A DNA stretch of 64,000 nucleotides from Isurus oxyrinchus (lineage: Eukaryota). The stretch spans positions 1,240,001 to 1,304,000 of the forward strand of contig JANJGN010000039.1 in the NCBI GenBank assembly GCA_026770705.1, read 5' to 3'. A program made the translations under genes and the position numbers. The notes under the pieces are model-generated. The model was not told the origin of the DNA and searched no databases. It was given only the letters and a program-made list of their open reading frames with translations. This document shows positions 1-64,000 of the stretch, piece after piece (position 1 is the first letter of the stretch; every line of letters starts with the position of its first letter).

Positions 1-178
1 TTCACCCCCCCTTATCGGCATTCCGTAGGGTTCGCTCCCTCCGGGACACGCTGGTCCACTCCTCCATCACCCCATACTCCTCAACCCCCTCCTATGGCAC
101 CACCCCATGCCCACGCAAAAGATGTAACACCTGCCCCTTCACTTCCTCTCTCCTCACCGTCCAAGGGCCCAAACACAA

Positions 179-508
179 GTGAAGCAGCATTTCACTTGCA
201 TTTCCCCCAACTTAGTCTACTGCATTCGTTGCTCCCAATGTGGTCTCCTCTACATTGGAGAGACCAAACGTAAACTGGGCGACCGCTTTGCAGAACACCT
301 GCGGTCTGTCCACAAGAATGACCCAAACCTCCCTGTCGCTTGCCATTTTAACACTCCACCCTGCTCTCTTGCCCACATGTCTGTCCTTGGCTTACTGCAT
401 TGTTCCAGTGAAGCCCAACGCAAACTAGAGGAACAACACCTCATCTTCCGACTAGGCACCTTACAGCCTTCCGGTCTGAATATTGAATTCAACAACTTTA
501 GGTCGTGA
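179..508 (+). CDS. GIY-YIG endonuclease domain of a Penelope-like element (partial; 5' part of the ORF outside or disrupted)
   Basis: LVYCIRCxxC, LYIGETKR, DRFAEH and E...GLN motifs. Confidence 0.8.
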   Translation: MKQHFTCISPNLVYCIRCSQCGLLYIGETKRKLGDRFAEHLRSVHKNDPNLPVACHFNTPPCSLAHMSVLGLLHCSSEAQRKLEEQHLIFRLGTLQPSGLNIEFNNFRS

Positions 509-813
509 GCTCCCTCCCCCATCCCCACCCCCTTTCTGTTTCCCCCTTTTTCCTTTTTTTTCCCCTATAAATTTTATAGATTTTTCTTTTCCCACCTATT
601 TCCATTATTGTTAAATATTTTAAAATCTTTTATGCTCCCCCCACCCCCACTAGAGCTGTACCTTGAGTGCCCTACCATCCATTCTTAATTAGCACATTCG
701 TTTAGATAATATCACCAACTTTAACTTTAACACCTATGTTTTCTTTTGTACCATTGTCGCTGACATCTTTTGATGATCTGCTTCTATCACTGCTTGTTTG
801 TCTACACAACCAC

Positions 814-871
814 CTCTCTCTCTCTCTATCTCTCCGCCCCCCCCCCCCCCCCCCCCCCCCACACACACACA
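814..871. repeat. (CT)n / poly-C / (CA)n compound microsatellite within the PLE tail
   Basis: Direct reading: ctctctctct..., then a poly-C run, then acacacacac. Confidence 0.9.
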
Positions 872-915
872 CCTTAAACCAGCTTATATTTCAACTCTTT
901 CTTGGACTCGAAATC

Positions 916-955
916 AAGTTCTGTCGAAGGGTCATGAGGACTCGAAACGTCAACT
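916..955 (+). ncRNA. Minimal type I hammerhead-ribozyme-like motif in the PLE tail (variant core)
   Basis: aagtt-CTGTCGA-a-gggtc-atgag-gactc-GAAA-cG-TC-aact. Stem I agtt/aact, stem II gggtc/gactc, loopless stem III, GUC site at 949-951. Core is CUGUCGA instead of CUGANGA. Confidence 0.55.
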
Positions 956-2915
956 CTTTTCTTCTCCGCCGATGCTGCCAGACCTGCTGAGTTTTTCCAG
1001 GTAATTCTGTTTTTGTTTTTGATTTCCAGCATCCGCATTTTTCTTTGTTTTTATCTCTATTGTTTAGATTAATTCTTTTGGAGACGGTCATTGCCTGGCA
1101 CTTGTCTGGTGTGAACGTTGTTTGCCAATTGTAAGCCCAAGACAGTGCATTGTCCAGAATATGCTTCATTTGCCTATGGGCTGCTTCATTATCTCAGGAA
1201 TCTGGAAATGTGTTGAGCATTGTGCATCATCAGCGAACATCCCCATTCCTGACTTTGCAATGGAGTGCTGATCCTTGATGATGGAGCTAAACATGGTTGG
1301 GCCTCGGTCACAACCCTGAGGAACTCAGGTTCCACAAGGAGCTAAAAGGACTGGGAGCTCAGCAGCTAGGGCTGATAATTAGAAAGTGGAGGTGCAAAAC
1401 AGTCAGAGCAACTATTTGGAAAAGAGTGCTAGCCTAGCTGTCGGTGTGGGTATTTATTAATTCAGGTCCTAAGTCTCCTGCTCGAATATATCACATTCAC
1501 TGTAGCTGCTCAAAAAGGCGGTTCACGTTCACTTTGCTGTAAGAGCAATGAGAGGTTGTCGATAAATGGTTTTCTTGCTGTGCCCCTCATGCAATGACCA
1601 AATCATTTTTTTTTAATGATAATTTATTCCGTGATGGCGGGTGCAAGTTTGTATCTAACGCCAGTGTACATTTGCCATTTTAATTGGCCGTTCTTCTGGC
1701 CAACCATTTTCCCGGATGATTAGGCTGGTCAACTAGGAAAGGTCAAGGCGATTTTGTGTTCGTATCTGAGAAAACCGAATGATTCAGAGAGCATGCACAA
1801 GGAGGAGGCTGCATCTTCGCTTCAGAGACCCAATAAAGAAAGAGTAGGTCAAATTATCTGCTCTATGTTCCAAAAAGTATATGGTTGCATTCCACGAACT
1901 GTGTTTAAGTAAAGTAAATGAGAATAAACGAGAAGAATAAAATTTTTGTTCACATTCAAAATACATAGGAATACAAAGGAAGATGTTTAAGGTAGGGCCA
2001 TGAGCGAGTGGATGTTTCATAGCCTGGAATTGGAGAGGTTATCTGTTTGAAGCTTCACTCGTTATTTTGATGAGTGGATTTCAAGTTAATAATTTTCAAT
2101 CGCCACAGCATCTGTGAATTGTGGTAACAACCATTTGCTGGCCGTGTGTGTGAAAGGACCAGAAAACGTGAAACACAGACTGTTGTGAATGAGCATGTGG
2201 AGAGGTGGCAGCTCCTATGTTCGTGAATAATTAAGATTGAGCTATGCAAGCTTTCAAAGAAATCGTAAGGAAATCCGAAGCCAAGATATAGAACCGTCTC
2301 TAAGTCCTATTGATCTTGCGAATGAGTGATAAAATGTACCATGTGACAATTGCGCCAATGCCCGGTCTTTTACAAAGCACTTGATGGCCAGGCGTTACTT
2401 GTTTTAATAGTGTGAGGTATATGGAACTCTGAGCAGCAGCTCATTGTGCAACAGTCCGATATTTCGAGGGTGCCAGGTTTCCTGAAACCTGTTCTGAAAA
2501 CCGCCCAATACATTATTCGACCCAGAAGAGACATTGAAGGGTATTTGTGACGTTTTTCTAAGTTACGCTTGTTCGAGTTATTGTGATACTTCTGGTGATG
2601 TTTGGGGTGTTGTCTTGCTGTTCAGAGCAACTGTTGCAATGAGCTCAATTGTTACAGAACCGGGCATCACAATTCATCCTCTCAAAGTCTGCAATAATAA
2701 CACGGGCTGTTCAGTAATTTTCTTTTATTATGTCATCACACCTCATGTTCACCATTGTTTACAGTATACTGTGAAAAGGAGCTCAATTTGACTCCATACT
2801 ATAAAGGAGTATTTTTAGGCGGGATATAATTTTGTCCAGAGTGGCCATAAATTGCTTCAAGTATTTTGCTAATGTTAGTCCCTTCAGGCACAATGTTTAT
2901 GTCCTCCTGCATATG

Positions 2916-3823
2916 TCAATTGGTTTTCAGCTGTAATTTGACTAATTTTACGCACCATTCCATAAGGCACAGCATTCCTTTCTTCAGCTCCTCCCTAAAC
3001 TTAGACTGTGTCAGCACATAAATGAATGTATTTGTGCAGCAACTGAGGAGCCCAAGCATGAATCCCAATGACTCAAGTTCATTAGTGCCAGAATATGAAA
3101 TGATTGCTGTACGCAGGGTGATAAAATAAAATAAAACCGGAGCTGCCCAGAACAACATAAAGCTGCCGGTTATACTGAACAGTAAAATGATGGACTTTCT
3201 TCGGCTTTCAATCTCTGGATCATTGTGATGCTCTCCATTGCAGCAACCACGGAGACCCCTGCGAACTCTACTGGCGGCTAAAATACGTCTCACCGTCAAA
3301 ACATTTATCAACAAAATTAAAATGAAGGGAACAAATGGGGTCAAAGTAAGGGTAAACCAATCAAATGCAGCCCATTCAGCATAAATGAAAAATGTCTGTT
3401 TTAGGAAGCAACCGTGAGGTACATTGCCAACTATATATGCAGGTTCATACGCAAAATACCAGGGAATGTTTGTCAAACAACTCAAAACACTCACTACTGA
3501 TATGACAGCTGCGCCTGTTGTCTCTGTACAATATTTTTTTTTCAGCTCCTGACAACATATCGCCACAAAACGATCGAAGGTGAACGCCACTGTTAACCAG
3601 ACAGCGGCTGATGCGAATATATAAATCAACGTCTCAGTTAGATGGCACACCGTGCTCATTGTCAAGAATGAATCCGGAAAATAAACACCCAGCATCTCCT
3701 TCAGTATGACTTCAGTACAAATGAACAGGAAATCAGCCACTGCCATGGCCATCATATAGAGTGTAATGCACTTGGAAAGTCCACACTTGCTTCTGGAAAG
3801 GATCACAATCGCAACAACATTAG
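2916..3823 (-). CDS. GPR139/GPR142-like class A GPCR gene A, coding exon 2 (TM1 second half to C-terminus)
   Basis: Open frame with seven-TM pattern, AMAVAD (TM2), TFDRFVAIC (TM3) and SCCTNTFIY (TM7). Acceptor ...ctctctctatccctcacttacAG at 3825-3824, phase 1 (G|CT AAT). TGA at 2918-2916. Confidence 0.93.
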
Positions 3824-6800
3824 CTGTAAGTGAGGGATAGAGAGAGAAGGAGATAGACGTCACAGATGAACAAGGCAACTTCTCTTCCAATTACAGAAAA
3901 GGCTCATGCATTTTACCCAAACATGCAGGGCCTGCTTCCCGAGACGAGCATGTACTAAATGTGGATTGGACTTAGTACATGTGGACAGGGAATTGTTCAT
4001 TCCTCTTTTGATAGGAACATCGTCAATTTAAACTGGGGGTAACTACTTTTCAACAACGATCGAGCATTTCGAGGGAGAATCTGTTCTGGACAATTTTATG
4101 GTACAAGAACGGCTGGGAATGTTGAACTTTAAATATTAAATTGGGGTTGTAAAGAGATAATTCATGTGTGAGGATGAAATATAAATTGGGAAATGAAGCT
4201 GCAAAATGGGCTAAGTAGAGTTATACTCTGCAAGAGGTAGTGCTGCAATGTGTGCTGCGTGGTTTATAGATGTGATAAGTTTTTGGAAGGGTTACTGCGC
4301 AACAGGCCTGACAGCTCGAAGTTAAAATCCTGGCCGGCAGCATGGATATACTCTGAAACGATTGGAGTGTAAAGATGGACCTGTTAGAATGGTCACTGAG
4401 CTACAAAGAAACACTAGCATAGACAAGACCGTATAAAGGTTTACCCAGGAGTCCACACAGATGCCGTTTAATGACCATCAAAACAAGGTGACATATTTAT
4501 GCAGATTCGTAGTGAAACGTTGTGGTAACGGATGAGGGCTGATGAGTCAGATGTTTTAAGGCAGACTCAGTAATGAAAGATTAATATGCAGGCTGGGCAC
4601 TGTGAAGGTATAATCAGGTGAATGCAGCGCTAATTCATTGCAGACAAAGTGAAGCAATATTGCTTTGCCGATTGGGTATAGTTGATGCTGATCAAGGCGG
4701 CAGTTGAATGGCCGAATGGGAACGGTGACATTGCTATCAGGTTAAGTGTGCAATATTTATTGGCCATCGGGAAGGCAGAGTAGTTATTGCGCAGCGCAAA
4801 GCTTCTTTCTGGAATGACTAGTTTTAAAGTGTAATGAATGGATATCGCAAAATGCAGGTACAATAGGAATCACAGCGATGCAAGACACATTGTTGGTAAT
4901 GTGTGGTGAGCTAGCAATTGGAAGATGTGATTCCAATAGTTAAAATCAACTATCTATTCTGAGGAGACAGATGAACGTTCCCATTGATTGATCGGATGTT
5001 GATGGAGGCACTTAGTTTCCGAGAGGGTATAAGGGAGTCACTTGCGTTTCATTCACAGTAACCATGAGAAATGATTTGAAATGTGAAGCTGAACACCGAC
5101 CCTCGTAGGACACCAAGTGTAAAAGTTCCAGGTCGACATGGACTGTGATAGGCACATCGATTTGAGTAGATAGATTATTTTAGGTGTATTATATGATTAG
5201 AAGAGGAAAACAACAAAGTGTGTATTACCCGATGATAAAGAGCTAAATTCTAACATATGCATGGTTAAATTAACATACCTTGCAGCTATTTTTATTTCAG
5301 ATTGGTTTGCATCATAACATCCTTGAATTTTAGCATTATTTGGTAAAATATATATTTCTTTTTCAAAATGCAAGAACATTTTTGTTAATTAGCCATGGAA
5401 TTCACAGTTGTGTTATCATATTGAAGATTAAATGAAGCATTTCTACTTACTAGTGATTAAATCCAATAATCTTTATAAATCATACGAAATTGACGTGAGC
5501 CTCGGATAATCATGGCTGCAACACGGTCTCTTTTGTTCAACTAAACTACTAAAACTCCATTGAATTTTGAAGAGTTTCTCAGTGAATTGCAATGAACCAA
5601 TTTGTTCCTGCCATACATTTAATAACTTAATTAACACGGTTATTTATTTTTAATCTGCATTTCAAAGCAATTTAAATAACTCTAGTCTTAATTAATATGA
5701 AACGTAATTGGTTGGCTTCTGAAATTTTGTTTGTACTTCTGGTACTTATCGTGTCGGATAGGATTTGCTGGCTCTTGCAATGGTGCAGAATAGCTTTTCG
5801 GCTGAAATTTCCGTTCAGACTCAGGATGCCCAGATTAAGGAATGGAAATGCACATTCTCACAATCGAGGTATGAGTGAATAGAGAGTTTACTGAAGTACC
5901 AAGTGCTTTCAAGGATTTGCAACCTGAAGCAGACTGAATGTGTAGTTTTTGCAAACTTGTATTTCGGAAAACATCAATGCAATGGAGCAATGTCTATAAA
6001 AGGGGTGGTGAAATATCATTTTGGATCATAATTCCTGAAGATGTTGAGTAATTATTTGCATGAACTTTGAAAAAAGTAAGTTGTATTAGTCGGATAAAGT
6101 CAAACAGAATTTCCCATTCCTGTATCAGCTTGTAAGTTGCCAAGCTCTGACCACACAAAAATAATCTTTATAAGGTGACAAACACAGGCCAGTTGGCAGC
6201 TGCTGCCTCCCATTCACAACGTTCTAATTCGAATGTAAGCGTCAAACTTTGATTGACTTGATGGGAACTGTCGGAGATAATCACAAACAGCCTTGAAAAC
6301 GCTAGGTAATGTATATAAGTTGAAGGTGGATTTTCTTTTGATCACATAGGCTGCACTAGAAAGCGAGGGAAACATTAGAAAGTCAAAGCCGTTTTGACTT
6401 ATTTACAGCCCAAAAGAAACGTCAAAAATAAAGTTCATTAACCCTATACCTATTATTCCCTGAGCAAATCTAGTATTTATTTCACTACAATGTCATTAAT
6501 TTTCACTGAGAGTCCTAATTATCAATTCGCTTTATTGAGCTAAACAAAGATATTTAACGAAATTATCAGCACCTGAAGCTGTACTGGCCAGATCTGTAAA
6601 TAAGGAAACTATTAAAACAGGAAAAAGAGAGTAATGTACGTAATTATATAATGAAGCCGCCAATGTTTTAGCAAATTAATTTTCAAAACTACTATCCAAT
6701 ACATTATCAAGTTTCCAGAAATTTCCTCCAAATTAACCATTGAAATGCCCCACGAATGAACCACGCAATCCTCTACCGAATTTAATAGTGAACTATAGAA

Positions 6801-8329
6801 ACCATTATTCAGTATTTTATCTTTCAAATTAAATATACAAATATCAAGTATATTATCCATATAAGCCCCTGATAAATTAAGTGGAGAAGTGAACATGTAT
6901 ATACGCTGAGGAATTGCTCTCTGCAAAAGCAATCTGCTTCTTACCTGTTACTGATTTGCTGTTTGTGAAAAGAAACATAGAACAGGTTCAGTGCACTTTG
7001 ATTAATTTGCCTCTTGGTGTCGTTCCCGTAAATACCCCAGTCTGATGAACGACAGAGCGATGGAGATTCTGCCACTTTCCTAACTCCGTATCAGTTCAAG
7101 AGTCATGTTTGATTCGTAATGTAAGCACAAAATAACAATTTTCTGCAGCATCGTTTGTATGTAAAGCAGATTCTGAAGCTCCAATTCATTTCACGGACGT
7201 TGTGAATGCTCTGGCTCATGTAACACAGAGTGAGATCCACTGAACAGTGTTTTTTTGGTTATGACACATTGCTGCAGACTAGGTAGCAACAGTTACAGTA
7301 GAAATGCAGGAGAAGTTCCCCCGCTGCAGGTTAAAAATGCGAAAAGTGACTTAGGTACCTAAAGGAACATTACATTAAGTAGGCATCAGACTGGATTTTA
7401 CATTTTGCGGAAACGTGAGATTGGCGAAATGCAAAATGAGTGGTCAGCTCCATCTTGTCCCACTCACCCTCCCTTAGACGACCTCTACCTCCTCAACCCA
7501 TCCAATTCCGCGGAAGAGGCAATGAGTGATGCAAAATGGTGTCCAAATCCAGTTGGCAGTGAATGCCTGGACCTCATGCGGCAGAGTGTAATGCTATGAA
7601 CAGAGAGTCGGTCTGGCTACAAGCTCAAGACAACCTACTCTCAGAATTTTTTTCGAAAAATATTTTTCATTGAAAGCCCAGGCAAGAAACAAAAAAGTGA
7701 GATAAAAACCATGAAGATGCTGCCATCTTCCCCAGCACAATCTGCTGTTTTATTCGATGATGCTACTGGAGGCAGGAGTTCCATTCCGACAATTTGCCAT
7801 CTCACAGTAGCTGCACTAAACAAATTACTTTTCTCGCCTGAGCCACAGCAAATGCAATGCACCAAACAGGAGAACATACGATTGGTTCACTCACAAGCTC
7901 AATACCCTGTTAATTAGTAACCTGAGAAAGGTGGGCCCGCCCGTTCTCCATCTGTAAATGGGGAGAATTAAGAACGCAAAATCATTTTACCCCCTGCATG
8001 TAATTTATCTACGTTGGAACTTTGACTATTTTGAGGCGGGTGGGTGATGCGGTGGAGGGGGTTGTGGTGGCCGGGTGGGTGCGAGTGGTGATAGGAAGTG
8101 TGAGGGTGAGGGTTTGGCGTGCGATTTGGTGATGAAAATTACAGCCAATCGTTTTGGCTGCAGATGTAGGCATTCAGACGTGAAATGATGACACATGTCC
8201 TCAGTTGATAAGCGGATTATTGCAAAGGATTTGAATTGAAACATGCACGTTATAGTTCACCTTAGTTTACTATCACAAAGTAAACACACAGGGACGTCCT
8301 TTCATTATCAAATGACAAAAAAAAAATCC

Positions 8330-10330
8330 ATAGATTCGGCATTATGCAGCACTTTCTTTTCGTGGGAATATTGGCAAGATTAGTATTTTTTTCCGATATC
8401 ACATATTATTCTTCTTGCTGTCCATGTGATGCGGGTGCACAAACAGTGTTTCGAGCGATGTGTTTACAGGAATTTGATTCACTGGCAGTCAGGGAATGCT
8501 GATGTATCTCCAAGTAAGGATATGGTGTGACTTGGAAATTATTTTGCAATAATAGTATTCCCAGACAACCTCAGCTCTTGCCGTTCCAGGCCTCCGATGT
8601 GAAGTGCTCGAACGGATGCCTTTTGTTCACATCTGTCATATATCAGGAGCAGCAGCAATCATACCTAACAACACGGCTTTGACCTGGTGAATTACAAGAC
8701 AGGACACCTTGCATGCAAAGCAGCGGATGCAGCATGCAATTGACAGGTCTAATTAATCCCACCAGGAAATAACGTTAACTTAGCTCTGAAGTTCTGCTCA
8801 TGTCATCTTCAATGTTGTTGGAAAATTCAATGACTCAATGGTGGCGAACAACACCAATAAACACATGGGCAATGATTGTGGAGCACAGCATATCAGTGCA
8901 TATACATGGTTGAAGAACTTGCCACCATATTCAGACTGACGTGACTGGTGGATGCATCATCCCGGCCCCCTTCTGTGGATGAGAGCAACACAGAAGCCAG
9001 TTTTGGGCCAATGTGGTTCACAACACTTGAGGTGAAGGAATGACTGAAGGAACTGCATGATGAAGAGACTATGGGTGCTGTCGGATACCAGCAATTGTAC
9101 GGTAGATTAGTGCTCCTGAATAAACCTTCCTAGAGAACCTGGTATAGTACAGCTAAAACACTGGCATGCACGTGAAAATGTGAGCAGTTGCATAGCTGGG
9201 CCTATCCACAAAAACAAAACAGATCAAATCCAAACAATCAAATTACCACCAAATGTGCCTAATGATCATCATGAACAAAGTGATGGAATGCGTCATGGGC
9301 ATTGCTTTCAATCGCCACGTACTCGGAAGTAACCTGCTCACTGGTGACCATTTTTTGCTTCATACGAGCTCCAGCTCTCGGTTCGGCCTTAAACCAAACA
9401 TGGCCAAAAGTGCTGAATTCATGAGGTGATTGGAGAGCGGCTCCTGTTTACATGAAGACAACATTTCACATAATGTTTTGTCAAGGAGATATATCAGGAT
9501 TGGGGTCAATAAAAATAATGGGGGACCTACACATTGATTGCAGCCATACGTATCACAAAAGAAGGTTTATATTTTAAAAACAAAAAACTGCGGATGTTGG
9601 AAATACAAAACAAAAACATAATTAGCTGGAAAAACTCAGCGCATCTGTCAGCATCGGCGGAGAAGAGAAGAGTTGACGTTTCGAGATTTATATTTTGTTT
9701 TGTTTTGAAGGTGAATCAACTCATTCCGATGACATCACTGCACGAGATCCTATGGGCAATATCCTGAGCCAAACCAACCTGAGCTGCTTCATTAATTGAC
9801 TTCTCTGCATCATATTCCCAGAGGAAGGTTTGCGGTGGGGGACGGGGGTTGGGGTAGTGTCCGCTGACGATTGTTCAAAGTTCAACAACATTCGCAACTT
9901 AAAAGATACTGAAGGAATCTTGCCCGTGTGCATCACGTCCTGGGCAATATCCAGGCTTCTGATGAAAACTGACAAGTCATGTTAGCACCACACAACTGAC
10001 AGGCATATACCACCTACAAAAACAGAGTATCCAACCAATTCTCCTAGACATTTAATGGTATTTCTATCGTTTAATTCCCGATTTTTACATCGATGGAAAA
10101 ACCATCGTCTCGAAACTGTGAAAGGAAGGGCAGGTCGGAAGCTCACAATTCTGTCACGAGGACATCACCCCCTAAATATCCAAAACCTTCCCTCCATCTA
10201 CAATGCACAATTCAGGAATGTAGTGGAAAACACAGCAGTTTTCTGCATGAGTTCCGCTTCAATAACATTCAACAATATTGACCTAATCCAGGGCAAAGCC
10301 GGCTGCTTGATTGGCAACCAGTCCTTAGCT
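8330..10330 (+). mobile_element. Decayed CR1/L2-group LINE (RT region) in intron of gene A
   Basis: Degenerate matches to the family seen more clearly at 30860-31276 and 62150-63620 (e.g. tccatctacaatgcacaattcaggaatgtagtgga, gctgacgattg). Paralogous at about 38300-40160 and, inverted, about 51370-53140. Confidence 0.6.
9576..9686 (-). mobile_element. 111-bp 5'-truncated PLE tail insertion with 10-bp flanking direct repeat
   Basis: Near reverse complement of 941-1050. Flanked by tttatatttt at 9566-9575 and 9687-9696. Absent from copy B (about 39520). Confidence 0.85.
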
Positions 10331-10651
10331 TTAATGATTCAAGCTGTTTATATTTACCGAATAGTTATTCTTACTGATTTTAAAATCATATCAATCATCA
10401 ACCAATAACTTAGCAAAATAACTTCATCAAAAATGGCTTTTTAGGCTTCGCACAATTGCAATCTTGCTTTCCTAAATACCATTTTGCCACGCCCCTCCGT
10501 TCACTGTGCTCCATTTTCCAGAGCATTAAGAGCACATGGTACTTATGTGAAACCTCATGGCATTATGTAAAACATGGGCAATAAATATTCGTTTATGTTG
10601 ACCACCTCCCCTTCCCCTAAGATCATGACTGAATGAGCATCCATGGACGAA

Positions 10652-10960
10652 TCATAGAATCACAGAATCATAGTGCGGAAGAGTCTCTTTGGCCCAATGA
10701 GTCTTCACCGACAAGTGAGAAACACCTGAAATACATACGTAATAACATTGACAAGCACTTGGACCATAGCCATGAATGTTACGACAAGCCAAGTGCTTAT
10801 ACAGGCACTTGTTAAAGGATGTGAGGCAACCCGCCTCCAACATCCTCCCAGGCAGCGCATTCCAGACAGTCATCTCTCCCTGGGTAAAAATGCTTTTTCT
10901 CAAATTCCTCCTAAACCTCTTGCCCCTCACCTTTAACTTATGCACTCTTGTGGGGCATAA
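10652..10960 (-). mobile_element. CR1 LINE 3' end (short truncated copy)
   Basis: Reads HKLKVRGKRFRRNLRKSIFTQGEMTVWNALPGRMLEAGCLTSFNKCL (CR1 ORF2 C-terminus), ending in an ATTCTATG/ATTCTGTG-type tail. Paralog at 40483-40792. Confidence 0.85.
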
Positions 10961-11529
10961 AACACAGTTTTAGGGAGTGGCCAGAAACAAAAACTATTGT
11001 ACGCAGAGGACGTCAATGTCTATGACCAAGACAGGATCGGTAGCACCACTAATGGCCAATCAGGCCGACTCCGACTGATAACTGCTAGACTGGCTCTTTT
11101 GCAGGTGATCAGGGAACCAACAAGGTGCAAAGCCCGAAATGAACTAGCCTCGCCAACCTTCAAGCAGCATATGCACCTGCCCATTACAGGATTGATAGGA
11201 TAGAACACCTCACGTTCCTTGTGCAGACTTAGTCGGCCTTCACATTGGAATGTTCTTCCATGGTATAGTGTGACACTACCGTTGTGCGATACGGGTAGAT
11301 TTCAAGCAGATCAGCAACACCAATGTGAAAATTCGCCAGACACTTTGGGCCATCAGCTGGAGCAGGGATGTGCACAACCATAATTTGGAATTCCAAGCCC
11401 AACCTATCTCCAACTCCTCAATTTCCATGCGGAATTATTATGGTGATGGTTGTGGTGCTGGACAAGAATTCCAATTTCTCCTTTTGGTGTTCGCTGTTGT
11501 CACTGTGCGACAGAGAATTAACCAGAGAA

Positions 11530-12000
11530 TTCCTTGGATTACTGGGAATTAGCTGCGATTTTCCAATGTGGAGACATTGACGAGGCTGACTCTCTGCTCT
11601 CTGGAGCTTTGCCAAATGAGAATTGATCTCACTGAAACATACACCATTCTTACAGTGTTCGATGTTATCTATGATGGAGGGATGTTTCGCTGGCGCGTCT
11701 GTCTAATATCATGAAAAACACTTTCAAAATAACAGATGTGCATTTACTGCAGATATTCCTTCACTCAGAGAGCAGCGAATGTTTGAAATTATCTCCCGCA
11801 ACAGCGGCAGAGGCTCAGTCATTGGGTATGTTGAAGGCAGCACGATGAACCAATTTCTAAATATTAACTGCGCCCAGAGATATGAGATAGTACAAGGGAA
11901 TGACATGAAGGCATAATTACAGCCATAATATAGTTCAATAGTGGAGCAAGCGCGAGCGGCCACCTTTCTAACTTCTGCTCCCATTGCCTATGAATCTATG
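11530..12000 (+). mobile_element. Decayed CR1 LINE 3' region
   Basis: ttcactcagagagcagcgaatgtttgaaattatctccc...gaggctcagtcattgg and a 3' tail gctcccattgcctatgaatctatg. Paralog at about 41380-41855. Confidence 0.65.
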
Positions 12001-12213
12001 TCCTTTTGTCACTTAGCAATGCGAGATTCACAAAGAGACAGGGGAGTCCGAAAATCGTTTAAACCAACTCAATTCAATTCTCCCTGTAAATCAGTTAGAT
12101 TTGGAAGTTTGATCTAGACCAGCAGGTAGTGGAGGGCGAGAAACTAAATGGGGCAGAATAATAAGAACCAGAAACTATTCGGGGTTCGTAGGTGTTTCAA
12201 AATCGGACCACTT

Positions 12214-12620
12214 ATGGCTCAGTCAGTTGAAATCTCCGTGCTGAGATAGATGTTTAACGATTTACTTCCGGCACCAGAAATTCAGAACAAAGTTCTCAGC
12301 TCATGGTCCAATCTCTTAGTGAAATAATTCTGCACTATCGCAAGTAGAACCTTTAAGAACAGATTCACGATTGACGAGGAAAATGTAGAAGATTCAATTC
12401 CACTTATTCGAGGAACAACATTGTTATAGCCAGTTATGTCCTGACCGATATTTCTACCTCTGCTAAAATCACCAAATAAAAAATCCGGTCATTGTCAACA
12501 TATTATCAATGGAAGCTTCTCGAGCACAAATCGACGATCACGCTTACTTTAAGTAAATCCATCAATGTGGTCATGGACAAAGGCTGTTCAAATTCATGTC
12601 TATCAATATACAAGTGAGTT
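12214..12620 (+). mobile_element. Decayed DeuSINE (SacSINE1-like) SINE
   Basis: tRNA-like head (tggctcagtc) and Deu-domain-like core (gtcctgaccgatatttctacctc...aaatccggtcattgtcaacat...ggaagctt...gcacaaat). Recognised from memory of the consensus. Paralog at about 42083-42490. Confidence 0.55.
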
Positions 12621-13125
12621 AGACATCGGAATGTCTTAAGCGCAGACAACACTGTGTTTCAGCCAAGCTTACAGATATCATCATTTCACACTGATTTGCA
12701 AAACTATCGCTATGAAAAATTAGGGGATTTGAAAGGGAATTTGTTGCTTGCGATATTGGAAAACAGGTGAAAACCGTGAGCAAACACTTTCAATAAGTGC
12801 AACCGAATTCTGCAGAATGCGAATTTGCCCCTGCAATGATTTCCATACCTCCAATTACCTCCAATTTTAAACACGGTCTGAACTTGGTTATGACAATTAT
12901 TGCAGAACCCCACTCAAATTCAAGAAATTCCCCAAAGAATGAAGACGGTCAACACTGTAGAAAGCTGCGTGACACATAAAGCAACCTTAAGAAGTCATGT
13001 AACGTGACACCTAACCTTTGATAACTCTCCAACAGAAAACGAACTATTTCACATTACCAGAAACGCCTTTTGAGAACAAAGTCAATATCCAGTTATACGT
13101 CCACTGATTGTATTTAGGCTCTTAC

Positions 13126-13195
13126 CTGGTACACCAACAGCTGCGAGAATAGGGTAGTAAATGGCCTTTATCTTGTGAAGTATCAGGTCTCCCAT
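13126..13195 (-). CDS. GPCR gene A, coding exon 1 (MGDLILHKIKAIYYPILAAVGVP)
   Basis: ATG at 13195-13193, 70 nt, ends CCA G|gtaagag (donor 13125-13124), phase 1. The join gives IYYPILAAVGVPANVVAIVILS (TM1 with conserved Asn); total 978 nt = 325 aa + stop. Confidence 0.9.
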
Positions 13196-13859
13196 CTTTA
13201 TGAGAATCTGTCTTTTCTCCTGAGATGGTTAAACAGGATGGAATGGAACGATGTGAGCTGGAAACTACAAACCCCCGTCACCTTTGAATTAATTTCAGAA
13301 ACATAAAATAAATAAAGTAAAATCACTGTCGATACTCAGAAGGAGATACCACATTAATTAAACCCAAAATATCAGGGTAAAACTGGCAGCAAAGCATTTG
13401 TAATATGGAAGCGAGATAAGCTGCTATATTTTACAGACATGAAGTCCTGTACATAAACTTCCAAACCCACTTCCTCTACTCCCTAGAAAGACAAGAGTAA
13501 CATAGACTTGGGAACGCCACCATCTAGTAGCTGCTCTTCAAACCACTCACCGCCCTGATTTGGAAAGATATCGCCGTTTCTACACTGCTTCTGCGTCAAT
13601 GTACTGGACCTCCCCGTTATAACACAGACTACAGCAGCTCAAAAATGCATCTCACTACCATCTTTTCAAGGGCAGTTAGGGAAGGCAATAAATGCTGGCC
13701 TCGCCAGCGTCGCCCACATTCAATGAATGGATAGAATAAGAAATATTATCATTTTTAGCCTGAGAGTATGTAAATAAACATACATTAGACAACGATAACT
13801 TCGAGAATGGGTTTGTAAGTGTCCCATATCTGACGAAGTGAAAAAACGCTATTCGCTGT

Positions 13860-14030
13860 GAGAAGCGCTAATTGAAGCAGAAACACTGAGTCTTTTGGAG
13901 AACATGAAATGATCCGTTCAGAGAACCTCTTATTTATACAACAGATAAATCCTCATTAGCTCATTCATGTTCCCTGAAGAAATAAATCAGTTTCAGTCAT
14001 TGAACAAACAGGTTATGTCAGTCACTCCCT
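13860..14030 (-). promoter_or_regulatory. Candidate core promoter of GPCR gene A (TATAAATA at 13938-13931)
   Basis: Block is nearly identical to 43738-43905, visibly more conserved than its flanks. It carries TATAAATA on the gene strand about 740 bp upstream of the ATG. Confidence 0.5.
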
Positions 14031-14626
14031 TGTGAAAGCAACCACTACAAAGTGAAACATCAAATTTTGGACTGATGTCTGTGCTCAAACCAATTGAAGG
14101 GGCTGCATGATAGCGATCAATGGATAAATATTATCGGAGATGGTCAGAGCGGGAAATGATTAAGCCACTAGGGGTTGTTGCGGGATTACTCGTCACTAAT
14201 TTACTCAAAATGAATCTTAGCAACACAATGGTTCTGAACCTCCCTAAGTAGGGGGCACATTTCTGATGTTCCCCACTGTTTTGTGTTTCTGGATCCATTC
14301 TATGTTCCAACAAGGCACGTGTGTGATCCTTGTCTTTGACATTCAAGCTTCCAGAGGGAAGACATACGCTGCCCAGATTGTTCCTGGATTACACTGGCAC
14401 TGATACCTCCGTCGGCGACTGGGCCTACATTCTATGGCGTTGCCCAGAAATTTGCACCATTCCGCCTGCAAATTAAAAATGCAACCAGAGGACATGGAGG
14501 GTTCGTGCTGGTGATTACGTGAGGTGTAACACGATCTGTATGGAGAAGGCATTTGTTTTCTCAACCAGAAAATTTCAAAATAATTCTTTCCAGACGTTTC
14601 CAAACCTATAAATGGTCAATAACCAT

Positions 14627-14664
14627 CCCCCCCCCACCCCCCCCCCCCCCCCCCCCCGCCCCCC
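14627..14664. repeat. Poly-C tract
   Basis: About 36 C with two interruptions; absent at the paralogous position (about 44505). Confidence 0.9.
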
Positions 14665-15169
14665 GACAGCAAATCAGTCTATTCCACCCACTCACATATT
14701 ACGTCCAGAGAGATGTTGGGGCTGATTGAAAAACAATGTTTTGAATAAAATAATAGGTTAATTCGAGTACAAAGCTGGGGGAATATTCCAAGCTAAACAT
14801 TTAACTCCTGACCCTCAGATGTCTTCTGCAAACAATCATTGGCCGATGGAATCACTCATTTTAATGAGGCAGAATCGCCATCACCTCCGGCTGTTGGTTT
14901 GCGCTGCATTTCATACAACACCAAAATCACAAGAATTAAGGGCAGGGGTAGCTCATTCGGCCTCTTGAGTCTCTTCTGCAACTCGAAAAGAAAATGGTTT
15001 ACCTGATCGTGGCCTCAGCTCCATTTTCCTGCCTGTACTTCTCCAACCTGCGTCGCACACCCGCCCCTCCACACCCTCCACAAAACACACACATACGTCC
15101 TCATGACCTCAATACCGTTTATTGGTCAATGAACTATCCAAATCAGTCTGGAATATGAAGCCGCGCTGA

Positions 15170-16230
15170 AAAAGATGAAGAAAATGATCAATGCCATTTG
15201 CTCTTTTGACGATGACCTGATAATCAGAGTGACGCAAGGTGGTTCGACAGTGTGGACCCTTTTCATGTGACTTGCGTTGCCAAGTAAGTCTCTGTCATGG
15301 ATTCAGCTCTATTTGTCATATACTTGCCGGCCATTATCCAGTTTACACTCAAAGAGTTTGGCACAGGCTTACATAACGATTTCAGGACAAACAGCAACGT
15401 TGCCAAACGGCCAAGAGTAAAACCTTGCACATAGGTCACTGAACAGCGACTGAGTGAAGCCTTATTCACGGACTACTGCGCTCGCATAGGGCAGAATCCG
15501 GAGAGATCCAGCTGCATGCTGAACGCTTTGCTGTGGACTCAGAACACTTTCGATTAATAATATATCCACAGATGGAGAAACTGTATCAATTCGCTGCTGG
15601 TCACCTGATCCAAGATGCCACAGCCACTCTGAACGAAAAGCCCAACTGTTCAGTGCGGAAAGTTGCTAACTTGGCAGCATGTTCTCCAAGAGAACTAACT
15701 GAATGAGCAAATTAAACATCGCCTGACAAAAGCAAGTTCGGCATTTAGCAGGCTGCACTCACTGTCTTCTGAAAGAAAAACATGGAGCTCCTCTCAGATG
15801 GAAGATCAAAGCCTGTCAGGCCGTGTTTTTTTTATCTCAATTCTTGTCAGTGCGAGATATGCAACATTGATCAGCCTCATTGAAACCTTGTGAAAACATT
15901 CCAATTTCACTGTCTGTAATCCATTTCCAACGGTAAGTGGCAGGACTGATTCCCACACACAAATATTCTTGCAAAGTGCAGCGTACTGAGCATCGATAAC
16001 ATGGTCATTAGAGCCTCGCTTCCCAAGGTCAGTCATGTGGTTCATATGGAGAATGCCGACATACCAAAGGCCGCATTAGGTGAACACAGGAAGCTGCACG
16101 ACAGGATGTTTCAAATCTCAAAGACAAACCCAGAGATTGGAAACTGGGTCCCAATGCATGGGCTCCTGATTCCCCCTTGCCAACACCCCTCTTGCGTACC
16201 AGAACCATATGAGGCCAACGCCAGGCGCAG
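15170..16230 (+). mobile_element. Decayed RTE-clade LINE (RT region)
   Basis: Degenerate K*VSVMDSALF (cf. KQGCVLAPTLF), ALFTDYCA (cf. LLFADDCA), KASSAFSRL, SHVVHMENADIPK. Paralog 45020-46395 continues to the 3' end. Confidence 0.65.
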
Positions 16231-16269
16231 ATAAAGCTGCACAGGCTAATGGAAAAAATATAAATATAA

Positions 16270-16888
16270 ATCCAGAGCAGAATTAGAGAATCCGGCTCCT
16301 CCAGCCAGCCTCAACATTCAATAACATTATGGCCAATTTGATTGTGGACGCAATTCAGCATTCCGCCCAACTCCAATAACATTTGACACCCTTGGTACCC
16401 AAGGATATATCTGTCTCTGCCTGAAACATATCCAATCAGCTTCCCTACACAGCACTTGTGGGAAGAGAGTTCCAAAGCCCTTCAACCCTGTGACTGAAAT
16501 ACATCGCTTCCACCTCCCCTTCAAACGGGAGACCCACAACTTGAAAACTTTTCTCCCTTTGCCCCAAACTCCACGACAAGGGAAACATTCTCATTGCAAA
16601 TAATATGGTGAATCCCTCAGGATCCAACCTATTTCAATCAAAGCACCCCTCTTTTTCCAGACTCCAATTGAAAACGGTTATCCAATCTTTCCGAATTTGA
16701 TAAAACCCAGACAACCACCACCCTCCACCAACTCAGCCTCCCAGGTATCTGCAGAATGAACGCTATCTCAACTGATTCTAAGTAATTGATATCCTTTCTT
16801 AAAGTTGGAGACCAAAACTGTGCACCGTTCTTTAGATGTGATATCGGCAACGTTCTGCTCAACTTTAATAAAACATCATTACTGCATA
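16270..16888 (-). mobile_element. Decayed CR1 LINE 3' region
   Basis: AQFWSPTLRKDINYLESV and FSHRVEGLWNSLPTSAV, both CR1 ORF2 C-terminal motifs. Paralog at about 47995-48680. Confidence 0.75.
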
Positions 16889-18559
16889 ACTTTAGAGTTC
16901 CTGCTAAATTAGGGTAATAGCAAATAAACTGAAGAGAATGTAAAGATTGGCATGCACACTTTGTCAGATTTACTGCTAGTAGTTGAACTGTAATTGATAA
17001 TTAAAGCTTAATTGTAACTCCTTTTTTGGTATTGATCGTCATGTGCAATTTAACAATTAAGCATAACCATATTTAACTTTTTAAGAATACAAGTGAATCT
17101 CCTAACCCCTTTGCCTTACTTTCTTACAACTTCACATTAACAATGCCCTCCATCTGGTTCTGTAGCATTGCCATGAGCTTATTGACAGAGATGCTGAACA
17201 GACCTTGTAATTAAATCAGCGAATCTGGGAGAAGCTGCAGATCTCAGGTTGCAGCAGAATTATATTCAATTGCAATCCTTAAACTCATGCTGCGGCATAT
17301 TCCTCATTCCACTGAAATGTCCACCGCGCGATTAACGCAGATAAAATGACGAGTGCAGGTAGCAGTAAAGGAGAAACACCAAATATACCACACAGCGGAA
17401 GGTGGTGCATATTCAACACACCATTACCTGCATTTTAGACAACGGAATAAAACTGCAACAATGCTAACACCTCCCACAGACAGTGCACCGAATCAAACCT
17501 TGAGTCCCCGTCGCATCCAGCGGCTTTTGATAGTGCCAGAAAGACAACTTTCAGGAGGAGGAGGCTTCAAAAGTATTCCCACTGGCTATGTTGGGAGCCA
17601 AACGACCTCAGTACAATCGACAAGGGTGAAACATTTGCAGTTCGTGTGTGTCAGGATTGTTAATGCTTCATCCTCCTAATGTCCCTGACATCACAGACGT
17701 CAGACTGAATATAAAAAACAAAATATTGTTCATAATGGAATTCTGAAATAAACACAAGTTAGGCTGGAAAACCTCAAAAGTTTTGGCAGATTCTGCGAAG
17801 AGAATCCGCACGAAACATGTTAATTCTGTTTCCATTAGGTTGTAGAATATTTGATTTACTTGATAAAATCGCAGGAAATGGCTGAAAGGACTGGAAACAG
17901 CATAAGCTGTAGGGGTGACACAAGCCCGGCAATTTTATTGAACATTCGGGCTCTATAGCCAGACGAAACCGGAGGCCAAAAACATCAGCGCAGACATACC
18001 AAAAGCACATGCTACCGAACATGTGGAAAAAGTGCCCCAGTGTGTGCCCTACGTAAGTAGCATGAGAAATATAACCCTGGCAAATACCCGTCCATCAATC
18101 TGGCCTTGGTCATAAGCAATAAAATGGAAGTTGTCATTTTGGTATTAAGCGGCAGTTACATAACACCACCAGTTCATTGATAAAGGGATGGAGGTCCGCC
18201 AGCGCCATTCGGCTAATGGCTTCATTACAGCTTTGCGTGTATCACATACAAAATGGCTGAACTCAGGAGCTGCGATGATAATGACGTGTCTTGATGTCAA
18301 GGCAGCATTTGTCAGTGAGCGACATGAAGGGAGCTCCGGTGGTACGATGACCGTACAGAATATTTGGATATTCATGATAGCAAAATAAATAATCCGAACA
18401 TCTTAAAAAAAGTAGTTGCATTGCTGCGATGGACCCAAACTCAACATAACTCAAACATTAATAGGTCACTGATACTTCAGGTGAGATGTAAATTTCAATG
18501 TTGGAGAAATTGGAGAATGTGGTGGATCAAATGCTCCTTCGAGCCTGCGCCGCCGTTGC

Positions 18560-20078
18560 TTACTACCGTGGCATGTCTTGGGGTTGAATTCCATTCCCTG
18601 CAATTTCCAGGCACCCGTTTTGTGAACCTTCTCTCTACCACCTCCGAAGATAGCGTATCTTCTCTTCAATGTCAAGACAAAAACTGCGCACAAAAGTCGA
18701 GGTGTTGCGTCAACAAAACACTGTGCAGACCTTTCAAAGTTTCTTCATCCCTCTACTCCAATTCCCGTTGCAACAAGTACACTCTCTGCTCTCAGGGTGT
18801 AAGATAAAGTGTTTCACATCAATCCCTATTTCTGAGGTGTAGATGAAATAGCTTTACTCAGAACAGTTTGGCCCGAGGTCCCTTCAGAAAACAGACACAC
18901 TGCATCCGATTTCCAGCAGCAATCCAAATGCGCAATCCTCTTCTCAATTGTCACTGTCCTACACAGAATCCACCTGGCTTGTTCTCCCTATCTGATTCTG
19001 TTATGAATTCTCACCTTGAATTATTTTAATCCACCGATTCAAAGTCCCTGTAGTGTTGTCACATAATTATACCCACGGTTTCATGCTGAGATACCTGTTT
19101 GCGTTCTGGGACTGTATCCTTCTTCCTGCAGCAGCACACGAGATGCAATTAAAATAATAATTCGTTTAATTTGCTGTTTTATCTTCCACCACATTGCAAC
19201 TTGAACTTGAGCTTCACATCTCAGAGCTCTAATAACATCATAATGTTGACTTCAATTGTTCTTCCTTCCAAAATTCTTTCTTACTTTCACTTAGGAGTTA
19301 AAGTATTCTTTACAAACATAAAATGCAGGTTTTGCAACAAAGCACCAAATTTTATTTCCAAGTAGAGGCTTAGCCTGTGGGTGAGCCAGTCTGTTGTTCA
19401 ATTGGATTAAGACCATGAACTCTCAGTTCTTCGGTGTATACTATTGTTGAGAAGTAAACAGAGGTAATGTTGCATTTGCATGTTCTTGAATGGAGCATTC
19501 AAGAGGGGAGTGAAATCTTTCAGCTAGCCAGGAGACACCAGACAATATTTATATTACTGAAAGAGTTGGTGCAATGATATGGGTTTTATTGTTGGAAGAG
19601 GTCATGCCCAAAGGGCGTGGTAATTCACTGAGAATTTACATTCAAAGAAAGCTTAGAAGGGAGCTTGTGTGTGAAAGGCTGAAGCATCGAACATCAAACA
19701 GCTGTAAGCCTCCAACAGTGTGCAAAGCAAAGAGATTGAAAGGAACCTTGTTTTGAATTTGTAAGGGGTAAATGCTTTGCCTGGTATCTGGCTAAGTCTA
19801 TTAAATATTGTTGCCTTGGTGGAGAATTACTTGGCATTTTTTTCAAAAATGTTACGATGATAGTAAATTCTAGCCACGTGTACATGCTTAATTTATTGCA
19901 AACTAATAAATGTCTCATTTAGTCTGTTAGAGGACCTGTCGAGAACAAATGGTTTTACCCCTGAATTTAGAGCAAGAACTCAAAGCATACGATTTGAAAA
20001 GACAGGTTATGACATTTGTTTAAATTTGCCCTCTGTGTCTTTAACTAGCACAGCCTTTAATAATGTTGTGTCATAACA
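18560..20078. mobile_element. Possible decayed LTR-retrotransposon relics (gag-like fragment and solo-LTR-like segment)
   Basis: Minus-strand IFGGGREKVHKTGAWKLQG resembles a decayed CCHC knuckle. 19380-20078 has AATAAA and ends ...gtcataaca like an LTR. Weak evidence only. Confidence 0.3.
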
Positions 20079-20202
20079 CATGTTAAGTTTCCAAGCCTGA
20101 CGTTCATATTCCGCTAATCTAAACTAAAAGGTTTGGTAGAATTCGGCAATGTGCTTGCTGTTGAAACTCTTTTAAAATTTGTTGCAGCTCGGGGAACAGG
20201 GA

Positions 20203-21000
20203 GACCATAAGACCATAAGACAAAGGAGCATAAATTAGGCCATTCGGCCCATCGAGTCTTGTCCGCCATTCAAACATGGCTGGTTTCTCAACCGCATTCT
20301 CCGGCCTTCTCCCGGTAACCTTTGATCCCCTGAACAATCAAGAACTTATCTACCTCGATCTGAAATACTCCCAATGAGCTGGCCTCCACACCCTTCTGTG
20401 ACAATGAATTCTTGGTTTGATATTACTGCAGACTATCCCCAGTATTTCGAGAAATTATTTAAGGACCTAAGTCTACTGTTGTTTGTTCTTTGTAACACTG
20501 AATTCCAAATAGCGCTGGCCCCCTGACAAATGAAGTACCCCATATTCTCTGGTTTGGAAGGGAGCCTTTTTAACATGAAACATTTCCCCTAGTTATAGAC
20601 TCCCCCACTAGATAAGCATCCTCTCAACATCTAAACTGATAAAGTCGCCCCAGAGCCATATAGGTTTCAAGAATATCTCTTCCCACCTTTCCAAATTCTC
20701 ATGAGCAGTGGCCCAATGAACAGACCTTTCCTCATAAGACAAGCTTTTCATACCAGGAAGCAGTCGTGTGATCCATCTATGAAGTGTGCCTAACGCATTT
20801 GCAATGCCACTTAAATAAGGAAAGCTTAACCGCACAAGACACCACCAACGTTTTGCAGCAGCAAGGAATCCCTACTTGCATACATCACCCAGCATCCAGT
20901 GAAGGCTAATATTTTATATGCCTTACTTTTCGCTTCCTGTACCGGTATGCTAACTCTTCATGATTCATGTTCGAGAAAATCTGGAGAACTTCTGCTGCAA
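20203..21000 (-). mobile_element. CR1 LINE 3' region (younger tail 20203-20410 plus older RT part)
   Basis: Tail repeat (accataag)x2; reads MFEWRTRLDGPNGL and ITRLLPGMKSLSYEER. Confidence 0.8.
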
Positions 21001-23184
21001 CAGACAGAATTCTACCTCTACCTTCAAATCTTCAGCCTCTATTATACCACCAAAATGACGATCAGACAATTTCCTATAGGTTCCTGCAACGTGTTTTTAT
21101 TATTTTTGAACAAACACTTAACATTTATCTTTGCAGAGTCTTTGCAACGGTATCACAATTATTTTTTCAATGCACATTAATATCGCCAGTAAAGTTGACC
21201 GCAGTGCACTCCATTTCTTTTTCCAAGTCAACATTATAAAACGGTTTGGGTAAAGCTGAGGCCACAGTACTGAATCCTATGGTACCCTCACCCGTCTAGA
21301 TATAGTTCGTCAACTTAAAAACGAGCCAGTTATATCGACTCTGTTTCCTGTTAAGCCGCCCGATAGTCATGATGTTAAGTTACCCTAAACCCATGACGAT
21401 GTAACATGTGTATTCATTTTTTTTAAGTGGAAACGTATCTGATATATTTAGGTAATTTGAAATAAAACTGCATTTTATCGTCCTTATTTCCTCATCGTCC
21501 TTGTTACATCCTCAAATAACTAATAACTTGATACACGATTGTCATTTCAGAAAATCATGTGCACTGCCTGATTGGAACATGAATTCCTACATTTTCTGCT
21601 TTCAGTTCCTTAAAAAATACCTTCCTGCTGGAGTTTAGAGAAAGAGAATAAACAGAAAAAAAACTCATCAGCCTTGGAAACCTGCTCCATCTGGTCGCAC
21701 AAGGATTTCTGTTGCTAGAATGAGAAGGCACCTTGCACTGAGGGGAAAAAGTCAAAAGAAAAAGGTCAAGATTAATAATAAATTAATTGTAAATATAACA
21801 AATAACATTTTATTTTAAAAGCACATGAACCCTTAAGACATTTAGAATTTCCTCGCTCTCAAAAGTCAAGAGTTCAGCAATTCTTTCGAATATGTGTTTT
21901 CGGCCGAGCAGACATCGGGGCCACTTTACCAGCGGACAGTGAAATGTTAATGGAATTGTTGCCGTCCCTGTGTTACATAACAGCTAGGCCCGTTAAATTC
22001 TTCCTTAATAATCGTCAGAGAACTGGATGCATTTATATAATTCATGATTATTTTAAAGTAAATAAACAACTTTCTACTTATTCCAGATATGTAACCTTAA
22101 AGGTAAAGGCAGGTTGACTTTTTGTATTCGTTTCCTCTGTATTTCAACATTGGACCATCCAGGCCTGTGAAGGACAGAACTCCTTAACGTTCTTTGCATT
22201 GTTTATGGTCAGTGTTACAATTTAGGCAGATTGAATGTTTCGTTCTACCACGTTGGTAATTATTCATTAAGACTGTGAGCTTCCGCAAGCTGGTATAAAA
22301 CAACGGTCAGCACTTTTGTTTTCGTGCTGGACCCCAGATGTGACTGAGGCTCGACGGCAGGGTTGGTTTAACTGCACTTTTCCCTCTTCGTTCATCGGCG
22401 GTGACCATCACAGCCAAGACCTGCTTTTGCTGCTGATCTATGATTGCACTACAGAAGCTGGTGCCGAGCAGTCCCTCGGTTCAAGCTGGATAGGCAGTAC
22501 GATTTCATCCTTATTCTTCTTTTCTGCAGCGTCTTTATAAAACTGATTATTTTCTCGCCCATTTCTAAGGGCAGTTAAGAGTCAAGCATGTTACCGTGGG
22601 ACTGGAATAACTTGTAGGTCGGGCAGTGTGAGGCCGAAATATGTCCTCCACCATATGGCATTACAAATCCAGATTTTTAGAGACAATCCAATTGTTCCAT
22701 TGACACAATTAGTGGGAATATAATGCCAGGATTTCCGTTCCGGATTTCGTTTAATTGGAAGTTTGCTGGACTTATGTAAATGTTAATGTTTCTGAGAGTG
22801 TTCAAATGTGCGAGTTCTCTCCGAATCAACTCCACCGCTTTATTTATGAATAGTTACATGCATTTCACTGCTTGGAGAACGGTAAGGCCACACACCATGC
22901 ATCAGATCCCTGTGTCTGCATACCTTTCTGTGTTGCACACTCTAATCAGAGCCATAAATGCACGCATGGTATATCCCTTCAGTGTATTTATAAACAGTTC
23001 AGTTCCCAGGATTACAGTTTGTTTTATCCCGTATTTTTGAACTGACTACCTGGTCCAGGCCACTTTCCCTTTATGAAAGCTCCAGTCCCGAGAATACTGC
23101 GCAGGAAAGGTCGATGAGTTGGATTCGGGAACATGGAAAATCGTGAAGGCGATGTTATCACAGCGTAAACAAACGAGATAAGAC

Positions 23185-23270
23185 GATGGAGAGAATTGAG
23201 AGAAAGAGAGAGAAATGAGAGATGTGCGTGTGTGAGAGCGAGAGAAAGAAAGGGAGGCCGAGTGAGACAG
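23185..23270. repeat. GA-rich low-complexity / microsatellite tract
   Basis: gagagaattgagagaaagagagagaaatgagagatgtgcgtgtgtgagagcgagagaaag. Confidence 0.75.
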
Positions 23271-24049
23271 AAGCTGCTGATTTTTTTTACCAGAATGCAA
23301 TTAACCTGATTAAGTCTCTGCTAGGCAAACATCTGAAGAGTTATTGCGCCGCATTGTAACCAGAAGTTCAAACCCCTCTCCTGCCCTTTCCATTTCACCC
23401 TGCTTCAATGAAGATATGTGTTGGTGAGAGCAAAAATAATGATGGGATCAATGGTATCTGCCTAGATCAGTCCCTCCTCGGGTTCTGACGCAGATTAATG
23501 TCCCCATGTGCGCTCCTTCTCTCTTTGTCAGAGCAGCAAGATTGAAATAATAACTAGGATTAAACAAAAATAAGCAGAGGGTAATGAGCATCTGTTGATA
23601 TACAGCGCCTCCTGTCAGTTTCACTGGGGGAGGGGACAGGGTGAAATAATCACTGTTACCACTGAAGGCTAAATAAAGATTCCACCCACAATGCTGTTCA
23701 CATGAAACAAGATGGTGGAATAACGCATTTTTTTTACTTTTGAAGCAAAAACAAGCAAATTATGTTGGGAAAGCTTTTTATTCTACGTGTTTAGTGATCC
23801 CTCTCATCTCTTTCTTTCTCTGAAAGGCGAGCATTCTTTTTAGAAAAAAAAACATGGTGTTCTTATTCGGACTTTCTGTACTTTGTGCACTCACCTCGAT
23901 CTGATAACCTGTGACACCCCCAATTATTTTTGAATTAAAAGTGAATATTTGAGCTTAAAAACAGGAGGCGAGGGAAAGCAACTCATCTGTGGTTGGTTGG
24001 TCATTTGCGAATAAATGTCACTATGACGTCTGTGATGTCTCTTCGTTTT

Positions 24050-24436
24050 CCCTTCCTTATCTCTGTAATTTCCTCCTCCCCCCCCCTAAGGCACCATGAT
24101 AACTGTGGTAGTCTATTTCTGGCTGCATTATCCTCTGTGAATGTGATGTTTCCAACATTACTGAACTTGCCTTCAGTTGCCTAGAGTTCATGCTCTGGAA
24201 TCCCCGCCACGCACAGCCCCACTCCCCCCCCCCCCCCCCCAAACACCCTCACCCCCACCCCCAGCGCGGCTCCAGATCTCTGCTTCCCTTTTCTGCTTCA
24301 AGATAATTCTTAAGACCGACCCGTTTGACTATCCCTTTGATCAGTTGTCATGTTCTGTTATGTGGAGCTGATCTGAAGCAACTTGAGCCACGTGATTGTG
24401 TTAAATATGTCATATCAATATGATTTGTTGTTGTCA
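24050..24436 (+). mobile_element. L2-type LINE 3' end (decayed), containing a poly-C run at 24223-24240
   Basis: ctctggaatccc...ttcaagataattcttaagaccgacccgtttgac...tgtgttaaatatgtcatatcaatatgatttgttgttgt resembles an L2 3' UTR with (gtt)n tail. Confidence 0.55.
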
Positions 24437-24919
24437 CTTTGCCATATAATGCTCGGTGCAGCATTATTGGTTGTTTTACTATGTTTATATTCAATACTAA
24501 TACGCGAGGGCTTCCATTGCTGCATTTAGGACTCTGTCTCATGTTACATCTGTAGTTGTCAGGATCACTGTATGAATCCCGTAATCCCCTGCTCCATCCG
24601 ACAATATGACAGGCGGTCCTATGGCGATCTTGACAGAGGTAAAACAATGACGGGTCCTGAAATCTGACTGCTCCATGTACGGTGCTCAGTGAGATGTTTT
24701 TTGTCCGAGTTCCATGAACAGTGAAACAGTTGTTTCAGAGTCCTGACCACATAGTGATTAAATAATCATCAAGGAGGCTTATAAATAATTTGTCAGTTGA
24801 GTTAGCCAATTGCTGAAATGCAGAAACAATAACCATTATTATAGGCATTAGACTTACTATTTAAGAGGTTGAACGTATATTTAAGAGAGAATGAGAGAAG
24901 GAGAGAGAGAGAGAATTTA

Positions 24920-26150
24920 CTATGCCCATCACCAGCCATGGTCTTGCCCTCCCCCTTTCATACCGCTCCCTCCAGTGAGATAAAATTTAATTCCCGATCA
25001 TCCGGCGAAAATCTCATACTCCCCCACTGTGGCCGCGATATATTCCCCCCGTCGCTGCTTTCATTGGATACCACTTTAAGTTCATCTCATGGATCTTCTG
25101 CAGCTGCCCCTCCCCCGGTGTTCATGGTATATATCTTCTCCTCCCCGCTTTTCCTGTAATATATCCCCCAGGGCCCCAATTGTATCTGATATGCATCCTC
25201 TTCGCGGATTTGCTTGGTATATTTCACCTATCTCAGTGTCAAGCTGAACAAATCACTCCCCGTCTATTGGTCCTGGCATATCCCCACACTCCCCTGCCCC
25301 CAGCCCCCGCAGCGTAACTGGTATACACTCCTTCTGCCCTGGAAAATCCTGTTTCTCATTGCCTGCCCTGCAGCGTGTAATATATATTTACCCCTCTGCC
25401 AATTAACCTTTTATATCAACCCCCTCTTCTATTGCATTACGTATTGCTTATTCACCCTCTTTGTGCACGAATAAACACTATGCCCCATGCCTAGTTTATC
25501 TCTGGATCTGTTCTGCAACCAGACTTATCCCAATGTATAGGAATATATCCACATCCCACTGTGCCCATTATACGACTCCCGGTGTTCTTTTTTCTCCTCC
25601 CTAGCCATACCTCCAACAGTATCCTGGCAAACCATCCCCCTCTCCTGGTGCTGCTGATATATATCACGATCCAATGATTGTGCTTCATAATCTCCTTCAT
25701 CTACGTCCATCTACCTGATATATCGCCCTATCTCACTAGTTTACGTGGCATATCAGTCCCTCCATCTGGAGAACCTCCTTATTTTGAGCATTCAACGCAG
25801 CATAACTTGTATCTCATTCACCCCTACATGCCTCGATATGTGCATCACCACAATTACACCAACGTTATTCTCTCCATCCTTTGCCCCTGGTAAATCATTC
25901 CCTAGTGAAACTGGTATGTCTCCCATGAACAAGCTTTGCGTCTGTTGTATCAACACTATTCCACTCTACAATAGAAATCAAAAGCTTCATCTGGTCTATC
26001 AAGTTCATCAGCCATCAGCCAGAAAATCATGCTTTATCGCCTCAAGTTTGGTTGTCAGCCTTATGTATAACATCTGCCCCATTATATCATTAGCACATCG
26101 ATGATCATCTCTTGTACCTGGTATATCAAAACCACCTCTGCCATCAATGT
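24920..26150. repeat. Ancient degenerate minisatellite-like array (unit roughly 25-35 bp, consensus like cctggtatatatcacccct)
   Basis: Recurring (g/a)tatat(a/c)...cccc motifs at about 25037, 25128, 25158, 25217, 25277, 25380, 25542, 25656, 25718 and 26119, with strong C/T skew. Confidence 0.55.
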
Positions 26151-26609
26151 AAGTTTTTTACTTCCTGCAGTGTATTGGCGCAATACTCAAACACAACCAT
26201 TCCGCTGCGCCCGTTAGTCATGGAGGCAGCTTGTGGGTAGGCATCTGTTGTTGCAATGGATCAGCACGTTTGTGCCGGCCAGTGATATTCACAAATCAGT
26301 CAGGATCCGCTACTGCTGTCGAAGCAAGAGGACAAGCTAAAGTTTGGTCACTGTAGTGGCCGCTTGTCCCACCTGAACTGTCATTATAGTTCCTTGCCCA
26401 GATCCTCAACTGATCTCCAAAAAGTCAGTCCCGCTCCCCTGTATCACCATTGCGAGGCAACCAACACCCACTGCATCATCATTGTGACAGGTGCCTCCGA
26501 AGAACTTTTGCCAAAGTGCAAGAGCAAATCCCAAGCTAGAAATGTGGAATAAACTCAGAAAAACCGGGAAACACTCAGGGAGTCTGTCCTGTGCAGTGTT
26601 CTGTTCTTT

Positions 26610-27441
26610 TCAATTGTTTAGCAAACAGAACAATTAGAGGAAAGGGATGGTGGAACACATTCGTGAACTGAGCTCTGAACCTAGCCTGGGTGATGGTAGG
26701 TGTCTGTGCAGGGAGTAAGATGCTGCAGCATTAAATCCAATTCCAGCATAAACACATCTGTCATTGGAGATCGATACCTCAAATATAACATCTTGTTCCT
26801 ATAGAATAAAGCATTAGCACTGACCATACAGGAAGGAATTCGTTGAATGTACAATGAACATAATAATGGTTTTCTTTCAACTTTACATTCCTGGGTCTCT
26901 GGGTCTCTTCGTACTGTTGTGAGGCCTGAGTCTCTTCCTGGCTCAGCTGCTCACTAAAATGTGCCTGACAGTGTAAACAATGAGCACCAGAATCAGGATA
27001 AACGGTACTCTACGGGGTTTAGAATTTCAGGTGTGAACTCAATTGCTGCCGGAACCGCGACAACCAAACACCCCCGCGTACCTAACAAAACCAGGGGACG
27101 TTGCCCAGCACATTCCTGTTACCATAAAATGCCACAACACGTTCTTTGTGCAGATCAGCACAGGCACTGTTTCCAGGACGACAGTCGCAGTTTTTCCGGT
27201 GCAACATTTACATTTCAGTTTCGGACACTGGCTGCATAAATCAGAACGGTATGGATATTGAACACAGGAATCGACTTCAGGAAAAGAAGCTGCTTCTGGA
27301 AAACAATTGGAATGTGTGTTAATATCATGTCGAGGATGATGATGAGTCGATTCGCCCCTGTCATGGCCACCAGTTAACGAGTGATACATTTCGAGAGCCC
27401 AGACTTACCCTGCGACAGAATTCCCGACGTCACCAAGTTAA
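26610..27441 (-). pseudogene. Decayed GPR139-like GPCR pseudogene D (exon 2; divergent subfamily)
   Basis: Acceptor ctctgccttgcAG at 27443-27442, then (V)NLVTSGILSQGKSGLSKCITR*LVAMTGANRLIIILDMILTHIPIVF...NIHTVLIYAA. A deletion removes the DRF segment, followed by CPKLKCKCCTGKTATVVLETVPVLICTKNVLWHFM, VPFILILVLIVYTVRHILVSS*ARKRLR..RDPGM*S*KKTII, MLQHLTPCTDT and TQARFRAQF. Several stops and frameshifts. Confidence 0.88.
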
Positions 27442-27899
27442 CTGCAAGGCAGAGAATCGGCAGAACAATTATAATCAGCCAGGAGGAAAGTCACCATTTT
27501 GCTTGATGACTTCATTATGATTTCCAATTATGCTTCTGCATCCAGTAATACATTTGTAAATAACAAATGGTTGTTCCAGTTCCAACTTTATGTGTCTTAG
27601 GCAGCGATAACCTTACTATGAAATCGATTGTCAAATGGTAAATAATATTGAGGTGCAATAAAACATGAGGAGTGACAGTTTTTTGGGCGATTTGATAGAT
27701 GCCAGCATTCTGTTGACAATTCATTTCTTAGCTACCTAGAAAGAGCAGCCTGGATGTTGGAGTATAGTCATGGCAGAGTGTGCCAAGCCCAGCAGTGAAA
27801 GAGCGGTATAATCTCCCCTTGATATCAAGGGCATTTACTCTTACCGCAGCTCTTGAGTTTACCGGATTTGCACATATGTGGCCCCGGTTTTAAAATTAG

Positions 27900-29030
27900 G
27901 TCAGGAGCTGAGGGATCCTTGCAGATTCCAAAGTGAGTATCATCCAACCATTTACTGCTGAAGGAATGTCAATTAGCATTGTCAACGCCCCCACAAGTTT
28001 ATTCTGATGATCGAGAGTACATTAATGGGGTCGCATTGTATCTACTTGGATTGTTTCCTAAATTTCTGGACAGAAAAGGCCACTGCACCTATCTACACTT
28101 CCAGGTAAATTCGCGTGTTTTAGCTGCTGGAAGCAGCTGGGCCAGCTCAGGAGCACACGAGCTCAGTAATACGCCAGCGTTTTTTCAGCGTCCTTACACT
28201 TAGCAGTATCCAATGCCTTCAGCATTCTCTTGATAGCACATCGAGTGACTTTATTAGGCTAAAGATTGGCATTTGTGATACTGGGGACAAAAGGTGTTTC
28301 CTATTTGAATCATCGACGCACCACTTATAGTTGAAATTGTTGCAAATATTTCTGCCTTGTCGTAAGCCCTCGTGTGTTCAGCTCCCCCATCAATGAGGTT
28401 GTGGATGTTTGCACAGCCTCCGCCTTCAGTTACTTGTGTTTTGTTCACAGTCACTCATGTCTGGATGTGGAAAACATCTGATTTAACATCTGGTCCGTTT
28501 GTGGTGGGATCATTCTGATCTGCATACCGCATATTTCTTTGGATGTTTGTAATGGAAGTTTCCATTTGGTGCAGCTTTGCAACATGTATATGAAAGTATT
28601 TCATCTCACTTTTAGTAATGACTGGCAGTGTTCCCTCATGCCAGCATCCCTCATCACACCCTCACCCCTCACCGCCAATGCTCTTCTGACAACCAGAGTT
28701 TAGCTACAATTCGATATTAATTGCAACGTGAGGTGTGTGCAGGGCCAAGGGGTTATAGATTGTGGTTATATACAGTGCTGCTGCCGTTGTTCTCCCACGG
28801 CTCCTCATGGATGCCTATGTTCCAGTTGGTAGCATAGTACAAGTCTATTCCATTTAACACGCTCATAGAGCCATATTATATGATGGAGGATATTGTATTG
28901 TGAACACGGGAGTTAATCCATAATGCAGTTGTGAGTTGCTCACTCTTACTCATGCTTTCATGTTTACATGCACCTAAAACAGATAGAATGGTGAGGAGGA
29001 GGTAACGTAGAATTGTCGTCCTCCTGTATC
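27900..29030 (-). mobile_element. Decayed CR1/L2-group LINE fragment
   Basis: Reads NIHNLIDGGAEHTRAYDKAEIFATI, resembling the pre-RT linker of the family at 62150-63620 and 8330-10330. Confidence 0.55.
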
Positions 29031-29052
29031 CTGGAAGTCCATCACTATGTGC

Positions 29053-29187
29053 ACTGTGGGTGTACAAATACACGAGGGACTACTGCTGTACAAGAAGGCA
29101 ACTCTCCACCATCTTCACAAGGGTAAGTACTGATTTCCAAGAAATGCTGTGCCAGCGATTGAAGCCAAAATCCCGTAATTGAATAAC
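29053..29187 (+). repeat. Left arm of 135-bp inverted repeat (partner 30580..30714)
   Basis: Reverse complement of 30580-30714 with 6 mismatches by hand alignment. Confidence 0.9.
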
Positions 29188-30579
29188 AGAATCGTGGGGG
29201 AGTTCTGATTCTTCAATAACCAGAGAACGTTTCAGTGTTTTCTCATTTTCTCGTGTTTTCCTGCCTTTTCTCCTCACCCGCGCAATATTTCACCCACTTG
29301 TTTCTCTCACTGCACGTGCTACTGATTGCATTCTAAATATGAATTTGGCCGCAGATTTATGTTAACTAATCAGACGCCCCCAATCTTACACAGAAAGGAA
29401 AGGTCACCCGCATTGAAAAGTCAGCACAGCGCTCCCCACAACCTGCCCCCAAAGTGCGGTGCCAAGCGTGTTTGCCAAAATTATCCATAGCCTAGGCATG
29501 GCTGTGACAACCACATTCAAATATCGAAGAATCTACAGCCTGGTCACTCTTTTCAGCCACATTCTTTACAACATTGACATTCTGCTTCCTTTGACCCTCT
29601 CTACCCCTTTTGCCAAAGTATATCATTTTGCCCTGCAATGCATTAAATTGCATCTGCTAATTCCTTGCCAATTCTGCTCTTTTCTCCATGTCCGATTGCA
29701 ATGGATTCATATCATCCTGACTGATTATCACCCAACCCACCATATGTGTATCGTTAACACAGTTTGAGACGTTGTGCTATATTCCAAGATCCAGCCGGTT
29801 TATAGAGAGCAAAACCAACACCCGTCCAACACAGATTATTGGGGAAAGCTAATAGGTACAATCATCCAGACTGTAACAAAACGATTACCAAAATTTTCCG
29901 ATTTTGGTGCGTTACCGAATTGTATCCAATAGGATAGACACCCCCCGCTACTGCCTTCTATCATGAGCCTAAAGTTTCTTATCAGCGTTATCAGCGCTAA
30001 GTTGTCAATTAATACCTCAAATCTTTTTCAGCCAACAACCCCTGTATTATCTTCTTTGATTTTCCCTGCTATGATATCAGAACGCAAACTGTATTTTCCA
30101 AGTATGTTCTTAGCTAAAGGCATGCCTTTTACCAATCCGTTATCATTCTCAATTAAACTCAGCCGTGTCCAATTCCGGGTTGGATGCTTCGCTGTAAGGT
30201 CAGATTTAGTTATATTTTTAGTACTGTAGCTGGACAGAGAGAGCATTGAATAGAGAGAGCGGGGAGTGCTGAGCACCAAAAGGTAGTATTTTTTTAAAAA
30301 AGAGGAGAGAGTTGCGATGCCGGGACTTAAATTGAGCGGGAGCTGAGCTGCCAGAAGAGAGATTTAAAAATTGCTGGAGCTAGATAATCAAAACAGAGAC
30401 TGAAAAAGTAACTCTGGCTGTTCCCCCAGAGCAGAGATTTAATAAAAGAGCGGGAGCTAAGTAGCTAGAGCAGAGGTTTATAAGAAGCTGGAACATTGAT
30501 GTGACTGTGGTAGAGCATCGTTCTCAGAGTGGACAAATGGAAAGTGCAGTAGTTGTGCAGCAACATAGACAACATTTTC

Positions 30580-31560
30580 GTTATTCAATTAGGGGATTTT
30601 GGCTTCAATCGCTGGCACAGAATTTCTTGCAAATCAGTACTTACCCTTGTGAAGATGGTGGAGAGCTGCCTTCTTGTACAGCAGTAGGCCCTCGTGTACT
30701 TGTACACCCACAGTTCTCTTAGGGATGGATTTCCAGGATTTAGACCCAGCGACAGAGAAGGAACAGCAATACATTTCGAAATCAGGGTTGCAAGTAGTTT
30801 GGGGGGGTTGTGCGGTGGGAATCTTCGAGGTTTTTGTGCTCTCTGTAGCCTGCTGCCCCTTATCCTACTAGATGGTAGCGGTCGTGTGTTTGGAAAGTGT
30901 TGCCTAAGGAGTGTTGGGGAATTGCTGAAGTGCTTCTTGTAGATGGCACACACTGCTGCCATTGATCGTCAGCGGTGGAGGGACTCAATGTGTGTCGATG
31001 TGGTGTCAAACAACCAGTTGCTTTCTGCTTAATGCTGTCAAGCTTCTTGAGTTTTGTTGGAGCTGCAAGCATCTGGGCCTGTGGAGAGTAGAGCATCACA
31101 ATCCTATATTTTGCCTTGAAGATGGTGGATAGGATTTGGGGAACCAGAAGGTGTGTTATTCTCCGCAGGATTCCTAGCCTCTGAAGTGGATTTGTAGACA
31201 TCGTGTTTATATGCCTAATCCAATTCAGTTTCCAGTCAATGATAATCGCTGCTCGTGGGAAATTCGTTAATGCCATTGAACGTCAAAGGCGTTGGTTAAA
31301 TTATCTGTTTTGTATACAGCGATTGCCTGGCACATGTATGGTGTGAATTATGTTTGCCAATTGTCAGCCAAAGCCTGTATATTGTCCAGGACATGCTGAG
31401 TTTGGCCTAGGCTGCCTCACTATATCAGGAGTTGGGAATGCTGTTGAGCATTGTGCATCATCAGCGAACATCTCCATTATTGACATTGCAATGGAGGAAA
31501 GATCTTTGAAGAGAGAACTAAACACTGTTGAGCGTCGGTCACTACCCTGAGAAAATCAGG
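30580..31560 (-). mobile_element. CR1/L2-group LINE 3' region; its tail 30580-30714 forms the right arm of the inverted repeat
   Basis: ORF 30860..31276 reads IDWKLNWIRHINTM...QRLGILRRITHLL...STIFKAKYRIVMLYSP...APTKLKKLDSIKQKA, a LINE RT C-terminal region. Confidence 0.8.
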
Positions 31561-33159
31561 TTCCCTCAGGAACTAAAATGACTGGGAGCTCAGCAGCCGG
31601 GGTGTATATTTGGAAAGTGCAGGTGCCAGAAGGTCAGAGGAACTATTTAGAAAAGATTGCTAGCGTGGCCGACTTGTGGTTATTTAGTAATTCAGGCCAA
31701 AGGCATCGTCTGCGATGTATCACAATCACTGTAGCTGTTCGAAATGGTGGTTCACGTTCACTTTGCTGTAAGAACAAAGGGCGTTTGGCAATAAATGCTT
31801 TTCGTGCCAGCTATAACCCTCGTGCCATGACCGAATCTTTTTTTTTAAATGTTCATTTATTCCTTGACAGCAGGTGTAGGTTTCTATCTAACGGCACGTT
31901 CCATTTGCCCTTTTAATTGGCCGTTCTTGTGGCCAAACATTTCCCTGGATGATTAGACTGGTCAACTAGGAAAGGTTAAGGCGATTTTGTGTTAGTATCT
32001 GAGAAAACTGAATGACCCAGACAGCATGGTCAAGGAGTAGGAGTGGATGATCGATGCATATCCTCTTCAGGGAGCCAATAAGGAAAGGGCATGTCAAATT
32101 CTGTGTTCCGTGCTGTAACCTGTATATGGTTGCATCTACGATCTGTGTTTAAGTGAATGGGAATAAATGATGTGAAGAGAAGAATTACATTATGTTTGTT
32201 CATGCGCAAAATACAAAGGAATACAAAGGAAGATGTTTATGGTCGGGCCATGAGCGAGTGGACGTTTCATAGCTGGGAATTGGTGCGGATATCTGGTGGA
32301 AGCTTCACTCGTTGTTTTGATGAGTGGACTTCAAGTTAATAATTTTCAGACGCCACAACATCTGTGAATTGTGATAACAAGCATTTGGTGGCCGTGTGTG
32401 TGAAAAGACCAGAAAACATGAAACATAGACTGTTGTGTATGAGCATGTGGGGAGGCGGCCGTCCCTGTCTTCGTGAATAATTAAGTTTGAGTTTTGCAAG
32501 CTTGCAAAGGAATTGTAGGGAAATCCGAAATCAAGATATGGAACCGTCTCTAAGTCCGATAGATCGTGGGAATGAGTCTTGAATTTACCATATGATCAAT
32601 TGCGCCAATGCCCAGTCTTTCACAAAGCACGTGATCACCAGGCAGTCTTTGTTTTAATCATGTGATTTATATGGAACTCTGAGTAGCAGCTCATTGTGCA
32701 ACAGTCGGATATTTGGGGGGAGCCAGGTTTCATGAAACCTGTTCTGAAAACTGCCCCATATATTATTCGGCCCAGAAGAGACATTGAAGGGTATTTGTGC
32801 TGTTTTTCTATGTTACGCTTGTTCGAGTTATTTTGATCCAGCCTGTGATGTATGGGCTGTTGATCAGAGCATCTGCTCCAATGAGCTCTATGCGATCAGA
32901 GACTGGCATCACAATTCAAACTCTCAAACCCTGCAACTATAACCAGGGTTGTTCAGTAATTTTCTTTTTATTATTATCATCATGCCTCAAGTCCACCATT
33001 TATTATAGAATAAAGTGAAAAGGAGTTCAATTTGAGACTACACCATGAAAGAGTATTTTCACCTGGGATGTAATTTTATCCAGAGTCAGCATACATCACT
33101 TCAAGTATTTTGCTAATGTGACTCCCTTCAGGCACAGTTTTTAAGTCCTCCTGCATATG

Positions 33160-34064
33160 TCAATTGGTTTTCAGCTGTAATTTGACTAATTTTACGCACC
33201 GTTTCAAAGAGTATTGCATTCCGTTCCTCAGCTCCTCCCTAAACCTAGACTGTGTCAGCACATAAATGAATGTATTTGTGCAGCAGCTGAGGACCGCAAG
33301 CATGATTGCAACTGACCCAAGTTCATTAGTGCCAGAATATGAAATGATTGTTGTATGCAGAGAGAATACATATGCGACTGGAGTAGTCCAGAGCAATATA
33401 AAGCTGCCGGTTATACTGAAGAGTAAAATTATGGACTTTCTTCGTCTTTCTATCTCTGGATCATTGTGATGCTCTCCATTGCAGCAACCGTTGAGACCCC
33501 TGCGAACTCTACTGGCGGCTAAAATACGTCTCACCGTCAAAACATTTAGCAACAAAATTAAAATGAATGGAACAAGTGGGGTCAAAGTTAGCACAAAGAA
33601 ATCAAATGCAGCCCATTCAGCAGAACTGAAAAATGTCTGTTTTAGTTTGCAACCGCGAGGTACATTGCCAATTATATATGCAGGTTCATAAGCAAAATAC
33701 CAGGGAATGTTTGTCAAACAACTCAAAACACTCACTACTGATATGACAGCTACACCTGTTTTCTCTGTGCAATATTTTTTTCTCAGTTCCAGACAACATA
33801 TCGCCACAAAACGATCGAAGGTGAACACCAATGTCAACCAGACGGAGGCTGAAGTGACTACATAAATCAATGTCTCCATTAGATGGCATACCGTGCTCAT
33901 GGTCAAGAATGAATCCGGAAAATAAATATTCAGCATTTCCTTCAGTATGACTTCAGTACAAATAAACAGGAGATCAGCCGCTGCCATCGCAATCATATAA
34001 CATGTAATGCATTTGGAGAGACCACACTTTCTTCTGGAAAGGATGACAATCGCAACAACATTAG
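33160..34064 (-). CDS. GPR139/GPR142-like class A GPCR gene B, coding exon 2
   Basis: Open seven-TM frame with AMAAAD, TFDRFVAIC and SCCTNTFIY. Acceptor ...cttcctcacttacAG at 34066-34065, phase 1; 905 nt. Confidence 0.93.
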
Positions 34065-37000
34065 CTGTAAGTGAGGAAGAGAGAAGGAGATAGAAGTCAC
34101 AGATGAACAAGGCAACTTCTCTTGCAGTTACAGCAAAGGCTCATGCATTTCACCCAAACATGCAGGACCTGCTTCCCGAGATGAGCATATACTAAATGTG
34201 GATTGGACTTAGTAAATGTGGACAGGGAAATGATCATTCCTCTTTTGATAGGAACATCATCAGTTTAAACTGGGCAACTAGTGTGCAATAACGATTGAGC
34301 TTCTTGAGCGAGAATGTGATGTGGACAATTTGAAGGTACAAAAACGGCTCGGCATGTTGAACTTGAGATAGTAAGTAGGAGGTGTAAAGAGACAACTAAT
34401 GTGTGAAGGTGCAATATCATTTGGGAAATAAAGACGCAAAATGGAATCTTGGGAAAGCAGAGTTAGACTCTGGAAGAGGTAGTCGTGCAATGTGCGCTGC
34501 GTGGTTTATGGATGCGGTAAGTATTTGAAATGGTTGCTGTGACACAGGACTCACAGCTCGTACGTAAATTGTTGCCCAGCAGCATTGGCATACTCTAAAC
34601 GCTTGGGAGTGTAAAGATGGAATATTAACTGCACAGGATATGTTAGAATGGTCACTGGGCTACAAAGAAACACTAGCATAGACGAGGCCGAACAAGGGTT
34701 TACCCAGGAGACTTCACAGATCCGGTCCAATGAGAATCAAAACATGGTGACATTTTTATGCAGATTCTCATTGAAACGTTGTGGTAGGAGATGAGGGCAG
34801 ATGAGTCAGGTTTTTTTTTAAGGCAAACTCAGTAATGGAAGATTAATATGCAGGCTGGGCATTGTGAAGGTTTAGGTCAGATGAATGCATCGCAAATTCA
34901 TTGCAGAAAAAAAGTGAAGCAACATTTCTTTGCCGACTGTGTATATTTGGTGCTGATCAGGCGGGTAGTTTAATGGCCGAATGGGAACAGTGACATAGGT
35001 ATCAGATTAAGTGTGAAATATTTATTGGCCAACGGGAAGGCAGAGTGGGAATTTTGCAGGACCACGCTTCTTTCTGGACGGACTAGTTTAAAGTGCAGTG
35101 AATGGATATCGCAAAAAACAGGGACAATAGGATTCGCAGCGATACAAGACACATTGTTAAAGTGTAGTAAGCAATTCGAAGATGTGATTCCAGTGTGTTT
35201 AAAATCACCTATCTATTCTGGGGAGACAGGGGTACGTTCCCATTGATTGATGAGCTGTATATCAAAGCACTTTTTTTTCCGAAAGGGCATAAGGGAGTCA
35301 CTTGCATGTCATTCACAATATCTGTGAGAAATGATTTGAAATGTGAATCTGAACACTGACACTTGCAGGACACCAAGGGCAAAAGTTCCAAGTCGACATG
35401 GACCATGACGGGCCCATCGATTTGAGTAGGTGGATTATTTTAGGTCTAGTATATGATTAGAAGAGCAAAACAATGAAGTGTCGATTACTTGATGATAATG
35501 ATCTAACTCCTAACATATGCATGGTTAAATTATCATACGTTGCAGCTATTTTCATTTTATATTGTTTCGGATCATACCATCCTTCAATTTTAGCAATATT
35601 TGGTAAAATGCATATTTATTTTTCAAAATGCAAGAACATTTTTGTGAATTAGCTATCTAATTCAATGATCTGTTACTATACAGAAGTCTAAACTGAAAGA
35701 TTTCTACTAATTACTGATTAAATCCAATAAGCTTTGTAAATCAAGCGAAATTGATGTGAGCCTCAGATAATAGTGCCTGCATCAACGTTTCTGTTGTTTA
35801 ACTAATAAAACTCCGTTGAATTTTTGAAGAATGGAGTTTCTCAGTGAATCTCAATGAACCTATTTGTTGCTGCCATACATTTACTAAGTTCATGCACATA
35901 TTCATTTATTTATTATCTGCATTTCAAAGCAAGTTAAATAACTCTAATAATTAATATCCAAAGTAAGTAATTGTTCGCTTCCTAAATTGTGTTTGTGGTT
36001 CTGATGCCTATGGTGTAGGATAGGATTTCATGGCTCTTGCAAGGGTACAGAATAGATTTTCGTATGAAATCTCTGGTTAGACTCGGGATGCCCAAATTCA
36101 GGAATATAAAATGCACATTCTCACAAGGAAGGGATGAGTTCAATGAAGTACTAAGTGCTTTGAAGGCTTTGCAACCTGGAGCAGACAGAAAGTGTAGCTT
36201 CCGCAAACTTGTATTTGGGAAAACATCAATGCAATGGAGCAATGTCTATAAACGGGGTGTTGAATTAACATTTTGGATCATATTAATTCCTGAGGATGTT
36301 CATTAATTTTTTACATGAGCTTTGAAAAAAGAAAGTGGTATAAGTCAGATAAAGATAAACAGAATTTTACATTTCTGTATCAGCTTGTAAGTTAGATTTA
36401 TGTTCATTTATCATAAACAAATTATTCCCTGAACAAATCTAGTATTGATATCCTTACAATGGCATGAATTTTCACTCAGAGTCATAAATATCAATTCGCT
36501 TTTTTGAATTAAACAGAGATGGTTAACCAGATTATTAGCACTTGAACCTGTACTTGACAGAACTGTAAATAAGGAAACAGTTAAAAGTAGGAAAAAAACA
36601 GTAATTTTAACAATTATATATTGAAGCAGCAAATGTTTGAACAAATTAATTATCAAAACTAATATCCAATAAATTATCCACATGTTTCTAGAAGTTTCTT
36701 CTACATTAAACATTGAAATGCCCCAGGAATGAACCACAGAATTTTCTAACGAATTCAACGGTGAATTATCCAAACCATTATACATCATTTTATCTGTGAA
36801 ATTAAGTGTACAGATATCAAGTATATTATTCACATATGCCCCTGATCAAATAACTCGAGAATTGAACATTTATATAGGCTGCACAATTGCTATTTGAAAA
36901 TGCAATCTGCTTCTCTTATTGATTTGCTGTTTGTGAAAAGAAACATAGAGCAGGTTCAATGAACATTGACTTAATTGCCTCTTGGAGTGGTTTCCGTAAA

Positions 37001-40000
37001 TACCCCAGTCTGATGAACTACAGAGCGATTTAGTTTCTGCCACTTTCCTAACTCTATTTCACTTCAAGAGCGTTGTTTGCTTCGTAATGTAAGCACAAAT
37101 TAACATTTATCTGTGGCATCATTTGTATGCAATGTAGATCCTAAAGTTCAAATTCATTTTAGGGACGTTGTGAATGCTCTGGCTAAAACAACACAGAGTG
37201 AGATCCACTGAACAGTGTTTTTGGTTATGACACAGTTCTGCAGACTCGGTAGCAACACAAACAGTAGAAAGACAGGCCAAGACACCCGGTGCAGGTTAAA
37301 AACGCTGAACGTGATTTACGTTCATAAAGCAACGTTACATCAAGCAGGCATCAGACTGGATTTCACGTTTTTCGGCATTGTGATATTGGGTAAATGCAAA
37401 ATGAGTGGCCTACTCCCTCTTGTCCCACTCATCCTCCCTTAGGCGGCCTCCACCTCGTCAATCCATCCAATTCCGGGGAAGAGGCAATGAAAGATGCAAA
37501 ATGGTGTCCGCATCCAATCGGCAGTGAACGCCTGGACCTCATGCAGCAGAGTGTAATGCTGCGAACAGAGAGTTGCTATGGCTACAAGCTCAAAACAACC
37601 TATACTCAGACATTTTTTTGAAAAATACTTTTCATTCAATGCTCAGGCAAGAAACGAAAAAGTGAGAAAAAAAGCATGACGATGATGCATCTTCTCCAGC
37701 ACAATCTGCTGCTACATTCGATCATGCTCCTGGAGGCAGGAGTTCCCTACCGCTCTTTGCCCGTCTCACAATAGCTGCACAAAAACACTTATTTTTCTCA
37801 TCCGAGCCACAGCAAATGCAATGCACCAAACAGGACAACATACGATTGGTTTACTGACAAGCTCAATAACCTGTTAATAAGTAACTTGAGAATGGTTGAC
37901 CCACCCATTCTCCATCTGCAATTGGGGAGAACTAAGTACACGACACCATTATACTCGATGCAGGTATCTGATATTTGTGCCGATTCAACGTTTTCGATGG
38001 GGGTGGGTGATGCTGGGGAGTGGGGGTGGTAAGCGGGGTGGGTGCGAGGGGTGATGCGGAGTGTGAGTGTATAGGTTTGAGCTGCAATTTGAGGAGAAAT
38101 GTCCAGCCCATCGTTTCGGCTACAGATTTAGGTATTCAGGAACGAATTGAAGATATACATCCTCAGTTGGGAACCAGACTACTGCGAAAGGATTTGAATT
38201 AAAACATGCATGTTGCAGTCTGTCTTAGTTTAGTGCTACAAAGTAAACATACAGGAACGTCCTTTCATATCAAATGACAAAAACATTCATAGATCCGGCA
38301 TTATGCAGCACTTTCTTTTTGGGAAATCATTGGTAGGATCAGCATTTTTCCGAGAGCAGATATTATTCTTCTTGCTGTCCATGTGATGCGGTTGCACACA
38401 CAGTGTTACGAGTGATGGATTTACAGGTGTTTGATCCAGTGGCATTCAGGGAACTCTGATGTGTCTCGGAGTCAGTATGGGGTGTGACTTGGAAACGATT
38501 TTGCAATAAGAGTGTTCCCATGCCACTTCTGCTCGTATCCTTCCAGGCTTTCGAAGTGAAGTGCTCGAAAGGATTACTTTTGCCGACACCTGTCATATAT
38601 CAGGAGTTGCTGCAATCATACCTAACAACGGGGCTTTGACCTGGTGAATTGTGAGACAGGACGACTTGCATGCAGAGCAGTGGATGCAGAATGTGATTGA
38701 CAGGGTTAATTGATCCAACCAGCAAATAACGTTAACTTAGCTCTGAAGTTCTGCTCATGCCATCTTGAATGATGTTGGACAGAGCAGCGAATCAAGGGTG
38801 GTGGACACCCCACCAACATCCACATCGACAATAATTGTGGGGCGCAGCACATCAGTGCATACACATGGCTCAAGAACTTGCTGCCATATTCAGACTGACA
38901 TGAAGGGAGGGTGAATCATCCCGTCCCCCTTCTGAGGATGAGAGCGTCACAGATGCCAATTTTGAGCTAATGTGATTCACTGCCCTTCATCTGAAGGAAT
39001 GACTGAAGGAACGGGATGATGCAGAGACTATGGGTCCTGTCAGATACCGGCAATCGTCCGGGTGATCAGTGCTCCCGAATAAATCTTCCTAGATAACCTG
39101 GTATAGGACAGCTAAAACACTGGCATCTAAGCGAAAATGTAAGCAGTCACACAGCTGGGTCTATCCACAAAAACAAAACTCGTCAAATCGGACCAATAAT
39201 TACCCCCTTATCCCCTATTCTTCATCATGAACATATTGATGGAATCGGTCACGGGCATTGCTTTCAAACGCCACGTACTAGCGAGCAACATGCTCACTTA
39301 CGACCATTTTCTGCTTCGTATGAGCTCCAACTCTCGGTTCGGCCTTAAACCAAACATGGTCAAAAGTGCTGAATTCACGAGGGGAGTGGAGAGCGGATGT
39401 TATTTACATCAAGACAACATTTGACATTCTGTGGTAAGAAGGAGATATATCAGGATTCAGGTCAATAAACATAATGGGGAAGCATCTCCATTGATTGCTG
39501 TCATACCTATCACAAAGAAGACTTTTTTTGTTTTGTTTCTCAGGTGAATCATCTCATCCCGATGAAAGCACTGCACGAGATCCTATGGGCAGTGTCCTGA
39601 GTCAAACCACCTTAATCTGCTTCATCAATTAACTTCTTTGCAACATATGCCCAGAGGAAGTCTTATGGTAGCAGAGTGAGTGGCAGGAGTGTCCGCTGAT
39701 GATTGTTTAAATTTCAAAACCATTCGCGACTCAACAGATGCTGAAGAAATCTTGCCCTTGTCCACCAAGACCTGGGCAATATCCAGGATTCTGCTGAAAA
39801 CTGATAAGTCATATTAGACACACAACCGACAGGAAATGACCACCTACGAAAAAAAAGTGTCCAACAATTTCTCACAGATATTTAATGGTATCACCATCGT
39901 TTAATTCTCCATTTTGAAGATCCACGGAAAAAACATTGACTAGAAACTGTGACTAGAAGCGCAAGTCAGGACTGGGAATTCCATGGCGAGGACATCCCCG

Positions 40001-40482
40001 CCTGACTCTGCAAAACCTTCACTCCATCTATAATGCACAATTCAGGAAACTACTGGAATAAACAACAGTTTTCTGGATGAGTTCTGCTTCAATAATATTC
40101 AACAATATTGAACTAATCCACGGCAAATCAGGCTGCTTGTTTGACAACTAATGCTTACCTTTAATGATTCAAGCTGTTTATCTCTAGCGAATAGCTATTC
40201 TTACTGGTTTTAAAGTTCATCTAAACCATCAGCCAACACCTGAGGAAAATAACTTCATCGAAAACGGGAATTTAGGCTTCTCCCAATTCCATTGTTGCTT
40301 TCCTAAATATCATTTGGCCACGCCTCTCCGTTCAGTGAGCACCATTTTTCAGAGCACTAAGAGCACGGGAAACTTATATTCAACCTCATGGCATTATGTA
40401 AAACACGGGCACTGAATATTCCCTTATGTTGACCACCTCCCGTTCCCCTCAGATGATGAATGAATGAGCATCCATGGACGAA

Positions 40483-40792
40483 TCATAGAATCACAGAATC
40501 ACAGTGCACAAGAGGCACTTCAGCCCTTCGAGTCTGCACTGGCATGTGCAAAACACCTGTCCTGACTACTTAATTACATTTACCAGAAATTGACACATAG
40601 CTTTGAAGGTATTGATGTGCCAAGTGCTCATCCAGTTACTTTTTAAAGGATGTGTGGCAATCTGTCTCTACCACCCTGCCAGGCAGCGCATTAGAGACAT
40701 TCAACAAACTCAGGGGAAAAAGGTTTTTCCTCCGATCCCTCCTAAATTACCTGCACCTCACGCTTAACCTATGCACTCTTGTGGGGCATAAA
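40483..40792 (-). mobile_element. CR1 3'-end insertion with 5-bp flanking direct repeat ACGAA
   Basis: ACGAA at 40478-40482 and 40793-40797, tail (ATTCTGTG)2ATTCTATG. Empty site in copy C at about 51035. Confidence 0.8.
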
Positions 40793-42997
40793 ACGAAGTT
40801 TTGGTGAGTGGCAAGAAACAAAAACTATTGTATGCAGGTGCTGTCATCGTCTATGACCAAGACAGGTTCGGTAGCACCACTAACGGCCGATCAGGCCGAG
40901 TCAGACATATAACCGCTGGATTGGGTCTTTGGAAGGTGATCAGGGAACCAACAAGGTGCAAAGACCGAAATGAACACGCCTCACCAAACGTCAAGCAACA
41001 TATGCACCTGCCCATTACAGGAATGATAGGATCGGCCACCGCATGCTCCTTGTGCAGACGTAGTCGGCCTTCACATTGGAAAGTTCCTCCATCGTATAAT
41101 GTGACACCACCTTTGTGCGATATGGGGTAGTTTTCAATCTGATCAGCAACATAAAAGTGGGCATTCATTAGGCAATTTGTGCCATATGCTAGACCAGGGA
41201 TGTGCACAACCATAATTTGCAATTCCAAACCCAATCTATCTCCAACTCCTCAATTTTCATGTGGCATTATTATGGTGATGGTTGTGGTGCAGGACAGGCA
41301 TTCCAAATTCTCCTTTTGGCGTGAGATTTTGCGCTGTTGTTATAGCTGTGCTACAATGATTGTTAACCAGATAAGTCCTTGAATTACTGGGAGTTAGCTG
41401 GGATATTCCAATGTGGTGACATTGACGAGACTGAACCTATGCTTTCGGAGCTTTGCCAAATGAGAAATGATCTCACTGAATCATAGACCGTTCTTACAGG
41501 GTTCGATGTTATAGATGTTGGAGGGATGTGCCCCTGGCTGATGTGTCTAATATCATGAGAATCAGTATCAGAATAACAGGTGTGCATTTAGGGCCGATAT
41601 GAGGGGGAATTTCTTCACTCAGAGAGCAGTGAATGTTTGAAATTATCTCTCCCAACAGCGGCAGAGGCTCAGTCATTGGGAATGTTGAAGGCAGAGCGAT
41701 GAACCATTTTCTAAATGTTAAATGCGTCCAGAGATATGCGATAGTGCAAGGAAATGAATTGAATGCATGTTTACAGCCATGATATAATTGAGTAGTTGAA
41801 CAAGCTCAAGTGGCCAAATTGTTAACTTGTGCTCCCACTGCCTCTGCCTCTATGCTCTTTTGTCAGAACCTGCATGTCACTTAGCAATGCGAGATTCAAA
41901 AAGAGACAGGGGAGTCCGAAAATGCTTTAATCCAACTAATTTCAATCCTCAATACAAATCAATTGTACTTGCAAGTTTGATTTACATCAGCAGGTAGTGG
42001 AGGGCGAGAAATTGAATGGAGCAGAATATGCAGAACCAAATAACTACTTGCGGTGTGTAGGTGTTTCAAAATCGGGCCACTTATGGCTCAGTCAGTTGAA
42101 ATCTCCGTGCTGAGATAGATGTTTAACGATTTGCTTCCGGCGCCAGGACTTCAGAACAAAGTTCTCGGCTAATGTTCCAATGTCTTAGTAAATTAATTCT
42201 GCACTTCCACAAGCAGAACCTTTAAGAAAAGATGTCAAATTGATTCACGAGGAAAACGTAAAAAGATTCAATTCCACTTTTTCCAGGAGCAACATTGTTG
42301 TAGTCCCCTGTGTCCTGAACGAAATTTATACCTCAGCTAAAATCCACAAAATAATACAATCCGGTCATTGTTAACATTATGTCTATGGAAGCTTAAAGAG
42401 CACAAATCACGCTTACTTTAAGTAATTCCATCAACGTGGTCGTGAACAAAGGCTGTTGAAAATCATTTGTATCAATATACAAGTGAGTAAGACTTCGGAA
42501 TGTCCTAATCACACACAGCAATGTGATTCAGCCAAGTTTCCAGATTTCGTAACTTCACACTGATTTGTAAAAATATCGCTGTTAAAAAGTACGTGATTTG
42601 ACAGGGATTCTGTTGCTTGCGATATTGGAAAACAGGGGAAAACCGTGAGCAAACACTTTCAAATAGTTCAAGCTGAATTCTGCAGAATGCGATTTTGCCC
42701 TTGCATTGATTTTCATAGACACGTCCTATCTCCAATTTTAAAGACGGTCTGCACTTGGTCATGACAATTATTGCAGAGCGCACACAAATTCAAGAAATTC
42801 CCCAAAGAATAAATACGGTGTCAACACTCTAGAACGATGCATGAAAGATGAAGCAATAGTAAGACATCAGTTAACGTGACACCTAAACATTGATAACTCT
42901 CCAACAGAAAAGGAACGGTTTCACGTTACCAGCAACACCATTTGAGAAGAAAGTCAATATTCATTTATACGTCCACTGATTGTGTTTAGGCTCTTAC

Positions 42998-43067
42998 CAG
43001 GTACACCAACAGCTGCGAGAATCGGGTAGTAAATGGCTTCTATCTTGAGAAGTATCAGTTCTGCCAT
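42998..43067 (-). CDS. GPCR gene B, coding exon 1 (MAELILLKIEAIYYPILAAVGVP)
   Basis: ATG at 43067-43065, 70 nt, ends CCT G|gtaagag. The join with exon 2 is 975 nt = 324 aa + stop. Confidence 0.9.
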
Positions 43068-43737
43068 TTTTATGAGAAGCTGTCTTTCCTCCTGAGATGG
43101 GTAAAGAAGGATGGAATGAAACGATGTGAGCTGAAACTTACAAACATACCCTTCTCCTTTGAATTAATATCAGAAACTTAAAATAAACAATGCAAAATCA
43201 CTGTCGAGACTCGGAAGGAGATACCACATTAATTAACCCCAGAATATAAGGGGAAAACTCTCACCAAAGCATTCGTAACAGGGAAGAGAGAAAACCTGCT
43301 ACATTTTACAGACATGAAGCCCTGTACATAAACATCCAAACCCACGTCCGCTTCCACCTAGAAAGACAAAGGTAACATAGACATGAGAAAGCCACCACCA
43401 GTAGCTCCTCTCCAAACCCCTCACCGTCCGGATTTGGAAATATATCGCCGTTCCTTCACTGCCTCTGTGTCAAAGCACTGGACCTCCCCCTTATAACACA
43501 GACTACAGCAGCTCAAAAACGCATCTCACTACCATCTTTTCAAGGACAAATAGGGATGGACAATAAATGCTGGCCTCGCCAGCTTCGCCCACATTCAATG
43601 AATGGATAGAATAAGAGAAATTCCTATTGTTAGCCTGAGTTTGTGAAAATAAACGTACATTAGACAACGAGAACTTCGACAATTGGTTTGTAAATGTCCC
43701 GTATCTGACAAATTGCAACAAAGGCTATTCGCTGTGA

Positions 43738-43905
43738 GAAGCGCTAATTGAAGCAGAATCACTGAGTCTTTCGGAGAACATGAAATGATCCGTTCAGAGA
43801 AACTCTTATTTATACAACAGTTAAATCCCCATTAGCTCATTCATGTTCCCTGAAGAAATAAATCAATTTCAGTCATTGAACAAACAGGTTACGTCAGTCT
43901 CTCTC
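43738..43905 (-). promoter_or_regulatory. Candidate core promoter of GPCR gene B (TATAAATA at 43814-43807)
   Basis: Nearly identical to 13860-14030, with the TATA element conserved. Confidence 0.5.
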
Positions 43906-45019
43906 CTTGTGAAAGCAACCACTTCAAAGTGAAACGTCCAATATTGGACTGATGTCTGTGGTCAAACCAGTGGAAGGGGCTGCATGTTTTGATCAATGGG
44001 TAAATATTATCGGAGGTGGTCAGGGCAGGAAAAGATTAAACCACAAGTCGCTGTTGCGGGGAAAATCATCACTAATTTACATCAAAATGAAGCTTAGCAA
44101 CTCAATGTTCCTGATCCTCCAGACCTAATGGGGAAATTTCAGATGTTCCCCATTGTTTTGAGTTTCTGGTCTCATTCTATGTTCCAACAAGGCACTGTGT
44201 GATCCTTGTCATTGACTTTCAAGCTCCCAGATGGAAGACATACGCTGCACTGATCGTTCCATGAATTACGCTGGCAGTGACAACTCCATCGGTTACTAGG
44301 CCTACAAACCATGGCGTTGCATTGAAATTTGCGCCCTTCCACCTGGAAGTTATTAATACACGCGGAGGACGTGGAGGGTTTGTCTTGGTTAATTACGTGA
44401 TGTGTAACACAAGCTGTATGGAGAAGGAGTTTCTTTTCTCAACCAGAATACTTCAAAATAAAGTGTTCAAGATGATTCCGATCCCATAAACGCTCAATAT
44501 CCATTCCTGCAGCAGCCAATCATCCTACAGCACCCACTCACATACTCCATTCAGAGAGATGTTTGGGCTGATTGAAAAACGATTTTTTCTATAAAATTGT
44601 ATGATAACTAGAGTACAATGCTGGGAGAATATTCCACGTTGAACATTGAACCCTTGGCCCTCAAATGTCTTCTGCCGACTGTCATTGTCCTATTGAGTCA
44701 CTCATTATAATGAACCCGAATTGTCGTCGCCTCCAGCTGTTGGTTTGGGCTGTATTTCATACATGGCCAACATCACAAGAATTAAGGGCAGGAGTAGGGC
44801 ATTCGCCCTCTTGAGTCTGTGCTGCAGCTCTGAAAGAAAATGCTTTTACCTGATCGTGGCCTCAGCTCCATTTTCCTGCCTGCACTCCTCCAACCAGTGT
44901 CACACACCCTACCCCTCCATTGCACCCTGAAAACACACACATACATCCTCATGACCCCAATATCCATTATTCGTCAATAAGCTATCCAAATCACTCTTGA
45001 ATATGAGGCCTCCCTGAAA

Positions 45020-46395
45020 AGTTGAAAAAGAGGATCTGTGTCATTTGTGCTTTTGATGATGACCTGATAAACAGAGTGATGCAAAGTGGTTCGTCAGTGT
45101 GGACCCCTTTCAAGTGACCTGCGGCGCTAAGTAAGACACTATTCATGGCTTCAGCTCTGTTTGTCATATACTTGGAAGCCATTCTCCACTATGCACTCAA
45201 GGAGCTTGACATAGGTTTGCATTTTCATTTCAGGACAACCGCCAACGTTTGCAAAGAGCCAAGAGCAAAACCTTGTTCATAGGTGACTGAACAGCGACTG
45301 AGTGAAGTCTTATTCGTGGACCACTGTGCTTTCATAGGGCAGAATACGGAGACATCCAGCTGCGTGCTGACTCAGAACACTTTCGATTAACAGTATATCT
45401 GCAGATAGAGAAGCTGTATCAAATCACCGCTGGTCACTTGATCCAAGAAGCCACAGCTGCTCTGAACAAAACACCCCTCTGTTCTGTGAGGAAGTTTGCT
45501 AACTCGGCAGCATGCTCTCCAGGAGAACTAACAATGAGCAAATAAAAAATCACCTGACATAAATGAGTTCGGCATTGGGCAGGCTGCACTCACTGACTTC
45601 TGGAAGAAAAACATGGAGCTTCCCTCAGATGGAAGATCAAAGTCTATCAAACGGTATTTTTTTTATTGTGTTTTTTTATTTGCAACGCCATTGGACTCAT
45701 GTGGAGAATGCCAACATTCCACAGGCCTCAATAGGTTAACACGGGAAGCTGCACGACAGGTTGTCTCAAATCTAAAAGCCAAACCCAGAGATTGGAAGCT
45801 GCGTCACAGTGAATGGGGTCATAATGCTCCCTTGCTAACAGCCCTGTGGCTCACCTGCACCATATGAACCCTCCGCCCGGCACACTGGAATCCTGATGCT
45901 AAACTACACGGTGCACAGGCCTCCTTCAGGCGACAGACACTGTGCGGATGGAGGATTGTCGACAGGTGCAAGGCTGTGATATCTGGATACCTTTGATACC
46001 AGCTAAAATTCTGCATAAACGCGGCAGATGTATGGCGGTCGCCGGACACATGTTTCAGGAAAGGCGTACCTACCGGCAGCTGCATCTGCCACTGAGCATT
46101 CCTTGACCAAAGGGCGAACAAATATAAAGTTATCAGTGCACGCTCAATGTCGCCGTAAAGCACGGAGGCATTAACACCAGTGAGCAGGTTGAGAATGCTG
46201 CCGATCTCTCGGCCTGGCACCATCTGGTCCAGCAAGGCTAAAACCAGTTTGCAGCTCAGCGACTCGACAGAGAATTGGAAGGGCAGAGGCACAGGAAGCA
46301 GAAGAAACCCAAAATGGGCCAAAAGCGAGCCCTACGGCGGATGGACATATAGGTCCAGAATTGAGCTTCTCAGTCATCTGAATTCTCCATGAGCC
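45020..46395 (+). mobile_element. Decayed RTE-clade LINE including 3' end
   Basis: Paralog of 15170-16230, continuing to ENAADLSAWHHLVQQG and YRSRIELLSHL (cf. WE..A.DR..WR and SRIGL.SH of RTE C-termini). Confidence 0.65.
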
Positions 46396-46789
46396 TGAAG
46401 GAGCTGGATTACAAGGAACGGCCACTGACAACCTTCTCAAAGGCAACTTGGGAAGAGCAGTATCTTCTGGCCCATTTATACACAACCCCACCTCATGAAA
46501 ATATGTATTTTAAAATATAATTGTGAACATAAAAAAAAAACCTTTGGCAACCCCAAATTGAAAATTCATTCAGTGATTTCTACATTTGTGGAGAACAGGT
46601 TCAAGTGTGTTAAAGACAAGGAAAGGCGGGAAAAGTTAATTTATCCCGCCTGAACGGACATTGTAAACAAAACATGGTAATCGATTGTCCAATTTAGACT
46701 TGGTATAACTTCACAAATGATATCACCTTGATTTTTTTTTTGAGTGCACACCTGTCGAAGCGCCGGGGGAATCAATCATCAAGATAGTT

Positions 46790-46995
46790 CAATAGACAAA
46801 CTGATAGCCAGATAGACAGAGAGATAAGTGGACAGAGATTGACATGTGGAAAGAGTGATAGGAAGAGAGAGATAACATGCGAGAGAGAGAGAACAAGGCA
46901 GTGTGTGCTAGAAAGAGAGTGAGCGTGTGAAAGAGCAAGATAGATACATACATTGATAGATAAATAGATAGATAAAAAGCAATATTATTAGATAA
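46790..46995. repeat. GA/GATA-rich degenerate microsatellite
   Basis: gatagacagagagataag...gagagagagaga...gatagataaatagatagata. Confidence 0.8.
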
Positions 46996-49521
46996 GAATA
47001 TACTTCTGTAGCTATGAACATGATGGGGTGTAAGACATTTGCTTCATGCAACAAATAGCCACTGAAGGATAGTAGGTAATTTCAACTGTGAGGCAGAAAG
47101 AGTTTTTTGTGATAATTTGAAAAAAAGAACAGTAACGAAATGAATTTCCACATGCGAGTATTGTGCTCGCATAGAACTGGAAATCTCTCCTGACAAATCC
47201 TCTTTAATATGGGATCAGAGATAACGGCCTAGAATTCGGTCCCTGACATTCGCTCCAGGTAGCAAATGATACATTTGAGATGCAATAGTTTCCTCGCGAC
47301 AGGAACAAAAACGTCACCAAGTTACCTGGAAGAGATAATAAAGAGGAAGAAACAGAAGTGTTTCACCAGACGTGGAGCCAAGGGAACAGTTTGCCTTGAA
47401 ATGTCCTAAAACCCTCCGTTCTTTGCGACATTTAACATATAAACTGATAATTGGCCTGGGCAACACATTCAGTCACAAAAATGTATCTAAATCCCATTAT
47501 CAAAAACTGCTCGGACAATCACAAACATAAAGTGAACAATGTTTGCGCACAATCCACAGAAAGTTCTAAGTGAGGGAGCTGTGTTCAATAAACGCATTCA
47601 AGTGAAAGTGAATATATGGATGAAAATGAGACTTAGCTCCACACTCAGTATTTGTTTGTAACAAGGCAGTCGGAGGTGCAGGTCGTTTGTTCCTATGCGT
47701 CACAAGGATCAACAGTGGGCCTTAGAAAACGGGAACAGCCTGAGAGCCACGGCTGGGAGCTTCAGTTTCTGGAAGGAGTTCGATGTGCAAGCTGGAGGTC
47801 GAGCCTGTGAGAGATCGAAACTGGGGGAAGGCAATGAACACTGCTTTCAAGACCTTGAGGCAGATGCACTGTTGGAACAGGAGGACATGGTTTAGGGACG
47901 AGGGGAAACTGAAGTAATGGTGGATTGAAAGAGCAAGTGATTTCCTCTTTCAAAAGGAGATTAAGCTGCACAGGGTAATGGAAACATATAAATACGAATT
48001 TAGAGTAGAAGTAGAGAAACCGGCTCCTCGAGCCAGCCCCGCCATTCAATAACATTATGGTTCATATGATTGTGGACGCAATTCCACATTCCCTCCACCT
48101 CCAATAACATTTGATACCCTTGGGACGCAAGAGAATATCTGTCTCTGCCTGAATAGATATCCAATCAGCCTCCCTACACAGCACTTGCGGGATGGGAGTT
48201 CCAAAGCCATTGAACACTATGACTGAAAAAAATCGCTTCCATCTCCCTTTCAGCGGGAGACCCACAACTTGAAAACTGTTCTCCCTTTGCTCCAAACTCC
48301 ACGACAAGGGAAACTTTCTCTTTGCATCAAATATGGACGATGCCTCAGGAGATCTAACCTATTTCAAAGCACCTCTCATTTTCCAGACTCCAATCAACAA
48401 ATGTTGACAAAGTTTCTGAGTAAGTTAACACCCAAACCACCAAAACCCTCCACCAACCCAGCATCACAAGTATCTGCAGACTGAATGTTATATCAACTGA
48501 TTCTAATTAGTTGATAACCTTTCTTAAATTTGGAGACCAAAACTGGGCACAGTACCTTAGATGTGATATCGGCAACGTTCTACACAATTGCAGTAAGACA
48601 TCACTACTGCAATAATCAATTTCCTTTGCAATTATCAAAGTACAGAATTCTATTTGCCTTGCTGTACCTGCATATTAACAGAAATCTATGAATTGCAATA
48701 ACACAACTGATGTGACTTTGAACTGTGAGCCTGTGTGGCTCTTGTCCAAAATGAGAGAGAAAAACTTCTGAATAAGTAGTTTCCTATAAATATATACATA
48801 GTATTTTGACAACATATGGATTAATGAAGTTGACTGAAAAACACATTGTCCTTCATTGAATTTTGCAGGAACATATTGCTAAGCCATTGAGCTAATAGTG
48901 AGACACCATCATTGAATATTGTTTCTATTTAATCCGTTCTAAAAAATAATGGCAATTGAGCATCCATTACAGCAGGTTTCGAATTCGAAAGTGATAAACA
49001 CATATCGGGAATGATGAAACTCATCTGACCTGGAAGATCCGCACCATGTCTTCAAATCTCAATATTTCACGGTGTCTTCTTTTTCACTGGTGATGGTGCC
49101 GTCCCTGGAAATTTCGGAAGTGAGAGGCAGAATTTCATTTGTAGTTGATAGAACGGCGAGACATGTATTCTACAAACACGTTGAATTTATTTAATACGTT
49201 CACAGATGGATGTGTTTTCGACTATTTAGTGAATTTAGGAATATGGTCACAGTACAGGAAGATCGATTTGAGATAGAAGATCACTTGATTGGCGGAGGAG
49301 ACTCGAAAGGCCAATGCCTTTCTCCAGCTCATGTTTCATATGTTCTCCCAATGTACATGCCATACTGGTTCTTATCCGTCGTGAAGATTGCTCGTTTGGA
49401 ATGTTCTATCAAGCTTTTAGCCACCAGTGTATTGCATCCCGTTGATCGTAGAGACGAGCAGCTATGTGCCCCGATTTTGCAGACGGTCGTTTTTATTGCT
49501 GGTGGTTTGGGTGCCAGATGA

Positions 49522-50737
49522 ATCTCCTCTGGGGATCTCCCTCCCACAGCTTCCAACCTGATAGTCGCCCAACCTCAGACGGCCCGCTTCTATCTCCTAC
49601 CCAAAATCCACAAACAGAACTGCCCAGGTAGACCGATCGTCTCAGCTTGCTCCTGCCCCACAGAACTCATTTCTCGTTATCTTGACTCCCTTCTCTCTCA
49701 CCTTGTCCAGTCCCTTCCCACCTACATCCGTGATTCCTCTGACACCGTACGTCACATCAACAATTTCCAATTCCCTGGCCCCAACCGCTTCCTCTTCACC
49801 ATGGACGTCCAATCCCTCTACACCTCCATCCCCCACCAGGATGGTCTGAGGGCTCTTAGCTTCTTCCTCGAACAGAGGCCCGAACAATCCCCATCCACCA
49901 CTACTCTCCTCCGTCTGGATGAACTTGTTCTCACGTTGAACAATTTCTCCTTCAACTCCTCTCACTTTCTCCAAATAAAAGGTGTGGCTATGGGTACCCG
50001 CATGGGCCCCGGCTATGCCTGTCTCTTTATGGGGTATGTGGAACATTCCTTGTTCCAGTCCTACTCCGGCACCCTTCCACAACTCTTTTTCCGGTACATC
50101 GATGATTACTTCGGTGCCGCTTCATGCTCTCGTCGGGACTTGGAAAAATTTATTAATTTTGCTTCCAATCTCCACCCCTCCATCATTTGCACGTCGTCCA
50201 TCTCTTTCACTTCCCTTCCCTTCCTTGAGCTCTCTGTCTCAATCTCTGGTGATAGACTGTCCATCAATATCCATTACAAACCCACCGACTCCCACAGCTA
50301 TCTCGACTACAGCTCCTCACACCCAGCTTCCTGTAAGGACTCCATCCCATTCTCTCAGTTCCTTCGCCTCCGTGGCATCTGTTCCGATGATGCTACCTTC
50401 AAAAACAGTTCCTCTGACATGTCCTCCTTCTTCCTTAACCGAGGTTTTCCACCCATGGTCGTTGACAGGGCCCTCAACCATGTCCAGCCCATCTCCCGCA
50501 CATCTGCCCTCACGCCTTCTCCTCCCTCCCAGAAACATGATAGGGTCCCACTTGTCCTCACTTATCACCCCACCAGCCTCTGTATTCAAAGGATCATCCT
50601 CCGCCATTTCCGCCAACTCCAGCATGATGATACCGCCAAACACATCTTCCCTTCACCCCCTCTTTCGGCATTCCATAGGGATCGCTCCCTCCAGGACACC
50701 CTGTTCCACTCCTCCATCAGCCCCTACTCCTCAACTC
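49522..50737 (+). mobile_element. Penelope-like element reverse-transcriptase fragment, truncated at both ends
   Basis: Open frame from 49522: ARFYLLPKIHK..PGRPIVS, TMDVQSLYTSIPH, QIKGVAMGTRMGPGYA, FFRYIDDYF, LPFLE, YKPTDSHSYLDYSSSHP. Lacks the GIY-YIG domain and tail. Confidence 0.93.
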
Positions 50738-53430
50738 TATACGATGGAGAGAAGCCCCAATGTGAAGGCGGAATTCATCTGTACAAGGACGTGCAGTGGT
50801 CTATCCTATCAATTCTTAAATGGACAGCTGCACCTGTGGTGGTTAAGTTTGTGGAGCGAATTCACTTAGAGGTTTGCACCTGATTGGTTCCCTGACCACC
50901 TGCCAAAGACCTAATCTAGCATTTATCTTTATGACTCTGCCAGCTCGGACATTATTGATGCTATTGATTCGCTCTTGCTCACAGACTTCAAGGTCTCCAA
51001 TGGAAAGCATTTTTTTCTACTCTCTCCCTAAAGCTTCGGCCATTGATGATCATTGATTCATCTGCTGAGGTGAACGTGAGCTGGTCAGCAGAAGGGGACA
51101 TTCATTGCCCATGTGTTACGTGATGTCATGAGATGTCACTTAAGTGCCACGTGTACTGAAGGATATGAAAAATGGTGCACGCTGGAAGTGTTGCAAAATG
51201 GTATTTAGGAAAGCATTAATAGAATTGAGCATACCGACTAATTCGGTGGATATATTACGTTTTGGATAAGATAATTTCACTCAGATGTTTGCTCATGATT
51301 CGTATGAACTTTCAAAACAGGAAGATGAATTATTCTGTTAAGGGTAAACAGCTTGAATCATTAAATTTATGGAATGATTGCAAATCAAGCAATCAGCTTT
51401 GTCCTGGGTAAAGTCAATATCCTTGAATTCTACTGGAGCATACATTATCTAGACAGGTGTAGCGTACCTCATCACATTCCTGATTTGTGCATTTTAGATG
51501 GAGGAAAGGTTTTGGAGAGTCGGGGGGTGTGTTGCTCACCACAACATTTTCAGATTCTGACCTGCCCTTCGAGTCACAGATTCCAGTCAATGGTTTGTCC
51601 AAGGATGTTGAAAACGGGGGCTTAAGCGATGGTAATGCCAGTAAATGTCAAGGCTAATTTGTTGGATGTTCATTTGGTGCAGATGGACATTTCTTGTCTA
51701 TTTTGCGGGGCGAAAATTACTGATCATTCTTCAGCACAAGTCTGGCTGTTGCCCAGGACTTGATGCACATGGGCACAGATTTCATCAGCATCTGTTCAGT
51801 CGTGAATGGTGCGGAACTTTTAACAATTCTCAGCGGATATAACCTCCTCCCACTTTCCCACAGCCTCCCCACCACACCAGCATCCTACTGTGTTTCAAAT
51901 GGAGAGAGCATAATTGATTCAGCAGCTAAAGATGGGTGGGCTCAGGACACTGCCCTCAGTCTGTCGTCCAGTTATGTCATGGGGTTGAGATGATGCACCT
52001 GCAAAAGAAAATAAAAATGAAAAAATAAATTATTTTTGCTTTGTATGAGTTCACTCAGTAGGGAAGTTTCCCCTTATTCTTATTGACCACAATTCTTATA
52101 CCCCTCCTTGATACCACATTGTGATAACTGATGCATTGATATAGTTCACATCCACTCTCTCCTCATCTTATAAGTACGGCACCTGTGTCCATGTTTGGAG
52201 GCAGGCCGAACCAGGAGTTCAGCTCGCACGAAGCAAAAAGTGAGCGTCAGTGAACAGTTTGCTGCCGAGTATTTGGCGATTGAAAGCATTTTCTATGAGA
52301 CTTTTCATCACATTGATCTTGATTAAATGTAGGCTGATGGGGCTGTACTTAGATTGGTTGGATTTGTCGTGATTATTTGTGGATAGGCATACCTGTGAAA
52401 ATTCTCAAAGTTTCTCATAGTTGCCAGAGGTTTAGATGCACCATACCAGCATCGATAGAAAGGCTTATTCAGGAGCAGTGATCTCCCGTACTATTGGCAT
52501 TATCTAAATGGACCCATAACCTCTTCATCATCCAGTTCCTTCAGTCATTCCTGAAATCCGAGTGCTGAGAATCACATTGTATGAAGACTGGCATCTGTGA
52601 TGCTTGTCATCCATAGGTGGAGGCCGGATGGTTCATGCACCCGTCACTTCAGGGTGAATGTGGCTGCAAATTCTTCTGCCATGTATATGCACTGGTGTGC
52701 TGCGCTCCACATTCATTGCTGATGGGGATATTGCTGGAGAGCAAGTGAGGTGCAGAATTTTACATCACCATTAAAGGTGATTGTGACAGGACTTCAGAGC
52801 TGAGCTATCGTTATTTGGTAGGGGGACCAATGAGCCCTGTCTTTCTCATGCTGAATACGCTTTTTTGCTTGCAAGTAGCCCCGGGCTTGAAATTCACCAC
52901 GTTAAGCCATGTTGTTAGCTTTAATTGCTGCTGTATTGGACATGGGGCAGGTGTCAGCAACGTTCCTTCGTTTGTGCATTTGACCTCAAAATCGTGGAAG
53001 GGAAACAGCAGAAGAGGCATGGGAACACTCTTAATTACAAAATCCTTTCTGAGTCACGCATCAGCTGACTTGCAGATACATCAACGTTCATTTACTGTCA
53101 CTGGATCAAAAACCTGGAAATCAATCGCTCCCAGCAATTAATGCTAAGAGTCATGGGTTTTACGAGTCTGGCCAATTTGTAGTGAATTAAGCTGTAGAGG
53201 ATATTAATTTAAACATCGGTGTATTAGGAGTTAGATCTTTATCGTCAGGTAATTGGCAATTCGTAATTTTACTTTTCTGAACACAGATTAGTCTACAGAC
53301 TCAAATCTTTTTGCCCAACATGGTCAACCTTTATCGCAATTTTATGCACTTGGTACCCAGAAAAAAAAATCAATTTTAAGCTTCACCTTCAAATCACAGA
53401 TGTTGTCATTGAGACACAAGCGATTGTGTC

Positions 53431-53916
53431 CTAAAACATACATTTTTCATTTCTGCTGAGTGGGCCGCACTTGAATTTATTACCCTTACCTTGACCCCAT
53501 GTGTTCCATTCATTCTAATCTTGTTGCTAAATGTTTTGACAGCTAGGCGTATTTTGGCAGCCAGTAAAGTTCGCAGGGGTCTCCATAGTTGCAGTAATGG
53601 AGAACATCACAAGGACTCTGAAATAAAAAGCCGAAGAAAGTCCATTGTTTTACTCTTCAGTATTACCGGCAGCTATATATTGCTCTGGACAACACCTGTT
53701 ATATATATTATCTCTCTGCATGTAACAATCACTTCAAATTCTGAGGCAAATGAGCTTAAGTCAGTTGGATTCATGCTAGGGGACCTCAGTTGCTGCACAA
53801 ATGCATTCATTTATGTGCTGACACAGGCTAGGTTTAGGGAGGAGCTGAAGAGCGGAATGCAGTACCTTGTGAAACTGAGCGCAAAACTATGCAAATTACA
53901 GTGGATAACCCATTGA
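53431..53916 (+). pseudogene. 5'-truncated GPR139-like GPCR copy C (ECL2 to C-terminus only)
   Basis: Reads LKHTFFISAEWAALEFITLTLTPCVPFILILLLNVLTARRILAASKVRRGL...LSCCTNAFIYVLTQARFREELK...*. Directly upstream is intron-homologous sequence; the splice acceptor and TM1-TM4 are missing. Confidence 0.88.
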
Positions 53917-56900
53917 CCTGTACAGGCGGACATAAACATTATGCCCTCATAACTCATGTTAGAATAACGCTTGTAACAACGTTTAATATCCTACTAAAAA
54001 AGGTTTCCTACTTAACATGCTCTGTTATAATATAGTGAACTATTATTCACAGTATACAGTAATCAGTGGTGAATTGTAAGTTGTGATAATAATAATAAAT
54101 AAGAATAATAATAATACTGAACAGTTCCTGTTAGCGTTGCAGAGTTTGAAAAAATGAATTGTGATGCCAGGTTTTGACAGCCTTGTGTTCATTGGAACAG
54201 TTGTTCTGATCAGCAAGAGAAGACCCAAACATCACCAGCTGGATCATGACAACTCGACAAATGTAACATAGACAAACTTGGCAAATTTCCTACGACGTCT
54301 ATTCTGGGGCAATTAGTACATAGGGGGAGTTTTCAGAACATGTTTCACGAAGTCTGGTACCTTTCAAATATCGAACAGTTGCGCAATGAGCTGCTTCTCA
54401 GATTTCCATTTTCCGCACATGATTAAAACAAGGAAGGCCTGGTCATCACGTGTTTTGTGAAAGGATGGGCAGTGGCGCAACTGATCACTCATTACCATGA
54501 TTTATCGGACTGCGAGTCGACTCCATATATTGGATTCTGTACATTTAAATCCGATTTCCCTCCGATTCATTTGAATACGCAAATGGCTCATACTTGTTTT
54601 TTCACGATTAATGAGGCTAGTTCCTCTCCACATGCTCATTCACAACACTCTCTGTTTCATGTTATCTGCTCCTTTCACATACGCACAGACACCAAATGGC
54701 TGTTATCATAATTCTCGAATATTTTCATATGTATGACTTGAAATCCACTCATCAACATAGCGAGTGACGCTTCAGCCAGGTATCTGCACGAATTCCCAGC
54801 CAAGAAACGTCTGATCACACATGGCCCTACCATTAATTTCCTTTCCTGTATACCTACGCATATTGAATGTGAAAAATTGTAATGTAATTCTTCTCGTCGC
54901 ATATTCTTATCATTTACTTAACTTAAAAGCCGTTCGTAGAATGCAACCATAGAAGGTCTACAGCACATAAGCAGATCATTTGGCCCCTCCTTTCCTTATT
55001 GTCTCACTTAAGGATGATGCAGCCGGCAGTCACTCCGCCGGCTTCTCCCTGTTATGTGGGTCATTCGCTTTTCTCAGATATTAATCCAAAATTGTCTTGA
55101 CGATTCCTGATTAACCACCCTAATCACCTGGGAAAATGATTGTCCAGAACAACTGCCAATTAACGTTGCATTAAATAGAAAACTAGAACCACTTTCCTTG
55201 AATAAATGAGCATTAAAAACACGACAAGTTCGGTCATGGCATGAGGCGCATAGTTGGCAAGAAAAACAATTATTGTCAATCTTTAACTGCTCTTACAGAA
55301 AAGCATACGTGATCCGTCTTTTCCAGCAGCTACAGTGTTTCTGATATCTTCACACTGGATGCTTAGGGCCTGAATTACTAAATGCTCACACCGCCGGCTC
55401 AGCTACCACTCTTTTCTAAATGTTAGCTCTGGCTTTTCGCCATGTACACTTTCTAAATGTACATCTCGACTGCTCAGCTCCCAGTCCTTTTAGTTCCTGA
55501 GAGAACATCAGTTCTTCAGGGTAATGTCCAAGGCTCAATGATGTTTAGCTCCATCATCAATGACTTTCTCTCCATCTTAAGGTCGGAATTGGAGATGTTC
55601 GCTGATGATTACGCAATGCTCAACACAATACGTGACTCCTAAAATCATGAGGTTGTCCATGGCCAAGTGCAGCATGTTCAGACTTTGGCTGAGGAGTGGC
55701 AAAGGACATTGAAGCCATACAAGTACCAGGCAATGAATATCTCCAAAGAGAAAATCAAACCATCGACAGACAACATTCAATGGCATTACCATCGCTGAAT
55801 GTCGCACTATCAGCATTGTAATGCTTATCATTGACCAGAAACAGAACTGGATTGGCCATATAAACAGAACGTCAAAAATTGCAGTTCAGAGACATGGAAT
55901 CCTGCGGCGACTCCCCAATTCCATTCCACCATCTACAAGCCAGACGATAGTACTGTGATGATATACTCCCCACTTGCTTGGGTGTGTGCAGGTCCAAAAC
56001 AGCCAAGAAGCACGACAGCATCTGGGACAAATCAGTCGTAGATTGACACCACATCAATAAACATTGACTCCCTCCACAACCGACGAAAAATAGCAGCAGT
56101 GTGTACTATCTGAAAGGTGCCACTGCCTGAATTTCCGAAGTCACCTTTGTCATTACAGTCCAAACCCACGACCGGAGCATCTAGAAGAATAATGGGCAGC
56201 AGATTCATGGGAGCTCAACGATTTGGATGTTCCCCTCCAAGCTACTCACCAGTCTGTTTGAAAAGATATCCCTGTTCCATCATTGTAATTGGGTCAAATT
56301 CCAGGAACTCCCTCCCTAAGAGCACTATGGCTGCGATTCAAGAAGGGAGCTCACCACCATATTCTCAAGGGTACCTACGTCTGGGCAATAAACGCTGTGC
56401 GAGTGATTGACGCCAAAACCCCCTTAATCAATAATAATAAATTATCATTGTCTCTGTGGCTGCACAGATACAGCGCTTCCTGTTTCTCCAGTCTGACAGC
56501 TCTCTTCTACTATAGCAAAATCAATGTCCTAGACAATACTTCCTGCTTCTTATAAAACTATGCTCTACCTCTTTAGCTTCCTTACTTTTATTAACTTCTG
56601 CTTTGGGAGAAGAGTGTCTTTTACTTTCTTATCTGTGTTTTGATTATCTAGCTCCAATTATTTTTAAATCTGTTTTGGGGGGGTGGGGTGGGGCAGCCAC
56701 TTTCTAATCCTTGCTTTGAATACCTCGCTGTAGCTTTTTTTAAAACTCTCCTCTGGCAGCTCAGCTACCGCTCTTTTACCTTTCTGCCCTGGCAACTCAT
56801 CTACTTCTCTTCTAAAAAAATGTCACCTGTTCGTGATCAGCTCCCCACTCTCTCTAAATCACTGCTCTGACTGTTCAACTGCCGCATTAGACGAATAATT

Positions 56901-57158
56901 TAACCTGCCCTGACTGCCAAGAGTCTAGCCAGTAATTGGAGACTGTTGAGTTTAATTAAGAATGGTCATTGGTTTGTAACACCATGACTTAAAATAAGAA
57001 TATGCTTGTATAACCTACTAGCATTTTGATATCACAACAGAGAAAATTAATGAATTAATACATGGCAAAGTGGATTTTGAGATATTAATTGACAACTAAT
57101 CGCAGATAAGGCTGCTTAAGAACATTTACGCTCATTAAAAAGGACAGGTGCGGATTGT

Positions 57159-57161
57159 GGG

Positions 57162-57184
<23 letters not shown>
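57159..57184. repeat. Poly-G tract (26 nt)
   Basis: Direct reading. Confidence 0.9.
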
Positions 57185-57192
<8 letters not shown>

Positions 57193-57929
57193 CTTTCCAA
57201 TTGCATCAATTGTGGTAATGCACAGAAAACAGAAACTATTTATTATCGTTTTCATTTAGTCTGGATGATGGTAGCCGGTGGCGTTCCCCAGGAATCCGGG
57301 TTTGTTTTATTTTTGGTCGACATAGACCAGTTGAACCTTGGATTACAGCACAGCGTCTCAAAAAGTGTTAGTGATGCAGACATGGTGGGAGTTTACCAGT
57401 GAGGATGATACGAATCGGAAATCGAGAGACGAGCAGAATATGCAGGGCATTAGCAGATGCAATTTATTGTATTGCTATGTAAAATAATACAATTTGGCAG
57501 AAGGGGTAATGAAGGGAAATAGAGACGGACTGTCACTGTCCTAAAGAATGTGATAGAATGGAGGGATCAAGGTGCATGTGCTTCGATTTTAGAGTATGGC
57601 AGACAGAGCCATGCCTCGGGTATGGAAAATTGTGGCGACCGGGCCTGGCACCGCACATTGAGGGCGGATGTGGACTGCGCTGCGGTGACCTGTGAATGCG
57701 GGCGACAATTCCTACCTGGGTAAGTTGAAGGTGACTGTTTAAGTGACACAAATGTGCCAGCCTATTCGTATTTAGGATTCAATGGCTAGCATGTGCAGAG
57801 ACAAAGGAAATGGGGACAATATTGCTTGGAAGCAAAGAAAAGTCAGAGAAAATAACGAGAGAATGTAAGACCTTGAAATATTCTCTGGAAAATATCTGAC
57901 ATGTTCTGTGATTTCTGCTCTGGCTAGCA

Positions 57930-59000
57930 CGTGACAAAAGTAGTAATCCTCAGATCAATCATTTGAGGTCCTACTTTTCAACATACTTCCTAACTCCTTG
58001 CATCCTGCTATTAGAAGCTAATCCCGGCATTGACCTATGTCGTTTGTAAGAACGAGTACCACGGCCATTGTATGTTCACCCTCTCACTTCAGAATGTCTT
58101 TTAGCCGCTCTGAGACATCCTTCACCCCAGCATCAGGGAGGCTACATAGCATCCTAGAGCCTCGTTTGCAACCACATAAACGTCTGTCTATTCCCCTTAC
58201 AATCGAAGCACCTTTTACAAGTTCATCCCTATAATGTTCACTCATCCCCTGTGCAACAAAACCAACCGTGGGGCAACGGCTTTGACTGCTGTTGCTTTCC
58301 TCTGAGAGGCCACTACCTCCAAATGTTTCCATAGCAGCATATCTGTTTTTCAGTGGAATAGCCACAGGAGATTTCCTGCAATCTCTGTCTAGTCTTCTTG
58401 CTCTGACTGGTGGTTACCCCTTCCCTTCCTGTCTGAGGACTCTAATTCTGTGGTGTGACCACGTGCCATCCAAGATATTCTGCGCCTTGCGGATGCACCA
58501 CAGTGTCCCTACACGCCACTCCAGCTGCGAAACCCGGGCTTCTAGTATATGCAGCTGGCGACACTTTGTGCACACATGCTGGACCCGGGCACTGGAAGTG
58601 TTCCAGGCTGCCCACAGAGCGCAGGAGGAAGACACCATGGCTTTGAGCCCTCCTTCCAGGCTTACCCATTTAATTTAAATTAAACCTTTAGGAATATATT
58701 TAATATCACATAAAATCAATTAATTTAAGGCTCCTCTTTGTTATAGAGTAAAACCTTGTCAATCGATGAGCCACAAAATAAAACTTCAATAAGTATATGC
58801 TTTAAAAGTAGCAAATCGTTGCCCTTACCATACTCACAGGAAGATCTCGTTCCCTCGTCGCTGAACTCCATTAGTCGCTACTGCTCTCCCAACTCTCTTA
58901 CAACCCACGACACCTCTCGGGCTTCTCTTCAACTCCAGACCCCTTTCGTGGTTCTCTTCAACTCCCGAATACTGCCGCGCTTCTCTCCTCTTAGTTAAGC
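57930..59000 (-). mobile_element. CR1 LINE 5' part: ORF1 with zinc finger/leucine zipper and SGNH-esterase domain (decayed)
   Basis: SSCALW...HVCTKCRQLHILEARVSQLE (58414..58638) and IPLKNRYAAM...VKGASIVRGIDRRLCGCKRGSRMLCSLPDAGVKDVSERLKDILK (58084..58365). Confidence 0.85.
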
Positions 59001-61049
59001 CCTTGGTTAAACACTTTTTAGTAGTGGAGCACGCACACAAACCATATTTAACATTAAAAAATCAGCTTTCAAACCACTTTTTAAAATCAGCTTCTCTGGA
59101 TGTGCCAGATGCGACAGTGATATTTGTTCCGAAATGATTTTTCATTAATCAGGAGGATTTTGACTGATTGTGCTTAACCTTCCCCTCAGATCTGCCTCCA
59201 CGTCTAATCAACCATCTCTCCCAAAATCATTTTATAAAATGTGATCTTGCACGAATTCATCTGCTGGCTGGATAATTGAGAATTTGTAGTCGCAGAAAAA
59301 CTGACAGCAATTTAGGTGCAACAGATATTGAAATTTCTTCAGTTAAAAGGTTGCGAATCTTTGACATTCTCAACCACAGAGAGCTACTGATGCTCGGACG
59401 TTGAGATTTTACAATATAAAAATGATAGACGTTTTTGGTACAAACTGGATTAAAGGTGTTGGGATTTTTTATTACAATTGGAGCGAAGTTAAAAGATCAG
59501 GCATGTTGAATGTGAATGGGAAAGTAAGCTGCAAGGAACAAGTAGCCTTCGCTTCTCCAGAATTGAAGTTCATATGACCACATGTCTGCAGTGAGATTCG
59601 GCCTTTATCCTTTTCTCTCTTTTTACCTAATTCTATCAAAGCCTGTCGTTCTCTACATGAAGATGTCTGGACGGTGTTGTGACACGCGAAATCGTAACAC
59701 ACAAGAGCAGAGTTGAAGTAGTCAGGATATTATTAATGGAGAAATTGGAATAGGGAAGCAGCAGGGAGATGGAACAGGTGGGGTATTTTCAACTTGTCAG
59801 GCTGGAACTCGGGATGAGCCAGAGGGATTAATGCTTGAGACTCTGCCATTCCCAACCGGTATTAACGATCAGCTGATGGAGACTAATGTATTTATATCTG
59901 GAAAGCGTCCACAGATGGAAAGAAATGTCAACTATAAGGAGAAAAGAAATAGACTGCAAATAGATACGCACATTTTAAATAAAGGGGGAAACAAGGAGTC
60001 AGATGCAGTCTGATATTAAAAAGTAAGAGTTTTTAAATATTATTAGGAAAGTCAGTAAACAGATGAATGTTCAAGTTTTGAAACGCCTGAATATAGAAAT
60101 GCACAGGGGCTTTGGTTTACCCAAACAGGAATAAGGAACGAGGACGCTTGCATGAAACAGGGCAAAACTATATAGGAAGCCAATTGCCTGTCGTCAGTAA
60201 AATGACAATAAAGGAGAAGATGATGAAAATCAAAAATATCTATTCCTTTATCTGACCTTCTTTTGTCTTTTTGTCGGGAAAAAACTTCCTTTTGCTTTTA
60301 ACCTCTGCCACCGACCCGCCTCAACACCTCACCCACTTCCAATCCTGAACTGCTTTTGTTACTGGGATATGCATCTGTCGCTGATTATTGAACGTAAGTG
60401 GATAATCTAAACCCAGGAAAATCGCGGCAAGGGTCAGCCATTTATCAGTAAGATGTGAACAAATTTCTTCACTGAAAAGCGTTGTGAATCTGTGGAATTT
60501 TCTCCACAGAAAGCAACAGATTGCTCGGTAGTTGAATTTAATCAGAAACCTTTTAATCAAATATGTTGAAGCTGGTGGGATGAAAGTTTACATGGAGAGT
60601 TCAACGTTTGACAAAAAAATGACGATATACAAGTAAATTGAATGGGGCCTCAACCTTTGTTAACAAAATAACCTAACCCTGCATCATTAGCACATGCCCT
60701 GATGAGTACATGAGTTCAATATGTTTCGCTCTGGTCATCTTCTCTGCTTCCCCTCCCCCTCCACCCACCCTTATTTTCCGCAGCCTGACTCTGTAACTGA
60801 GGCGATTTCGTCAGTTTCTAAATGTTTCTTCAGCATTAAAATAACTGGCAGCAAACGGTTCTTGCTGCAAACGGTATTTCCGTCTGGCAAACAGGCTGCT
60901 CGAAGAAGGGAGGAACATAGACCGTTTAAGTAACGCTATGTGCGTTCTACAGCTCAACTAACTTAGGAGAAAATTGGATGAAAATATGTGACCAAAGTCA
61001 TGAAATGTTTAGATACCCCGCGTTAGGAAAGCGTTCAGTTGAAATTTCA

Positions 61050-62110
61050 AGCAATATCAGCCAGATTTAGAAATATGAATATAATAATAATATTAAAATG
61101 TATACAAATAATTATTACAAGTTCTACGAATAGATTGGAGAACTTGATATTAGTGATTATGGTTGATTGGATTAATAATATGTTGGAACAAGTTTCTTTG
61201 ACGAAAGCCCACATGGCTGATTGTTTACAATATATGGAAGCCCATGTGTTCCAGGACAATATAAACAGCTGGATATAAAAATAATTCAGTGAAAACAAAG
61301 AATAATTGATGACAGCTACTTTTGTGACTCGAGGGCCGTTCCCACTGAGCTTCATCTGGACCCAGCAGTTGTGACGCTGCTTTGTATGACGTTTATTAAT
61401 GGTTTTAGTTACAAATGTAGCGGGACTGAGAAAGAAGTTGTAGGCCTGAAAAAATTGACCGTGCGATTGATAGCGAGAAGGAATTCTGTAGATTGCAGCA
61501 AGGTATTCACGAACTGGTCAGGTGGACAGAAACGTTTCAAGTGGAATTCAACCCACAGAACTGTGAGGCGATGCATTTAATAAGGCCAAACAAAGGAAAT
61601 CATTGTGCAATTATTGGAATGATAATAAGATGTTTTGAGGATTCTGGATCTTAAAGGGATAGCCCACTTATGCCTGAAGGCAGCAGGAAAAGTTGGTGAG
61701 GCGGCTGAGAAGCCATCTGGAATGCTTCTATGTTTTTTAAACGAGACACATAATATAAGAGTACGGAGGTTTCGCTGGAACTTATCTAAAAGATTACTTA
61801 GAAGTTAACCTTAATGCTGTGCACAGGGCATGTCGCCATATTACAGAAAGGATGCAATTGCATTAAAAAGGGTAGAGAAGATATTTCCAAAGATGTTGCT
61901 AGGACTGGAAAATTAAAGCTTTGAGGAAAGATTGGATCGGCTAGGACTTCATCTCCTTGAAACTGAGGAGACTTGGTGAGATTTAATTGAGATGCACAAA
62001 ACTGTGGGGAGCCAGGATAAAGTATGTGCAAGCGTCTATTTGCATGAACAGAGAGGTCAGTGACGAGCGGACACATATTTACGATGTTTGTTGAAAGAGT
62101 AGAGGGGGAC
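61050..62110 (+). mobile_element. Highly decayed CR1 LINE RT/3' region
   Basis: Degenerate CR1 ORF2-like text (gaaaggatgcaattgcattaaaaagggtagagaagatattt..., tttgaggaaagattggatcggctaggact). Confidence 0.6.
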
Positions 62111-62129
62111 ATTCCTCTGCCAATTCGAT

Positions 62130-63640
62130 TCATTCCACGTGATATCAAGAAATGACTGAAGGCAGAGGATACACAAGGACAATGGGTCTTATCAATATTC
62201 CAGCAGCATTACTGTGGACCTGTGGTACAGCACTTGCCGCGCTCATTGCTAAGTCTTTCCAGTACAGCGGCAAAACTGGCATATACCTGGAAACATGGGC
62301 AATTGCCCAGGTACGTCCTGTAGTAATAAAGCCGGGCAAATCCAACTCAGGCAATTGTTGTACCATCAGTCTGCTCTCCATATGAAGTGGTGATAGAAGG
62401 CGTCATGAATATATAATGAAGCAGCGGTTAATTAGTAATAACATATTCGCTTCAGTGTTTTTTTTTTCTGCCAGGATCACTCAGCCATTGACCATAGTAC
62501 AGCCTTGGTCAAAGAATAGATAGATGATTAATATTCAGAGACGAAGTAAGAGTTGCTGCCTCTAGCAAAAAGGCAGCATGTGACAGAGTGTGACATCATG
62601 ACGCCCGAGAATATTTGGAGTCAATGCTAAAGAGGAAAAATTCCAGGTGGCATAATTCATACCTAGCACAAAGCAAGGTATTTGTGGTTTTTGGAGGTCA
62701 ATCATCTCAGTCCAAGTGCACATTGCATAAGTTCCACATTGTTGTGTCCTCGGCCTGCTATCTCAGCTGCTTCATCAATGTCCTTATTTCCATCATAAGG
62801 TTACAAGTGAGGATGTTCACTGCACAAGGTTTAGTGCCATTCGTGAGTCCTCAGACACTGAAGCAATCCAGATCCAAATATGCCATGGCTTGCACAATAT
62901 GCAACATTTGGCTTTCAAGTGGCAAGTAGTATTCAGGCACACAATTGACAGGCAATGTCCCGAATCTAACCGTGCCTCTGACATTGAATGGCACTGCCAT
63001 CTCTGAAGTCCCCACAATCAACAGCGTGGAATTTATCATTGATCAGTGACTGAATTGGCTGCCATATCAATACCTCGGCTTCAATTACCGGCCAGAGGCT
63101 AATACTACTGCGGCCAACAGCTCCCAGATTCCTGTCCCCTATCTTGAGGGCACAGGAGAGGTTTCTTATGGAATGCTTTGATCTTGCCTGGAGATGGTCA
63201 GCTCCAACATGCAAGAAGCTTGAAACCATCCAGGACAAAACAGTCCGCTTGATTGGCACAATATTCACATATACCCTCTCCCTCCAACACTGACCCATAT
63301 TTACAGAGCTGTGTACTATCGACAAGATGGATCCAAGAAGGCGCCAAGAGCCTTAGACAGCCACAACTAAATCCACAACTGCTACCATTTAGACGGACAA
63401 GCACAGGAAAACCACCGCCTGTGAGTTCCCATTCAATCCACACATCATCATCAATTGAAAATATGTCACCTTCCATTTGCTGCAGCTGGGGCAGGAGCTG
63501 GACCTCCCCCAGAATAGCATTGTGGGTGCACACACATCACAAGGCATGTAGCCGTTCATGAGGGCAGCTCACCAGGCACCATGTCAAGGGCATTTATGTT
63601 TCAGCAAAAGCATGATAACTTGGCCAGCGACGCCCAGATA
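62130..63640 (+). mobile_element. Decayed CR1/L2-group LINE, RT through 3' tail
   Basis: MGLINIPAALLWTCGTALAALIAKSFQYSGKTGIYLETWAIAQVRPV...SNSGNCCTISLLS and LSCFINVLISIIRLQVRMFT. Tail resembles 30580-30720. Confidence 0.8.
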
Positions 63641-64000
63641 AGAGGATTGATTTAAAAAAAGGCATGTTTTCTTTTTACGCAGAGGTATGTGGGTGCCTTG
63701 AACTTACTGCCCGGAAAGGCAACAGAGGAACAAAACCCACAACTCAATTAATGTATGGATGTACACCTCAAGTGCTGTAAACAGCAGGGCTACAGACTGA
63801 GAATTCGAAATTGGGATGAGGCTGGACGTTTCATTTTCAGCCGTTGCAGACGCTGTGTTGTAATGTTCGACAATTCTATGAAAAGGATAATGATGGGCTC
63901 CATAAAATGCAACATATGACGTTCAATTATTACATGTGGATGATCAGAGAGGGAGCACAGCAGTATGAAATATTAAAAAGATGATCAATACAATGGAGGA

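Follow-up and report, generated by a model that had tools for sequence, protein, structure and literature searches.

As a general pattern, chemoreceptor repertoires combine a variable ligand pocket with a conserved cytoplasmic face. The srw chemoreceptors of nematodes derive from the W/Y/Famide-type group in particular. Their descent from rhodopsin peptide-type receptors is described in PMC3963977, the available text of which does not mention GPR139. The protostome W/Y/Famide group (MIP/sex-peptide, FMRFamide type 1, myosuppressin and proctolin receptors) has been placed as sister to GPR139/142 (PMC8557429, available text). The GPR139 gene has a two-exon structure and its zebrafish product is 70% identical to the human one (PMC7318219, available text); the Trp/Phe site of the receptor consists of F109, H187, W241 and N271 (PMC5430874, available text). 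Near GPR139/142, orphans named 'GPR210A/B' have been recorded in coelacanth, gar and teleosts (PMC6504862), in a study from which cartilaginous fish are absent (the word 'shark' occurs 0 times).

As far as the available parts of the sources go, sharks show a relative paucity of GPCRs (PMC8455134) and have very small olfactory receptor families, the catshark having 2 OR and 6 OR-like, 3 ORA, 3 TAAR and 32 V2R (PMC11979771). No description of the expansion reported here was found in the literature searched, subscription journals being outside its reach, and in 24 whale-shark supplementary files GPR139 occurs 0 times and GPR142 once.

The window, that is the whole 64-kb stretch of Isurus oxyrinchus DNA that was analysed, holds two intact and three broken loci from three subfamilies of a GPCR family (Table 1), a picture of birth and death. 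The preliminary description had reported four related 7TM loci, A to D, between positions 2916 and 53916, and all four are real. A and B are, as it held, intact: each has a full exon 2 frame and matches Pfam 7tm_1 (E 7e-20 and 2e-22; 72 and 80 bits against a curated cut-off of 30.5), and to each we now add exon 1, giving two coding exons and 325 and 324 aa, with introns of 9302 nt (A) and 8933 nt (B) between them. A PSSM built from 48 relatives scores the two first exons at 53.5 (A) and 59.0 (B), the next best score being 2.6, and a phase 1 GT donor directly follows both. The AG acceptor, phase 1, before the TM1 Asn is common to A, B and D, and the DRF, NTxxY and very short N-terminus are present, all as first described. 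The activation motifs are retained (DR 3.49-3.50, C3.25, P5.50, W6.48, N7.49, Y7.53), and the AlphaFold model of B (mean pLDDT 81.9, pTM 0.75) is a helical 7TM bundle that matches NTSR1 in a fold search (Z 25.2, rmsd 2.8, 268 aligned). With the 7tm_1 match, the core motifs and, for B, the modelled seven-helix fold, A and B are class A (rhodopsin-like) GPCRs.

Table 1. Positions in the window of genes A and B, the broken loci and the duplicated segments
Feature	Position	Strand	Description	Evidence
Gene A coding exon 2	2916-3823	-	intact; second half of TM1 through stop codon	ORF, tblastn, 7tm_1
Gene A coding exon 1	13126-13195	-	Met, 22 aa and one base of a split codon	PSSM, GT donor
Gene A conserved upstream block	13780-14100	-	TATAAA 13938, initiator-like site 13912	
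Decayed exon 1 copy in A block	13784-13853	-	ends at GT in the exon 1 donor register	
Gene B coding exon 2	33160-34064	-	intact	ORF, tblastn, 7tm_1
Gene B coding exon 1	42998-43067	-		PSSM, GT donor
Gene B conserved upstream block	43655-43980	-	TATAAA 43814, initiator-like site 43788	
Decayed exon 1 copy in B block	43659-43728	-		
Locus C	53413-53916	+	exon 2 from ECL2 to stop (3' half), frame open; truncated pseudogene	
Locus D	26608-27441	-	decayed exon 2, second subfamily, pseudogene	HMM 55 and 71 bits
Locus E	47042-47325	-	5' third of exon 2 (TM1-TM3), heavily decayed; third subfamily	
Duplication unit A	1060-16886	.	pairs with unit B, ~82% identity over ~15 kb	self-blastn
Duplication unit B	31292-48611	.		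self-blastn
C unit	~50734-57888		inverted partial duplicate, ~71% identical	

Genes A and B lie in a tandem duplication of ~15.8 kb, with a non-coding distance of 0.18-0.20 between the units. The A upstream block is identical to unit B in 296 of 321 columns (median 0.84) and contains the top 200-column window of 274; the decayed exon 1 copy shares 45 of 76 ungapped positions with exon 1 (expected count 6e-5). This block probably represents a promoter and a non-coding first exon. It also carries an odorant-receptor-like promoter motif (TAATG and an AGGGAA half site), which, in a single duplicated pair, is indistinguishable from chance. Tandem repeats in the window are trivial, and Rfam gave 0 matches in the 64 kb.

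Among the broken loci, D was rightly called heavily decayed and of another subfamily: it carries in-frame stops and frame changes, and its best stored matches come from another subfamily (E 1e-39). C had been described as truncated yet still in frame; the open frame is confirmed, with a dN/dS of 0.45-0.54 against A and B, but it covers only ECL2 to the stop, and since promoter, exon 1, acceptor and TM1-4 are missing no receptor can be encoded. A fifth remnant, E, had been overlooked. It has a CAG acceptor in the same phase 1 as A, B and D, an HMM E of 1.3e-4 and matches from 159 of 502 stored proteins (1 of 502 in the reversed control), and it lies in a segment of unit B (45884-47958) that has no counterpart in unit A. 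For C, D and E no exon 1 was found, exon-1 scores upstream of D never rising above background. A sixth locus, suggested by a weak tblastn match at 44624-44941(+), was rejected, because only 1 of 502 proteins matched it, as in the reversed control, and the HMM left it unreported.

How close do these genes stand to GPR139? They share with GPR139/142 a short N-terminus, a similar TM1 and TM7 pattern, the lack of Pro at 7.50 and two coding exons. However, the similarity is remote, the family is multi-copy with a variable pocket, GPR139 has Asp where the family has C3.25, and the family shows DRF for DRY and T at 6.50 and 7.50. The family profile finds human GPR139 as its best PDB match (72.9 bits, the next at 51.9), and GPR139 ranks first also for P0248, P0228, P0251 and P0214; B alone gives it 46 bits, level with the PrRP receptor (47). 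The 50 fold-search matches listed are class A receptors of peptide and chemokine type with nearly equal scores, and GPR139 is not among them. Two orphan clades are nearer: Y, amphibian and single-copy (228 bits; 20 rows from 20 species), and X, from jawed vertebrates (194 bits). In trees that contain neither true GPR139 nor GPR142, Y is the sister of the family with 97/99 support, the alternatives of family with X and family with W being rejected (AU p 0.013 and 0.020), and X and Z, mostly with one entry per species, flank the family. The 'GPR210A/B' orphans are probably clade X, which is found in jawed vertebrates and has a separate catshark gene among its members, and clade Z of the teleosts. 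By sequence comparison the family thus belongs to the wider GPR139/142-related group, and to this extent the GPR139-like clade first proposed stands; close kinship with GPR139/142 does not, Y and X being nearer. Profiles and trees indicate that the family grew from one orphan gene of this wider group, not from GPR139 itself. Atlas neighbours of one member include FMRFamide-receptor-like clusters with an Srw domain in 17-74% of their members; the nematode srw receptors differ in being an independent expansion.

The best 120 of 1786 protein matches (E<=0.001) all come from shark or ray species, 14 in number, and a hand count within these 120 gives at least 47 distinct clusters in Heptranchias and at least 41 in Heterodontus; the matches are spread over many scaffolds, several per scaffold. 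These counts bear out a large birth-and-death family. The expansion is, on the other hand, not special to this lineage, contrary to what had been supposed: the tree has deep subfamilies common to sharks and rays, and two chimaera members nest inside it. The matches and the tree point to a large cartilaginous-fish GPCR family, whose strict restriction to this group is not proven, since the early-branching rows P0167, P0173, P0174, P0189 and P0190 and the W group carry no species name.

At 18 core pocket positions (numbered by motif offsets and not by model coordinates), mean column identity is 0.36 and 0.31 in two paralogue sets, made up of the matches closest to B and including some fused or partial gene models, against 0.61 and 0.59 at other outer positions and 0.83 and 0.79 in the inner half (permutation P<=0.0002 for the lowered core pocket). 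The single-copy orthologues behave in the opposite way in sets X and Y, whose core pocket values are 0.82 and 0.99, and set Z has no excess in the pocket (0.86 vs 0.87), so that the control holds in two of the three orthologue sets. For pairs with an overall identity of 55-70%, that of the core pocket is 0.28 (702 pairs) and 0.27 (423) in the paralogues, compared with 0.83 (502), 0.95 (22) and 0.71 (148) in the single-copy sets. The contrast weakens when the register is shifted by 1-3 positions, and the paralogue sets carry 44 distinct pocket strings in 47 members and 41 in 41. The ligand pocket therefore does vary among paralogues, as expected of the diversifying family first suggested, and the combination of a variable pocket and a conserved G-protein face is that of a receptor repertoire for many ligands.

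Between the two intact genes, 8 of 18 core positions are changed, compared with 7 of the 84 in the inner half (Fisher p 6e-4); against other outer positions (18 of 63) the difference is not significant (p 0.25). For the outer half their dN amounts to 0.144, against a dS of 0.20, and for the inner half to 0.070. Purifying selection acts overall (dN/dS 0.58, 95% interval 0.38-0.90; 0.86 in the 3' half), and as no comparison, in pairwise counts within the window, gave a dN/dS above 1, relaxed pocket constraint is not separable from positive selection.

Segmental duplications of 15 kb thus carry each gene in full, from its probable promoter and short exon 1 across the ~9 kb intron to exon 2; the copies retain the cytoplasmic face towards the G protein, vary in the residues that line the pocket, and frequently decay. 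From this we infer that each intact copy may bind its own set of small molecules or peptides, and that jointly they could serve to detect chemicals, most likely cues from outside, at sensory or other surface epithelia. That the family is a chemical-detection repertoire with variable pockets, most likely for external cues, like OR, V1R, TAAR and T2R, is in our view somewhat more likely than not. It is a large clustered family with gain and loss, a hypervariable pocket and a conserved cytoplasmic face, and shares with OR, TAAR, V1R, ORA, T2R and V2R the tandem clusters, the pseudogenes and the short N-terminus. It differs from the known families in its coding intron in TM1 and in sequence: no kinship to OR, TAAR, V1R, T2R or V2R appeared, Pfam giving only 7tm_1 for the three of three GPCR frames scanned, and the nearest relatives are orphan peptide-type receptors.

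Judged from the same features, chemosensory use would be the likeliest reading, ranking above barrier or immune sensing. In its most specific form, the family would be a large olfactory or taste family own to cartilaginous fishes, whose recruitment out of the GPR139-related peptide-receptor group would date back more than 400 million years and which a single automatic gene label would have kept from view; this we put forward tentatively, as possible. Such a family would equal or surpass the V2R repertoire of these fishes (32 genes in the catshark), would account for sharks managing with about 8 OR, 3 ORA and 3 TAAR genes, and would parallel the recruitment of srw in nematodes. A count of at least 41-47 members with diverse pockets in each of two shark genomes is already at odds with the small-repertoire picture of sharks. 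No GPCR is among the 50 top olfactory/brain-specific genes of the catshark in the available text of PMC11979771, which weighs little either way. Were its role sensory, the family would be one more vertebrate chemoreceptor family of independent origin, and existing RNA-seq would allow a direct test of the means by which sharks smell.

Mammalian MRGPR and formyl-peptide receptors are the model for another reading, in which the family would sense microbial or parasite peptides in leukocytes or skin as part of immune or barrier defence. We consider this unlikely, but it shares the genomic and pocket signature of chemical detection, and the ancestry among peptide receptors (PMC8557429) suits it; MAS1-related receptors are lacking in cartilaginous fishes according to the available text of PMC8455134, which may leave the niche open for immune sensors. 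Against it, a reading by eye of the window's ORFs of at least 90 aa brought up no immune genes. If the receptors were immune, they would form an unrecognised innate sensor repertoire.

Less likely still is genomic drift, that is repeat-driven duplication of a weakly constrained orphan whose pocket variation reflects lost ligand constraint. Retroelement pieces border or fill the duplicated units, three of the five loci are dead, and the dN/dS values given above agree with it. But drift is at odds with the deep subfamilies that sharks and rays have in common and the chimaera members that nest inside the family, with the conserved inner face (0.79-0.83) and with an upstream block conserved above background. 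Nor would relaxation by itself lead one to expect the greater variability that the pocket shows over the remaining outer positions.

It is very improbable that these genes are co-orthologues of GPR139 which act in brain or gut as sensors for aromatic amino acids or for related endogenous peptides: GPR139 is the best PDB match, W6.48 and the aromatic 3.33 are kept in the family and 30 of 47 Heptranchias paralogues have His at the H187 position, but the match is remote beside the zebrafish-human identity, and dozens of differing pockets are at odds with a single ligand. At the F109, H187, W241 and N271 positions, mapped by motif offsets on alignments, A has Y, T, W and F and B has Y, V, W and I. 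Two of the four Trp/Phe residues (at H187 and N271) are thus missing in both genes, so that the amino-acid sensing of GPR139 is not transferable, and of the amino-acid detection first suggested Trp/Phe sensing is unlikely for A and B. Clade Y keeps F3.33, W6.48 and N7.39 as in GPR139 and is itself labelled 'probable GPR139', a label that spans at least four different lineages; on the genes of this family, 'GPR139' is an automatic label only.

The receptors in the window belong to a real, repertoire-like GPCR expansion in cartilaginous fishes that is mislabelled GPR139. The four loci of the preliminary description (the intact genes A and B, the truncated copy C and the decayed locus D) were all recovered by six-frame translation and tblastn, and Pfam assigns a 7tm_1 domain to A, B and C. 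Coding exon 1 of A and B was located with a profile built on the N-terminal 23 residues from 48 related proteins; the scores are far over background, a GT donor follows each exon, and the spliced proteins have 325 and 324 aa, with introns of 9302 and 8933 nt, respectively. The phase-1 acceptor said to be common to A, B and D was found again, as an AG before the TM1 Asn in A and B and at the same junction in D. It also occurs in a fifth, heavily decayed locus, E, which 159 of 502 collected proteins match; when the sequence is reversed, 1 of 502 does. The best matches of D differ from those of A, B and C, as expected from its earlier assignment to another subfamily, and since both D and E match subfamilies other than that of A, B and C, three subfamilies lie in one cluster. 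In the alignment, the class A Pro at 6.50 is mostly absent from the family (Thr in 41 of 47), as is the Trp at 4.50; in A, B and C the position after 6.50 is a Pro, and ECL3 is shortened.

Features located in the window
Feature	Position	Strand	Remark
GIY-YIG domain, another retroelement copy at window start	128-505	+	Pfam
Conserved intron end, A	3781-4034	-	
Conserved intron end, B	above 34065	-	stretch matching that of A
Coding exon 1, A	13195		
Decayed duplicate of coding exon 1, A	13853-13784	-	~660 nt upstream of working exon
Coding exon 1, B	43067		
Decayed duplicate of coding exon 1, B	43728-43659	-	~660 nt upstream of working exon
Locus E	47325-47042		
Reverse-transcriptase frame	49522-50880	+	RVT_1, E 2.5e-6
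Start of C unit	50734		

B matched 1786 proteins. The best 120, from 14 species, are without exception shark or ray sequences, labelled GPR139 in 114 cases and with other automatic names in 6; the closest among the matches listed are from basking shark (75%) and white shark (73%), as would be expected if the window came from a lamniform-type shark. By hand count, these best 120 include at least 47 clusters from Heptranchias perlo and at least 41 from Heterodontus francisci, both lower bounds, and the family profile, run against representatives clustered at 50% identity, had 136 matches at E<=1e-30. Two Callorhinchus proteins are nested in the family, though their branches are not strongly supported, and the family is therefore probably older than the shark-chimaera split; five of its early branches in the tree carry no species name. 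The expansion is apparently undescribed so far: no description came up in our searches of open-licence literature, and subscription papers or supplements could hold one.

The likeness to GPR139 proposed earlier stands in one respect, as human GPR139 is the top solved-structure match to the family profile (72.9 bits, next 51.9), but several other lineages score far higher against the same profile and the family is probably not orthologous to GPR139. These lineages (P0214, 228 bits; P0228, 194; P0248, 142; P0251, 128) are the orphan clades Y (amphibian; 20 rows, 20 species), X (jawed vertebrates) and Z (teleosts), and group W. Clade X is mostly one per species among the best 120 of 145 matches, with its own catshark member. 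In a tree of 67 selected rows, rooted on three long invertebrate-like rows, the 41 family rows are united at 93/91 and joined to Y at 97/99; family+X and family+W were rejected (AU p 0.013 and 0.020, in tests picked after tree inspection). True GPR139 and GPR142 are absent from this tree, so their position comes from scores only. The family is not within OR, TAAR, V1R, T2R or V2R. The GPR210 orphans described in PMC6504862, a study without cartilaginous fish, may correspond to X and Z. Two clade X proteins, P0272 and P0370, from shark and frog, are annotated as TMEM183A isoforms, which suggests that X adjoins TMEM183A, a possible synteny marker.

Repeated whole-gene duplication and decay go together with a pocket that has diversified and a signalling face that has stayed conserved. 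Motif anchors served to number the positions, and two lists (30 and 18 positions), which we take to represent the pocket, were fixed before column values were viewed. Among paralogues (all 47 Heptranchias and all 41 Heterodontus rows in B's best 120 matches), identity at the 18 core positions is 0.36 and 0.31, below both the other outer positions (0.61 and 0.59) and the inner, cytoplasmic half (0.83 and 0.79). In the orthologue sets (47 of the 120 rows for X, all 20 for Y and 53 of those for Z) the order is reversed for X and Y (core 0.82 and 0.99), and Z has no difference. With the 30-position list the contrast points the same way but is weaker (P 0.04 and 0.014). When only pairs with 55-70% overall identity are compared, the pocket is identical at 0.28 and 0.27 among paralogues versus 0.83, 0.95 and 0.71 in the orthologue sets; across register shifts, the paralogue values reach their minimum, and those of X and Y their maximum, at zero. 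A and B differ at 8/18 core, 18/63 other outer and 7/84 inner positions; the core differs significantly from the inner half, with no significant excess of core over other outer positions. The structure predicted for exon 2 of B forms a sound class A bundle, and fold searches with it did not discriminate among peptide-type receptors.

By sequence criteria, the family resembles a chemoreceptor family, in which many ligands would feed one signalling output used for chemical surveillance. Duplication and decay with a conserved signalling face and a diverse pocket are typical of chemosensory receptor families. Because of this pattern, and because known shark chemoreceptor repertoires are small (PMC11979771), we lean towards external chemosensation, at somewhat better than even chances. 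Immune or barrier sensing is a rather unlikely second choice, and drift is more doubtful still. GPR139-like amino-acid sensing is the least probable: according to PMC5430874, GPR139 needs four residues for Trp and Phe, of which W6.48 is retained in A and B, the Phe at 3.33 is replaced by Tyr, and the His and the Asn are missing. In clade Y, three of these residues are present. This single-copy amphibian orphan (P0214 and relatives), with an almost invariant pocket in which 20 species share 2 distinct core strings, is a good target for finding the ancestral ligand of the family.

The birth-and-death cluster first proposed is borne out by repeated whole-gene duplication and decay. In the self-comparison, A and B are halves of a direct duplication of ~15.8 kb (~82% identity). 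Their dS of 0.175 matches the distance in non-coding sequence (0.18-0.20); dN is 0.102 and dN/dS 0.58 (bootstrap interval 0.38-0.90). C is an inverted, deleted copy (~71% identity) without promoter, exon 1, acceptor and TM1-4. Its start adjoins a reverse-transcriptase fragment (Pfam), at the point where the match of that copy to the window-start copy ends; the RVT_1 and GIY-YIG pieces presumably represent a Penelope-like retroelement. Since its dN/dS is 0.45-0.54 over 164 compared codons, C probably functioned as a gene through most of its past. C (53413-53916, + strand) is nearer to white- and basking-shark proteins than to A or B (80% to P0002, one of the database matches, over 159 columns), and it may be their orthologue, recently lost in the Isurus oxyrinchus lineage.

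The best-conserved 200-column window of 274 in the A/B duplication is non-coding. Located ~700-900 nt ahead of the start codon, it has TATAAA and an initiator-like site, directly behind which comes the decayed exon 1 copy, whose terminal GT is in register with the true donor; an acceptor-like site precedes the ATG. We infer a predicted promoter and a non-coding first exon, for which the duplicated exon 1 was possibly reused. At the end of the intron, A and B share 93-94% identity over the final ~200 nt, where each has TGCATG twice, 80-105 nt ahead of the acceptor (expected 0.067 per 200 nt); an RBFOX-type splicing element or gene conversion could account for this.
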